A stretch of 51,322 bases of DNA from an uncultured Thermoproteaceae archaeon (GTDB lineage Archaea > Thermoproteota > Thermoprotei > Thermoproteales > Thermocladiaceae). Numbering within the stretch: position 1 is the first letter of the stretch; each line of letters starts with the position of its first letter. Where the stretch lies: assembly GCA_964575955.1 (NCBI GenBank), contig CAZNTG010000004.1, forward strand, positions 1-51,322, written 5' to 3'. Of this stretch, positions 1-51,322 are shown piece after piece. A program made the translations under genes and the position numbers. Under the pieces are notes generated by a model. It did no database searches. It was not told the origin of the DNA and worked only from the letters and a program-made list of their open reading frames with translations.

Positions 1-1
1 G

Positions 2-325
2 TTGAAAGGTAAGATTGTGCCTATTGAAGGAGATGTTGATAATATTGCACCACTATTCTACTATAAAGCTGATAGAGTATTGATGACACTACCATTAGGA
101 GCATATGAATATCTACATCATGGACTACTATGTGTAAGACCTGAAGGTGGTTATGTACATTTCTACCATATTGGTAAAGAACCTGACATATTTAAAGAAG
201 CTGAGGATATTGTAATGAAAGTTTCTGAGAAAGTTAATAGAAGAGTTAAGATAGTTAATAGGAAGATTGTTAGAGATTATGCACCTAGGATGTACAAGAT
301 TAGACTTGACATATATGTAGAATAG
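2..325 (+). CDS. Trm5/Taw2(TYW2)-family SAM-dependent tRNA modification enzyme, C-terminal part (5'-truncated)
   Basis: Motifs EGD, ADRVLM, GGYVHFY and RKIVRDYAPRMYKIRLD typical of Met10+/Trm5/Taw2; runs off window start. Confidence 0.8.
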   Translation: MKGKIVPIEGDVDNIAPLFYYKADRVLMTLPLGAYEYLHHGLLCVRPEGGYVHFYHIGKEPDIFKEAEDIVMKVSEKVNRRVKIVNRKIVRDYAPRMYKIRLDIYVE

Positions 326-802
326 TTAGAGAAATCTTGGCATCTCTCTTCTCTCACTAGTCTCTCTAGCCATATGAGCAACCTTCTGTTCAAAGTATAG
401 CTTAAGTATCTCAGGAACTGTAGGTTCATTAGATATCTTTCTCAAAAGCTCTGTATACTTAGATGTGTGATCTATATCAAGCTTTACAAAGTCAATAACA
501 ATCTTACGTAGACGTTCTTCAAGTTCTCTAAGAAGATCTATAGGCATTATTGATGTTATTATTGGATTGTTAAGCCATGTCTCAAAGTCTTTCAAAGTTC
601 TCTCAATATACATCAACATTGCCTGTGCGGAGTATAGTAGTGATAGTCTATCCTCATTTGAAGCTATGTATTGTCCAAACTTCTCAAGTTCATTAATAAA
701 CCTCTTCTGATCAGAAACCCACCTCTCCAATCTTCTAATCAATCCATCAATATGTTCCTTTATCATTCTAACCTTAGGATCTTCCATAAAGTTCATACTC
801 AT
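326..802 (-). CDS. DUF2153-like archaeal coiled-coil protein
   Basis: DRLSLLYSAQ..RTLKDFETWLNNP..LDIDHTSKY; start moved to ATG at 802 because the longer ORF overlaps nth. Confidence 0.65.
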   Translation of the reverse strand: MSMNFMEDPKVRMIKEHIDGLIRRLERWVSDQKRFINELEKFGQYIASNEDRLSLLYSAQAMLMYIERTLKDFETWLNNPIITSIMPIDLLRELEERLRKIVIDFVKLDIDHTSKYTELLRKISNEPTVPEILKLYFEQKVAHMARETSERREMPRFL

Positions 803-842
803 GCATAGACTATACGTATACGTATTATTAAAGCCTTTTGTT

Positions 843-1523
843 TTAGACAACTTTACGAATATTAACATATTCACATATATTCGATATAGGACATATATGA
901 CATCTAGGGTTTCTAGATTTACATAACTCTCTACCATGGTGTATTAATACTAGATGAGATATCTTCAACTTCTCAACATCGTTATGAAATTCTTTAATAA
1001 AAATTGATGAAATATTATCATAATTACAGGAATTTGATAGAGGAATCCTAGTACAGATTCTACTAATATGAGTATCGACAGGAAATGTTGGATAATCTCT
1101 CTTGAAAAGTAGAAATACATCAACGCACTTCTTACCAATACCTTTCAAGTTTAGTAACGTGGATCTCAACTTCTCAGGATCTTCAACTTCTAGATATCTA
1201 TCACCTCTCTCAAGAACTAGTCTAGATATGTTAACTATAGCTTCAATCTTTCTTCTATACATACCTGAAACTTTAATACATTCTAAAACCTTCTCAACAT
1301 TATTAATAATATCAACAGGATTTAAAGGTCTCTTAAATACATTTAAAATATTGTTAAATGCCTTTCTAGCTAATTTATCACTAGTATTTTGTGAAAGTAT
1401 TGTTAATATAATAAATTCATAACATGTCAATTCTCTAGATAGTTTATATACTTCACATTCCTCAATATTGAAATTGTAGAATGTTACTAACTTCTCGATA
1501 ATTTCTCTAACTCTAATCTTCAT
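843..1523 (-). CDS. nth: Endonuclease III (HhH-GPD, 4Fe-4S)
   Basis: ILSQNTSD, HhH LKGIGKKC, FPVDTH, C-terminal Cx6Cx2Cx5C cluster motif. Confidence 0.9.
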   Translation of the reverse strand: MKIRVREIIEKLVTFYNFNIEECEVYKLSRELTCYEFIILTILSQNTSDKLARKAFNNILNVFKRPLNPVDIINNVEKVLECIKVSGMYRRKIEAIVNISRLVLERGDRYLEVEDPEKLRSTLLNLKGIGKKCVDVFLLFKRDYPTFPVDTHISRICTRIPLSNSCNYDNISSIFIKEFHNDVEKLKISHLVLIHHGRELCKSRNPRCHICPISNICEYVNIRKVV

Positions 1524-3286
1524 ATAATTGATAAAGCTATACCTAGCAATATTATTAGTAATGTAACTCCTGCAGGTATGCCCATAACATACATTATAAA
1601 TCTCTTGTAATGTTCAATACAGGTACTCAACTTCTCTTTAAGATATGTAAAACCTTCAACTCCAAGAACTTTAGGTCTAACTTTGACATTCTTATAGACT
1701 ATACATCTAACTTTAGACAATTCTCTCTCAAGCTCATTGATGATATTCTTCAACTTCTCAACAACGATATCAGGATTACTCTTCTCACCTAGAACTGCAT
1801 AACCTCTACCTGATATGAATTTAACAAGCTCATGATCATCCATTGTTAATGTTTCAACAATTCTATTCTCACTTGATAGTTTATTAACAATTTTCTCTCT
1901 AAATCTTCTAGTCATATTATTACTATCGAATGTTATTAATACTAGATCTTTATTAAAATCTCTACATGAATATCTCAGATATAGTATCTGCACTCCTTCA
2001 GGACCTATCTCATCTCTACTAATTCCATCAATATATTTTAATACTCTCCATGCTGCGTATAGTGTACATATCCTTCTATTGTAGTTGACATTCTTTAGAA
2101 GATTTTTCAACTCCCTAATCTCTTCACTAGTCCATGATGAATCACCATCATAAGAATTCTGAGAATCTATAAGTATAATATTGTTTAGTGGTATACATTT
2201 CTTAACTGAGTTATACACTTCTAATGGTATGTCATCTGTAGCTCCTAGTTTCCTACTAACAAATATTAGATTTATATCACCTAAAGGAGCTTTTAGAAGT
2301 CTAACATAATTTCCTTCAATAATTACAGGAACTCCTCTACAATATGTTACATATGTTTTACAATCATTAAATAGTGTTCTACACTCCTTCTCAACACTTC
2401 TTAAAATCATCTTACAACTATCTTCATCAAGTACATCTAATTCATGACTACCCACACCATGGAAATACAATATTTCACACTTTGAAACATTTCTACAAAC
2501 ATTATTAAGATCGTATAGTAGTTTTGAACCTACCGTACCACTTATAGGTCCGAAGTGTAGATATGGTATCAATATTATACATCTCTTATCATCTTCTGTC
2601 TCTATACCAAACATATGTATTTTAGTATCAATATGGGTTGAAATTTCTCTTAATGTATTTTCAAATTCTTGAACATTATCTCCAAATGCTTCAAATAGTG
2701 CTTTTAATAATCTAATCATAAATCTTGAACTTTTCTCTTCTAAAAATCTCAACATTAAATATGTGCTTAATAGTGATGAACTATATACTGCACAATCAAG
2801 TACTAGGTAGAATCTTAGTGGTATATTTAGTAATATTGACGTTATTATTTGTGATGGAATTACAGTTATGCATGGTATTATTGCTCTAATAAGTTTTCTA
2901 CTTCTACTATCTTCAATATTTGATATAGTTATTATACTTGTGTGCAATCCTGAAAATGCTACTATTGATATGAATGCCACTATCTTCCTTATTAGAAAAC
3001 TTATTGCTAAATCTACTAGAGAGCTTATTGATGATATTGAGAATGTTAATGATTTTGCAAATCTAGATTTTCCAAAACCTTCTCCACATAATCTATATGA
3101 TGCTAGTAGTAGTACACTATTAATTATGTACAGTATTGGTAATATTGTTGTTATTATTAAGTTTAGAGTAAGTATGTATAATAGTGCTGGATATATTGTA
3201 AATAGTGCTGATGTTGATATGATTCGAATGGTTCTATAAGCTCTGTTAAGAACTAGATTATAGCCTCTCTCAAATATCCTACTCAT
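1520..3286 (-). CDS. DUF2070-like membrane protein
   Basis: N-terminal TM helices, HFGP..GS, FHGVGSHE, DSQN, DSNN, DDH motifs, C-terminal TM. Confidence 0.7.
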   Translation of the reverse strand: MSRIFERGYNLVLNRAYRTIRIISTSALFTIYPALLYILTLNLIITTILPILYIINSVLLLASYRLCGEGFGKSRFAKSLTFSISSISSLVDLAISFLIRKIVAFISIVAFSGLHTSIITISNIEDSRSRKLIRAIIPCITVIPSQIITSILLNIPLRFYLVLDCAVYSSSLLSTYLMLRFLEEKSSRFMIRLLKALFEAFGDNVQEFENTLREISTHIDTKIHMFGIETEDDKRCIILIPYLHFGPISGTVGSKLLYDLNNVCRNVSKCEILYFHGVGSHELDVLDEDSCKMILRSVEKECRTLFNDCKTYVTYCRGVPVIIEGNYVRLLKAPLGDINLIFVSRKLGATDDIPLEVYNSVKKCIPLNNIILIDSQNSYDGDSSWTSEEIRELKNLLKNVNYNRRICTLYAAWRVLKYIDGISRDEIGPEGVQILYLRYSCRDFNKDLVLITFDSNNMTRRFREKIVNKLSSENRIVETLTMDDHELVKFISGRGYAVLGEKSNPDIVVEKLKNIINELERELSKVRCIVYKNVKVRPKVLGVEGFTYLKEKLSTCIEHYKRFIMYVMGIPAGVTLLIILLGIALSII

Positions 3287-3329
3287 TGAAGACGCTTTTC
3301 ATATAGTGATATGGCTAATTTAAATGTAT

Positions 3330-4346
3330 TTACCTTAGACGCATCAAGTGATTCCTTATTAGATTTCTATATATAGTGCCTGTATATCTAAATTGTGCAA
3401 CACCTCTGTTAAATGTTGGTACTTTAAATACTACAAGTCTATCAATATCATATCCATACATCACAACATATCCAACATCTCTCAAAACATTCTTAGAAAA
3501 TATTGTCTGTATAATCTTCCTGTAATATGATACTTCTCTCCTATCTCTAGAGTAGTGTACTAGTACAACTTTATCAAAACCATATTCAACATATTTCATA
3601 ACTGCACTAATACCTCTATGCAATGTCTTATCAATATCTACAAACTTGTGTGCTATAATATCTCTCTCAGTAATAATCACTAGATCTACAGGAAAGTCAA
3701 GTACTAGAGGTATAATACTTGGTATATGTCTATAATTTTCAATATGTTGTCTATATTTTGAGAAGAAGTAATTTTCAAGTTTCTTAGCAATATTTGCATA
3801 AAGTTCCTGTAATGTTGAATACATTTCTAACATTGGCATGAATGGTAGTAGGATATGCATTTCTAATATTGGTATATCTACACCATATGTAGATAATTCA
3901 TCAATCTTATCTAAAATATCTAGACCATCTTCTAAATTTATAGATGCATGTTCTGTAAGTTTCATAATACCAGGAATGTATATGTATTTTCCAAATTTTG
4001 AACATAATTTTCTATTTTCTAACTCTTCAAATATTAAATCAATATCAACTATAGACTTATTTTTTCTTATAGCTGATCTATTAATTATTAATGATCCTGA
4101 TGGTGTTAGATATGCCTTACCATCAATTCCAAATATTGTTCCTGTATATATCCATGACCATACTATCTTCTTAAGATCATCTCTCATATTTAACACAGTT
4201 CTCAATATTGTTAGTGGATCTACTATCTTGTCTACTATCTCACTATCAATCTTGTATGCTTTCTCAATATTTTCTAAACTACCTGATGTGATAAGTCTTA
4301 TTATCTCCTCAAGTTGTGTATCGTTGATGATGAAGGCTGAGCTCAT
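3330..4346 (-). CDS. Hypothetical protein with C-terminal PD-(D/E)xK-like fold
   Basis: 338-aa ORF; VDLVII..YVEYGFDKVVLVH resembles a restriction-endonuclease-like core. Confidence 0.6.
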   Translation of the reverse strand: MSSAFIINDTQLEEIIRLITSGSLENIEKAYKIDSEIVDKIVDPLTILRTVLNMRDDLKKIVWSWIYTGTIFGIDGKAYLTPSGSLIINRSAIRKNKSIVDIDLIFEELENRKLCSKFGKYIYIPGIMKLTEHASINLEDGLDILDKIDELSTYGVDIPILEMHILLPFMPMLEMYSTLQELYANIAKKLENYFFSKYRQHIENYRHIPSIIPLVLDFPVDLVIITERDIIAHKFVDIDKTLHRGISAVMKYVEYGFDKVVLVHYSRDRREVSYYRKIIQTIFSKNVLRDVGYVVMYGYDIDRLVVFKVPTFNRGVAQFRYTGTIYRNLIRNHLMRLR

Positions 4347-4374
4347 GATAGGTGATTAGTTATGAGCAGTCTGA
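4327..4374 (+). ncRNA. Box C/D guide sRNA 1 (tRNA-directed)
   Basis: ATGATGA-AGGCTGAGCTC-ATGA-tagg-TGATTA-GTTATGAGCAGT-CTGA; guides complementary to tRNA D-arm AGCUCAGCCU and anticodon loop GCUCAUAAC. Confidence 0.85.
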
Positions 4375-4490
4375 TCTCTACCTGTTGATCATTATTTTTA
4401 TACCTTTCTACACATATATTACTTGGTATCATTCTTTAACACTTTTATTAGAGATTTCAAATTACTTATATGTCTTATTCTAACATGCAT

Positions 4491-6149
4491 CTACTCCATA
4501 TATGCACCCTTAGATGCTGATGTTGCTTTTTCAGAATACTTCTTTAAGATACCTCTCAACTTTCTTTCAGGAGGTTTCCACTCTCTTCTTCTCTTCTCAA
4601 GTTCATCCTTATCAACTTCTAAATCTATTCTCTTAGAGTTGATATCTATACTTATGATATCTCCATCCTTGACAAGTGCTATAGGACCACCAACATATGC
4701 TTCAGGACTTACATGACCAACCATTATTCCACGTGTAGCTCCTGAAAATCTACCATCAGTTACTAGTGCTACTTTATCTCCAAGTCCTTGACCAACTATG
4801 GCTGCAGTTATCTGCAACATCTCTCTCATTCCTGGACCACCTCTAGGACCTTCATACCTTATCACAACTACAGTTCCAGGTTCAATCTCTCCACTAAGTA
4901 CTGACTTTACAGCTTCTTCTTCAGAATTGAAGACTTTTGCATAACCTCTAAATTTTCTTTGAGTTATTCCAGATGTCTTAACTACAGCACCTTCAGGTGC
5001 TAACGTTCCTCTAAGTATAACTAATGCTCCACTCTTCTGTATTGGATCTTCTACAGGTCTAATAACTTCTCTATTCTTAGGTTCAGGTGCTTCTCTAATG
5101 ATATCACCAATTTTCCTACCTGTAACTGTCAATACATCGAGATTTATAACACCAATCTTTGAAAGCTCCTTCATTAAAGCTGGTACACCACCAGCTTCAT
5201 CAAGATCAACAACGTAGTATGGACCTCCTGGAGATAGTGGTGATATGTATGGTACCTTTTCCTGCATCATATCAAAATCGTCAAGTTTCAACTCAACACC
5301 TGCCTCATGTGCAATTGCTAGAAGGTGAAGTACTGTATTTGTTGAACCTCCAAGAGCTAGATCGACAGCAATAGCGTTTAGAAAGGCTTCTTTAACAAGT
5401 ATATCTCTAGGCTTAATATTTTCATAAACTAACTTCACTATCATTCTACCAGCTTCACGAGCTTTAGAGAGCTTTCTACTAGATATTGCAGGTATTGTTG
5501 ATGAGTATGGAAGTGACATTCCTAAAGCTTCTGAAAGTATGTTCATAGTATTTGCAGTGTAGAGTCCAGCACATGATCCAGGTCCAGGACATGCTTTTCT
5601 CTCAATTTCTTCAAGTTCTTCAATTGTTATCTTACCTCTAGAGTATGAACCTACAGCTTCAAATACATCTTTAATATCAACTCTACGACCTTTAAAATAT
5701 CCAGGTATCATAGGACCACCATTAACATATATTGTAGGTATGTTCAATCTTGCAGCAGCCATCAACATCCCTGGAACAACTTTATCACAATTACCTACTA
5801 ATACTAGACCGTCTAGTCTATGTGCTTCTGCAATTATCTCAATACTATCTGCAATTACCTCTCTACTAACTAGACTATACTTCATCCCTACATGACCCAT
5901 AGCAATACCATCACATACAGCTATTGTGTTGAATTCTATCGGTACACCACCAGCTTCTCTAACACCTTCTTTAATTGCTTCAACAATCTTTCTAAGATGT
6001 ACATGTCCTGGTACAATCTCATTAAAAGAGTTTACAATACCTATTATAGGCTTTTTAAAATCATCATCACAAAAACCTACAGCTCTTAATAATGCTCTAT
6101 GTGGTGCTCTATGATAACCTTCAACTACTTCTCTACTTCTCAAATTCAC
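4491..6149 (-). CDS. ilvD: Dihydroxy-acid dehydratase
   Basis: [41 protein letters not shown] motifs. Confidence 0.97.
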
Positions 6150-6203
6150 GATTCTTTAAAAATTTTGAAAAAATATTTAACTAGTTCCTCAAAGAGTATA
6201 CAT

Positions 6204-6253
6204 GTGATGAGGGTCCTAAGTGATGAGTGGTGATTAAGAATCCACGCTGCTGA
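6204..6253 (+). ncRNA. Box C/D guide sRNA 2 (probably tRNA-Leu)
   Basis: GTGATGA-GGGTCCTAAGTG-ATGA-gtgg-TGATTA-AGAATCCACGCTG-CTGA; intergenic, AT-rich TATA-like element about 25 nt upstream. Confidence 0.88.
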
Positions 6254-6568
6254 TCATATTCCAAGTGCTGCTCTTAGAATAGATAGATAGTCAACAGCTT
6301 CATACTTAACTTCTTTAAGTGTTGGAATTTCCATAATTATCTTCTTAGTCATCTTCAATCTAAGTCTATTGAAGTAATCACGAATTTGATTTACAAGATT
6401 TGAAGTTACTAAAACAACACCAACATCTTCGCGATCTTTAACATCTTCCAAAATCTTAATAACATCCTCACCCTTCTCAACAATTATACCATCAAATCCT
6501 AGAAGTCTAAATGTGTATACAGTATACTTATCACCAACTATCAATACCTTAACTTGGCCAGTAGGCAT
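6254..6568 (-). CDS. atpF: A/V-type ATP synthase subunit F
   Basis: KVLIVGDKYTVYTFRLLG..EIP..RAALGI pattern, 104 aa. Confidence 0.85.
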   Translation of the reverse strand: MPTGQVKVLIVGDKYTVYTFRLLGFDGIIVEKGEDVIKILEDVKDREDVGVVLVTSNLVNQIRDYFNRLRLKMTKKIIMEIPTLKEVKYEAVDYLSILRAALGI

Positions 6569-6613
6569 ATCTTATCTAACTAAGTCTATAAATTTCCAAT
6601 TTTAAGTTTATCA

Positions 6614-7174
6614 CTACCAAGGTACATCTTTCACTCTCATTAAATAAGCTATAAAGTTTGTAAATAGGTGCATAAATATTGTAAATATTGGAGCAATAAT
6701 ATACACATATAGATCATATATATGCAGTATGTAGTACATGTAGAGAAGTGGAAATATTAGAAAATCTAACTGATCTAATATTGGAGCAGGAGCACCTCTA
6801 GCAAGACCAAGTCTTCTCTTAATAAATGCACCAACAAGATCACCCAACAATGCTAGGGTAGATAGTATGAGAACATTAACTGGATCTAGAATTAATATGT
6901 TGAGATTTTTAATAACATTCTCAGGAACTATAGCTAGAATTATTGAATATATTATCAAACTTATAGAATATCCTGATAAGACACCACCAATAAAACCTTC
7001 AATAGTTTTACCATCACCAAGAATTCTTCTACCATCAATAAAATTTTTACCAAAATCTATAGGTGTACATTCTCTATTTAATAATTTAGATATTACAGGT
7101 GGTGAACCATTAGCAACATATTCAGGAATTAGTAATATTATTGTTTTTATAAATTCTCTCAATATATAGTTCAT
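6614..7174 (-). CDS. carS: CDP-archaeol synthase
   Basis: YVANGSPP, PIDFG, GDGKTIEG, GDLVGAFIKRRLG, LDQLDF. Confidence 0.92.
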   Translation of the reverse strand: MNYILREFIKTIILLIPEYVANGSPPVISKLLNRECTPIDFGKNFIDGRRILGDGKTIEGFIGGVLSGYSISLIIYSIILAIVPENVIKNLNILILDPVNVLILSTLALLGDLVGAFIKRRLGLARGAPAPILDQLDFLIFPLLYMYYILHIYDLYVYIIAPIFTIFMHLFTNFIAYLMRVKDVPW

Positions 7175-7578
7175 TTTTCAACTTCATGACTCTTAAGTAC
7201 GTGTACTAGTGCAGATTTTTTAGATGTAAATTCTCTACCACATATAGTGCAATACCATACCCACATACCATTTCTCAATACTGCAACTACAAGATGTTCA
7301 CGTATATGTCTCAAAAATTCTCCCATAGATTTCAACTTGACATTACATATATCACATACAACATTCTTACCTGTAACTCTACAATGCTTAGATAGGTGTA
7401 TTGCAAATATCTCTGAAGAAACTTCCTGACCACATTTAGGACATTTAACAACTCTTGGTGGTGTTGATAAACTTCTCAAAGCTTCAACAATCTTAACTAC
7501 ATCATCACCAACATAGTTCAACACTGGACATACAACCACATTTGTAAGCTTCTGAACTTGAATACCTGTCTCTGACAT
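7171..7578 (-). CDS. Triple C2H2 zinc-finger protein
   Basis: CPKC..HLSKH, CDIC..HIREH, CTIC..HVLKSH. Confidence 0.8.
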   Translation of the reverse strand: MSETGIQVQKLTNVVVCPVLNYVGDDVVKIVEALRSLSTPPRVVKCPKCGQEVSSEIFAIHLSKHCRVTGKNVVCDICNVKLKSMGEFLRHIREHLVVAVLRNGMWVWYCTICGREFTSKKSALVHVLKSHEVEK

Positions 7579-7625
7579 GTACGACTAGATGAGCATACAT
7601 ATCTAGATTTATAAATTTTGAAATT

Positions 7626-8243
7626 TTGAGAAAAAACATGACAACAGGAATAGCAATGCCATCATGGTCAAGTGGATTTATCGGTCTAGTTTTAGGAAAT
7701 TTAGAAATATTTAATGAAACTATCGAATATGTAAAAAATTACTGCTATGTAGATGATGTAGATCTTGTAAAAGTTCCAAAATATAAGAGGACATGCGTTA
7801 TTAGAGGAATTAGGAGAGTACTTGAAAAGTATTTAAATGATGTTAGAAAAATTCTAATTCATGTAGATATTTACGGTATTATCAATAAGCTATGTACTGA
7901 GTATAGAGTTAGTAGATTGTTAATAATTAATAAAGCATATGACTATGTTATTGATATTTTAGATAGTTTAAAGTTGATAGATGGAGATGTCTATGTTGAT
8001 TCTGAATTTGGTAATCATATATCTAGAGATAGACATTTTAAAATTTATGTATCTGATGAAATTTCTATAGTTAAAGTTGCTAGATTTATAGCATCTCTAC
8101 CTGAGGTATCTCAATGTAGTATTTTTAATAATTATAGAAGATTTATCTTAGATACTGAAGATTTTATTGTAGAATTTTACGATATTAAAGATAGTTTATA
8201 TTCTAAAATTCTTGAAGATATTCATAAAATTAAATCTACATGA
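7626..8243 (+). CDS. Hypothetical protein
   Basis: 205-aa ORF filling the gap between genes; ATG start possibly at 7638. Confidence 0.6.
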   Translation: MRKNMTTGIAMPSWSSGFIGLVLGNLEIFNETIEYVKNYCYVDDVDLVKVPKYKRTCVIRGIRRVLEKYLNDVRKILIHVDIYGIINKLCTEYRVSRLLIINKAYDYVIDILDSLKLIDGDVYVDSEFGNHISRDRHFKIYVSDEISIVKVARFIASLPEVSQCSIFNNYRRFILDTEDFIVEFYDIKDSLYSKILEDIHKIKST

Positions 8244-9003
8244 AGTATCTAGATACTTCTTCTTTAGATGTTGATCTTAGTATAGATTCTACACTTCTAG
8301 CTCTATCATATGCCTCATCTAGCTCTATTCTAATTCCTACAATATTTGCAAATTTTTCAAGAAGCATAACTGTACCTCTCCAATCTGCTATATTGTATCT
8401 TGCAAGTACATTATAGTACTCTAGGTATGGTATGTGTGCCCATAGTCCTATCGTCTTTATACCACTTTCTCCAAATCTTCTAAGCATTACTGTATAGAAA
8501 CTGCATGGTCCACGATAAGTTACAGTTCCTGTATCTACACTTCTAGCAATTTCAATACATTCTCTATGTGATGCAACTACTGATATCTTAATATTTGGAC
8601 TTTCATCAAGCATACTTCCAAAAGTTATTACTAACTTCACATCATGCTTCTTTGCAATTTCTAAAAAATCTTCTACAAGACTATTCCACATTCTATGTGG
8701 TTCATGACCTCTAACTACTAGAAGTTTTGTATTTCCTATCTGTGTAATACCAACATCTAGATAGGGCATTGATAGTGTACGTATTTCACCATCTACAATA
8801 TCTACATAAGGTCTAGATAGTCCATATATGAATACTTCATCTGGATCTACTCTATATATTATATCAATACCATACTTATGTACTATATATCCAAGACTTG
8901 TAGATGCAGCTCTCCCAGCATCAGGCCAACCTTCAAAACCCATAATCATTATTTCGCACTTATCAGAACTCTCCTTCACAGTTTTCAAAACTCTCAAACT
9001 CAT
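8236..9003 (-). CDS. PAC2/proteasome assembly chaperone family protein
   Basis: GFEGWPDAGRAAS, SRPYV, GHEPHRMW, GLWAHIP; start moved to ATG 9003 because the upstream extension lies in sRNA 3. Confidence 0.8.
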   Translation of the reverse strand: MSLRVLKTVKESSDKCEIMIMGFEGWPDAGRAASTSLGYIVHKYGIDIIYRVDPDEVFIYGLSRPYVDIVDGEIRTLSMPYLDVGITQIGNTKLLVVRGHEPHRMWNSLVEDFLEIAKKHDVKLVITFGSMLDESPNIKISVVASHRECIEIARSVDTGTVTYRGPCSFYTVMLRRFGESGIKTIGLWAHIPYLEYYNVLARYNIADWRGTVMLLEKFANIVGIRIELDEAYDRARSVESILRSTSKEEVSRYFM

Positions 9004-9041
9004 ACTAGAGATAGAGTCTAGATAGCGTATAAATATTAGTT

Positions 9042-9091
9042 TCAGTCCATGCAAGTCTCGCTCACTAATCGCACGGTTGATCCTTCATCAT
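9042..9091 (-). ncRNA. Box C/D guide sRNA 3 (16S rRNA 5' domain; sR1-like)
   Basis: ATGATGA-AGGATCAACCGT-GCGA-ttag-TGAGC-GAGACTTGCATGGA-CTGA; guides match conserved 16S CGGUUGAUCCU and CCAUGCAAGUC; TTTAAA at 9118-9123. Confidence 0.93.
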
Positions 9092-9127
9092 CTAGATATT
9101 GGATTTTTCAAAAATTCTTTAAATATG

Positions 9128-9484
9128 TTAGCAGGTTAGGTGAAATGCACCAACAACCTTTCTACCTTCCTGAACAAGTTTATTATATATCTCTACAGCT
9201 CTTCTAGTTGGCTCTGCAATATATTCAATACCTCTTCTTCTAAGTTCATCAATAACTTCACGCTCAATAATAACAAGACCGTGGTAACCTGTTCCAAATA
9301 CTATAATTTCAAAATTTTCATTAAATACACCATACTTCTCAAGATCTTCAAGATATACTCTATGACCTTCCTTTCTCCACCAATTCTCAATAATCCTACT
9401 AGGAGTAATAATTATATCTCTAGTATATTCACGACCATCAACTACAATTCTACCAAACTCATAATGCTTAACTAAGTATGGCAT
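9128..9484 (-). CDS. Mth938/DUF498-like protein
   Basis: YEFGRIVVDG, WWRKEGH, FGTG, FHLTC C-terminus; ATG 9484 taken as start. Confidence 0.88.
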   Translation of the reverse strand: MPYLVKHYEFGRIVVDGREYTRDIIITPSRIIENWWRKEGHRVYLEDLEKYGVFNENFEIIVFGTGYHGLVIIEREVIDELRRRGIEYIAEPTRRAVEIYNKLVQEGRKVVGAFHLTC

Positions 9485-9531
9485 AATGTTCAGTATAGAG
9501 GAAGTGTTAAACATATTTTAAACATCTCTTC

Positions 9532-9580
9532 ATGATGAAAATCCGCGGAACTGAAAAATGAAGAACGCCTGCGTCGCTGA
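9532..9580 (+). ncRNA. Box C/D guide sRNA 4
   Basis: ATGATGA-AAATCCGCGGAA-CTGA-aaa-ATGAAGA-ACGCCTGCGTCG-CTGA; near-canonical boxes, GC-rich 12-nt guides. Confidence 0.92.
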
Positions 9581-10351
9581 TTAGGTATGGTATGTAAATT
9601 TTGATAATGCAGAACTACAAGCTATAAATAGGAGTATAGGCTCCACTATCGACAGTACAGACTCTATAAGTGCTACCTCCCATATATATGGCATAAACCA
9701 GAGTAGTATAAATTCTACTATTGACAATACTACAACTACTATAAATAGAACCTCTCTAGTATCATCTTTCAATTTTGCAAGACCGATGAGATAGCCAATC
9801 CATGATATGAAAAATGATGCAACTTCAAATACAATTAACAATATCTCTGTTATCACAACTTCATAACTTACAAACATTACTATAGTTGGTAAGCGTAATG
9901 TTGATATAATATATATCGATAGTATAGGTATTACTACTGCCAGTATTGAAAATACTATTCCAAATATTATACCATATTTCAATAGTGAGTATGGTGTTGA
10001 ATATTTTAAAGGATCATATTGTCTAAATCTATTGAATGAAGGTATTAGATACTTAAATACTGCTATGATAATTAGTATAAGTATGATTAATATCAACACT
10101 ACAATTAGGAAGACGTATTGTGAAACACTACGAATAACATTATATAACATATCTTGAATGAACTTTACATATCCTGTAGAAGTAGTAGGATTGTACGTGT
10201 ATGAAGTTACTGATGTAAAACTTATTAATGCACTATATATTGCTGAGGAAGCTGTGTAGAAGAATGCTATACATAGTGCTACAACTACTATCCAAATTAA
10301 AGCATACCTCTTTAAGAGGCGTAATCCCTCAATAAGTCTATCAATACTCAT
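9581..10351 (-). CDS. Multi-pass membrane protein (DUF973-like)
   Basis: About 6 hydrophobic segments; N-terminal EGLRLLK. Confidence 0.6.
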   Translation of the reverse strand: MSIDRLIEGLRLLKRYALIWIVVVALCIAFFYTASSAIYSALISFTSVTSYTYNPTTSTGYVKFIQDMLYNVIRSVSQYVFLIVVLILIILILIIIAVFKYLIPSFNRFRQYDPLKYSTPYSLLKYGIIFGIVFSILAVVIPILSIYIISTLRLPTIVMFVSYEVVITEILLIVFEVASFFISWIGYLIGLAKLKDDTREVLFIVVVVLSIVEFILLWFMPYIWEVALIESVLSIVEPILLFIACSSALSKFTYHT

Positions 10352-10420
10352 ACATTAATATGTGAGACTATATTAACTTTTTAAGTAGTATTATGTAGAT
10401 ATTAGCTGTTAGAGATTTGA

Positions 10421-10472
10421 GTGATGTAACTTCAGCGGGTCTGAATATGTGATGATGGGTTGGAGTTGCTGA
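10421..10472 (+). ncRNA. Box C/D guide sRNA 5
   Basis: GTGATGT-AACTTCAGCGGGT-CTGA-atat-GTGATGA-TGGGTTGGAGTTG-CTGA. Confidence 0.9.
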
Positions 10473-10521
10473 TGATAATGTTTTTAAGAAGTTTAAAGTT
10501 GCTAAATGCTTTGACGTATAT

Positions 10522-11331
10522 ATGATAGATATAGTTTACATAATTTTAATATCTTCAATAATTCAAGGTTTATTTGAGTGGATTCCTATTAGTAGTAGTG
10601 GTATTGTTACGATATTCTGCACATTTCTAGGTATTAAGTTTTTAAAAAGTTTTAATTGGTCTTTAGCACTTCATTTAGGTTCAGGATTTGCTGCATTTAC
10701 ACTATTTTGGAGAGATTTTCTAAATATCTTAAAAATTAGAGATCGTAAAGCCTGTGATAGTTTAAATATTAATTTCAGTATGTACATAATCTTGATTTTC
10801 ATATCACTACTTGTTGGTGGTCTACTCTACATATTGCTTGTAAAATTTTATAGTTATGAAATTCCTGGTAGGGTAGCTCTTGGTATTGTTGGTATATTTT
10901 TAATCATTACTGGATTATTGGACTACTACTATGAGAAGGTTAAGGCTAAAGTTGTGTTAAGTAGTGATTTATCTAGATTTGACTGGTTTATTCTAGGTTT
11001 TCTTCAAGGTATTGCTGTAATTCCTGGTCTTTCTAGAAGTGGTTTATTGTTAGCATATTTGAGTTTTAGAAAGGTAAAACCTGATGTTGCATTTAAGATT
11101 AGTCTTATTGTTGGTGCTCCAACACTCATACTTGCTGGTCTTGCTGGTCTATATATGTGTAGAAGTGTCATACCTACGTTAGATATTGCTATTGCTATAT
11201 TGTTGTCATATATTACAAGTCTACTGTTTGGCTATCTATTCTATAGAGCTTTTATGAGATTGAAAGTTTGGAGTTTCGCTATTATTATAGGTATACTACT
11301 TGTAGTAAGTATGTTAATATCACTACTTTAA
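10522..11331 (+). CDS. uppP: Undecaprenyl/polyprenyl-diphosphate phosphatase (BacA family)
   Basis: QGLFEWIPISSSG, LHLGS, QGIAVIPGLSRSG; multiple TM. Confidence 0.85.
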   Translation: MIDIVYIILISSIIQGLFEWIPISSSGIVTIFCTFLGIKFLKSFNWSLALHLGSGFAAFTLFWRDFLNILKIRDRKACDSLNINFSMYIILIFISLLVGGLLYILLVKFYSYEIPGRVALGIVGIFLIITGLLDYYYEKVKAKVVLSSDLSRFDWFILGFLQGIAVIPGLSRSGLLLAYLSFRKVKPDVAFKISLIVGAPTLILAGLAGLYMCRSVIPTLDIAIAILLSYITSLLFGYLFYRAFMRLKVWSFAIIIGILLVVSMLISLL

Positions 11332-12018
11332 TTCTGGTTCCAAAATTTCAACTCTACAATACTGTTCTGCAAGTTTCTTAAATTTCTCAGCATGACTTTT
11401 ATCACCAACAATAACACCATAATGCATTGGTATTGCAATTTTCGGCTTAATCATCTTCACAGCTTCTACAGCTTCTTCAGGTGTCATAACATATGTACCA
11501 CTTACAGGTAGTAGTGCAATATCTACCTTACCTTCAAGTTCCTTCATCTCTGGTATATTGTCAGTATCACCAGCATGGTAGATGACTACGTTTGATATAG
11601 TTACTACATATCCAACTCTACCATCCTCCTTAGGGTGAAATACTTTTCCAGGTGCTCTAAACTTATTAATGTTGTATGATGGTATTGTCCTAATCACTAC
11701 ATCTCTAATAGTAATCTCTTGATATGGTTTAACTAGAACAATTTGACCGACCCTACCTGAAAGTTCAGATACACAACCTCTAGCAACTTCAGGAGCTGCA
11801 ACTACAGTGTCAGATTTAGCTATCAATTTAACACTCTCAGGATCACAATGATCAAAATGTTCATGTGTAATTAATACAAGATCAGCCTTAGGTAATGTAG
11901 CTTTTTTAGGAAATTCATAAGGATCGAAGTATAGTACTAGGTTAGGTGCTTCGACTCTAATACATGCATGTTTTACAAGATATATCTTTAAAGGTCCATA
12001 TTCTACAAATCTAGTCAT
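11323..12018 (-). CDS. Metallo-beta-lactamase-fold hydrolase
   Basis: THEHFDH, YHAGDT, PMHYG. Confidence 0.9.
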   Translation of the reverse strand: MTRFVEYGPLKIYLVKHACIRVEAPNLVLYFDPYEFPKKATLPKADLVLITHEHFDHCDPESVKLIAKSDTVVAAPEVARGCVSELSGRVGQIVLVKPYQEITIRDVVIRTIPSYNINKFRAPGKVFHPKEDGRVGYVVTISNVVIYHAGDTDNIPEMKELEGKVDIALLPVSGTYVMTPEEAVEAVKMIKPKIAIPMHYGVIVGDKSHAEKFKKLAEQYCRVEILEPELK

Positions 12019-12103
12019 TACTATTTAATATCACTAATTCAAATTTAAAAAATACCTAGAATTGTTGAGGTTACATATTAATACTCTAAACGGATAATTT
12101 ATT

Positions 12104-13222
12104 GTGGTTTCTTGGTCTTGGACTAGAACATTATTGAGAAGTATGGATAGAGATAACATTAAGACAATACTATCACTACCAAACGTTAGAGAATCAATAT
12201 TCTACATAAAACTTAGAAATTATAAAGTTAAATGTACACTATGTCATAGAGGATGTATATTAGATAACTATCAGGTAGGTACATGTGGAGTTAGGATAAA
12301 TATTGAGGGTAGATTATACACAACAACTTATGGACTATTGACAGCTGTTGAATCTAGACCAATGGAGATAAAACCATTTTTCCACTACTATCCAGGATCT
12401 ACAGCATTAACAATAAGTACTTGGGGATGCACATTTCCATGTGCGTGGTGTCAAAATTGGTATCTTTCAAAATATGCATTTATAGATAGAGGTGAGTACT
12501 ACCCTATTGATAGATTATTAAGATATCTAGAAGCTACAGGTGATGAAGGTATTAATGTTAGTTTTAATGAACCAACACTGCTCACAGAGTATTGTATTGA
12601 ACTATTTCAAAAAGCTAGAAGTATATGTAAACACTTATCATACAACACAAACGGGTATATAACTATTGAAGCATTAAAAAAGTTGATAGAATCTGGTCTA
12701 GATGGTGCTAATGTAGATATTAAAGGTGGTCCTGAAACATATAGAAAATGGCTATGTGCAGATTTTAATAAATATTGGAGTTCTGTTAAATATCTATATG
12801 AAAATGGTGTACATATAGAACTTACGTATCTAGTAATTCCAGGAGTTAATGATGAAGATTATGAATTTATTATTGATAAAATATTGAAAGATTTAGGTCC
12901 TGACACTCCACTACACATAACTAGATTTCATCCAAATCACCTACTCATAGATAGACCAGCAACACCTATAGATCTTCTAGAGAAGATAGCTAGATATGCT
13001 AAAAAACAGGGTTTGAAGTATGTTTATGTTGGTAATGTTCCTGGTCATCCACTAGAACATACATACTGTCCAAACTGTGGAAAAATAGTAATAAAAAGAT
13101 ATGGAATGTATGTAGTTAAGGTTGATTTAGAGGAGAGAGATGGTAGATACCTATGTCCAAATTGTAAAACTGAGATCTATATTAGAGGTAGAGTTAGGAA
13201 GACTGTTGAGAGACATGTGTAG
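12104..13222 (+). CDS. AmmeMemoRadiSam-type radical SAM enzyme (PFL-activase-like)
   Basis: CTLCHRGC, EIKPFFHYYPG, GCTFPCAWCQNW, YVYVGNVPGH..TYCPNCG; start may be 12143. Confidence 0.85.
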   Translation: MVSWSWTRTLLRSMDRDNIKTILSLPNVRESIFYIKLRNYKVKCTLCHRGCILDNYQVGTCGVRINIEGRLYTTTYGLLTAVESRPMEIKPFFHYYPGSTALTISTWGCTFPCAWCQNWYLSKYAFIDRGEYYPIDRLLRYLEATGDEGINVSFNEPTLLTEYCIELFQKARSICKHLSYNTNGYITIEALKKLIESGLDGANVDIKGGPETYRKWLCADFNKYWSSVKYLYENGVHIELTYLVIPGVNDEDYEFIIDKILKDLGPDTPLHITRFHPNHLLIDRPATPIDLLEKIARYAKKQGLKYVYVGNVPGHPLEHTYCPNCGKIVIKRYGMYVVKVDLEERDGRYLCPNCKTEIYIRGRVRKTVERHV

Positions 13223-13224
13223 AA

Positions 13225-13545
13225 TTACTTCACAGGAATCTCATATCTACTACTCTTCATATGGTGAGTTATCTCTTCAGCAAATTCTTCAAGTGTTTGA
13301 CCTGTAACAACATGTATTTCATATGCTTCAAGCTTCTTAACATCATATACTATGACTCTCCTAGTAGCTGATACTTTTGCTATAACTATACTACCCTCCC
13401 TAATTCTATCTCTCTCAGCTTCTTTAATCCTGACATGTACCCTCTCTGACGGTCTGTGGAGGGGGCTTATTAACGTTTCTAAAACTAGTTCAAATTTATC
13501 CTTCCTGTACTCGACAATTCTACCAATTATGTAGAAGTGTCTCAC
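13225..13545 (-). CDS. Small hypothetical protein, OB-fold-like
   Basis: IIGRIVEY..IREGSIVIAKV beta-rich pattern. Confidence 0.55.
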   Translation of the reverse strand: MRHFYIIGRIVEYRKDKFELVLETLISPLHRPSERVHVRIKEAERDRIREGSIVIAKVSATRRVIVYDVKKLEAYEIHVVTGQTLEEFAEEITHHMKSSRYEIPVK

Positions 13546-13608
13546 TATACATTACCCTTCTCTGAAAGTTTTATAAATATTTTCTCAAACCTGCGATTAA
13601 GCTAACAT

Positions 13609-14595
13609 ATGAGTAGTAAAAATCTCAACACTGGTCTATGTATACTTGTAGCAGTTCTATGGGGTATACTTGGTCTTTTTATAAAACTTCTAGATCCAAT
13701 AATACAACCTACATATCAGGTAACTGTCAGATATGTACTATCTCTAATATCTTTCATAATAATAATGACAATATCTTGGATATACGGTGCTAAAGGTCTT
13801 GGAACATACTACATAACGCACTTATCATATCTTAGAATTGGTAGATTAGCATTTTCAAATATTGTAGTTATAATACTTGCATCAATATTTGGATTTGGAA
13901 TATCAATACCAGCATTCTTCATAGCAGTATCAATATGTGGAGTATACTTCACATATATAGTAGGTATAGGATTGACAGTTATCGTGACGGCACTTATGAA
14001 AGTATTATCAGGTTCTGAAATATTTACAAAATATAAACTTGGATATATAATACTACTACTAACTATCATAGTAGTAACAACATACATATCAAAGATTTCT
14101 TATACAGGTTTGATCTATGTTATAATATTTTCAATAACTTGGGGTCTATATCTATGGCTTGTTGGTAATATTAATAGACCAGGTAGAGATTTCATATCAA
14201 AACTCTACACAACATGTATAGATATGAGTATTAGCTTAGCTATAGGTTTAATATCATTAATAGCATTCTTTCACATAGGTTTAGGACATGTATTTAGAAG
14301 TATCTTAAGATCACTATCTAATATCTATACAATATTTCTAATGGTTATAGGTATAGTACTACTATGCACAGTACTTCCATACATTATCATATGTATAGTC
14401 TTGAGTATGGATCCAACACTTGTTGTTAATTTCTCAATTATTCAATATTTAGAAGTTATACTTGCACTACTGTTAGGAATATTCTATTTTCATGAACTTC
14501 CGATTAACAATATAACGATAATGTATATCATATTTTCAATAGTTAGCCTTGTACTATGTATGTATCTTAGAGCACTTGATATTGGTAAGAGATGA
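13609..14595 (+). CDS. EamA/DMT-family transporter
   Basis: About 10 TM; AVLWG, QYLEVILALLLGIFYFHE. Confidence 0.8.
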   Translation: MSSKNLNTGLCILVAVLWGILGLFIKLLDPIIQPTYQVTVRYVLSLISFIIIMTISWIYGAKGLGTYYITHLSYLRIGRLAFSNIVVIILASIFGFGISIPAFFIAVSICGVYFTYIVGIGLTVIVTALMKVLSGSEIFTKYKLGYIILLLTIIVVTTYISKISYTGLIYVIIFSITWGLYLWLVGNINRPGRDFISKLYTTCIDMSISLAIGLISLIAFFHIGLGHVFRSILRSLSNIYTIFLMVIGIVLLCTVLPYIIICIVLSMDPTLVVNFSIIQYLEVILALLLGIFYFHELPINNITIMYIIFSIVSLVLCMYLRALDIGKR

Positions 14596-14644
14596 TCAGT
14601 TCATGAATGGGTAATCATCTATCATCAAGGCCAGAGATCATCAT
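14596..14644 (-). ncRNA. Box C/D guide sRNA 6 (23S rRNA), directly downstream of rpl3
   Basis: ATGATGA-TCTCTGGCCTTG-ATGA-taga-TGATTA-CCCATTCATGAA-CTGA; D guide matches conserved 23S CAUGAAUGG. Confidence 0.88.
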
Positions 14645-14655
14645 CCTGAATATTT

Positions 14656-15687
14656 TTATGATGCTGGTAGTGGCTGTGTACTAATCCAAACTATCTCTGG
14701 TGGTGTTGTTGGCCATGTTGGTGGTCTTGGTCTTACTGGAAATCTCATCATTACAAGTCTCTTTACTGGTCCAGGAACTGTACCATCTAGAACTATGTAT
14801 GGTCCTCTTATAATTCCATAATGTTTAAATCCACCTTTAGGAGTTACTTCCTCTCCTGATTGACCAATCTTCAATATTCTCTTATTATACTCAGTACGTT
14901 TATGAAATCCACACTGTCCTGCTCTAGGTATTGTAAACATTGGTCCTGGTGCTTGTGGACCTACCGATCCACCTTTTCTACATCCTTTTCTATGCTTATG
15001 CCATCTTGGTCTAATTACAATTCCAAATCTCTTTACTGGTCCTTGAAATCCTTTTCCTTTAGTTACAGCTGTAACATCTACATACTGTCCTGGTTGAAAT
15101 ACATCCCATATGTTTACCTCTTTTCCAAGTATGTTCTTGGCATATTCAATAATTTGATTAATATCATCTACACCACCTATAGGTATTTCAAATATTTCAG
15201 GTGTCTTCTTACCAATACCTGATAACCATGGCTGTGTACTACATATTGCTCTAACTTCCGTAACTATGTCAATCTTATCTTCAATCTTCTTCCACATCTT
15301 ATCAGGATCTACCTTAAGTGTTGGTATTCTTCTCTTAATCTTCTCCATAATATCATCAGGTAGTTGTGCCCAAACTTCTCCAATACTTAGCTCAGCAACT
15401 TTAACAGGATCGAAAGTGTAGAATCTAATACCAACAACTCTGAGAGGTGGTGCATCTAGTATTGTTACTGGTCTCACAATCTCCTTACCATAGAATGGAC
15501 TTGTCTGCCTATCATCAATCATGACCACATGAGCCATACCTGCCTTATATGCTGCAAATCCAAGAAGTATTGGCTTTCCAGGTTTAGGATCAACCCAAGT
15601 TCTAAATTTTGCGACTATAGATGATGCTCTCTTCCTAGGATAGAAAGCCATTGAGCCTCTTCTTGGTCTATTAATCTTAAGACCCAT
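14656..15687 (-). CDS. rpl3: 50S ribosomal protein L3
   Basis: RPRRGSMAFYPRKRA, YKAGMAH, TKGKGFQGPVKRFG, GFHKRTEYNKRI. Confidence 0.98.
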   Translation of the reverse strand: MGLKINRPRRGSMAFYPRKRASSIVAKFRTWVDPKPGKPILLGFAAYKAGMAHVVMIDDRQTSPFYGKEIVRPVTILDAPPLRVVGIRFYTFDPVKVAELSIGEVWAQLPDDIMEKIKRRIPTLKVDPDKMWKKIEDKIDIVTEVRAICSTQPWLSGIGKKTPEIFEIPIGGVDDINQIIEYAKNILGKEVNIWDVFQPGQYVDVTAVTKGKGFQGPVKRFGIVIRPRWHKHRKGCRKGGSVGPQAPGPMFTIPRAGQCGFHKRTEYNKRILKIGQSGEEVTPKGGFKHYGIIRGPYIVLDGTVPGPVKRLVMMRFPVRPRPPTWPTTPPEIVWISTQPLPAS

Positions 15688-15783
15688 AACTAGCTCACAG
15701 ACATGTATTGTAAGTATTTAAATATCTTACTTACCAACACTATAAACTAGACAGACAACATATATTAGACCTCTTTCTAGACT

Positions 15784-16983
15784 ATGAAGATTACAAAAAT
15801 GGTAAGATTAGATAATAGAAAGTCAACATCAACATTCTACGCAACTATAAGTATTGCATATGCTGTACAGTTTATTGGTGTATCATTAAAGTTGTATAGT
15901 ATTAGTGCATCAGGAATTGTTATAGGAATAGCATATCTACTATTCAATCTTGCAGCAATGATTGGAAGTATAGTAATACCAAGATGCTTATCAAAGTACT
16001 ACAATATACTAACAGCAATATCTATAGTGATGATAGCAATATCATGCTACATAATATACATATCTAGATATGTATTACCAATAATCTTAGGATTTATAAT
16101 GACAGGATTCTTCTACTCAACTCTAGGACCTGCATTGACATACCTCTTAACTGAGGAGAATGAAGATATGAAAGTTTCTGTAAAAATTTTAACAATACCA
16201 CAAAATTTAGGTTGGTGTTTAGGTTTTCTAATGGGTGCACTTTCTTGTCTATTTACAAATCTAAGTACTGCAATACTACTTTCAGCATCTTCAGCAATAA
16301 TATCAATACCATTTGCAATACCTATAATAAAAAACTTGAAGAAGTATGTGATGATTAGAGAATTTAAGAAGAATTTAAATATTGAAAGATTGAAGAGGAG
16401 TATATTAATACCATACTACGCATCAGTATTCTTAACATTCTTAGCAGCTAGTACATTCTTCACATCACTACCACCACTACTTGCAAAGCTTGGTTTAAAA
16501 AACTATGAAATATATTTTGCAAGATTTATAGGATCTGTAGTTGCAGTTCTATCATACATATATACAATATCTGCAATGCTTGAAAAAGTCTCAACAGTAC
16601 TTCACAAAATATCTAACTACCTAATTGTTAGAGGTGTAGGATTTCTTCTACTATTAACAGCATTCTACCTAAGTGGAATTGAACTTTTCATAGATGCATG
16701 TATAATATTGATAATAATTGGAATAACTTGGAGCTACTTAAACACAGGTATAAAAGTCATAGTATTAAACTTTGGTGAAGAAGCACATAAGATATATGGA
16801 GATACAACATTTCTAATATGTCTAGGATTTATAATTGGATCTTTCATAGGTGGAGCACTACTAGACCTATACACAATACTAATACCTATAGTGTCTTCAA
16901 TACTTGCATTTACAGCAGCAATATCATACACACTAGCCTCTAAAAGAGCATTAATATCAGACATGGGTTCCATCATCACATAG
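15784..16983 (+). CDS. MFS transporter
   Basis: About 12 TM in two halves, 399 aa. Confidence 0.75.
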   Translation: MKITKMVRLDNRKSTSTFYATISIAYAVQFIGVSLKLYSISASGIVIGIAYLLFNLAAMIGSIVIPRCLSKYYNILTAISIVMIAISCYIIYISRYVLPIILGFIMTGFFYSTLGPALTYLLTEENEDMKVSVKILTIPQNLGWCLGFLMGALSCLFTNLSTAILLSASSAIISIPFAIPIIKNLKKYVMIREFKKNLNIERLKRSILIPYYASVFLTFLAASTFFTSLPPLLAKLGLKNYEIYFARFIGSVVAVLSYIYTISAMLEKVSTVLHKISNYLIVRGVGFLLLLTAFYLSGIELFIDACIILIIIGITWSYLNTGIKVIVLNFGEEAHKIYGDTTFLICLGFIIGSFIGGALLDLYTILIPIVSSILAFTAAISYTLASKRALISDMGSIIT

Positions 16984-17007
16984 TCAGATCCGTCCCCAAC
17001 TCTTCAC
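16957..17007 (-). ncRNA. Box C/D guide sRNA 7, antisense to MFS gene 3' end
   Basis: GTGAAGA-GTTGGGGACGGAT-CTGA-ctat-GTGATGA-TGGAACCCATGT-CTGA; TTTAAA at 17037-17042. Confidence 0.88.
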
Positions 17008-17046
17008 CAAATATACAAAATATCGAATAACACTATTTTAAACATA

Positions 17047-17631
17047 GTGACATACTACTACATAACTAGAGAACCTACAGATGAAGAATCTTGGAATCTA
17101 TACATACTTTACAAACTTTCAAAAATTAAAAATAAGATAGTTGGAATATACTACATACCTAGTCTAAAATATTACGGACCTGTAATATGTAGTGAACATA
17201 GTTTAAATGATGAAATATTTATAGAAATAAATTCTGAAATATTGAAAAATTCTATAAAGATGATATGTGTTAGATGTGGATGGTGTTGTGAAAAGAATTG
17301 TGGTGCATTTATGTTTGAAAATGAGTTAGAACTTGTAGATAAATCTCTAAAATATAAACTTCCAAGTAGAGTCGTAAAACTTTACGATGGTTCTAAAGTT
17401 AGAATATATAGACTTGATGTTTATAGACATGGTATGTGCATATTCTACAATTATAGAAGTAGACTATGTAGAATTCACGATAAGAAACCTATAATATGTA
17501 CTGTAACTTACTGTGCAAGATTTGGTACAGATAGTAATGGTAATCTCTATACTAGAATTGGCAGAGCAGTATCTGGTTATATAATATTTAAGAAAATAAA
17601 ACGTATTAACAATATAGATAATACATTCTAA
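17047..17631 (+). CDS. YkgJ/UPF0153 cysteine-cluster protein
   Basis: CVRCGWCC, CIFY..CRIHDKKPIIC. Confidence 0.8.
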   Translation: MTYYYITREPTDEESWNLYILYKLSKIKNKIVGIYYIPSLKYYGPVICSEHSLNDEIFIEINSEILKNSIKMICVRCGWCCEKNCGAFMFENELELVDKSLKYKLPSRVVKLYDGSKVRIYRLDVYRHGMCIFYNYRSRLCRIHDKKPIICTVTYCARFGTDSNGNLYTRIGRAVSGYIIFKKIKRINNIDNTF

Positions 17632-17681
17632 AATACTGAGATAGGTAAGCTTAAACAAACTATTCAAAATCTTAATAACAT

Positions 17682-18845
17682 GTGAGAGAAATAACACTAA
17701 TACCAACATCAATACATGAACACATCTTTAGATGTTGTAAATGTGGTCTCTGTTGTGAAGGACCTGTAGAGCTTACAGATATAGACTATAGGAGAATTTT
17801 AAAGAAAGCTGAAGAATTAAATATAAAACCATCTATAGAATTTAGAAAGAGAGGTGATAAATTAAGACCAGTGTTAAAACCAATAGAGAAAGATACTCTA
17901 GTTTTAGAATGTGCATTCTTAAAAAGAATTAATAATGAGAGAATATGTCTAATATACGAAGATAGACCATGCTACTGTAGACTTTATCCACTATTTATAG
18001 GATATAGTAAACATCTAAAAATAGTATATGTAGATGTACTACACTGTCCAGGTGTACATCATAGATGTATTGGTAGATATTCAACATTTAAAGCTTCAAC
18101 AATAGATAGTAAGTATGTTATAGATATCTTACAGGAAGTGTTGAATATAGATCCAAATTTTCTAGATATAACACCAAATACCGATAAGGCAGTCGTATTA
18201 ACTCTATATCCAAAATTTAGGAGTGTTTATATTGATTGGAATCTTAAGTATAGTACAATATCTAGATTGAATAAGTTACTATGTGAAGAGTTGTATACAT
18301 GTGAAAATCTACTACAGATAATATATATAACATCTAGATTTCAATTAAAGGTTAGAGAGTGTATAAAGAATGTTGATAGTATATTTAAAATACCTGAAGA
18401 AATTAGAAGTATTAAATGTACATGTCATGTAAAGATTAGAGATGTTGAAAGAGAGGTGTTGAAGATGTTTGAACTTAGTGATGTTATTAAAGAGGGTAGA
18501 AAGCTTGTTATTATAGATAACTATGATAAGAATGTGTATGAGATAGAGCTTAATATTAAAGATTTTAAAGATCTCGTACTTGATAATAGAGATATTGAAA
18601 ATATTCTAGATATGTTATATAGATTTAGTACTAATATACAGACATGTGCTCTTCCTCTAGAGTTACTATACATTAATGGTTATACATTTCTAATAGCTAT
18701 ATACGGTATCTATAGATCTATATGTGATGAAGAGGTTAAATATTTATATAATATTGATGCTATTGGATTATCTATATATACTAGATCTCTTATAGAGTTT
18801 ATGAAGAAGCTTGGTATATCTTATATAAGTCTTGAAAGAATTTAA
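17682..18845 (+). CDS. YkgJ/UPF0153 cysteine-cluster protein with long C-terminal extension
   Basis: CCKCGLCC, CAFL, CLIYEDRPCYCRLYP, CPG. Confidence 0.82.
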   Translation: MREITLIPTSIHEHIFRCCKCGLCCEGPVELTDIDYRRILKKAEELNIKPSIEFRKRGDKLRPVLKPIEKDTLVLECAFLKRINNERICLIYEDRPCYCRLYPLFIGYSKHLKIVYVDVLHCPGVHHRCIGRYSTFKASTIDSKYVIDILQEVLNIDPNFLDITPNTDKAVVLTLYPKFRSVYIDWNLKYSTISRLNKLLCEELYTCENLLQIIYITSRFQLKVRECIKNVDSIFKIPEEIRSIKCTCHVKIRDVEREVLKMFELSDVIKEGRKLVIIDNYDKNVYEIELNIKDFKDLVLDNRDIENILDMLYRFSTNIQTCALPLELLYINGYTFLIAIYGIYRSICDEEVKYLYNIDAIGLSIYTRSLIEFMKKLGISYISLERI

Positions 18846-19921
18846 CTTCTTCTAAATCTAATTCCATCAACTTCGACTATTGCTGGTTTATCTTGTTCTC
18901 CCTGTACTTTAAATTTTATATTTAATATCTTCTCAACAATGTATATGTTTGTTATTGTGTGAAGTGTTAATTTTGATATTCCAATTTTTGAATATCCATC
19001 TGCTAGTGCTATGTATGGTATTAACATGTCTGCCATATGACTATCAAATGCTTTTCCAGATTTCAACTCTTCTACAAGTTTACTTGCAGCTTCTCTACCA
19101 ACCTCTTCTGCTGGTTTTCCTTTCTCTCCAAGTGCATCTGCACCAATTATCTGTCCTTTATCTGTTAATGCCCATAGAACTATTCCTGATCCAGGACCTA
19201 GGTGAGGATCTTTTTCAGGTGGGTAGAATTCTAATTCAATATCTATTTTTGATGTTATTCCACTTCTCTTAAGATATTCTTCTGCAGATTTTGCCTGTCT
19301 TTCAGCTACATGTTTTGGAAGTTTTACACAGTGTGATCTACCTCTAATCTCAACTACATTGCCTAAGTCTGTGTCGATTATGGGATTTAACTTTTCTGTT
19401 GGATATACTACAAGTTTTACATGACCACCACCACGTGGGTAATGTCCTCTTCTAAAAACTTTCAATTCAGCATTAACACCCATCTTTGAGAGTATTGGTA
19501 ACATAACATGTCTAACATAGTCTATAGGTGGTGACCAACGAACATCAGTACCACCTGTAATATCTACCTCAACAACATCAGGTGCGAATATCAGCACGGG
19601 AAGTATTGCCTGAATAACAAGACTAACACTACCAGCAGTACCAATATCAAACCTAAACTTACCACTCCTAATCTTACCAGGTATGAACAGTAGCTCCATA
19701 GAACCTTTATAAGCACCCTCCACCTTAGCATTACACAACTCAGCAATAGCCTTAACACCAGTCAAATGTTGAGCTTGAAGACCAGGATTTGAACGTTTAG
19801 CACGAATATTAAATATTCTAATAGGCTTACCAGTAAGTGCAGAAAGAGCTAAGCTAGTTCTCAAAATCTGACCACCACCCTCAAGAACAGAACCATCAAT
19901 TTCTACAATGTCTGATTTCAT
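18842..19921 (-). CDS. rtcA: RNA 3'-terminal phosphate cyclase
   Basis: EGGGQILRT, GGTDV, RGHYPRGGG, DSHMADML. Confidence 0.96.
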   Translation of the reverse strand: MKSDIVEIDGSVLEGGGQILRTSLALSALTGKPIRIFNIRAKRSNPGLQAQHLTGVKAIAELCNAKVEGAYKGSMELLFIPGKIRSGKFRFDIGTAGSVSLVIQAILPVLIFAPDVVEVDITGGTDVRWSPPIDYVRHVMLPILSKMGVNAELKVFRRGHYPRGGGHVKLVVYPTEKLNPIIDTDLGNVVEIRGRSHCVKLPKHVAERQAKSAEEYLKRSGITSKIDIELEFYPPEKDPHLGPGSGIVLWALTDKGQIIGADALGEKGKPAEEVGREAASKLVEELKSGKAFDSHMADMLIPYIALADGYSKIGISKLTLHTITNIYIVEKILNIKFKVQGEQDKPAIVEVDGIRFRRS

Positions 19922-19973
19922 GTGAAGACATATGACATATTAGGAGAATTAAAACTTTAGACTATAAATAATC

Positions 19974-20023
19974 TCAGTCTCAATCGCCATCTTCACCGCT
20001 TCAGAAGGTGGGAGTTTCAGCAT
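19974..20023 (-). ncRNA. Box C/D guide sRNA 8
   Basis: ATGCTGA-AACTCCCACCTT-CTGA-agcg-GTGAAGA-TGGCGATTGAGA-CTGA; variant C box, canonical spacing. Confidence 0.82.
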
Positions 20024-20130
20024 CTAATGATTCCTATATTTACAAAGTTTTTATCTTCTTCTAGACTTTTTTATCTAAATACTATATGTCGATATTGAGG
20101 GAATGTATTTAAACTAGTTGTGTAGTTGAG

Positions 20131-21486
20131 ATGTGTATATCTGTGAGAGGTATATTGGCTAATATTAATTACGATGATCCATTAGTTAAGTATAGAGCTA
20201 GAGAGGTTGTTCTTGAAGCACGTAGAAGACTTTTCACTAGAGTTGAGCAGTGTGATCCATATATTCTAATAGATTCATACTATATTCACTATAGTGAACC
20301 TATATTTAGAAAGCCTAGAGATATTGAAGATGAGAAGTTGTTATTATGGTATAAGGTTGCTTCTATATACATACAATCTCAAACATATAAGAATATTAAA
20401 TCTATGTGTTTTGGTAATTCAAAAATTTCTAAAATTCTTGCAATTAGACTGTTGAAAGTTTATTTAGACATGTTGAGTAAGGTTGAGAGTAATCGTGAAT
20501 TTAAAAATGCTCTAATTGCAGAATTTAAATCTAAAAGTCAAGGTAAGGAGCCTAGTAAGTATATTAGATCTATAATACATAGACTTGACTATGAAATTAA
20601 GACTAGTATCAGTATGAATATTGGAAGTTTGAAGAAGGTTAGTGAAGTTATGAAGAAGGTTAAAAATACTATAGGACATTTTGCAGGTGATGAAGTTGCT
20701 GAAATATTGATGGATCCTGAAGATGAGTCATCAAGACTTAGACTTGTAGAGATGTTAAACTCCTTAATAGAACTTGCAAGACAGGCAGCACAGGAGGTTG
20801 ATATATATGAAAGAGAGATTGATGTTAGAGGCTTCATTTCAGGACTTAAAAAACTTTCAAGAATTAGAGAACTTAGAGATTTAACACCAAGTGAGATTGC
20901 TAGAGCTAACATATCTAAAGAATTATTTGCATATAGATTAGCAACAGGCAGTTTGCTAGTACATGAATTGAGAATTACTAGAAAACCGAAACTATACATA
21001 CTTGTAGATAAAAGTGGATCAATGTTCTACTCAGTAGATGTGAAGATTGAAGATTTTGAAAATCTTAGTAAAATTACATGGGCTACAGCACTAGCATTAA
21101 CACTACTATTGAAAGGTAGTAAAGTTATTGTGAGATTTTTTGATAAAAAAGCACATGAACCACTTCAAGATAAGTTAAGTTTAGTAAAGATACTTCTAAG
21201 ATTAACACCACTAGGAGGTACAAGTATAACAAATGCATTAAAGACAGCTATAGAAGATTGTTATAGAAATCCAAACCTTAGAGAGTATAAGTTGATATTG
21301 ATAACAGATGGTGAAGATTCAAATGTAGACATTCAAGTGTTAGAGAAAGCTCAAAAGATGTTTAAAGAATTCATAATCATCCTTGTAGGAGGTGAAAATG
21401 TAATACTTGAGAAATATTGTAGTAATGTTATAAAACTTAAGAGTATTGGATTACAAACACTTAAGACAGTTCTAAAAAGAGTATAA
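20131..21486 (+). CDS. von Willebrand A domain protein (ViaA/CoxE-like)
   Basis: MIDAS residues DKSGSM, GGTSI, ITDGED. Confidence 0.85.
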   Translation: MCISVRGILANINYDDPLVKYRAREVVLEARRRLFTRVEQCDPYILIDSYYIHYSEPIFRKPRDIEDEKLLLWYKVASIYIQSQTYKNIKSMCFGNSKISKILAIRLLKVYLDMLSKVESNREFKNALIAEFKSKSQGKEPSKYIRSIIHRLDYEIKTSISMNIGSLKKVSEVMKKVKNTIGHFAGDEVAEILMDPEDESSRLRLVEMLNSLIELARQAAQEVDIYEREIDVRGFISGLKKLSRIRELRDLTPSEIARANISKELFAYRLATGSLLVHELRITRKPKLYILVDKSGSMFYSVDVKIEDFENLSKITWATALALTLLLKGSKVIVRFFDKKAHEPLQDKLSLVKILLRLTPLGGTSITNALKTAIEDCYRNPNLREYKLILITDGEDSNVDIQVLEKAQKMFKEFIIILVGGENVILEKYCSNVIKLKSIGLQTLKTVLKRV

Positions 21487-21524
21487 ACTTATAAAGTAGA
21501 TAAAGTAGTAGAATCTGAGCGAAG

Positions 21525-21854
21525 ATGATAGACTTACCAACACTAGCACTTATAGTTATAGCAATAGCAATATTGTTAATATGGGGTCCAAGCAAACTAC
21601 CAAGTCTTGCAAGAGCTATTGGACAAGCAATACATGAATTTAAGAGAGGTACTAAAGGTCTTGTAGAGGAAGAGGAGAAGAAGGAAGAGAAGACAGAGAC
21701 TAGAAAGAGTGAGAAGACTGATGAGCTCGATAAGGAGAAAATTTTAGAACTTGCAAAGAAGCTAGGTATAGATACTACAGGTAAGTCCATTCCTGAGATT
21801 GTAGCTGAAATTGAGAAAGTTTTAGAGATCAAGAAGTCTCAAACAGCTAAGTAA
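21525..21854 (+). CDS. tatA: Twin-arginine translocase TatA/E
   Basis: TM then WGPSKLPSLARAIGQAIHEFKR amphipathic helix. Confidence 0.93.
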   Translation: MIDLPTLALIVIAIAILLIWGPSKLPSLARAIGQAIHEFKRGTKGLVEEEEKKEEKTETRKSEKTDELDKEKILELAKKLGIDTTGKSIPEIVAEIEKVLEIKKSQTAK

Positions 21855-22117
21855 CTTATCTCCAAAATATCTACACCTCTATTTTTAAATTCTTCAAAAA
21901 CCTTCTTAACAAGTGTGTAAATTTTACTATGTAGATTTGGAGCTAGGCTAGTCCTGACAATAAATATCTTATCATCTCCTGAAAATGTTATCCAAACTCT
22001 GTCAACACCTATCTTGACATATGCTACATGTTGCGATAATTTTAGTACGTAATCGAAATTTCCACTCTCTCTAAGCATCCTACTGATCTCTCTATTCTCG
22101 ATAACTTGAGTTATCAT
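21839..22117 (-). CDS. Small hypothetical protein (VKxGVDRxWI family, copy 1)
   Basis: 92 aa; homologous to ORF 47552-47824. Confidence 0.7.
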   Translation of the reverse strand: MITQVIENREISRMLRESGNFDYVLKLSQHVAYVKIGVDRVWITFSGDDKIFIVRTSLAPNLHSKIYTLVKKVFEEFKNRGVDILEISYLAV

Positions 22118-22274
22118 CTTAAACTTAGTCGACTTAAATGATTTAAGAGAATACTTTCACACATCTCTCCCATGATTTAATATGTGAAAAGTGTCTAAAA
22201 GAGATCGTTATAACATATTGCTGATCTATAGATGTAAATCTTAAACTAGTCTTCTTAACCTCTAGTGAGTATAG

Positions 22275-23105
22275 ATGGTTAAGGTTGGTATAGATACTAG
22301 GATATTCAAGTATTATGATGTTGAATATGCAATATCTAAAATATCTAAATTTTTCAAAATAGTTGAAGTATGTGCAACACATATAAAAAGACTTGAAAGA
22401 AGTTGTTTAACGATAGGAGATATTGGAAATATTTTAAATAGACTGCGTAAAGATTATGGTGTAGATATTGCTCAGATACATGCACCTTATGGTGATATTG
22501 ATGAGTTGTTGACATATCCAAGTGAGAGAGAACATGCAATATCTAGAATATTGAAGTATGTAGAACTTTGTAATATTGTTGAATGTCCTGTACTTGTAAT
22601 GCATGTACCATATAGAAGACCTATGAGTAATGAATCTTATATAGACTTTATTAGATGTTTAGAAAATTCAACAAGATATTTAATGCGTAGATTAGATAAT
22701 TTGTTAAGAAGTTATTCTGTTAAGATAGCTTTTGAGAATAGACTTGAACAATGTTTTGGCTGTATTCCTGATGATATTATTAAGATAATATCTGAGGAAG
22801 GTGTTGAAAATTTTGGAATATGTATAGATACAGGACATGCAAATGTTAATAAACTTAATATTGAAGATATTGTTAAAAGATTTCATAGATATATAATTGC
22901 GACACATGTACATGATAATGATGGTATTCAGGATAGACATATGCCACCTATGATGGGTACAATAAATTGGAGAGGTATAATAGACGTATTTAGACGATAT
23001 TGTAGAGATGTTCCATTAATACTTGAAGTTGAGCCTATATGTGATAAATGTTGTGAAAATATGTTAGAACTATGCTACACTATCATTACAAGATTAGTCA
23101 GTTAA
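22275..23105 (+). CDS. Sugar phosphate isomerase/epimerase (AP-endonuclease-2 TIM barrel)
   Basis: HAPY, AFEN, DTGH, HVHDN..H metal ligands. Confidence 0.87.
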   Translation: MVKVGIDTRIFKYYDVEYAISKISKFFKIVEVCATHIKRLERSCLTIGDIGNILNRLRKDYGVDIAQIHAPYGDIDELLTYPSEREHAISRILKYVELCNIVECPVLVMHVPYRRPMSNESYIDFIRCLENSTRYLMRRLDNLLRSYSVKIAFENRLEQCFGCIPDDIIKIISEEGVENFGICIDTGHANVNKLNIEDIVKRFHRYIIATHVHDNDGIQDRHMPPMMGTINWRGIIDVFRRYCRDVPLILEVEPICDKCCENMLELCYTIITRLVS

Positions 23106-23150
23106 CCGAGCGTATCTTCATACACTATCCGTAGGGCAACTCCTCATCAC
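23098..23150 (-). ncRNA. Box C/D guide sRNA 9
   Basis: GTGATGA-GGAGTTGCCCTA-CGGA-tagtgt-ATGAAGA-TACGCTCGGTTAA-CTGA. Confidence 0.85.
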
Positions 23151-23186
23151 TCAATAGATAATAACTGTAGTTGCTAGTCTAAATAT

Positions 23187-23636
23187 ATGTTTCTAAGATC
23201 TGAAGAATGTTTAAAATTTCTTAAAAAATCTTGGAGAGGAATTTTAGCACTATGTGATAATGGTAAACCATACGCATTTCCTGTAGCCTACATATTGTAT
23301 AGAGATGTTCCACATTTCCTATTTTTAAAATATGGTAGAAAGATGAAAATTATTGAGAAAAATCCTAACGCTTGTTACCTAGTGTATATTGAAGAAGATA
23401 GGAAAGTTGTATCCATACTTATAGAAGGGATTTTAGAATATGTAGAAAATGTAGATGTTGTGAAGGATGTAGTTAGGAAATTTGTAGAGGAGATATTTCC
23501 AAGAGATCCATATTTTAAAAATTTGAAAAATATTGATATTGATAAGCTAGTGAATGATATTATATCTAGAAAAATTCCTGGAATATATAGACTAGAAATA
23601 TCTAATATTAGCTGTGTGGTAGAGTATTATGATTAG
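23187..23636 (+). CDS. Pyridoxamine 5'-phosphate oxidase-like flavin-binding protein
   Basis: GILAL..PYAFPVAY, GRKM..NPNAC. Confidence 0.82.
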   Translation: MFLRSEECLKFLKKSWRGILALCDNGKPYAFPVAYILYRDVPHFLFLKYGRKMKIIEKNPNACYLVYIEEDRKVVSILIEGILEYVENVDVVKDVVRKFVEEIFPRDPYFKNLKNIDIDKLVNDIISRKIPGIYRLEISNISCVVEYYD

Positions 23637-24570
23637 CAGAGTCTTAGGTATAGCAGCTATAAATAAAGATTATATAGGTATAGTAGATAGGCATGTTGAA
23701 GATGTAGAAGAGACTGTTAATGAGGATATATTTAAAATACATATAGAGACTTTAGGTAGAGTATATGAAAGTGTTGGCGGTTCTGTAGTAAATACATTAT
23801 ATGCATTTAGACAACTTGATAATAAAGCTATGATACATATTCATGGAATTATTGGAACTGATAGTGATGGTATTTGGATTTTAGATAAATTGAGGAGTTT
23901 TAATTTAAAATTTATAGGATATCTAAGTAGTGAAGGTTCTACAGGTAAGACGTTGGTAATATCAAGTATTTATGGAAGTAGGAAGATATTGATATGTCCA
24001 GGTGTTAATGATTTATATAGTAGAGATCTAGTATATCCATTAGAAGATTATCAAGTACAGGATGTGTTACATACATCAACATTTGCATGTAGTAGAGGTT
24101 GTGAACCAATTAGAGCACAGATTCTAGCTTATTCACTAGTAGATGCTAAGTATAGATCTATAATGCTTGGATCACTATACTGTAATATGTATAGTAGAGA
24201 GGAGTATAGACCTCTAATAGATTCTCTAATTAGAAGTGTAGATATTGTATTTGTTAGAGAAGATGAGTTAAATATTATGTTTAAAAGTTTTGAAAATATG
24301 TTATCAAAATTTCCAAATATAAAAATTCTAATAGTAACAATGGGTTCTAGAGGTGTTAAAGTCATTACAGATAATAGTGTTATGATGTTTCCTGCACCTA
24401 GGGTAGATGTTGTAGATAGTACAGGTGCTGGAGATGCATTTGCAGGTGGTTTTCTAGTAGGATTAGTGAGAAATTATGATATAAAGAGGTGTGTTGAACT
24501 TGGAATAATATGTGCAAAACACTGTCTAACAAATATTGGAGGAACAGGATATAAAATATGTAATAGCTAG
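23629..24570 (+). CDS. PfkB-family carbohydrate/nucleoside kinase
   Basis: GGSVVN, VTMGSRG, VDSTGAGDAFAGG. Confidence 0.92.
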   Translation: MISRVLGIAAINKDYIGIVDRHVEDVEETVNEDIFKIHIETLGRVYESVGGSVVNTLYAFRQLDNKAMIHIHGIIGTDSDGIWILDKLRSFNLKFIGYLSSEGSTGKTLVISSIYGSRKILICPGVNDLYSRDLVYPLEDYQVQDVLHTSTFACSRGCEPIRAQILAYSLVDAKYRSIMLGSLYCNMYSREEYRPLIDSLIRSVDIVFVREDELNIMFKSFENMLSKFPNIKILIVTMGSRGVKVITDNSVMMFPAPRVDVVDSTGAGDAFAGGFLVGLVRNYDIKRCVELGIICAKHCLTNIGGTGYKICNS

Positions 24571-24581
24571 ATAGTCAAGTT

Positions 24582-25622
24582 ATGCGATTTATAGTTATAC
24601 TAGATCTTGAAGGTGTATTAACACCACCCGGAACAGACTTTGCAGAATACTTAGCTAGATATCTTGGAGATGACTATTACAGATTTTTCAAGTACTTTGA
24701 CACATATGATGACTATAGATGGATTAAGGAATATATGACAAAGACAGGAAGATATCAGACAGGTACTACACCATTCTACACACTCTTAATGGCATATTCT
24801 CATGGTCTTAGAGAGGAAGATATTATTGAAATTTCTAAACAATATGCAGAGAAGGTAGTTTATGAAGATTTTAAAGATATTGTTAGAAGATTAAGAAAGA
24901 ATTATGATATAGTTGTAACAACTTCATCATATTTTCCATATTCACATGAAGTATGTAGAAGATTAGGTATAGATTTAGATAATGTATATTCTACATGTGA
25001 TACAAAGATAGATGATGTAAATAGTGAGCATGTACTACAAATCTTAGAAAGTATAGCATCTAGAGATAAGATTAGGAAAGTCGTTGAAAGTATAGCTAGA
25101 ATATGTCTAAATATTGTATCAGAAAATTTACCACTAAACTCAGTAGATGAATATGTAAATTCTATAGATGATTTAGGATTAAGAAAATATCTATATCAAA
25201 GACTTGTACAGCAGAGAGGTATTGCAGGTTCTAAATTTAAGGCTAGTATTGTTAAGAAGTTTAGAGATTTAAATAATGTTGTTATATATGTTGGTGATTC
25301 TATCGTTGATTCTGAAGCTGCATCATTAGCAAATATTTCAATTAGTATTAATACAACATCACCACATCTACTATACTCATCATCTATAAATGTAGTTACT
25401 GAAAATTATAGAAATATTGTTGATATTATTGAAAATATTCAAGATCTAGTTATGGGTAAATTACCAAGTAGATTAGATGTTAATGATGCAATTATATACT
25501 TCTCAAATGATATTGTTAAGAATCTAAATACTATACTTGAATTAAATAAGAAGGTTCGTGAGAAGGTTAAGTTAAGATATTTCTCGTCTAGTGACTCTCT
25601 ATTTAGGCTGGAAGTTATTTAG
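24582..25622 (+). CDS. HAD-superfamily hydrolase (EhaR-like)
   Basis: DLEG, TTSSY, K, YVGDSIVD motifs. Confidence 0.75.
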   Translation: MRFIVILDLEGVLTPPGTDFAEYLARYLGDDYYRFFKYFDTYDDYRWIKEYMTKTGRYQTGTTPFYTLLMAYSHGLREEDIIEISKQYAEKVVYEDFKDIVRRLRKNYDIVVTTSSYFPYSHEVCRRLGIDLDNVYSTCDTKIDDVNSEHVLQILESIASRDKIRKVVESIARICLNIVSENLPLNSVDEYVNSIDDLGLRKYLYQRLVQQRGIAGSKFKASIVKKFRDLNNVVIYVGDSIVDSEAASLANISISINTTSPHLLYSSSINVVTENYRNIVDIIENIQDLVMGKLPSRLDVNDAIIYFSNDIVKNLNTILELNKKVREKVKLRYFSSSDSLFRLEVI

Positions 25623-25864
25623 AATACTTCTACAAGTATTTTTTGAGCCATACCTCTACATAATGCTACTGTTGTTGATGAAGAACCTAGACGAACAAGT
25701 ACAACACCACCAACAACCTGTAATACTCTAATTTCCTGTCCTGGCATAAATCCCATACTTAGAAGCCTTCTTCTCAATCCATGTCCTGCATCTACACTAA
25801 CTATTCTACCTCTAGATCCGGGAGGTAGTAATGAAAGTGGTAGTACTTTCCTACCTGTATACAC
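25619..25864 (-). CDS. feoA: Ferrous iron transport protein A
   Basis: RRRLLSMGFMPG, ALCRGMAQKILV. Confidence 0.93.
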   Translation of the reverse strand: MYTGRKVLPLSLLPPGSRGRIVSVDAGHGLRRRLLSMGFMPGQEIRVLQVVGGVVLVRLGSSSTTVALCRGMAQKILVEVF

Positions 25865-25906
25865 AGGAAATTTCCATTTTTCAGAATTTTAGCTTCTTCA
25901 AAACTT

Positions 25907-26608
25907 TTACTTCTCCAAACTTTCAACCTCTATAAGTGCTGTGTAGTCTATAGGTATTTCAACAATATTATTAAAGTCTTGAATTTCTATCTTTAGTTTA
26001 GATATATCTTTTCTATATTCTAAAATTCTTATCTTAGTACCAACCTTAATACCATACTTCTCAAATAGTTGTAATGCTTTTGTAAATTCTCCAAGTATTC
26101 TAACAATTCTAAATGTGTAATTAACATCTTGTGCATAATCTATGAGTGTTTTTCCTCTAATCTTAACTTCAGCATTTATTGGATTTCCATGAGGACATTG
26201 TATTGGTTTTCCACATATTTCATATATCTTAAGTATAAGCTCATCAGGTAGGTGTTCCATCATGTGTGCATATATGTGTACTCTATAGGTATCTATGTTT
26301 AGAAATTTCTGTAAAAAATATTCACATACTCTATGCTTCCATATTACTTTAAGTGCTATTTTCCTACCTGAATCTGTAAGTATTGTACCTCTATACTTAT
26401 CGTACTTTATATATCCACCTTTCTCAAGTTTTTTCAACATTTTAGTTACTGTTGCAGGTGTTACATTTAGTTCTTCAGCTATCTTACTAGTCTTGGCAAC
26501 TCCAAACACATCTTCAAGTCTAAATATTGTAGATAGGTAGTCTTGTAGAACTACTTCTTCACAACTCTTTTTACTACTTGCTAGGATAGATCTTAAATTG
26601 ATCTCCAT
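25907..26608 (-). CDS. DtxR/MntR-family metal-dependent regulator
   Basis: DYL, HTH, KHRVCE, HMMEH, CPHGNPI, FeoA-like C-terminus. Confidence 0.93.
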   Translation of the reverse strand: MEINLRSILASSKKSCEEVVLQDYLSTIFRLEDVFGVAKTSKIAEELNVTPATVTKMLKKLEKGGYIKYDKYRGTILTDSGRKIALKVIWKHRVCEYFLQKFLNIDTYRVHIYAHMMEHLPDELILKIYEICGKPIQCPHGNPINAEVKIRGKTLIDYAQDVNYTFRIVRILGEFTKALQLFEKYGIKVGTKIRILEYRKDISKLKIEIQDFNNIVEIPIDYTALIEVESLEK

Positions 26609-26628
26609 CCTAGCTTATATTTTGAGTT

Positions 26629-28722
26629 GTGGAGGATCTTAAAAAGGTGTTTATGATGAGAAGAAGGTACTCTAATATTATTAAAGTTATACTAGTAGGT
26701 CAACCAAATGTTGGAAAATCATCATTATTCAATATTCTTTCTGGAAAATCTGTACGTGTTAGTAATTGGGCTGGAACTACAGTAGAGATTAAGAGTGGTA
26801 AGATTGTTAAGGATGGTCTAGTTATAGAGATTGTAGATATTCCAGGAACTTACAGTTTAACACCAACAACACTTGAAGAACGTGTAGCTAGAGAATACAT
26901 ATTGAAGGAAAGTGCAGACATCTATGTAGTACTTGTAGATGTATTAACGATTGAGAGATCTCTAATGCTTGCAATAGAACTACTAGAATTGAAGCCTAAT
27001 GTCATAATTGCATTAACTAAATGTGATATAGCGCATAAATATGGAATACATGTAAATTATGAAGGTTTAAGTAAGAAGCTTGGTGTACCTGTAATACCAA
27101 TATCAGCATATACAGGTGAGGGTATTGAAGAACTATTAAGAACAATTACAAGATATACATATTCTAGAGGTCAAGTTCTAAAGATAAATTATGAAGAACT
27201 TGAAAAATATTTCAAAATATTAGATAGATGTGGTGAACATATATTAAAGATCTTGAATATAGATGTAGATAAGAGATGGATAATTTTAAAACTTTTAGAG
27301 GGTGATGATGAACTTCTAAGAATATTAGAGGAGAGTGATTTAGAATGTTTTAAAGATGTTAAGAATGTTAGAGAAGAGTTTTATAAAATGTTTGGTAAAT
27401 ATCCTGAAGATTATATATATGAAATTCGTAGTAGATATTTGAGAAATGTTCTTGAAGGTAATATTGTTAGAACTAGAGTTGAGATTGGTAAGTTATCTAA
27501 GATTGATAGATTGTTCACACACTCAATTTTAGGTCCAATAATTTCACTTCTAATTTTAACATCTTCGATATTTACAGCACTTATAATAAATATGGGTTTT
27601 CCATTAAACATCCTATTCTATGCTTTAGGTTTTTCAAATATTGCAAATATTGTAGAAAACTATTCAATATCTGGAATTTTAGATAGAGCTTTTGATTTAT
27701 TAGGAAGTTACTTATCATCACTTACAAGTAATGTTGTTTTGAGTAGAGCTATCTATGGTATTGTTAGTAGTGTTGGTGCTGTATTATCACTTGCACCTCT
27801 AGTATTTATTATGAGTGCTGTACTTGCAATTCTTGAAGATTCAGGTATTGGTGCTAGAATGGCAATCTCAATGCATAGTCTACTATCTAGATTTGGACTT
27901 TCAGGTAGGAGTATATATCCAATACTTGTAGGTTTTGGATGTAATGTACCTGCTGTTCTCTCATCAAGAACAGCTATAGACCATTTTGAGAGAGTTCAAA
28001 TTGCTATGACAGTACCATTTATACCATGTCAAGCTAGGATGATAATACTACTATACATGGCTACTATGTTCATAATGTTTAAACCTGTAGAATTATTCTC
28101 ATTTATACTATTAACAATCTGTATTGGAGTATTGCTAACATTAATATCGTCATTAATGTTTAGAAGAGTACTGTATAGATTGAGAACAGGACCTGAACTT
28201 CTACTAGAAATACCACCACTACACAGACCAAAGCTTAGAGTTGTTTGGTGGATTTCTTGGAGTACTACAAAACATTTTCTAGAGAAGGCAGGAACTGTAA
28301 TATTTATATCCTGTCTAATAATATGGACAATGCTACACTACGGACCTACAGGATTTACAATGAACATATCTCAAAGTTATGCAGCAATATTTGGAAAATA
28401 TTTAGGGTATATATTTGAGAAAATTTTAAACATATCTCAAACATGTGCATGGAAACTTGGACTTGCAACAATTGCAGGTATAGTAGCTAAGGAGAACATA
28501 ATAGCAATCTTGTCAATACTTGGAAATTTAAAATTAAGTAAAATACAGATGATAGCATTTACAATATTCACAATGCTATACATGCCCTGCATACCCACAA
28601 TAATAGCAATAGCAAAAGAGGTAGGTATTAGAAAAGCAATAATAACAACAATATACATGTTCACAATAGCAATCTTAATATCCTACCTAACATACACCAC
28701 ACTAAAAGGGGCCGTAGTCTAG
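26629..28722 (+). CDS. feoB: Ferrous iron transporter B
   Basis: GQPNVGKS, NWAGTT, DIPG, TKCD, GFGCNVPA, IPCQAR, YMPC; start more likely ATG 26653 after AGGTG. Confidence 0.96.
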   Translation: MEDLKKVFMMRRRYSNIIKVILVGQPNVGKSSLFNILSGKSVRVSNWAGTTVEIKSGKIVKDGLVIEIVDIPGTYSLTPTTLEERVAREYILKESADIYVVLVDVLTIERSLMLAIELLELKPNVIIALTKCDIAHKYGIHVNYEGLSKKLGVPVIPISAYTGEGIEELLRTITRYTYSRGQVLKINYEELEKYFKILDRCGEHILKILNIDVDKRWIILKLLEGDDELLRILEESDLECFKDVKNVREEFYKMFGKYPEDYIYEIRSRYLRNVLEGNIVRTRVEIGKLSKIDRLFTHSILGPIISLLILTSSIFTALIINMGFPLNILFYALGFSNIANIVENYSISGILDRAFDLLGSYLSSLTSNVVLSRAIYGIVSSVGAVLSLAPLVFIMSAVLAILEDSGIGARMAISMHSLLSRFGLSGRSIYPILVGFGCNVPAVLSSRTAIDHFERVQIAMTVPFIPCQARMIILLYMATMFIMFKPVELFSFILLTICIGVLLTLISSLMFRRVLYRLRTGPELLLEIPPLHRPKLRVVWWISWSTTKHFLEKAGTVIFISCLIIWTMLHYGPTGFTMNISQSYAAIFGKYLGYIFEKILNISQTCAWKLGLATIAGIVAKENIIAILSILGNLKLSKIQMIAFTIFTMLYMPCIPTIIAIAKEVGIRKAIITTIYMFTIAILISYLTYTTLKGAVV

Positions 28723-28784
28723 CCTGGTAGGATGCTCGGCTCGGGCCCGAGTGATCCCGGGTTCAAATCCCGGCGGCCCCACCA
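28708..28784 (+). tRNA. tRNA-Pro(CGG)
   Basis: GGGGCCG/CGGCCCC acceptor, CTCGG-CT-CGG-GC-CCGAG anticodon arm, TTCAAAT loop, encoded CCA. Confidence 0.97.
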
Positions 28785-28864
28785 AAATATTTGAATCTTA
28801 CAACTCTAAGATAGTAAACGCAAAACGCATTTAAGCATATTATTAAACCATTATAGTCAGGATT

Positions 28865-31800
28865 ATGTACTCCAAACTACTACTAATAACCGCATGTCTA
28901 CTACTACTCACCATAATAACAACATGCTATGCTACTGTAATAGCAGCCATAGTAAAGATAGAACCTCTAAATGTGCCTGCAGTATATATAAATAATACAC
29001 ACTCAATAACAAAATTAAAACAGTTCATAAATGTGACAATAAATGCAACCGCATTTGTAAGTGCAGCTGTAGCTGCAGCCGGTGTATCGGCTACAGCAAC
29101 AATTAATATAACATTTCCAACAGCCTATGTAACATTTCCTAAAGTTATAAAATTTGAATCTCTAACTCAGGGTGCATCATGTACAATAAATAATCTAACT
29201 AGTGTAGGTGTACTTCAGCTTGTATGTACGGTAGTGATAACAGGAGTACCCTCAGTTAATACTTCATGGAACTACTTCATTTTAGAAACTGTTGAAGAAG
29301 TTAAGAATAATGTACCACCGTCAGGATATTTCACAATTAATACTACGGATATTGGTGGTGTATATTCAGGATACATACCATATTTATCAAACGAACTATA
29401 TAACGAGACTGTGTACAGTGTTGTAGGTTATGTCAATACTGTAAATCAGACTGTTACAACTTTGAATGATACTATACCTATGAAGCTCTATGCTACAAAT
29501 ATAACTTTGATAGATATTGCACCTGCTCCAGTAGTGCTTAATGAGACTATGTATATTAATGAGAGTTCTACATTGACAAATGATATTGCTAGATATTTCG
29601 CTAATTGGCTTAAAAATGCTGTAGATATTTCTAACATATCTTCATGGTTAAAGAATATGATTGAGACAGAATTATCAAATTCGTTTAGTACTAGCCTAGT
29701 ATTTAATATGGCTGTGTATAATACTACAACAACTACACCATCATTAATAACTACAGTACCTGATGTTGGTCCTAGAACAACATATGTACAGCCTGTAACA
29801 TTTACAATGAATCCTAACACGAGGTTGACTACTATTAGCGAATTTGCAAATAGAATACAGGGATTTGTAGCTAAGTATGGTGGTAAGACTTACTACCTGA
29901 TATATACAGGTACTGAAGTTACTACAAATACAACATTGAAAATATACAATCTAACATATTCATCAGCAATACAGGACTATATTGGCTCTGAAACTATCGC
30001 TTGGAAGACGTCAACATTCAAATTCTACCCACCTGGATCATTGTCCGGACATATTCTAGTTGGTGTAAATGTATCAAAACACTACATAGCTCTACCTGGT
30101 GGTAATATAACACTTGTAGTATATGCTAGTGGTGTTGTTGGTAATGCATTTGTCAATGTTACATTTATACCATCAACAATAGTATCACCAATAGGCAATG
30201 TAGGTTTAACATTTTATGGATGTAAGTATGTATATACAGGTCCTGGTGTTGGTGATGGTATTAAGATTAATTGGAATCCAATAACACGTTCAATAACATT
30301 TACAGATGTTGATGAATATGAAGAGGAGATATGTACATTTCATATAGATGCAAGTAATGTACATAATAATACTCTAATAATGATACTTAGCAACATAACA
30401 ATACCAACAACATCAGGAAACTACACATATAGCTATCTAAACTATGTAATACTATACAACAAGTCTGAAAGTACTAGACTTGAATCATCAATATCAGTAG
30501 CAAATACTGAACATACACTATTTAAGATAAATTCGACAATAGTTGCAGAAGATGCATTACCACTAATGTTAGCATTATGGAAAGCAATATACTTACCAAT
30601 ACGCTACATACCATCACCATATAAGCCTGTAGATCACATATACTCAATAACGCCAATATCGAATATTGTAACATTACAAAACGATACTATAAACATGACG
30701 GTCGTTGTGATTAGTAATAGAGATGTTGTATTGAAATTTACAAATATTACACATCTAGACAAATTAACATCTACACCATCAATATCTGCAATATTCTACA
30801 TAAATAAGACTAGTCTAAATGAGACAATACTTGAAAAAATTGAGAAATATCCAAACGTTACTATAGTATTTACTGAATGTTCATCATTTGGATGTTGGAA
30901 TATTACAAAATATCAACTATTAGACATGTTTGCACCAAAGGTAGAGAATTATAACATAACGTTTAGAGTACCTGCAGGTGTTGTATTTAAAGCATTTTTT
31001 GAAAATGGTACATACATAATACCAAACTCAAGCAGCTACATCTACATAGTACTAAACGTAACATCATATAGAGAGACTAGCAGTTACTCACCTGCATATT
31101 TGAAAATACCTGAAGTATATGTAAATGGTAAATCCATATCTGCAGAATGTAGACCTATCAGATTTGTACAAGTTGGTGAATCGGGTATAAATATGACAGA
31201 GATAAACTGTACAATACAGACCACACAGATACAAAATATGAGTACAATATCCATAATGTTGTTAGACAATCTTGGAAGATACTCATGGTTTAACATAACT
31301 ATAGAGAAGGTAGTTGTTGAACCGCCAATAATAGAGAAGTATGATCTCATTAAAGAGGTTGGATATGTCGTCGGTGTTGAGAATATTATTGCAAAAGCAA
31401 GATTTGGAATTTATAGATTTAACATAACGTACATATCACCCATATGTAATAGATCAATATTACTAAGTCCATCAACACTAAACTCATCATACAGACTATA
31501 CCCATGTATTGGAGGTGAATTCGAACTAAATAACACACTTAACATAGGATCATTACCAATAAACATATCTGCAGGAGCTTTAATAGTAGGTTATGGAGAA
31601 ATTATTGCAATACCACCAACAAGATATTCAAACTGTACAATCAACATAACAGCGATAGGATACACATTGAAGAGTAGTACACCAATACTAATACATGTAA
31701 ACTATGGAATAGTACCAGACTGGTACTATATACTGTATCTGCCTAAGGGTTGGGATGCATTTTCAATACCTGGAGTATTAGTAGGAGCATGGAACAACAT

Positions 31801-32284
31801 ATTGACATCACTGAGAGATGTAGTACTATACTCATACTGTATAAATCCAGGTCCTCTAAAAGAGATAAAGCCATGTAATCTAGAGGATGTAAAGCCTATT
31901 AAAGTTGAAGGTTTTACATTAATACCAACAACATTCATAGTATATATAAAGAGGAGCACCGTACTAATAATACCTGTAGTATACTATACAGAGGTTGGAC
32001 TACCATATAGAGAAATAATTTCAATTGAAAAAGGAACATTCAATATAATACCAATAGTACTTCAGAAAGGAACAACTACAAATATAATGAACATAATGAC
32101 AATACCAAACACAGTTGAACTATGGATTTATGCTTGGGATGTTGAGGCTCATAGATTTGTACCAGTAGCAACATACATGTACGGAACATGGTATGCAACA
32201 CCATTTCAAACATACATACCACTAGGAACACCACTAGCAATCTACTCAACAGGTAGTGCGAAGATAGCAATTCTACCAACATAA
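28865..32284 (+). CDS. Large secreted surface/S-layer-like glycoprotein 1
   Basis: Signal peptide, T/N/I/V-rich beta character, very many NxS/T sequons, paralog of next gene. Confidence 0.75.
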   Translation: MYSKLLLITACLLLLTIITTCYATVIAAIVKIEPLNVPAVYINNTHSITKLKQFINVTINATAFVSAAVAAAGVSATATINITFPTAYVTFPKVIKFESLTQGASCTINNLTSVGVLQLVCTVVITGVPSVNTSWNYFILETVEEVKNNVPPSGYFTINTTDIGGVYSGYIPYLSNELYNETVYSVVGYVNTVNQTVTTLNDTIPMKLYATNITLIDIAPAPVVLNETMYINESSTLTNDIARYFANWLKNAVDISNISSWLKNMIETELSNSFSTSLVFNMAVYNTTTTTPSLITTVPDVGPRTTYVQPVTFTMNPNTRLTTISEFANRIQGFVAKYGGKTYYLIYTGTEVTTNTTLKIYNLTYSSAIQDYIGSETIAWKTSTFKFYPPGSLSGHILVGVNVSKHYIALPGGNITLVVYASGVVGNAFVNVTFIPSTIVSPIGNVGLTFYGCKYVYTGPGVGDGIKINWNPITRSITFTDVDEYEEEICTFHIDASNVHNNTLIMILSNITIPTTSGNYTYSYLNYVILYNKSESTRLESSISVANTEHTLFKINSTIVAEDALPLMLALWKAIYLPIRYIPSPYKPVDHIYSITPISNIVTLQNDTINMTVVVISNRDVVLKFTNITHLDKLTSTPSISAIFYINKTSLNETILEKIEKYPNVTIVFTECSSFGCWNITKYQLLDMFAPKVENYNITFRVPAGVVFKAFFENGTYIIPNSSSYIYIVLNVTSYRETSSYSPAYLKIPEVYVNGKSISAECRPIRFVQVGESGINMTEINCTIQTTQIQNMSTISIMLLDNLGRYSWFNITIEKVVVEPPIIEKYDLIKEVGYVVGVENIIAKARFGIYRFNITYISPICNRSILLSPSTLNSSYRLYPCIGGEFELNNTLNIGSLPINISAGALIVGYGEIIAIPPTRYSNCTINITAIGYTLKSSTPILIHVNYGIVPDWYYILYLPKGWDAFSIPGVLVGAWNNILTSLRDVVLYSYCINPGPLKEIKPCNLEDVKPIKVEGFTLIPTTFIVYIKRSTVLIIPVVYYTEVGLPYREIISIEKGTFNIIPIVLQKGTTTNIMNIMTIPNTVELWIYAWDVEAHRFVPVATYMYGTWYATPFQTYIPLGTPLAIYSTGSAKIAILPT
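31748..32193 (+). repeat. Three exact blocks (31748-31805, 31968-32011, 32122-32193) repeated in the next gene
   Basis: 58, 44 and 72 bp identical to 34576-34633, 34796-34839, 34944-35015. Confidence 0.93.
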
Positions 32285-32409
32285 TAAAAATATTTCTTTT
32301 CCTAAAACAATATCTCAATCCTTCTTTTAAAACACTATTTTAAAGTCTAGATAATACCTGAAACAGTAGAGTTACACTTAAAAACTCTACACACTATAAA
32401 AAACACGCT

Positions 32410-35112
32410 ATGAGAAAACTCGCAATTCTAACACTACTAACACTACTAGCAACAATATGCATCATAATACCCTTAGCAAAAGCAACAATAACAACAACAG
32501 CAACAGCATATAACAGCATCATACTCATAGGAGGAAACACATTAAGCATATCCAAAGTAGCAAATATTACACTGACTTCATCAACACCATTAATAAATCA
32601 ACAACTGAACTTAACAATAATACCAATAACAAAGCTACCCGCACAAATAAGATGTGCTGTTGTTTTCAAAAACTCGACATATACATTTGGAACAGCAACA
32701 ATAGTTATAGGTCCGTCAACAATATCAAATAGTACAACTGCAACAGTAACGTACACTACAACGGTATATGTGATTGCATACTGTAATATCACTAACCTAC
32801 CAGTGGGTAAGTATCTATTCAATGTAATATTATTTAACCAGACATCTGGAGAAAAACTAAGTAGTACAGTCGTTGAGAAGGATGTGGAGATTGGTTTGTG
32901 GGTTGATGTTTCTCCACGTTTCATACCTGTTAAAGAGGGTGGTTATGTAACCGTTGTTATCTATGGTAATGGTACTGTTGGTAACGATGTTGTTAATGTA
33001 ACAATACCATCAGGTGTTGAAGCAGTATACTATGGATATAGCTATAAGTATGTTGGTCCTGGTCAGGGTGATGGTGTTACTGTTAATTGGAATCCTGCAA
33101 CAAAGTCACTAATAGTTTCGGATGTTGACCAGTATGAGAAGGTTGTAGCTAAACTATTCCTAAATACTACTAATGTTGGAGTATATGGTATAATTGTAAT
33201 AATTACTACACCGTCAGGATACAAATATAACTATACCATACCAATAGTGTTCTACAATAAGTCTATAACTTTGACATATTCGACAACGTATACTCCAACA
33301 GCAAATCACGAAAACTATACTATCGAGACAACTATACAGTTTGATAATGGTGTACCATCTGGAGTCTTACCATCTGCTAACGAGATTATAGTATATCCAT
33401 ACCTATATAATGGTAGTGTTGTGACTGGTCAGTTAAAGAGTATTAATGTTCTAGAATTTGAGAATCCAACAGTGAAAGCTTCAATGACTATTTTTGCTGG
33501 TAAGGTCTTGCTTGCTAATAAGTCTTTAACAACAACATACATGAACATGTTGACAAGTACACCAACACTTAAGGCAATTATAAATGCTAGCACACTAACT
33601 CCAGAACAGAAAGAAGCTTTAGAAAAGCAGCCAAATGTTACCGTTACTGTAGTAGTATCAGACTCACTAGGTTATAGTAGTAAGACTGTTGAATATCGCG
33701 TACTTGACATATTACCACCACGTATTAGCGGATTTGCATTGAAGTTTAATACTACAAGTGGTCGTGTGTTTAACGTACTTAAGGAGAATGGCATATACAT
33801 AGTTCCAAACACAAGTACGCAATTCATAATGTACATCAACGTGTCAGCATACAGAAATATTAAGCATGATAACGTAACACTACCCTATCCTGTTGCAATA
33901 CTACTACCACCAGTAGCGTACATAAATGGAACAGAGACCACATCTATATCATGTACAATAGAGAAGCCAAACATGACTATTGGAGAGACAGGCGTAAACA
34001 TTACAGAGTTCAAGTGTGTTATAAGTGTTTCTAACCTTAAGGCCTTGAATAACATATCTATAAAGTTCTCAGACAACTGTAGTAGGTATGTATGGTTTAA
34101 CATTACTGTAGAGAAGAAGTATATACCACCACCAACACCACCAACATACACACCTGTAAAGGAGGTTGGATATGTTGTTGGTGTAGCTAACCTAACTGCA
34201 AAATCAGAGATCGGAATATACGAGTATAACATCACCATAATATTACCAAGATCGAACTACACAATACTCATACCGAAATCTGTAATAGATAGATCCGAAT
34301 ATGTGCTATACCTAAGTAATGGTAGTAGCTACGTGCTTGAATCATTACTAACTCCTGGAAATACAACATTATACAGTATGAAGGAGATGTTAAAGAAGAA
34401 TGGAAGTCTAATTGTTGGTTATGGAGAGATTATAGTTGTACCTCCCGCTAGAGTAGAATCTGTTAAGATGATTATAAGAGCCATAGACTATGCTGGAGAA
34501 CAGAGTAATGCTACAACAGTAGAGATATCATATGGAGTAACACCAGACGCCTACTACATACTATACCTACCTGCTGGTTGGGATGCATTTTCAATACCTG
34601 GAGTATTAGTAGGAGCATGGAACAACATATTGAAAGATGTTGCCAAGTATGTAGTCGAAGCATTTAGAATACCGACAGGACCATTCACAATGATAACTCC
34701 ATGTAATCTAGCAACAGCTAAACCTGAAGAAGTTATAGGTTATGAAGTTAAGCCATACACATTCATCGTATATGCATCTAGAGATGCAGTGTTCGTAATA
34801 CCTGTAGTATACTATACAGAGGTTGGACTACCATATAGAATAACAGTGAATGTTAAAGCTGACATGTATAACCTAATACCAGCAGCACTACAACTTGAAG
34901 CAGTAAATATTACAAGAATTGCAATGCCTAGAGAGATGCAAGCATGGATTTATGCTTGGGATGTTGAGGCTCATAGATTTGTACCAGTAGCAACATACAT
35001 GTACGGAACATGGTACACTACAATACCAATGACACTACCAATTGTGCCTCTAGGAACACCACTAGTACTATTCACAGTAGAGTCAGGAACAGTAACAGTA
35101 TTGCCAACATAA
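32410..35112 (+). CDS. Large secreted surface/S-layer-like glycoprotein 2
   Basis: Signal peptide ending AKA, many sequons, shares GPGxGDG..WNP and C-terminal domains with gene 1. Confidence 0.75.
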   Translation: MRKLAILTLLTLLATICIIIPLAKATITTTATAYNSIILIGGNTLSISKVANITLTSSTPLINQQLNLTIIPITKLPAQIRCAVVFKNSTYTFGTATIVIGPSTISNSTTATVTYTTTVYVIAYCNITNLPVGKYLFNVILFNQTSGEKLSSTVVEKDVEIGLWVDVSPRFIPVKEGGYVTVVIYGNGTVGNDVVNVTIPSGVEAVYYGYSYKYVGPGQGDGVTVNWNPATKSLIVSDVDQYEKVVAKLFLNTTNVGVYGIIVIITTPSGYKYNYTIPIVFYNKSITLTYSTTYTPTANHENYTIETTIQFDNGVPSGVLPSANEIIVYPYLYNGSVVTGQLKSINVLEFENPTVKASMTIFAGKVLLANKSLTTTYMNMLTSTPTLKAIINASTLTPEQKEALEKQPNVTVTVVVSDSLGYSSKTVEYRVLDILPPRISGFALKFNTTSGRVFNVLKENGIYIVPNTSTQFIMYINVSAYRNIKHDNVTLPYPVAILLPPVAYINGTETTSISCTIEKPNMTIGETGVNITEFKCVISVSNLKALNNISIKFSDNCSRYVWFNITVEKKYIPPPTPPTYTPVKEVGYVVGVANLTAKSEIGIYEYNITIILPRSNYTILIPKSVIDRSEYVLYLSNGSSYVLESLLTPGNTTLYSMKEMLKKNGSLIVGYGEIIVVPPARVESVKMIIRAIDYAGEQSNATTVEISYGVTPDAYYILYLPAGWDAFSIPGVLVGAWNNILKDVAKYVVEAFRIPTGPFTMITPCNLATAKPEEVIGYEVKPYTFIVYASRDAVFVIPVVYYTEVGLPYRITVNVKADMYNLIPAALQLEAVNITRIAMPREMQAWIYAWDVEAHRFVPVATYMYGTWYTTIPMTLPIVPLGTPLVLFTVESGTVTVLPT
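34576..35015 (+). repeat. Second copy of the three exact blocks
   Basis: Direct base-by-base comparison with 31748-32193. Confidence 0.93.
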
Positions 35113-35286
35113 TCTTAGTGTAAATAGATCTTTCTTTTTATATAAAACTTACATTTTCTTTAATAAATCCTTGTTTTTGTCTTTCTCCTTCTATCCTTTC
35201 ATGTTTATATTTTTCATTGTTTATATATTGTTTAATTGTCTTATCGAAGTGGTAATTCTTAAAAAGTCTTTTATGAAGTATAACGC

Positions 35287-38016
35287 ATGGGTATGAGAAG
35301 TATCCTAGTAGTTGCTATGCTGTTAGCTACATGTCTAATTGCTTTATCGACACTAACTGCATATGCAACGTTAATTACAGGTACTGTCTATGTAAATAAG
35401 TCTGGAACTCTTGTAAAGCTTGGTAATGTTGTCTCACCTAAGTTATTTGTTTTGAAGTTTGTATATTCAGGATTTGTTAAGCCCGTTGAGATATATAGTA
35501 ACTCTACATATATAGTAAATCTGCCTGAAGGTGCTGTTGTGTCAGTATATATAGCACAGGCAATGAATACTTCAAAGGCTGTACAAGCACTATTCTACTA
35601 TTTAGGTATATTAAGTAAGACGTATAAAATACCACCTCAATTTATTGTTGGAGTTCCTATAGGACCGATAAATATAGTTGTCAGTTATTCAGATTTGATG
35701 AAGATTATGCCTGTATTTCCAAAGTTTAAGTTCTCTATAGTTAAGATGTTGCCAGAGACATGTGTTGTAGGTAAGGAGTATACAGTAGAGGTGTTGGTTT
35801 CCAATGTTGGTAATGCTACTGGTACGGCAATAGTGGCACTATATCTGAATAGTACACTTGTAAAGTCTAGGAAGGTTAACGTAGCTCCAGGGAAGTCTGT
35901 CACTGTAGATCTATCAGTAGTATTTAACAAGACTGGTATTTACAATATAACTATTACAGGTAATGGAAAGGCAATACCACCAACACCAACATATGTGAAG
36001 GTTATTAAGATAACAAAGCCTCAATTCAAGGTTGTGAATGTCTCTGTACCAGAGAAATTCTATGTTGGAGTTCCTGGAACTGTAAAGGTCATTGTCCAGA
36101 ATACTGGTACAGTTCCTGTTACAGCAAACATAACAGTATTAGCATTAGTCAAGGTAATAACTGGACTAACAGTAGTTGGAAGAAATAGTACACTAGTATA
36201 CTTAATGCCAGGCGAAACTAAGGTAGTAAGCGTAGAATTGACCTTTGAATCTCCCGGAAAACCAGCATATGTTAAGGTTATTGCAAACAGCACACCACCA
36301 TATGAGAAGGAGTTTCCAATAACACTAGTAGTGCCTCCAGTAACATTGGTGATTGGAGCTGAGAGAAAGTACAAGCTCTATGTAGGCCAAGAATTAACAA
36401 TACCACTAATACTTGTCAACATGACAAAAGTTTACGGTATTAGTGTAAATATTATGTATAATAGGTCAGTAGTGAAGGTATTAAATGTCACGAGAGGCAA
36501 TTGTAGCTTTGCAAAGTTTATGAAACATATAGTTAACGGAACTGTCAAAATAGTAGCTATATCCTTCTTTAAGCCTCTTGGTGTTTACAAATGTGTAATG
36601 TATATGACTATTAAAGCTGTTAATACAGGAGAGACAAGAATATACGGTAATGGAACGATAACCACATATTCTGGAATACCATTACCTATGCATGTTATTC
36701 CAACTACTGTTGTTGTTACTAAGCCTAGTGCTAGAATTGTTGTTGTTAACTTCACAGTTCCACCTAAGGCGTATGTTAATGTTCCGTTTCCTGTTCATGT
36801 AGTTTTGAAGAATGTCGGCACAGTTCCCGGTACTGTGAATGTGACTGTTGTTGCTGATAGTGTTGTGTGTGGTTCAGCAACTGCATATATTAAGCCTGGC
36901 ATGGTTTGGTCTCACGTATTTACATGTAGGTTTACTAGTCCAGGTATACATACTGTCAAGTTGTTACTGAATGGTACTGTTGCTAAGGCAGCAACAGTTA
37001 CTGTATCTAAGATTAGTGTATTAGCATCTATCAAACTAATACCAAAGATGTACGTGTATTGGGCCGGCTACCCAGTAATGGTTACTGTCAGCGTTAAGAC
37101 ACTTGTACCAATCTCTGAGCTAAATGTTACTGTAGTGATGATGCAACCACCATTAAAGCCTAAGGTTGTGATTAGTAGAGTAATTCCATCACCAACACCT
37201 GGCAAGGTGTATAACATATCTAGTAGAGTAATATTACCAACATTCACAACTAAGGGTGCACTTGTTGTATGTGTAAATGGTGCACCTGTAAATGCTACAA
37301 AGTTCATGACTACTGGAGTTGCTGTAATATTGAAGCCATACACATACGAGCTAATATCAGTACCACTAGTACCAAAGTCACCAATACCAAGCATACCAAC
37401 ACCACCACCAACAGGTTCAGCACCAATTAACCTACCAACACTAGAGCAAGTATACTCACTAGCTATTGATGCTGTTACAGGTGAGAAAGTTTCAGGAATT
37501 TGGAACCTAGTACAGATATACTACTACAATACTATAGCTACAAAAGCACCATACTACATACCTTGGAGTCCAACAGCACCAGTTAGACCAGGTATGGGAT
37601 TTGTAGTATATTCAACATATCCAGACACAGTAGTACTAATAATGCCAATCAATGTAACAGAAATGAGTCCAAAGGAGATTATGGCATTAATACACTACTC
37701 ACTAGCAGTAGCATATGTACCATTCCCAGGAACAACAGCAGGCTGGATGATTGCAGGACCAATAGGACTTACACCAATCAAGCTACTACCATCACCTGTA
37801 GAAAATGTAACACTATACTACACAGAGTCAAAGACGTCTGAGAAATGGACAACAATAATACCAGTAACAGTTGGAGATTACGTAGTTCCAGGTAAGGGAT
37901 ATTGGATATTCTGGAGTATAGTAACATATCACGCAATTCACGGTAATATGAAGATGTATCTAGGGCAGATGTTTAAGATGATTCAAATGTTGAAAGGAGG
38001 AAAAGTAGTGACATAA
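35287..38016 (+). CDS. Secreted protein with CARDB-like Ig repeats and a cohesin-like domain
   Basis: Three V.V.N.G repeats (SNVGNA, QNTGTV, KNVGTV); VGQELTIP..YGISVNIMYN..V..G cohesin-like segment; Pro-rich linker; PGKGYWI C-terminal motif. Confidence 0.72.
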   Translation: MGMRSILVVAMLLATCLIALSTLTAYATLITGTVYVNKSGTLVKLGNVVSPKLFVLKFVYSGFVKPVEIYSNSTYIVNLPEGAVVSVYIAQAMNTSKAVQALFYYLGILSKTYKIPPQFIVGVPIGPINIVVSYSDLMKIMPVFPKFKFSIVKMLPETCVVGKEYTVEVLVSNVGNATGTAIVALYLNSTLVKSRKVNVAPGKSVTVDLSVVFNKTGIYNITITGNGKAIPPTPTYVKVIKITKPQFKVVNVSVPEKFYVGVPGTVKVIVQNTGTVPVTANITVLALVKVITGLTVVGRNSTLVYLMPGETKVVSVELTFESPGKPAYVKVIANSTPPYEKEFPITLVVPPVTLVIGAERKYKLYVGQELTIPLILVNMTKVYGISVNIMYNRSVVKVLNVTRGNCSFAKFMKHIVNGTVKIVAISFFKPLGVYKCVMYMTIKAVNTGETRIYGNGTITTYSGIPLPMHVIPTTVVVTKPSARIVVVNFTVPPKAYVNVPFPVHVVLKNVGTVPGTVNVTVVADSVVCGSATAYIKPGMVWSHVFTCRFTSPGIHTVKLLLNGTVAKAATVTVSKISVLASIKLIPKMYVYWAGYPVMVTVSVKTLVPISELNVTVVMMQPPLKPKVVISRVIPSPTPGKVYNISSRVILPTFTTKGALVVCVNGAPVNATKFMTTGVAVILKPYTYELISVPLVPKSPIPSIPTPPPTGSAPINLPTLEQVYSLAIDAVTGEKVSGIWNLVQIYYYNTIATKAPYYIPWSPTAPVRPGMGFVVYSTYPDTVVLIMPINVTEMSPKEIMALIHYSLAVAYVPFPGTTAGWMIAGPIGLTPIKLLPSPVENVTLYYTESKTSEKWTTIIPVTVGDYVVPGKGYWIFWSIVTYHAIHGNMKMYLGQMFKMIQMLKGGKVVT

Positions 38017-38065
38017 CAGGAAGCTAGGTCATAAATATAAACTAACTTCAAAAAACTTCTTTCTC

Positions 38066-38419
38066 ATGAATAAAATCTCCACAATCTTTCTCATTCTCGT
38101 ATTTCTCATCCTCTCAATACTTTCCCAATCTATACTATCTTTATCAAATATTTCTATTCCACCTCCACCATCTAAATCAAATATTTATAAGGGTAAAAAT
38201 CTCACACAGATATATAATAAGATTCTAAATGTCACATATGGAAAAGGTGTTACAAATATTACTAAAACTCAAAATAAGACAGCTCTAACTACAAGTGTCG
38301 TTGTAGGTCGTGGTAAGTTAAATCTCACTACTAGTCTACTAGTAGTAGGTATTGTATGTATAGTTGTGATAGTTGTTGTAAGTGTGGTAGTGATAATATT
38401 TGTTAGAAGGAGGAGATAG
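38066..38419 (+). CDS. Small membrane-anchored glycoprotein
   Basis: Signal peptide, sequon-rich spacer, C-terminal TM followed by RRRR. Confidence 0.7.
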   Translation: MNKISTIFLILVFLILSILSQSILSLSNISIPPPPSKSNIYKGKNLTQIYNKILNVTYGKGVTNITKTQNKTALTTSVVVGRGKLNLTTSLLVVGIVCIVVIVVVSVVVIIFVRRRR

Positions 38420-38422
38420 GTA

Positions 38423-38473
38423 ATGATGTATCCTAGACCAGTCTGACTTGTTGATGATAAATCTGGGTTCTGA
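38423..38473 (+). ncRNA. Box C/D guide sRNA 10 (tRNA-directed)
   Basis: ATGATGT-ATCCTAGACCAGT-CTGA-cttg-TTGATGA-TAAATCTGGGTT-CTGA filling the gap between convergent stop codons. Confidence 0.88.
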
Positions 38474-39652
38474 CTATTCTCTACTATCTATTGGTACGTA
38501 TTTTAATCCTATCGGTCCTACATATCTCTCTAATGGTCTTATTAGTCTATTATGTTTCCAGTATTCTAATACGTGTGCTACCCATCCAACTATTCTAGAT
38601 ATTGCAAATATTGCTGGATTGTAGTCTTGAGGTATATCTAGTAGGTATAGTATGACTCCTGCATACAGGTCTACGTTTGGTTTAATTCCTTTATGTCCAA
38701 GTACTTTCTCTACTTCTTCTTCAAGTCTTTCAGCTATTCTATATACCTTCAAGTATTTTCCACCCTTCTTCTCTGCTAACTTTTTAGCAACTTCCTTCAA
38801 TATTGGTACTCTTGGATCTCCACGTGTAGACTTCTTATATACTCTATGTCCAAAACCCATTATTCTCTCCTTCTTCTCAACTCTCTCACGTACAAATTTT
38901 GGAACATTTTCTTCATCACCAATTTCGAGAATCATATTAACTACTTCACGATTAGCACCACCGTGTAGTGGTCCTTTGAGACTTGAGAGTGCTGCAATTA
39001 TTGCAGATCCGAGGTCTGTCAATGTTGATGCTACTGTTATTGCTGTAAATGTTGAATTTGCAAGACTGTGATCTGCATATATTATGAATATTGTCTTTAT
39101 AGCTTCATACTCTTCAGAATCTGGAAATCTACCCATCATCATGTAGTAGAAGTTTGCTGGATGATCAAGTTCTTCACGTGGTAGTACAACGTCAAGACCA
39201 TTACTAATACGGTAGAAATATGCAAGTACTACAGGTAGTTTACTTATTAGATCTATAGCAAGCTCATAGTTAGATTCTAAACTTCCAGTATTTATAAACT
39301 TCCTACAGGTACAGTAGTAGTCTATTGCAAGTCTAATAACATCTATGGGATATGCATCTGGAGGTACTGTTCTCAATAAATCAATGACATTACTCTCAAT
39401 AACTCTCCTGCGCTTTAACTCACTACTAAACTTCTCAAGTTCAGATCTTGTAGGTAACTTACCATATAGTAATAGGTATGCAACTTCTTCAAAACTTGCA
39501 TATTTAACAAGATCTTCAAGATCATAACCTCTATAATATATCTTACCACTGTCATTATCTATATAGCATATCTCTGACTCATTGACATATAGACCTTCCA
39601 ATCCCCAAAAAACTTTCAAATCTCTCTCATCTACTCTCTGACAGATAGTCAT
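38474..39652 (-). CDS. gltA: Citrate synthase
   Basis: GLEG, YRGY, ADH, GPLHGGAN, MGFGHRVYK, PNVD. Confidence 0.95.
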   Translation of the reverse strand: MTICQRVDERDLKVFWGLEGLYVNESEICYIDNDSGKIYYRGYDLEDLVKYASFEEVAYLLLYGKLPTRSELEKFSSELKRRRVIESNVIDLLRTVPPDAYPIDVIRLAIDYYCTCRKFINTGSLESNYELAIDLISKLPVVLAYFYRISNGLDVVLPREELDHPANFYYMMMGRFPDSEEYEAIKTIFIIYADHSLANSTFTAITVASTLTDLGSAIIAALSSLKGPLHGGANREVVNMILEIGDEENVPKFVRERVEKKERIMGFGHRVYKKSTRGDPRVPILKEVAKKLAEKKGGKYLKVYRIAERLEEEVEKVLGHKGIKPNVDLYAGVILYLLDIPQDYNPAIFAISRIVGWVAHVLEYWKHNRLIRPLERYVGPIGLKYVPIDSRE

Positions 39653-39816
39653 TATCTACAGACTAGAGATATTGCTTAACTAAAATATAAACATTAATAT
39701 CTTGAGTAGAAGATGGAGAAATTTTAAGAAACATCAAATATCTATCACAAGAAATATTGCACAATCATTACATAGAAAATATTCAAATACTATGAAGAAG
39801 AGTATAAGATATAGCT

Positions 39817-40752
39817 GTGAAATGTACATTCTGTAGTAGAGAAGCTATATATAAGGTTAGAGATAGGAGAATATACTTATGCAATTACCACTTTAGACAG
39901 TACATAGAGACAGAAGTTGAAAGTACTGTAAGTAGGTTTGAAATGTTGAAAAATGTTAAAAAAGTCTTAACATGTGTAAGTGGTGGTAAAGATAGTGTAG
40001 TTATGTTAAAAATACTTCACAAAATATGTAGTGATAGAGATATAAAAATTCTAGGACTTGTAATTGATGTATGTATTGGAGATTACTCAAAGAGACAGGT
40101 AGAGTATGCTGTAAAGAATTTTAAAGAACTTGGAGTTGACTATGTTGTTGTCAAGTTAGAAGATTTTGGCATATGTCTAGAAAATCCTGATAGAATTGAA
40201 AGATTGTTGAAGAGACCAATATGTTCCATATGTGGAATAGTTAAGAGATACATAATGAATAAGGTAGCTCTAGAAGAGAAGTGTGATGTAGTAGCTACAG
40301 GACATAACCTGATAGATATATCACAATACGCATTAATGAACATACTAACAGGAAATTTAGAATATCTAGTTAAACTAAAACCAAAAGTTGAAGGTTCTGA
40401 AAAGATAGTAACTAGAATTAGACCACTATACTTCATAGATGAGAAAGAGATAGAACTTTATGCAGAAACATCAAATTTAGAATACTTAAAAGATCAATGT
40501 CCATACTCAACGCGTCATAATTATAGAAAGATGACTATACAAGACATGTTGAGGATGTATATTAGAGAGATAGAAGATAGAAATCCAGGATTTTTTAGAA
40601 AATTTTTAGAAAATTTAAACAGTAGAATAATACCAATATTAGAAAAGCATGTATATGAGAAATATAGTACATGTAAGATCTGTGGTATGCCTTCAAAAGG
40701 TGATATATGTACATTCTGTAAAATTATCACCACATTGAGAAGATATGGCTAG
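39817..40752 (+). CDS. TtuA/Ncs6-type tRNA thiolation protein (PP-loop)
   Basis: N-terminal CxxC..CxxH, SGGKDS, CSICG..KR, ATGHN..D, CPY, C-terminal CxxC..CxxC. Confidence 0.9.
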   Translation: MKCTFCSREAIYKVRDRRIYLCNYHFRQYIETEVESTVSRFEMLKNVKKVLTCVSGGKDSVVMLKILHKICSDRDIKILGLVIDVCIGDYSKRQVEYAVKNFKELGVDYVVVKLEDFGICLENPDRIERLLKRPICSICGIVKRYIMNKVALEEKCDVVATGHNLIDISQYALMNILTGNLEYLVKLKPKVEGSEKIVTRIRPLYFIDEKEIELYAETSNLEYLKDQCPYSTRHNYRKMTIQDMLRMYIREIEDRNPGFFRKFLENLNSRIIPILEKHVYEKYSTCKICGMPSKGDICTFCKIITTLRRYG

Positions 40753-41386
40753 AATAGAACTTAAGAATATTAGAATTGCATCATTAATACCTCATGAAGA
40801 TGTTCTAGAGAGTAGAGTTAGAGAGATTGTTGAAGATATTAAAGTTAGAGGTTTAAAATATCCCATAGTTGTAGATAGAGAGAGTAGGATAATCATAGAT
40901 GGTCATCATAGAGTTGAAGCATTTAAAAGACTTGGAATTACTAAAATACCTGCAGTACTGGTAGACTATGGTAGTGATCTTGTAGATATTAAGAGGTGGT
41001 TCTACATATATAAGAGGAAGAATGAGCCTATAGATATATTCTATATAAATAGTTCTGAAATAATTACAAGGGTTATTAGAAGAATTGTAAGATATTTAAG
41101 ACCAGGAAATGTTGAGATTGTTATTAAAACATTGAGATATCATACAAAGATATTTCATGATAATCTACATGAAGCATATTGGCTTCTACATAATGCTACT
41201 ATAGATCTACCTCTAGTTAAGATACCTGAAGATCAGTATGTAGGTGAGATACCTGTAATATATACACCACACATATCTAAATACCACGTTATAATGTATG
41301 CGAAGATTGGTAAAATATTACCACCAAAAACTACAAGACACATATTCTACTTTGAAATACCTGAAGTAAATTATAGGATTAATTAG
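40745..41386 (+). CDS. ParB/Srx N-terminal domain protein
   Basis: LIPHE, PIVVD..IIDGHHR, LPPKTTRH. Confidence 0.8.
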   Translation: MARIELKNIRIASLIPHEDVLESRVREIVEDIKVRGLKYPIVVDRESRIIIDGHHRVEAFKRLGITKIPAVLVDYGSDLVDIKRWFYIYKRKNEPIDIFYINSSEIITRVIRRIVRYLRPGNVEIVIKTLRYHTKIFHDNLHEAYWLLHNATIDLPLVKIPEDQYVGEIPVIYTPHISKYHVIMYAKIGKILPPKTTRHIFYFEIPEVNYRIN

Positions 41387-42494
41387 TGGACTTCTTCTTT
41401 TTCATATATTTTGTTTCATACTTTTCAAGTGCTCCCGCTTCTTCTAATGCCGCTACTAGTCCTATTATTGTTGATGTTATTGCGTAGTCTGTTGCTATTG
41501 TTACTTGTGGTATTAAGTCGATTACTAGTTTTGCAAATCTGAATATTCCTACAGGTATTCCTTCTCTAGCACCTACAAATATGTGTACTCTATCATAGTT
41601 TTTGAATATTTCAGCTAGTCTATCTTTAACATGCATCAAATATTCACCTTTTGGATCTGTTACTATTATTGCTTCATCTCTGTGATCTCTAACATATTGA
41701 TACATCTCGTATACTGTTACAGGTACTTTATGTACAGGTCTACCATAACATCTCTTCTGTATTTCATATCTAGATTCTATACCTTCATACACACCTTCTA
41801 GAAATGTTAACAATTCTCTACCATTTACCGGTTTGTAATGTGCTATACATAGTTCACCAATTTCAAATGTCTGTACTGCACGACCAATACGTACACCCAT
41901 CTTTCTACATGCTTCTAACGGTCCTGTATATGGCATCTGTACAATAACTATCTTTCTAAGTATGTTTAATGGTAGTGGTTTTCCAGGTTTTAATTTTCTA
42001 TACTCTTCATCTCTAGAAACTACACATATAGCTGCAATATTATCAAAAATCTCTATGTAAAATGCCTTATCAGGATATTCTAAATCAACATCACAACCTG
42101 TAACTTCCTGTACAGCTTTACCAGCTAGAACATTCACATCTATAGATGTGAAGTTGTGTTTACCTCTCCTATTAGTTCTTATAGCAAATGTCTCATTACT
42201 TGAAAGTACATTTTTTGCAACTTCTCTAACAGCATTACATATATCTTCAAGATTTGCATTAGTTATAGAATATACAGGAAGTATGTGTGATGCTTCAGGA
42301 ACTTCATTTCTAATAATTTCACATGCTTCAAACTTTCTATCACCAACATCTTCGATAAATACAACACCAAGCCATTTTTCAGGTTCTATTCTAACTCTAC
42401 ATGAGATACCTCTACTAGATAAGACATCTTCAATATGTGATGCAGCAATCTTCTCTAAACCTTTAGGAACTTTAACAATAATATCTAAACTCAT
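41379..42494 (-). CDS. THUMP-SPOUT RNA methyltransferase
   Basis: THUMP TFAIRTNRRG..VDLEYPD; SPOUT VQMPY, TDPKG, VGAREGIP. Confidence 0.85.
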   Translation of the reverse strand: MSLDIIVKVPKGLEKIAASHIEDVLSSRGISCRVRIEPEKWLGVVFIEDVGDRKFEACEIIRNEVPEASHILPVYSITNANLEDICNAVREVAKNVLSSNETFAIRTNRRGKHNFTSIDVNVLAGKAVQEVTGCDVDLEYPDKAFYIEIFDNIAAICVVSRDEEYRKLKPGKPLPLNILRKIVIVQMPYTGPLEACRKMGVRIGRAVQTFEIGELCIAHYKPVNGRELLTFLEGVYEGIESRYEIQKRCYGRPVHKVPVTVYEMYQYVRDHRDEAIIVTDPKGEYLMHVKDRLAEIFKNYDRVHIFVGAREGIPVGIFRFAKLVIDLIPQVTIATDYAITSTIIGLVAALEEAGALEKYETKYMKKKKSTN

Positions 42495-42532
42495 ACTCTA
42501 GGAAGTACTATATGGTTCATATTATACCTTTT

Positions 42533-43414
42533 TCACCATCTACCATACATGTATGATCCTTTAGAATATTTATTAACAATAATATCAACAGTTATCAATA
42601 TTGGAGCTATAATTAACATTATACCACCAATAATATTTAAAACACCAACAACTTGACCAAGTGCAATAATATATTTAACATTTAGAAATCTTACAATAGA
42701 TAATAATCTACTACCCATAGTTGCAAAATATGTACCAACTAGTATAACACCAATACATGTCAATATTAGCGACAACACATCTATTATATATGCTCTAGAT
42801 ATAAATCTTAAGAATATTGCAACACTAATAATAACTATACCTACAATAAATGTATTAAATCCAACACCTGAACCAAGTACTATAGATGCAACAATTATTA
42901 ATATTGGACCTACAATATTTCTCATGAGTGTTATCTTACAACCTATTAAAAATAGTACACCACTAACTATGAGATATACACCATACGTATTTAATGGTAT
43001 TATAAATATTTTAAATATTTGTGATGATACTAACATAGCTATTCCAAGAAGTATTAAACCTATAGAGAATGAGTTTACTCCAGAGTTTATTAATACATAC
43101 TCAACACTTCTAAAATTCTTATATTGAAAACCTACTCTTATTAATACAATTCCTAGATATATGAAGAATATTGAGCTAGCTATTGCAATTATTAAACTTA
43201 TGTATGGATTTATTAGTGTTGCATTATTTTTTATAAGTATGTATAGTGTTAGTGATGAAGATATTATTAATGATAATGCTACAACTATAGTACTTATACC
43301 TATAAGTATACTACTAACACTACCTAGAACTATGCCATATTTTGCATAATCTGTCTGATATGTCATTAATATGGTAGTTCTTATTCTGAAATTTAAGTTA
43401 TGATATAGACTCAA
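42533..43414 (-). CDS. Multi-pass membrane hypothetical protein
   Basis: About 8 hydrophobic segments; start probably the second Met (MTYQ). Confidence 0.6.
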   Translation of the reverse strand: MSLYHNLNFRIRTTILMTYQTDYAKYGIVLGSVSSILIGISTIVVALSLIISSSLTLYILIKNNATLINPYISLIIAIASSIFFIYLGIVLIRVGFQYKNFRSVEYVLINSGVNSFSIGLILLGIAMLVSSQIFKIFIIPLNTYGVYLIVSGVLFLIGCKITLMRNIVGPILIIVASIVLGSGVGFNTFIVGIVIISVAIFLRFISRAYIIDVLSLILTCIGVILVGTYFATMGSRLLSIVRFLNVKYIIALGQVVGVLNIIGGIMLIIAPILITVDIIVNKYSKGSYMYGRW

Positions 43415-43448
43415 GATTTAATACCCCCTACACATAGTAAAGCTAGGC

Positions 43449-44030
43449 ATGAAGATACCATATGTTAGAGAAGAGATTGAAATTCCAAGTGGTGTAGATG
43501 TAGAATTTAGCTGTGATGGTAGACTTGTCGTTAAGGTTAGAGGTCCTATGGGTGAGATTGTTAAAGATTTTGGTAGTGTTCCAATACTTGTAAGTAAGGA
43601 AGATGGTAAACTTATCTTGGAGACATACTTTGCAAGAAAGTTTGAGAGGGCTTTAATTGGTACTATAGCTGCACGTATTAGAAATATGATTAAAGGTGTT
43701 ACTAAAGGTTGGAGATATAAGTTGAAGATTGTATATTCACACTTCCCAATAATGGTTAAAGTTCAGGGTAATCAACTAGTAATTGAGAATTTCCTTGGTA
43801 GAAAAGATAAGATAGTACTTGAAATTCCTAAAGGTGTCAAAGTTCAAGTTACTAAAGATGACATAATTGTTGAAGGTATTGATAGAGATGTTGTTAGTCA
43901 ATTTGCTGCAAATATTGAAGAAGCAACAACATTGAGAGGAGATGAAAGACCATGTCCACATGGTAGAGAGGGTGGTCCTGGAGTTCTAGATGGAATATAT
44001 GTATACGCTGTTGAGCATATAAAATCTTAA
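43449..44030 (+). CDS. rpl6: 50S ribosomal protein L6
   Basis: NMIKGVTKG, YSHFP, ENFLG, QFAANIE, DGIYVY. Confidence 0.97.
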   Translation: MKIPYVREEIEIPSGVDVEFSCDGRLVVKVRGPMGEIVKDFGSVPILVSKEDGKLILETYFARKFERALIGTIAARIRNMIKGVTKGWRYKLKIVYSHFPIMVKVQGNQLVIENFLGRKDKIVLEIPKGVKVQVTKDDIIVEGIDRDVVSQFAANIEEATTLRGDERPCPHGREGGPGVLDGIYVYAVEHIKS

Positions 44031-44821
44031 AGTGTTAACAATCTTCTACATAATCTACTATAGAAGTTGTATGGTCTTGTTCTTGCAAATTTTACATTTC
44101 TATCAGAACCTTCAACTTTAATTTTCTGAGACTTACCATATAGAATACCATCACACACAACAATACAATCACCTTTAGAATATATTTCAATACTCACATC
44201 TAGTGGATGTACTATAGGTACTAATGCTGGTGAGAATGGTGCAACAGGAATGATGACTTTAACATCTTGAATTCTATAATCAACAACAGGACCACCAAGT
44301 GCTAGTAGGTATGCTGTAGATCCTGTTGGTGTTGCAACAATAACACCATCCATCCTACCTGAAAGTATTACATCTCCACTAGTTTCCTGAACTGTGAACT
44401 CTATAACTTTACCAGGATTTACATAACGCATAACAACTTCATTTAATGTATATACTTTATAACTACCTGTATCAACTATTAACAATCTTCTCTCATCAAT
44501 ATTAAATTTACCTTCTCTCAACATTATGAATATATCTCTACTAAGTTCGTCTATAGTTATATCTGAGAAGAAGTTTACTTTTCCAGTACCTATGTGGTAT
44601 ATTGGAATTTCAAATAGATCATATTTGAGAAATATCTCATCATGAATATATTGTAGTATTGAACCATCACCACCAAGAACAATTACAAGATCAGGTTTTG
44701 GATCAACTTCACATATCTTAACATCAATACCAACATCTTTACACATTTTAGCTATAGTATCTACATATTGTCTATCTCTATCTCTATAATACATTAAAGA
44801 TACTAGCTCAATCTTAGCCAT
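44027..44821 (-). CDS. NAD kinase
   Basis: LGGDGS, LNE, DGVIVATPTGSTAY. Confidence 0.92.
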   Translation of the reverse strand: MAKIELVSLMYYRDRDRQYVDTIAKMCKDVGIDVKICEVDPKPDLVIVLGGDGSILQYIHDEIFLKYDLFEIPIYHIGTGKVNFFSDITIDELSRDIFIMLREGKFNIDERRLLIVDTGSYKVYTLNEVVMRYVNPGKVIEFTVQETSGDVILSGRMDGVIVATPTGSTAYLLALGGPVVDYRIQDVKVIIPVAPFSPALVPIVHPLDVSIEIYSKGDCIVVCDGILYGKSQKIKVEGSDRNVKFARTRPYNFYSRLCRRLLTL

Positions 44822-44876
44822 ATAACATAACAGTCATATCTATATGTTAAAAATTAAGTTAAACATACACATATCT

Positions 44877-45197
44877 ATGTCATGTCCTAGATGTGGTTCA
44901 AATGATATAGTAATTCTAAGTTCAGAAACACTCTCATTTAAATGTAGAAAATGTGGATATGTTTGGAATGTTGAACAGAAGATAGCTACAGTAAACACAC
45001 CTTCAGGACCTGTACATTGGACAGTACATACATACTATAAAGAACTTGCACTACAAGACTCTATAGATCTCTTAAAGGAAGGTAAAGATATTAATGAGAT
45101 AGTAGAAGAGTTGAAGAGAAGATATTCAAATTATTTAAATGATAGTGAAATTAGGAAAATTGTAGAAAAAGCAGTTAAACTATCACAATACTACTAA
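44877..45197 (+). CDS. Zinc-ribbon protein
   Basis: CPRCGS..FKCRKCGYVW; ATG 44877 taken as start. Confidence 0.72.
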   Translation: MSCPRCGSNDIVILSSETLSFKCRKCGYVWNVEQKIATVNTPSGPVHWTVHTYYKELALQDSIDLLKEGKDINEIVEELKRRYSNYLNDSEIRKIVEKAVKLSQYY

Positions 45198-45730
45198 CAG
45201 TACCTATCTAACAATATGTTAATTATAGCAACTTCCTGTTCAGGTTTTAAATTTCTCAAAAATCTAACACGCTCAAACCTATCATAGAAATCTTCAATGT
45301 TTTGAGATATGTATGTTATATATGTTATAGATTTAACACCTCTCAAAACATTCTCAATATCATGACCAATACTAGACTTAATGAGATATTTATCAGTTCT
45401 AAATTTCTTAACAATATCTTGAATATCTACATCATCTTCAACAACAACACCTGAATGTGGTCTTCTACTTCTAGATTTTAATGCTTTATTAATAATTCCA
45501 TATGCAGATGCTTCATCAGCTCTCAATTGTCTTATAGTAGATCCATAGAATATTAATACTCTCCTAATATCTCTAACATATATACATGATATAGAGTCTC
45601 TTCTAATTGATCTAGAGATCATTAATGAAGATACTATAAATCTAGCATGAATACCTCTTCTATAGTTTAAATCTCTACTAGTTGTTACTAGTATAAATAC
45701 TCTCACACTAACATTCTTAAATCTAGACAT
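45194..45730 (-). CDS. TrmY-like SPOUT protein (divergent)
   Basis: SRSIRRD, IRQLRADE, GIINKAL, PHSGV match the TrmY pattern; SAM-knot motif not recognisable. Confidence 0.6.
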   Translation of the reverse strand: MSRFKNVSVRVFILVTTSRDLNYRRGIHARFIVSSLMISRSIRRDSISCIYVRDIRRVLIFYGSTIRQLRADEASAYGIINKALKSRSRRPHSGVVVEDDVDIQDIVKKFRTDKYLIKSSIGHDIENVLRGVKSITYITYISQNIEDFYDRFERVRFLRNLKPEQEVAIINILLDRYC

Positions 45731-45739
45731 ATTTTATGC

Positions 45740-46327
45740 ATGATGAAGATTATAATTACAGGAACTCCAGGAACAGGGAAGACAAGTGTAGCGAAGAGAC
45801 TTTCTGAAAAGCTTGGTTATGAATATGTAAATCTTAATGATATACTTATTAGAAGTGGTGTCTGTGTATATAATCCTGAACTTGAAACACATGAAATATC
45901 TAATATTGATAAAGCTATCGAGATTATTGATGATGTAACTTCTAGAGATAATATTGTTATAGATACTCTAGTTGTATCATTAATAAATCCTGAATATGTT
46001 GATAAGGTTGTTGTATTGAGATTAGACCCATACATACTTTTAGAGAGATTGAAATCTAGAGGTTGGAGAGGTAGAAAACTTTGTGAAAATGTTATGGCTG
46101 AAATATTAGACTACTTCCTAATTGAGTGTGTTGAAAATTTTGGTAATGATAAAATTATAGAGATTGATACAACTAATAGAGATGTTGAAAATATTGTTGA
46201 TGAGATTATACAGATGTTAAATAAAAATTGTTCTAGAGTTGGTGTTGTCTCTTGGTTATCTAAGATCGATCCTGATTTCCTACTGAGGCTTGATATGTGT
46301 AGGGAAGGTGTTGTAGATATTGTTTAA
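45740..46327 (+). CDS. Adenylate kinase AK6/Fap7-like
   Basis: ITGTPGTGKT, RL..RGW..K..EN..AE, IDTT. Confidence 0.9.
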   Translation: MMKIIITGTPGTGKTSVAKRLSEKLGYEYVNLNDILIRSGVCVYNPELETHEISNIDKAIEIIDDVTSRDNIVIDTLVVSLINPEYVDKVVVLRLDPYILLERLKSRGWRGRKLCENVMAEILDYFLIECVENFGNDKIIEIDTTNRDVENIVDEIIQMLNKNCSRVGVVSWLSKIDPDFLLRLDMCREGVVDIV

Positions 46328-46722
46328 TAGTCTGCAGATGCTTTACGTACAACTCTTCTAATCTCGAATAGTAGTTTTCTATGCCATCCAAACTTTTCTA
46401 ATCGTTTAACAACATGTCTAAGTGCTCCGCTTCCAAATGATAGCATTAGCACTTTCACAACTTTACCTTCCTCATCTATGTATAGTCTAATTACAATACT
46501 TTTCTTACTAACTTCACCTATGTAGTCTACTGTTTGAAGGTTTGATTGTATATATTTTTTAAATTCTCTCTCAGCGTTTTCAACATATTTTAAATATTCT
46601 TCAGGTAGTGAAGCAACTTCAACAAGATTTTTAATACCAGAGATCTGCAATTCCAATATAGCAACATCTTGATCTTTTCTAAGATCGAACACAGCTATAC
46701 CATATACCCTAATTGTAGCCAC
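46324..46722 (-). CDS. Hypothetical protein
   Basis: 132-aa ORF with typical composition, GTG start. Confidence 0.6.
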   Translation of the reverse strand: MATIRVYGIAVFDLRKDQDVAILELQISGIKNLVEVASLPEEYLKYVENAEREFKKYIQSNLQTVDYIGEVSKKSIVIRLYIDEEGKVVKVLMLSFGSGALRHVVKRLEKFGWHRKLLFEIRRVVRKASADY

Positions 46723-46832
46723 CCTAGAGACCTACTTTCTCGTTCATTAAAAAGCTTTTTGTTAGATATGTTGAAGATTGAGAGAAAGACCTATATTTTC
46801 AAGACTAGATCAAGAGTATACGTATACAAGCC

Positions 46833-47258
46833 ATGTCAAAGACAAGAGTTGTTCTAGATCCTCAAGAAGATTATGTAATAATTCCTCTACACATACTTGA
46901 GAAGATTGTTAGATATGCATTAACACTATGTCAAGATAGATGTCCAACAGAGAGAGATCCAGAAGCATGTATATATCTTGTGAAATTATGTAAAATTTTA
47001 GGTCTTGGAGAACCACCATGCATATCAGAATATGAAGGTTTTACAACAATAACATTTAGAAACTATATAAGAGAAATTGAGAGAAAGTATGGTATGAGGA
47101 TTGAAGAATTTCTGAGAAGAGTTAGAGCTAGAGGACCTAAAAATCTTGAAGAAAATACAGATTACATAGAGGCAGAATTTGCACTTGGAGTTCTCAAAGC
47201 ATTATCTAAGAAAGTTGAGATATATGTTGTAAAGGGTTGTCAATTGAAGATAGAGTAG
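46833..47258 (+). CDS. Hypothetical Cys-containing protein
   Basis: 141 aa; CQDRC..C..C..C. Confidence 0.65.
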   Translation: MSKTRVVLDPQEDYVIIPLHILEKIVRYALTLCQDRCPTERDPEACIYLVKLCKILGLGEPPCISEYEGFTTITFRNYIREIERKYGMRIEEFLRRVRARGPKNLEENTDYIEAEFALGVLKALSKKVEIYVVKGCQLKIE

Positions 47259-47262
47259 ATAC

Positions 47263-47574
47263 ATGACAAGTAATGTGATAGTGTTAGCATATAGTGATAG
47301 AAAGAGAAGATACACATTTGAAATTGATCTAGACTGTATAGCAGATGCTGTAGGAGATCTACTAGATATGGATAATGTATTTGACATAGTTTCACATCTA
47401 GGACTTATCGTACAGACATTAATAGAGAAGATAGATGAAGGATATAGTCCAAGAAGAGCTATATACACAGCACTATACGTATTACTTCAAGATCTAGGTG
47501 TTAGGAAGTATTTCGATTTTGCAAGTAGGGTTGATAGAGGTACAAGATGTATTAAGTATCGTGAAGAGTTGTGA
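47263..47574 (+). CDS. Hypothetical protein
   Basis: 103 aa, 4 nt after previous ORF; start likely ATG at 47263. Confidence 0.6.
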   Translation: MTSNVIVLAYSDRKRRYTFEIDLDCIADAVGDLLDMDNVFDIVSHLGLIVQTLIEKIDEGYSPRRAIYTALYVLLQDLGVRKYFDFASRVDRGTRCIKYREEL

Positions 47575-47824
47575 CTTTAGATACAAAACTCTTAACAATA
47601 CTCTTAATATCATCTAGAGAGTAAGTTTTAGGTTTAACCATAATAACAATACTATCAACGGAAATCCACATCCTATCTACACCAAACTTCACAAATACCT
47701 TATCAAGACCATCAATACTTGTTATAAAATCCCAACATGGAGATTCTTTAACAACTTTAGAAATTTCAGGATCTAGAACTCTAATCTCGAAAAGTCTAGA
47801 ACCAATCTTAATCTTGCGAATCAT
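47552..47824 (-). CDS. Small hypothetical protein (VKxGVDRxWI family, copy 2)
   Basis: 90 aa; homologous to ORF 21839-22117. Confidence 0.7.
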   Translation of the reverse strand: MIRKIKIGSRLFEIRVLDPEISKVVKESPCWDFITSIDGLDKVFVKFGVDRMWISVDSIVIMVKPKTYSLDDIKSIVKSFVSKVTTLHDT

Positions 47825-47863
47825 CTATATGCACAATACCTGTAGAGAATATAGAACAAGTAG

Positions 47864-48493
47864 TTAAAATAAGTATCTGTACATGGAAATTATATTCTCT
47901 AAAGCTATAGATTTAAACTTCTCAAATTTACCTTCATGAACACTATCTAAATCATTTAGAATCCTACTTAAAACTTCTCTACGTAAATTATCAACTCTCG
48001 GAGACCAACACTTAAATATTCTACAAAGTTCAGGACGTGCATCATATATAGTGCATAATGCATATTTCTCAAACTTCAGAAATGGACAAGGTTTCAAAAT
48101 CTGTATATGTGAATTCCATATAATGAATAGTTCAACATTATCATAAATATCAAGATTTGTTAAATTTCTAAAAGTATTAATCACATAATCTCTAAATCTT
48201 GATTTAAATATCCTATCTGAATCTTCTAAAGATATTGGAGGACAACCTGTTGAACAACATGTACCACATCTAACACAGAGGTCTCTCATATCAAGTTCAT
48301 TATAAATCATCTCTACAACATCTCTATTTCTCAATTTCTCTTCTAGAAATTTGAAGAATTTTATAAAATTAGTAAATTTATAAATATTAGATCCATATTT
48401 TAAACATATATAATCTCTAACGGCTACTCCGTCAAAATATCTACATATCCTAACCTCCACATTTCTCAAGTCTATACATGTACACTTTCTCAT
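47864..48493 (-). CDS. YkgJ/UPF0153 cysteine-cluster protein
   Basis: CVRCGTCC, CPFL, CTIYDARPELCRIFKC. Confidence 0.82.
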   Translation of the reverse strand: MRKCTCIDLRNVEVRICRYFDGVAVRDYICLKYGSNIYKFTNFIKFFKFLEEKLRNRDVVEMIYNELDMRDLCVRCGTCCSTGCPPISLEDSDRIFKSRFRDYVINTFRNLTNLDIYDNVELFIIWNSHIQILKPCPFLKFEKYALCTIYDARPELCRIFKCWSPRVDNLRREVLSRILNDLDSVHEGKFEKFKSIALENIISMYRYLF

Positions 48494-48541
48494 TTATCAA
48501 TATTGGGAATTTTTATTTTTAATTAAAACTTTTAGAACTAT

Positions 48542-48787
48542 TTAACTAGTTTCTGAGCATAGTGAATCTAACTTATCTAATATTTCTATTATTATTTGTA
48601 GATTTTCCACAATTGTCTTCAATGCATTTGCACGGTCTCTACTTCCAAGTGCTTTAGAAATCCAACGTTTATCAACTATTTGTGAGAGTATTAGATAACA
48701 TCTCTCCAATTTCTCCTTAGTAATCTCATTCTTACGTAATTGTTTCAATAGTGAACATATCTCTTGAACTCTGTTCACAGAGGCCAT
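48542..48787 (-). CDS. Small helical hypothetical protein
   Basis: 81 aa with TTTAAA about 25 nt upstream. Confidence 0.55.
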   Translation of the reverse strand: MASVNRVQEICSLLKQLRKNEITKEKLERCYLILSQIVDKRWISKALGSRDRANALKTIVENLQIIIEILDKLDSLCSETS

Positions 48788-48876
48788 GAGTATATAGATT
48801 CTAAACTGTTTAAAGAGTTATACCGTCCCGCCTACATGTGTACTATGTATCGTTATTGTGATTTTAGAATAAAGAT

Positions 48877-48882
48877 TTTAAA
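48877..48882 (+). promoter_or_regulatory. TATA box of tRNA-Val
   Basis: TTTAAA preceded by purine-rich BRE-like AATAAAGA, about 30 nt before the mature 5' end. Confidence 0.55.
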
Positions 48883-48912
48883 CCTATAGAGAACATTCAT
48901 GTCTAGGATATA

Positions 48913-49015
<103 letters not shown>

Positions 49016-49026
49016 AACTTTAATTA

Positions 49027-50379
49027 TTGCTCGAGGTATTGTTAGTTGTGTTTGATAGATTTGTAGATCTTGCAGAGAAGATTATTCAAGTTTTGAAGAG
49101 TAGAAATGTTGAAGGTGACGTATATTGTGAATATTGTAAATCTATAACTGTTGAATGTCAGGAAGGTAAGTTTAAAGGCTCATCTATATCTGAGGAGTGT
49201 GGTCTTGGTTTGAGAGTTGTCGTTGATAATAGTGTAGGTTTTGTATATACTAGTAGTCTAGATGTTAATCCTATAGATCTTGTGGATAGAGCTTTTAAAA
49301 TTGCAAAATTATGTTCAAAAATACCTTGGAGAGGATTACCAAAAATTTCAAAACCTGTAAATGTTTCTGATATATTTAATAGAGATCTCGCGAATATAGA
49401 TGTAGAATATGTTTTAAGTTATGTTAATGAGTTTCTAAAATATTATGAAAGTGATAGAGATATTTTTAGTATATGGTTTGCAGGTATTGAAGTATCTTAC
49501 ACTAGAAGATTTATAACTAATACAAATGGTGTTGAGTTAGAATGTGAAGAAACAACATCAACAGCTGGTCTTGAAGTTAATGCTAGAGATGGTACATATA
49601 CAACACCTGGAGTTTACGATTTTGAATGTAGTAGAGTTAAGATTGTTGATCTAGTTAAAGTATATGAGAGATGCAAAGATAAAGCTAGAAGGCTATTAAA
49701 ACCTGTAAAACTTGACTATACTAATATAGACGTCGTTTTAAGTCCTAAAGCACTTACACATCTTCTAGAGTATACACTACTCTCAGTATTGAATTCTAGA
49801 GCATTTGCATTAAAGAGAAGTCCATTTATTGGTAAGATTGGTCAAGAGTTGTTTAGTAGAGAATTAACACTTATAGATGATGCAACAAAGCCTGGAGATT
49901 TAGAATCAACACCATTTGATGATGAAGGTGTACCTACTAGAAGAGTTATCTTAATTGAGAAGGGAGTTTTAAAGAATGTTATATCTGACATATATTGGGG
50001 ATCTATAGCAAATCTTGAAACTACAGGTAATGGATATAGATCAGGATATTATTCAACACCAACAGTATCATTTACAAATGTTGAGATACTTCCCGGTAGT
50101 CTAGATTTAGAAGAGTTGAAGAGTGGCAAAGTGCTGCTTGTAGATGATGTTCAAGGTGCACATTCCAGTAATCCAGAGAGTGGAGAATTCAGTGTTGCAG
50201 CCCCATGTGCATGGATTATCGAGAATAGATCTGAAAAACCTGTTAAGGGAGTTATGATTTCAGGTAATATGTATACAATATTGAGAGATGTCAAATTTAC
50301 AAAACAGGTAGAGAAATTTGTAAACTTCACACTACCATACGCATATGTTTATAAGGAAAATATTAAAGTTATTGCTTAA
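49027..50379 (+). CDS. TldD/PmbA-family protein (PmbA/TldE-like)
   Basis: GLGLRV, PFDDEGVP, TTGNGYR, GAHSSNPESGEFS; no HExxxH. Confidence 0.9.
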   Translation: MLEVLLVVFDRFVDLAEKIIQVLKSRNVEGDVYCEYCKSITVECQEGKFKGSSISEECGLGLRVVVDNSVGFVYTSSLDVNPIDLVDRAFKIAKLCSKIPWRGLPKISKPVNVSDIFNRDLANIDVEYVLSYVNEFLKYYESDRDIFSIWFAGIEVSYTRRFITNTNGVELECEETTSTAGLEVNARDGTYTTPGVYDFECSRVKIVDLVKVYERCKDKARRLLKPVKLDYTNIDVVLSPKALTHLLEYTLLSVLNSRAFALKRSPFIGKIGQELFSRELTLIDDATKPGDLESTPFDDEGVPTRRVILIEKGVLKNVISDIYWGSIANLETTGNGYRSGYYSTPTVSFTNVEILPGSLDLEELKSGKVLLVDDVQGAHSSNPESGEFSVAAPCAWIIENRSEKPVKGVMISGNMYTILRDVKFTKQVEKFVNFTLPYAYVYKENIKVIA

Positions 50380-50999
50380 TATATTCTTAAAATCACTACA
50401 TTAACTCTATGAATTCTCTTATAGTGATGTGGATATTTTGCACGTATTGTAATACTTCTATACCCTAGAACATCTACATGCTTACCAAAATCCTGAATTT
50501 TCCTTATGATGAAGTTTGTAGTCTCAGCTTTATGTATTGTATATACTATCTTTGAATATTTTATTGAAGATTCTAAGAATGCTATATCAATACCTCTCCT
50601 ACTCTGTATACCAAATGGAGGATTTTGAAATACTACATTAAATTTCAAGTTTTCTCTAAATGGTAATTTCAATACATCACACACTACTAAATCTATTTTA
50701 CTATCTAGATCTAGTCTATACACACTCTCCTTAGAGTCTAATATTGCGTCATAATCAACATCTACACATACTACCTGTAAAGCTCCAAGTAGTGCAGATG
50801 CAATTGCAAATCTACCTGTACCACATCCAAAATCTGCAACTTTAGATTCTGAAATTTCTCCTCTCATGAATGATAACCAGACTATCTCAGAGACTATAGA
50901 TGAATCTGTTATATATTGCTCAAGTTCAATCTTAGGCTTAGAGTAGTCTGGCACTGACTCTAGCAAAATTTCAAGATCTTTCTTACATCTAACCCTCAT
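50376..50999 (-). CDS. METTL5-like N6-adenine RNA methyltransferase
   Basis: LEQYIT, DFGCGTG, QNPPFG, YTIHK. Confidence 0.88.
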   Translation of the reverse strand: MRVRCKKDLEILLESVPDYSKPKIELEQYITDSSIVSEIVWLSFMRGEISESKVADFGCGTGRFAIASALLGALQVVCVDVDYDAILDSKESVYRLDLDSKIDLVVCDVLKLPFRENLKFNVVFQNPPFGIQSRRGIDIAFLESSIKYSKIVYTIHKAETTNFIIRKIQDFGKHVDVLGYRSITIRAKYPHHYKRIHRVNVVILRIY

Positions 51000-51181
51000 T
51001 ACAGGAGATTCTCTTTACACAGTCTATTAAGAGTAAGAAATTGTCTACTAACCGCTGAGAGGTCTGTAAAGTACATACACCAATTTGTGAAAAGAGAAAT
51101 CTACAAATTGATAAAGAATAACTTCATTTAGCTTGAACTTAATTAGTCAGTTCTCAAACCCTTAAACACGGGGGTCGCAAG

Positions 51182-51322
51182 ATGGGTCGTGTTGTTTGGT
51201 CTAAGATTGCTAAGGTTTTGCGTGAGGAGTATGTTGAAGGTTCTAAGTGTAAGGTTTGTGGTGAAGAAATAGAAGAAGGAGAAAACGCATTCAAAACACT
51301 ATCAAACATATACAAACACTTC
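51182..51322 (+). CDS. Zinc-finger-like protein, 3'-truncated (not in ORF track)
   Basis: Open frame MGRVVWSKIAKVLREEYVEGSKCKVCGEEIEEGENAFKTLSNIYKHF to window end. Confidence 0.6.
   Translation, partial: MGRVVWSKIAKVLREEYVEGSKCKVCGEEIEEGENAFKTLSNIYKHF

Follow-up and report, generated by a model that had tools for sequence, protein, structure and literature searches.

The window, which is the whole stretch of 51,322 bases that was analysed, is part of the 1.52-Mb genome (32% GC) of an uncultured heat-vent archaeon, probably a member of the Vulcanisaeta/Caldivirga family of the Thermoproteales as judged from its relatives; the term "hyperthermophilic crenarchaea" used in an earlier sequence-only reading is therefore apt. 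The window includes ten short elements that, read directly at their loci, have the structure R-UGAUGA (box C), guide, D', loop, C', guide, CUGA (box D). They are 48-53 nt long, and in each of them both guides measure 11-13 nt. No C box departs from the consensus by more than one mismatch and each is preceded by a purine, the D box is exactly CUGA throughout, and the D'-C' loop is 3-7 nt long, or 4-7 nt in the nine elements that have no more than two mismatches in each internal box. The G+C content of the elements is 0.39-0.50 and that of the 200-nt flanks 0.23-0.36. The sequence-only reading had placed ten elements of this layout and size at these loci, nine of them within 19 kb and most of them GC-richer than the background, and this description was borne out, the nine spanning 18.8 kb between positions 4327 and 23150.

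In RNAs of this family, as established for other members, the C/D pair would fold to a terminal kink-turn and the C'/D' pair to an internal kink-loop, and L7Ae would bind each motif before Nop5 and fibrillarin. The guide of about 12 nt upstream of D' and that upstream of D would each pair with rRNA or tRNA, where fibrillarin would act on the nucleotide opposite the guide's fifth position from the box (N+5) and methylate its ribose. The genome encodes fibrillarin (348 bits), Nop5 (236 bits) and L7Ae (106 bits), all above the Pfam cut-offs. SSU and LSU rRNA genes are absent from the assembly and from six genomes of the same genus and, because of their absence from the assembly, the rRNA targets given below rest on the rRNAs of other genera, namely those of four family relatives and three order relatives.

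The first element (4327..4374, + strand; C AUGAUGA, D' AUGA, C' UGAUUA, D CUGA) runs antisense to the initial 20 nt of ORF 3330..4346(-), given the start as called. Its D' guide has a 10-nt pairing with the D arm of eight of the organism's own tRNAs, with tRNA U12 as the predicted site, its D guide pairs over 9 nt in the anticodon stem-loop of two tRNA(CAU) and would have C32 as N+5 nucleotide, and orthologs are present in genomes G002 and G004 and in the sister genus G008. The element at 6204..6253 (+; C GUGAUGA, D' AUGA, C' UGAUUA, D CUGA) has a TATA-like hexamer at -37..-29 and a D box that adjoins the stop codon of the convergent ORF 6254..6568(-). Its D' guide is invariant in orthologs from G002, G003, G005 and G006; no firm target was found for it, the longest contiguous match being 8 nt. 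The element at 9042..9091 (-) is distinguished by degenerate internal boxes (D' GCGA, C' GUGAGCG), both of which are kept in all five aligned orthologs, which come from five same-genus genomes and are 87-94% identical; it also has a TATA-like hexamer. Its D' guide has an 11-nt pairing with the extreme 5' end of the relatives' 16S rRNA, with N+5 at about U8, and its D guide can form 10 Watson-Crick pairs and one G-U pair around nt 52 of the same molecule, where about U52 is the predicted site. The element at 9532..9580 (+; C AUGAUGA, D' CUGA, C' UGAAGA, D CUGA), whose D box adjoins the stop of the convergent ORF 9581..10351(-), has an ortholog in G006 and a D guide that could pair around nt 1780 of the relatives' 23S rRNA (11 Watson-Crick pairs and one G-U, 9 contiguous). 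That at 10421..10472 (+; C GUGAUGU, D' CUGA, C' UGAUGA, D CUGA), with orthologs in G002, G004 and G006, could pair through its D' guide near nt 1253 of 23S rRNA (10 Watson-Crick pairs and one G-U) and, weakly, through its D guide near nt 2058.

Four of the remaining elements are on the minus strand. The element at 14596..14644 (C AUGAUGA, D' AUGA, C' UGAUUA, D CUGA) lies 11 nt downstream of the gene for ribosomal protein L3 on the same strand and adjoins the stop of the convergent ORF 13609..14595; its D guide has a 9-10 nt pairing near nt 2110 of 23S rRNA, and orthologs are found in G002, G003 and G005. The element at 16957..17007 (C GUGAAGA, D' CUGA, C' UGAUGA, D CUGA) overlaps in antisense the last 27 nt of the MFS ORF 15784..16983, has a TATA-like hexamer and an ortholog in G002, and shows tentative targets only, at about nt 1226 of 16S and about nt 1460 of 23S rRNA, with one mismatch each. 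The element at 19974..20023 (C AUGCUGA, D' CUGA, C' UGAAGA, D CUGA) has a TATA-like hexamer as well and is followed at a distance of 52 nt, on the same strand, by the RNA 3'-phosphate cyclase gene; its orthologs (G002, G003, G005 and G006) show no change in either guide, and the element's tentative 23S targets are a 9-nt match near nt 2264 and one at the 3' end near nt 3048. The element at 23098..23150 (C GUGAUGA, D' CGGA, C' UGAAGA, D CUGA) overlaps in antisense the last 8 nt of ORF 22275..23105 and has orthologs in G002, G003, G004 and G006 in which both guides are kept; no firm target was found for it, as its 9-nt match to the 23S rRNA of one relative is at the level that controls reach. 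The last element (38423..38473, + strand; C AUGAUGU, D' CUGA, C' UGAUGA, D CUGA) takes up the 54 nt that separate ORF 38066..38419(+) from the convergently oriented citrate synthase gene 38474..39652(-). Its D' guide has an 11-nt pairing with the D loop and arm of all three of the organism's own tRNA-Gly, with G19 as the predicted N+5 nucleotide, its D guide has a weak pairing with the T arm of these three tRNAs, and orthologs are present in G002 and G004. Upstream of this element, the ORFs at 28865-38016 had been considered as candidate RNA polymerase subunits, an assignment that was rejected by Pfam.

For each of the ten elements orthologs were found in congeneric species or in the sister genus. 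Boxes and guides hardly vary across species in any of the ten cases, the flanks cannot be aligned, and the neighbouring genes are only 66-76% identical. This conservation, together with the box geometry, the complementarity of guides to tRNA and rRNA and the presence of the three protein genes, supports the identification as box C/D guide sRNAs made in the sequence-only reading. We therefore regard the ten, with little room for doubt, as ten separate archaeal methylation-guide genes that are part of a genome-wide family of about 155-175. At the gathering scores an Rfam scan reported none of the ten; the best match under threshold was that of 9529-9581 to sR5 (RF01304), with 37.6 bits against a cut-off of 40, and the remaining matches to sR families, mostly confined to the boxes, scored 16-25 bits against cut-offs of 37-45.

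Since UGA-rich boxes are short and AT-rich DNA yields similar strings, the elements could in principle be chance motifs. The frequency of matches was determined with a box-geometry scanner that allows one mismatch in C and two in each of D' and C', demands an exact D box, and accepts guides of 10-14 nt and loops of 2-8 nt. It recovered nine of the ten elements and zero other sites in the window, where about 0.2 matches would be expected from shuffled sequence, and missed only the element at 9042 with its degenerate internal boxes. A model, named R1, that was built from the ten elements scored them at 19.5-26.3 bits and everything else in the window at 7.1 bits or less, so that no eleventh element was detected there by this search; the relaxed scan described below recovered 9042 as well. 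Over the whole genome the scanner found 162 candidates, whereas ten dinucleotide shuffles of the genome gave 4-10 matches each (mean 6.6), which leaves about 155 candidates after subtracting chance. The candidates also agree in features outside the scanner criteria: 155 of the 162 have a purine before the C box, the guide length has its mode at 12 nt (97 and 105 of 162 for the two guides), and the guides have 52% GC against 31% in the flanks. A pattern relaxed to leave the internal boxes free does produce 35-51 matches in shuffled genomes; with all four boxes required the excess is as given above, and all ten window elements are conserved islands in other species. Together these data make an origin by chance scarcely credible.

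The same searches bear on how large the family is. R1 found 86 further loci in the genome at E<=1, of which 79 coincide with scanner matches. The relaxed scan gave 172 matches, 141 of them already known, and adds only about 13 GC-rich candidates, and a scan for variant D boxes gave 0 additional matches. From these counts the family is estimated at about 155-175 genes, or about one per 9-10 kb. The sequence-only reading had pointed out that the local rate of one per about 2 kb would, if genome-wide, amount to an exceptionally large repertoire; the part concerning size stands, as about 155-175 predicted genes are at or above the published maxima of 127-128, and the part concerning rate does not, because 162 candidates in the genome imply the lower density. 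An unprecedented repertoire of about 700 guides at the local density is favoured by the local count only; the scanner is conservative, and it and R1 recover few sRNAs in Pyrobaculum-like relatives, for which about 88 per genome have been published (PMC6009581), so divergent sRNAs could be missed. Against this stand the small yields of the relaxed and variant-D scans and the 0.5-3.2 matches per 10 kb on other contigs outside the window, and we consider the larger repertoire very improbable.

The crowding of nine elements between 4 and 23 kb had been given in the sequence-only reading as a possible hotspot, which could have arisen by local duplication, by insertion of a mobile sRNA-like element or by selection for co-location. 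No other 19-kb stretch of the assembly is as dense as this one (8 scanner matches, 9 with the element at 9042), the window holds 10 elements where the genome rate would predict 5.9 (Poisson P = 0.075), and the order is at least partly kept in G002, where contig C19 carries orthologs of the elements at 14596, 16957, 19974 and 23098. However, uniform random placement reaches the observed maximum with P = 0.31 for 162 loci, 0.09 for 163 and 0.14 for 174, and the hotspot is therefore not supported. The ten elements share no sequence outside the boxes (alignment A1), only 4 guide pairs genome-wide are at least 10/11 identical and none of them is from the window, and no repeats or mobile-element signatures were found around the elements. 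A true hotspot is thus improbable, and the local crowding is best explained as the high end of an essentially random distribution over a gene-dense genome. The ten elements are genes of an ordinary kind in unusually large number, with no special local cluster. A different question is whether all ten act as methylation guides. Some might instead be L7Ae-binding kink-turn RNAs that assist rRNA folding as chaperones or regulate adjoining genes by antisense or translational control, and L7Ae-mediated regulation, which has reportedly been proposed earlier (PMC5539422), was counted in favour of this possibility. Genome-wide, 67 of the 324 guides have a perfect antisense match of at least 10 nt that covers N+5 in the 16S or 23S rRNA of the four family relatives, and three controls gave 7, 7 and 4; with matches of at least 9 nt, 123 guides match rRNA and 17 match tRNA, compared with control values of 32-38 and 3-4. 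For a single guide, 9 nt of pairing has no significance, since the antisense controls of 3 of the 20 guides in the window attain this length as well. Firm targets were assigned on this scale to three of the ten elements, 9042 (D', 11 nt), 38423 (D', 11 nt) and 4327 (D' and D, 10 and 9 nt), while the matches of 9532, 10421, 14596, 19974 and 23098 are tentative, being at control level, and 6204 and 16957 have no target at 9 contiguous pairs among the organism's own tRNAs and the relatives' rRNAs. The seven elements in these last two groups could thus be taken as candidates for another function, as could the six that lie at convergent ORF 3' ends and the one with a possible 5'-end overlap; in Pyrobaculum, 28% of guides are orphans (PMC7994747). 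On the other hand, guides with no assigned target are as conserved across species as those with one, both guides of 23098 and of 19974 being examples, and the anatomy is that of canonical dual guides. Such conservation fits a conserved RNA target that is unseen because the organism's own rRNA is missing. A non-guide function for some of the ten is unlikely.

It is a near-even proposition, leaning to the doubtful side, that this genus of the Vulcanisaeta/Caldivirga family has the largest C/D guide complement of any archaeon, with about 155-175 genes, more than 100 per Mb, common to all six sampled species. If this is true, ribose methylation of its rRNA and tRNA should be denser than that of Methanopyrus kandleri and Ignicoccus hospitalis. 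The genome of I. hospitalis is about 1.3 Mb, and at this size its guide density would be similar to the density of about 100 per Mb found here. The largest published sets, as tabulated, are those of I. hospitalis (128) and M. kandleri (127) (Dennis et al. 2015, PMC4644070 Table 1). Both are, like the organism studied here, vent hyperthermophiles with small genomes and well over 100 guide genes; their sets are RNA-seq verified, whereas the present one, about 20-35% higher in number, is a prediction only, and the M. kandleri boxes are much more degenerate (PMC4644070). For Pyrobaculum, 526 C/D sRNA genes in 110 families have been described from six species (Lui et al. 2018, PMC6009581). They agree with the present case in the order (Thermoproteales), the dual-guide anatomy and a share of guides directed at tRNA, and the Pyrobaculum genes lie close against ORF 3' ends or overlap them, with some tandem or convergent sRNA pairs. 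Unlike Pyrobaculum, the present organism belongs to another family and genus and has a GC content of 32%, its boxes are more canonical, with CUGA as D box throughout and no yield from the variant-D scan, and its predicted genes are more numerous, about 155-175 against about 88 per genome (526/6), in a smaller genome. Homology at the level of sRNA families was not shown, the best Rfam match, to sR5, being under the cut-off.

R1 gave 60-94 matches in same-genus genomes, 87 in the two f3 genomes, 47 in G008, 7-27 in other genera of the family and 5-14 in f2. Within the initial 400 kb, the scanner found only 3 matches in G024 and 8 in G010, and the relaxed scan 4 and 25. Since these numbers are few compared with the about 88 published per Pyrobaculum genome, the search tools used here are tuned to the present genus, and a comparison of repertoire sizes across genera was rejected as uncalibrated. 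Literature searches on box sRNAs in Vulcanisaeta and in Caldivirga returned incidental mentions only. The catalogue, with ten genes here and about 160 genome-wide whose coordinates the scanner supplies, amounts to a predicted rRNA and tRNA methylation map for a lineage so far represented by metagenomes alone. Should the count hold, the upper range of guide-RNA load in hyperthermophiles is extended, and an AT-rich genome can bear such a load; no new mechanism is revealed. Because the curated Rfam thresholds miss these genes, annotations of similar genomes probably omit the largest family of RNA genes that these genomes contain.

Several of the firmest predicted targets are tRNAs. Haloferax sR-tMet is a tRNA-directed C/D guide, and the 4327 D guide on the anticodon stem-loop of tRNA(CAU) and the 38423 guides on tRNA-Gly would be of the same type, although the predicted site of the former is C32 and not the wobble nucleotide C34. 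One guide can serve several tRNAs, as the eight matches of the 4327 D' guide illustrate. Positions in the tRNA anticodon loop and T stem are also targeted by Pyrobaculum sRNAs (PMC6009581).

In six of the ten cases a convergent ORF ends directly at the element or within it. C/D sRNA genes against or overlapping ORF 3' ends have been described for Pyrobaculum (PMC6009581), and the same arrangement is given in a review (PMC7994747). Antisense overlap of an sRNA with an ORF 5' end was not seen in Pyrobaculum by Lui et al. (PMC6009581). The 5'-end antisense overlap of the element at 4327, which was counted as an adverse observation, holds only if the called ORF start is right. A TATA-like hexamer at -37..-29 precedes 56 of the 162 genome candidates, compared with 354 of 5000 random positions. 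On this sequence evidence, about a third of the family is predicted to have its own TATA-like promoter, and the rest would probably be transcribed by riding neighbouring transcripts.

The elements starting at 4327, 6204, 9042, 9532, 10421, 14596, 16957, 19974, 23098 and 38423, proposed by a sequence-only reading to be box C/D guide sRNA genes, were all found at these positions when the sequence was read. Each one, on its proper strand, begins with a purine followed by a UGAUGA-like C box and ends with CUGA, with a first guide of 11–13 nt, a second guide of 12–13 nt and a D'-C' loop of 3–7 nt in between. They are also GC-richer than their surroundings (G+C 0.39–0.50 versus 0.23–0.36 in the flanks), which that reading had noted for most of them. 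A scanner based on box geometry (no more than one mismatch in the C box and two in each of D' and C', D exact, summed penalty ≤3, guides of 10–14 nt, loop of 2–8 nt) recovered nine of the ten and zero other sites in the window. Element 9042 escapes it as its internal boxes are degenerate, and the same boxes are kept in all five aligned orthologs. R1, a sequence-only covariance model derived from the ten elements, was run over the window without filters and scored them at 19.5–26.3 bits, a circular result since they are its training set; the next-best site of this unfiltered search reached only 7.1 bits, and therefore the window holds no eleventh element. The anatomy together with the conservation, the excess over chance and the guide complementarity described below uphold the identification, and the ten elements add new members to a well-known RNA class.

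Blast analysis of window nucleotides 4000–23500 against 20 family genomes revealed gene matches of 63–78% identity and isolated 50-nt islands of 83–94% identity located exactly on the sRNA positions. Orthologs were fetched and aligned for all ten elements, at least one for each: those of 4327 come from the same-genus genomes G002 and G004 and the sister-genus genome G008, and the numbers for the others are four (6204, 19974 and 23098), five (9042), three (10421 and 14596), two (38423) and one (9532 and 16957). In all ten alignments the boxes and guides are near-invariant, the D'-C' loop is variable and the flanks are unalignable. In G002, synteny is retained for at least part of the run of sRNA genes between 4 and 23 kb.

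The scanner found 162 matches in the whole genome (G000), versus 4–10 (mean 6.6) in each of ten dinucleotide-preserving shuffles made in 2-kb blocks, which rules out an equal motif frequency in shuffled sequence; at a penalty of ≤2 there were 135 real matches versus 0–2 per shuffle. Features outside the scanner criteria that agree with the C/D sRNA family include a purine before the C box in 155 of the 162, a sharp mode of guide length at 12 nt in both positions, and a G+C content of 52% in the guides versus 31% in the flanks. R1 detected 96 loci genome-wide at E≤1, the ten and 86 others, 79 of which coincide with scanner matches. Near-identical guides are rare, with only four pairs identical at 10 or more of 11 positions, one of them a single locus parsed twice, and nearly all candidates are distinct genes. 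The only clear duplicate pair consists of G000:C6:590109-590155 and C6:339963-340009, whose guides are identical or one base apart. The internal boxes of the set are lineage-specific in character: of the 162 candidates, 70 have UGAAGA and 42 have UGAUGA as C', and 65 have CUGA and 45 have CAGA as D'. Genome-wide, 24 pairs of neighbours are separated by less than 150 nt, among them back-to-back convergent pairs with D boxes 0–3 nt apart, such as C2:39615/39664, C6:552960/553014 and C6:590059/590109. Two triplets of candidates have 0–25 nt between members (G000:C9:111225-111409 and G000:C12:20403-20577).

The occurrence of nine elements within 19 kb had been taken to indicate either a local hotspot or, if one gene per 2 kb held genome-wide, an exceptionally large repertoire. 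No other 19 kb of the assembly is indeed as dense as the stretch 4328–23098. When the same number of loci was placed at random, the probability of an equal or larger maximum was 0.31 for the 162 scanner loci (8 in the stretch), 0.09 when 9042 was added by hand (163 loci), which is a biased addition, and 0.14 when GC-rich relaxed matches were added everywhere (174 loci); therefore a hotspot is not demonstrable. As for the repertoire, the actual density is one scanner match per 9.4 kb and not one per 2 kb, and would resemble that of I. hospitalis for a genome of about 1.3 Mb in the latter. Subtraction of the chance level from the scanner matches leaves about 155. A relaxed scan with exact terminal boxes and a free interior yielded 31 further sites, of which about 13 are GC-rich and have recognisable internal boxes; the others are attributed to chance because the shuffles give 35–51 matches for the relaxed pattern, and a genome scan allowing a variant D box added zero sites. 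The predicted repertoire is thus estimated at about 155–175 genes in a 95%-complete genome. While the extraordinary density was not borne out, this total is one of the largest that have been predicted in archaea.

Dennis et al. 2015 (PMC4644070, Table 1) list 128 C/D sRNA genes for I. hospitalis, 127 for M. kandleri, 88 for P. calidifontis, 61 for S. acidocaldarius, 52 for T. tenax, 26 for N. equitans and 7 for M. maripaludis, so that the number predicted here is at, or about 20–35% above, the published maxima. For Pyrobaculum, Lui et al. 2018 (PMC6009581) give 526 genes over six genomes. R1 and the scanner find few candidates in genomes of the family that includes Pyrobaculum-like relatives and in a Vulcanisaeta-like genome, though Pyrobaculum has about 88; both tools are tuned to their own genus and counts in other genera are uncalibrated, therefore no claim of fewer sRNAs in sister genera is made. 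Within the genus, R1 gives 60–94 matches in six incomplete genomes, so that a high predicted C/D load characterises the genus as a whole.

Since the assembly has no 16S or 23S rRNA (nor do any of the six same-genus genomes examined), those of four family relatives were used as targets, with the same rRNAs antisense, reversed or complemented as controls; intron-bearing rRNA genes occur in the sister family. Perfect antisense matches of at least 10 nt covering N+5, the target nucleotide paired to the fifth guide position from the box, were found for 67 of 324 guides genome-wide versus 7, 7 and 4 in the three controls. With the cut-off lowered to 9 nt, 123 guides matched rRNA (controls 32–38) and 17 matched the organism's own tRNAs (controls 3–4), and 108 of the 162 sRNAs had at least one such guide versus 35–38 in controls. 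The tRNA counts exclude a tRNA-Gln whose supposed 'intron' would span roughly 2.4 kb (G000:C6:159453-161934), called by ARAGORN with introns allowed; this call and that of a tRNA-Pyl are probably artefacts. Among the ten, the D' guide of 9042 has an 11-nt match at the very 5' end of the relatives' 16S (N+5 about U8) and the D guide is complementary to 16S around nt 52 with 10 Watson-Crick pairs and one G-U, and this element is predicted to be a typical double guide with firm targets. The D' guide of 38423 is complementary over 11 nt to the D loop in each of the three tRNA-Gly (N+5 G19 by manual count), and its D guide pairs weakly with the T arm of the same tRNAs. The 4327 D' guide matches 10 nt in the D arm of eight tRNAs and its D guide matches two tRNA(CAU) over 9 nt of their anticodon stem-loops. 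The predicted tRNA targets of the 38423 D' guide and of both 4327 guides are firm assignments. A role of the 4327 D guide in Cm34 formation was rejected as the N+5 nucleotide counted on the tRNA is C32. Single 9-nt matches are not significant for the ten because the antisense controls reach 9 nt in 3 of 20 guides; the predicted 23S sites of 9532, 10421, 14596, 19974 and 23098 are tentative, and 6204 and 16957 had no match at 9 nt in the relatives' 16S/23S or the own tRNAs.

Of the 162 candidates, 56 carry a TATA-like hexamer 29–37 nt ahead of their C box, versus 354 of 5000 random positions (7%), and so do four of the ten (6204, 9042, 16957 and 19974). Elements lacking it sit where co-transcription with neighbours is plausible; 38423 begins 3 nt past an ORF and 14596 is 11 nt past the L3 gene. 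Six of the ten pack against the end of a convergent ORF: 6204, 9532, 14596 and 38423 directly abut its stop codon with no gap, and 23098 and 16957 overlap its last 8–27 nt. Such packing has been reported for Pyrobaculum (PMC6009581) and in a review (PMC7994747). Element 4327 overlaps antisense the first 20 nt (4327–4346) of ORF 3330..4346(-) if this ORF starts at 4346; no other in-frame start was seen by eye in the next ~19 codons, and the ORF has no Pfam match. Lui et al. report that they did not find this arrangement at ORF 5' ends in Pyrobaculum (PMC6009581). On the minus strand, window 18842–20023 comprises element 19974 and, 52 nt downstream of it, the gene for RtcA, RNA 3'-terminal phosphate cyclase. 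The adjacency is suggestive, given the circularisation of C/D sRNAs described for hyperthermophiles (PMC3695527), and may be a coincidence.

The assembly, of which the window is one entire contig (C4), has 1,521,267 bases in 15 contigs, with 32% G+C and 94.7% completeness by marker genes, and the organism appears to represent an uncultured genus in the Vulcanisaeta/Caldivirga family of the Thermoproteales. All sampled words of the stretch are present in one sequencing run labelled hydrothermal vent metagenome, which may be the source sample. Fibrillarin, Nop5 and L7Ae are all encoded in the genome. The fibrillarin and Nop5 genes adjoin each other in many archaea; here they are non-adjacent, on separate contigs (G000:C6:311294-311974 and G000:C3:84191-84874). 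On the plus strand at window 28865–38016, three large ORFs (1139, 900 and 909 amino acids) follow one another and may encode envelope or surface proteins; the only Pfam match at E≤1e-5 was a CARDB domain in the third, and a related-locus search found no relative of the 1139-amino acid ORF. The window also includes, on the plus strand, a tRNA-Pro(CGG) at 28708–28784 and an intron-bearing tRNA-Leu(CAG) at 48913–49015; the latter is missed by default ARAGORN and detected by Rfam and by ARAGORN when introns are permitted.
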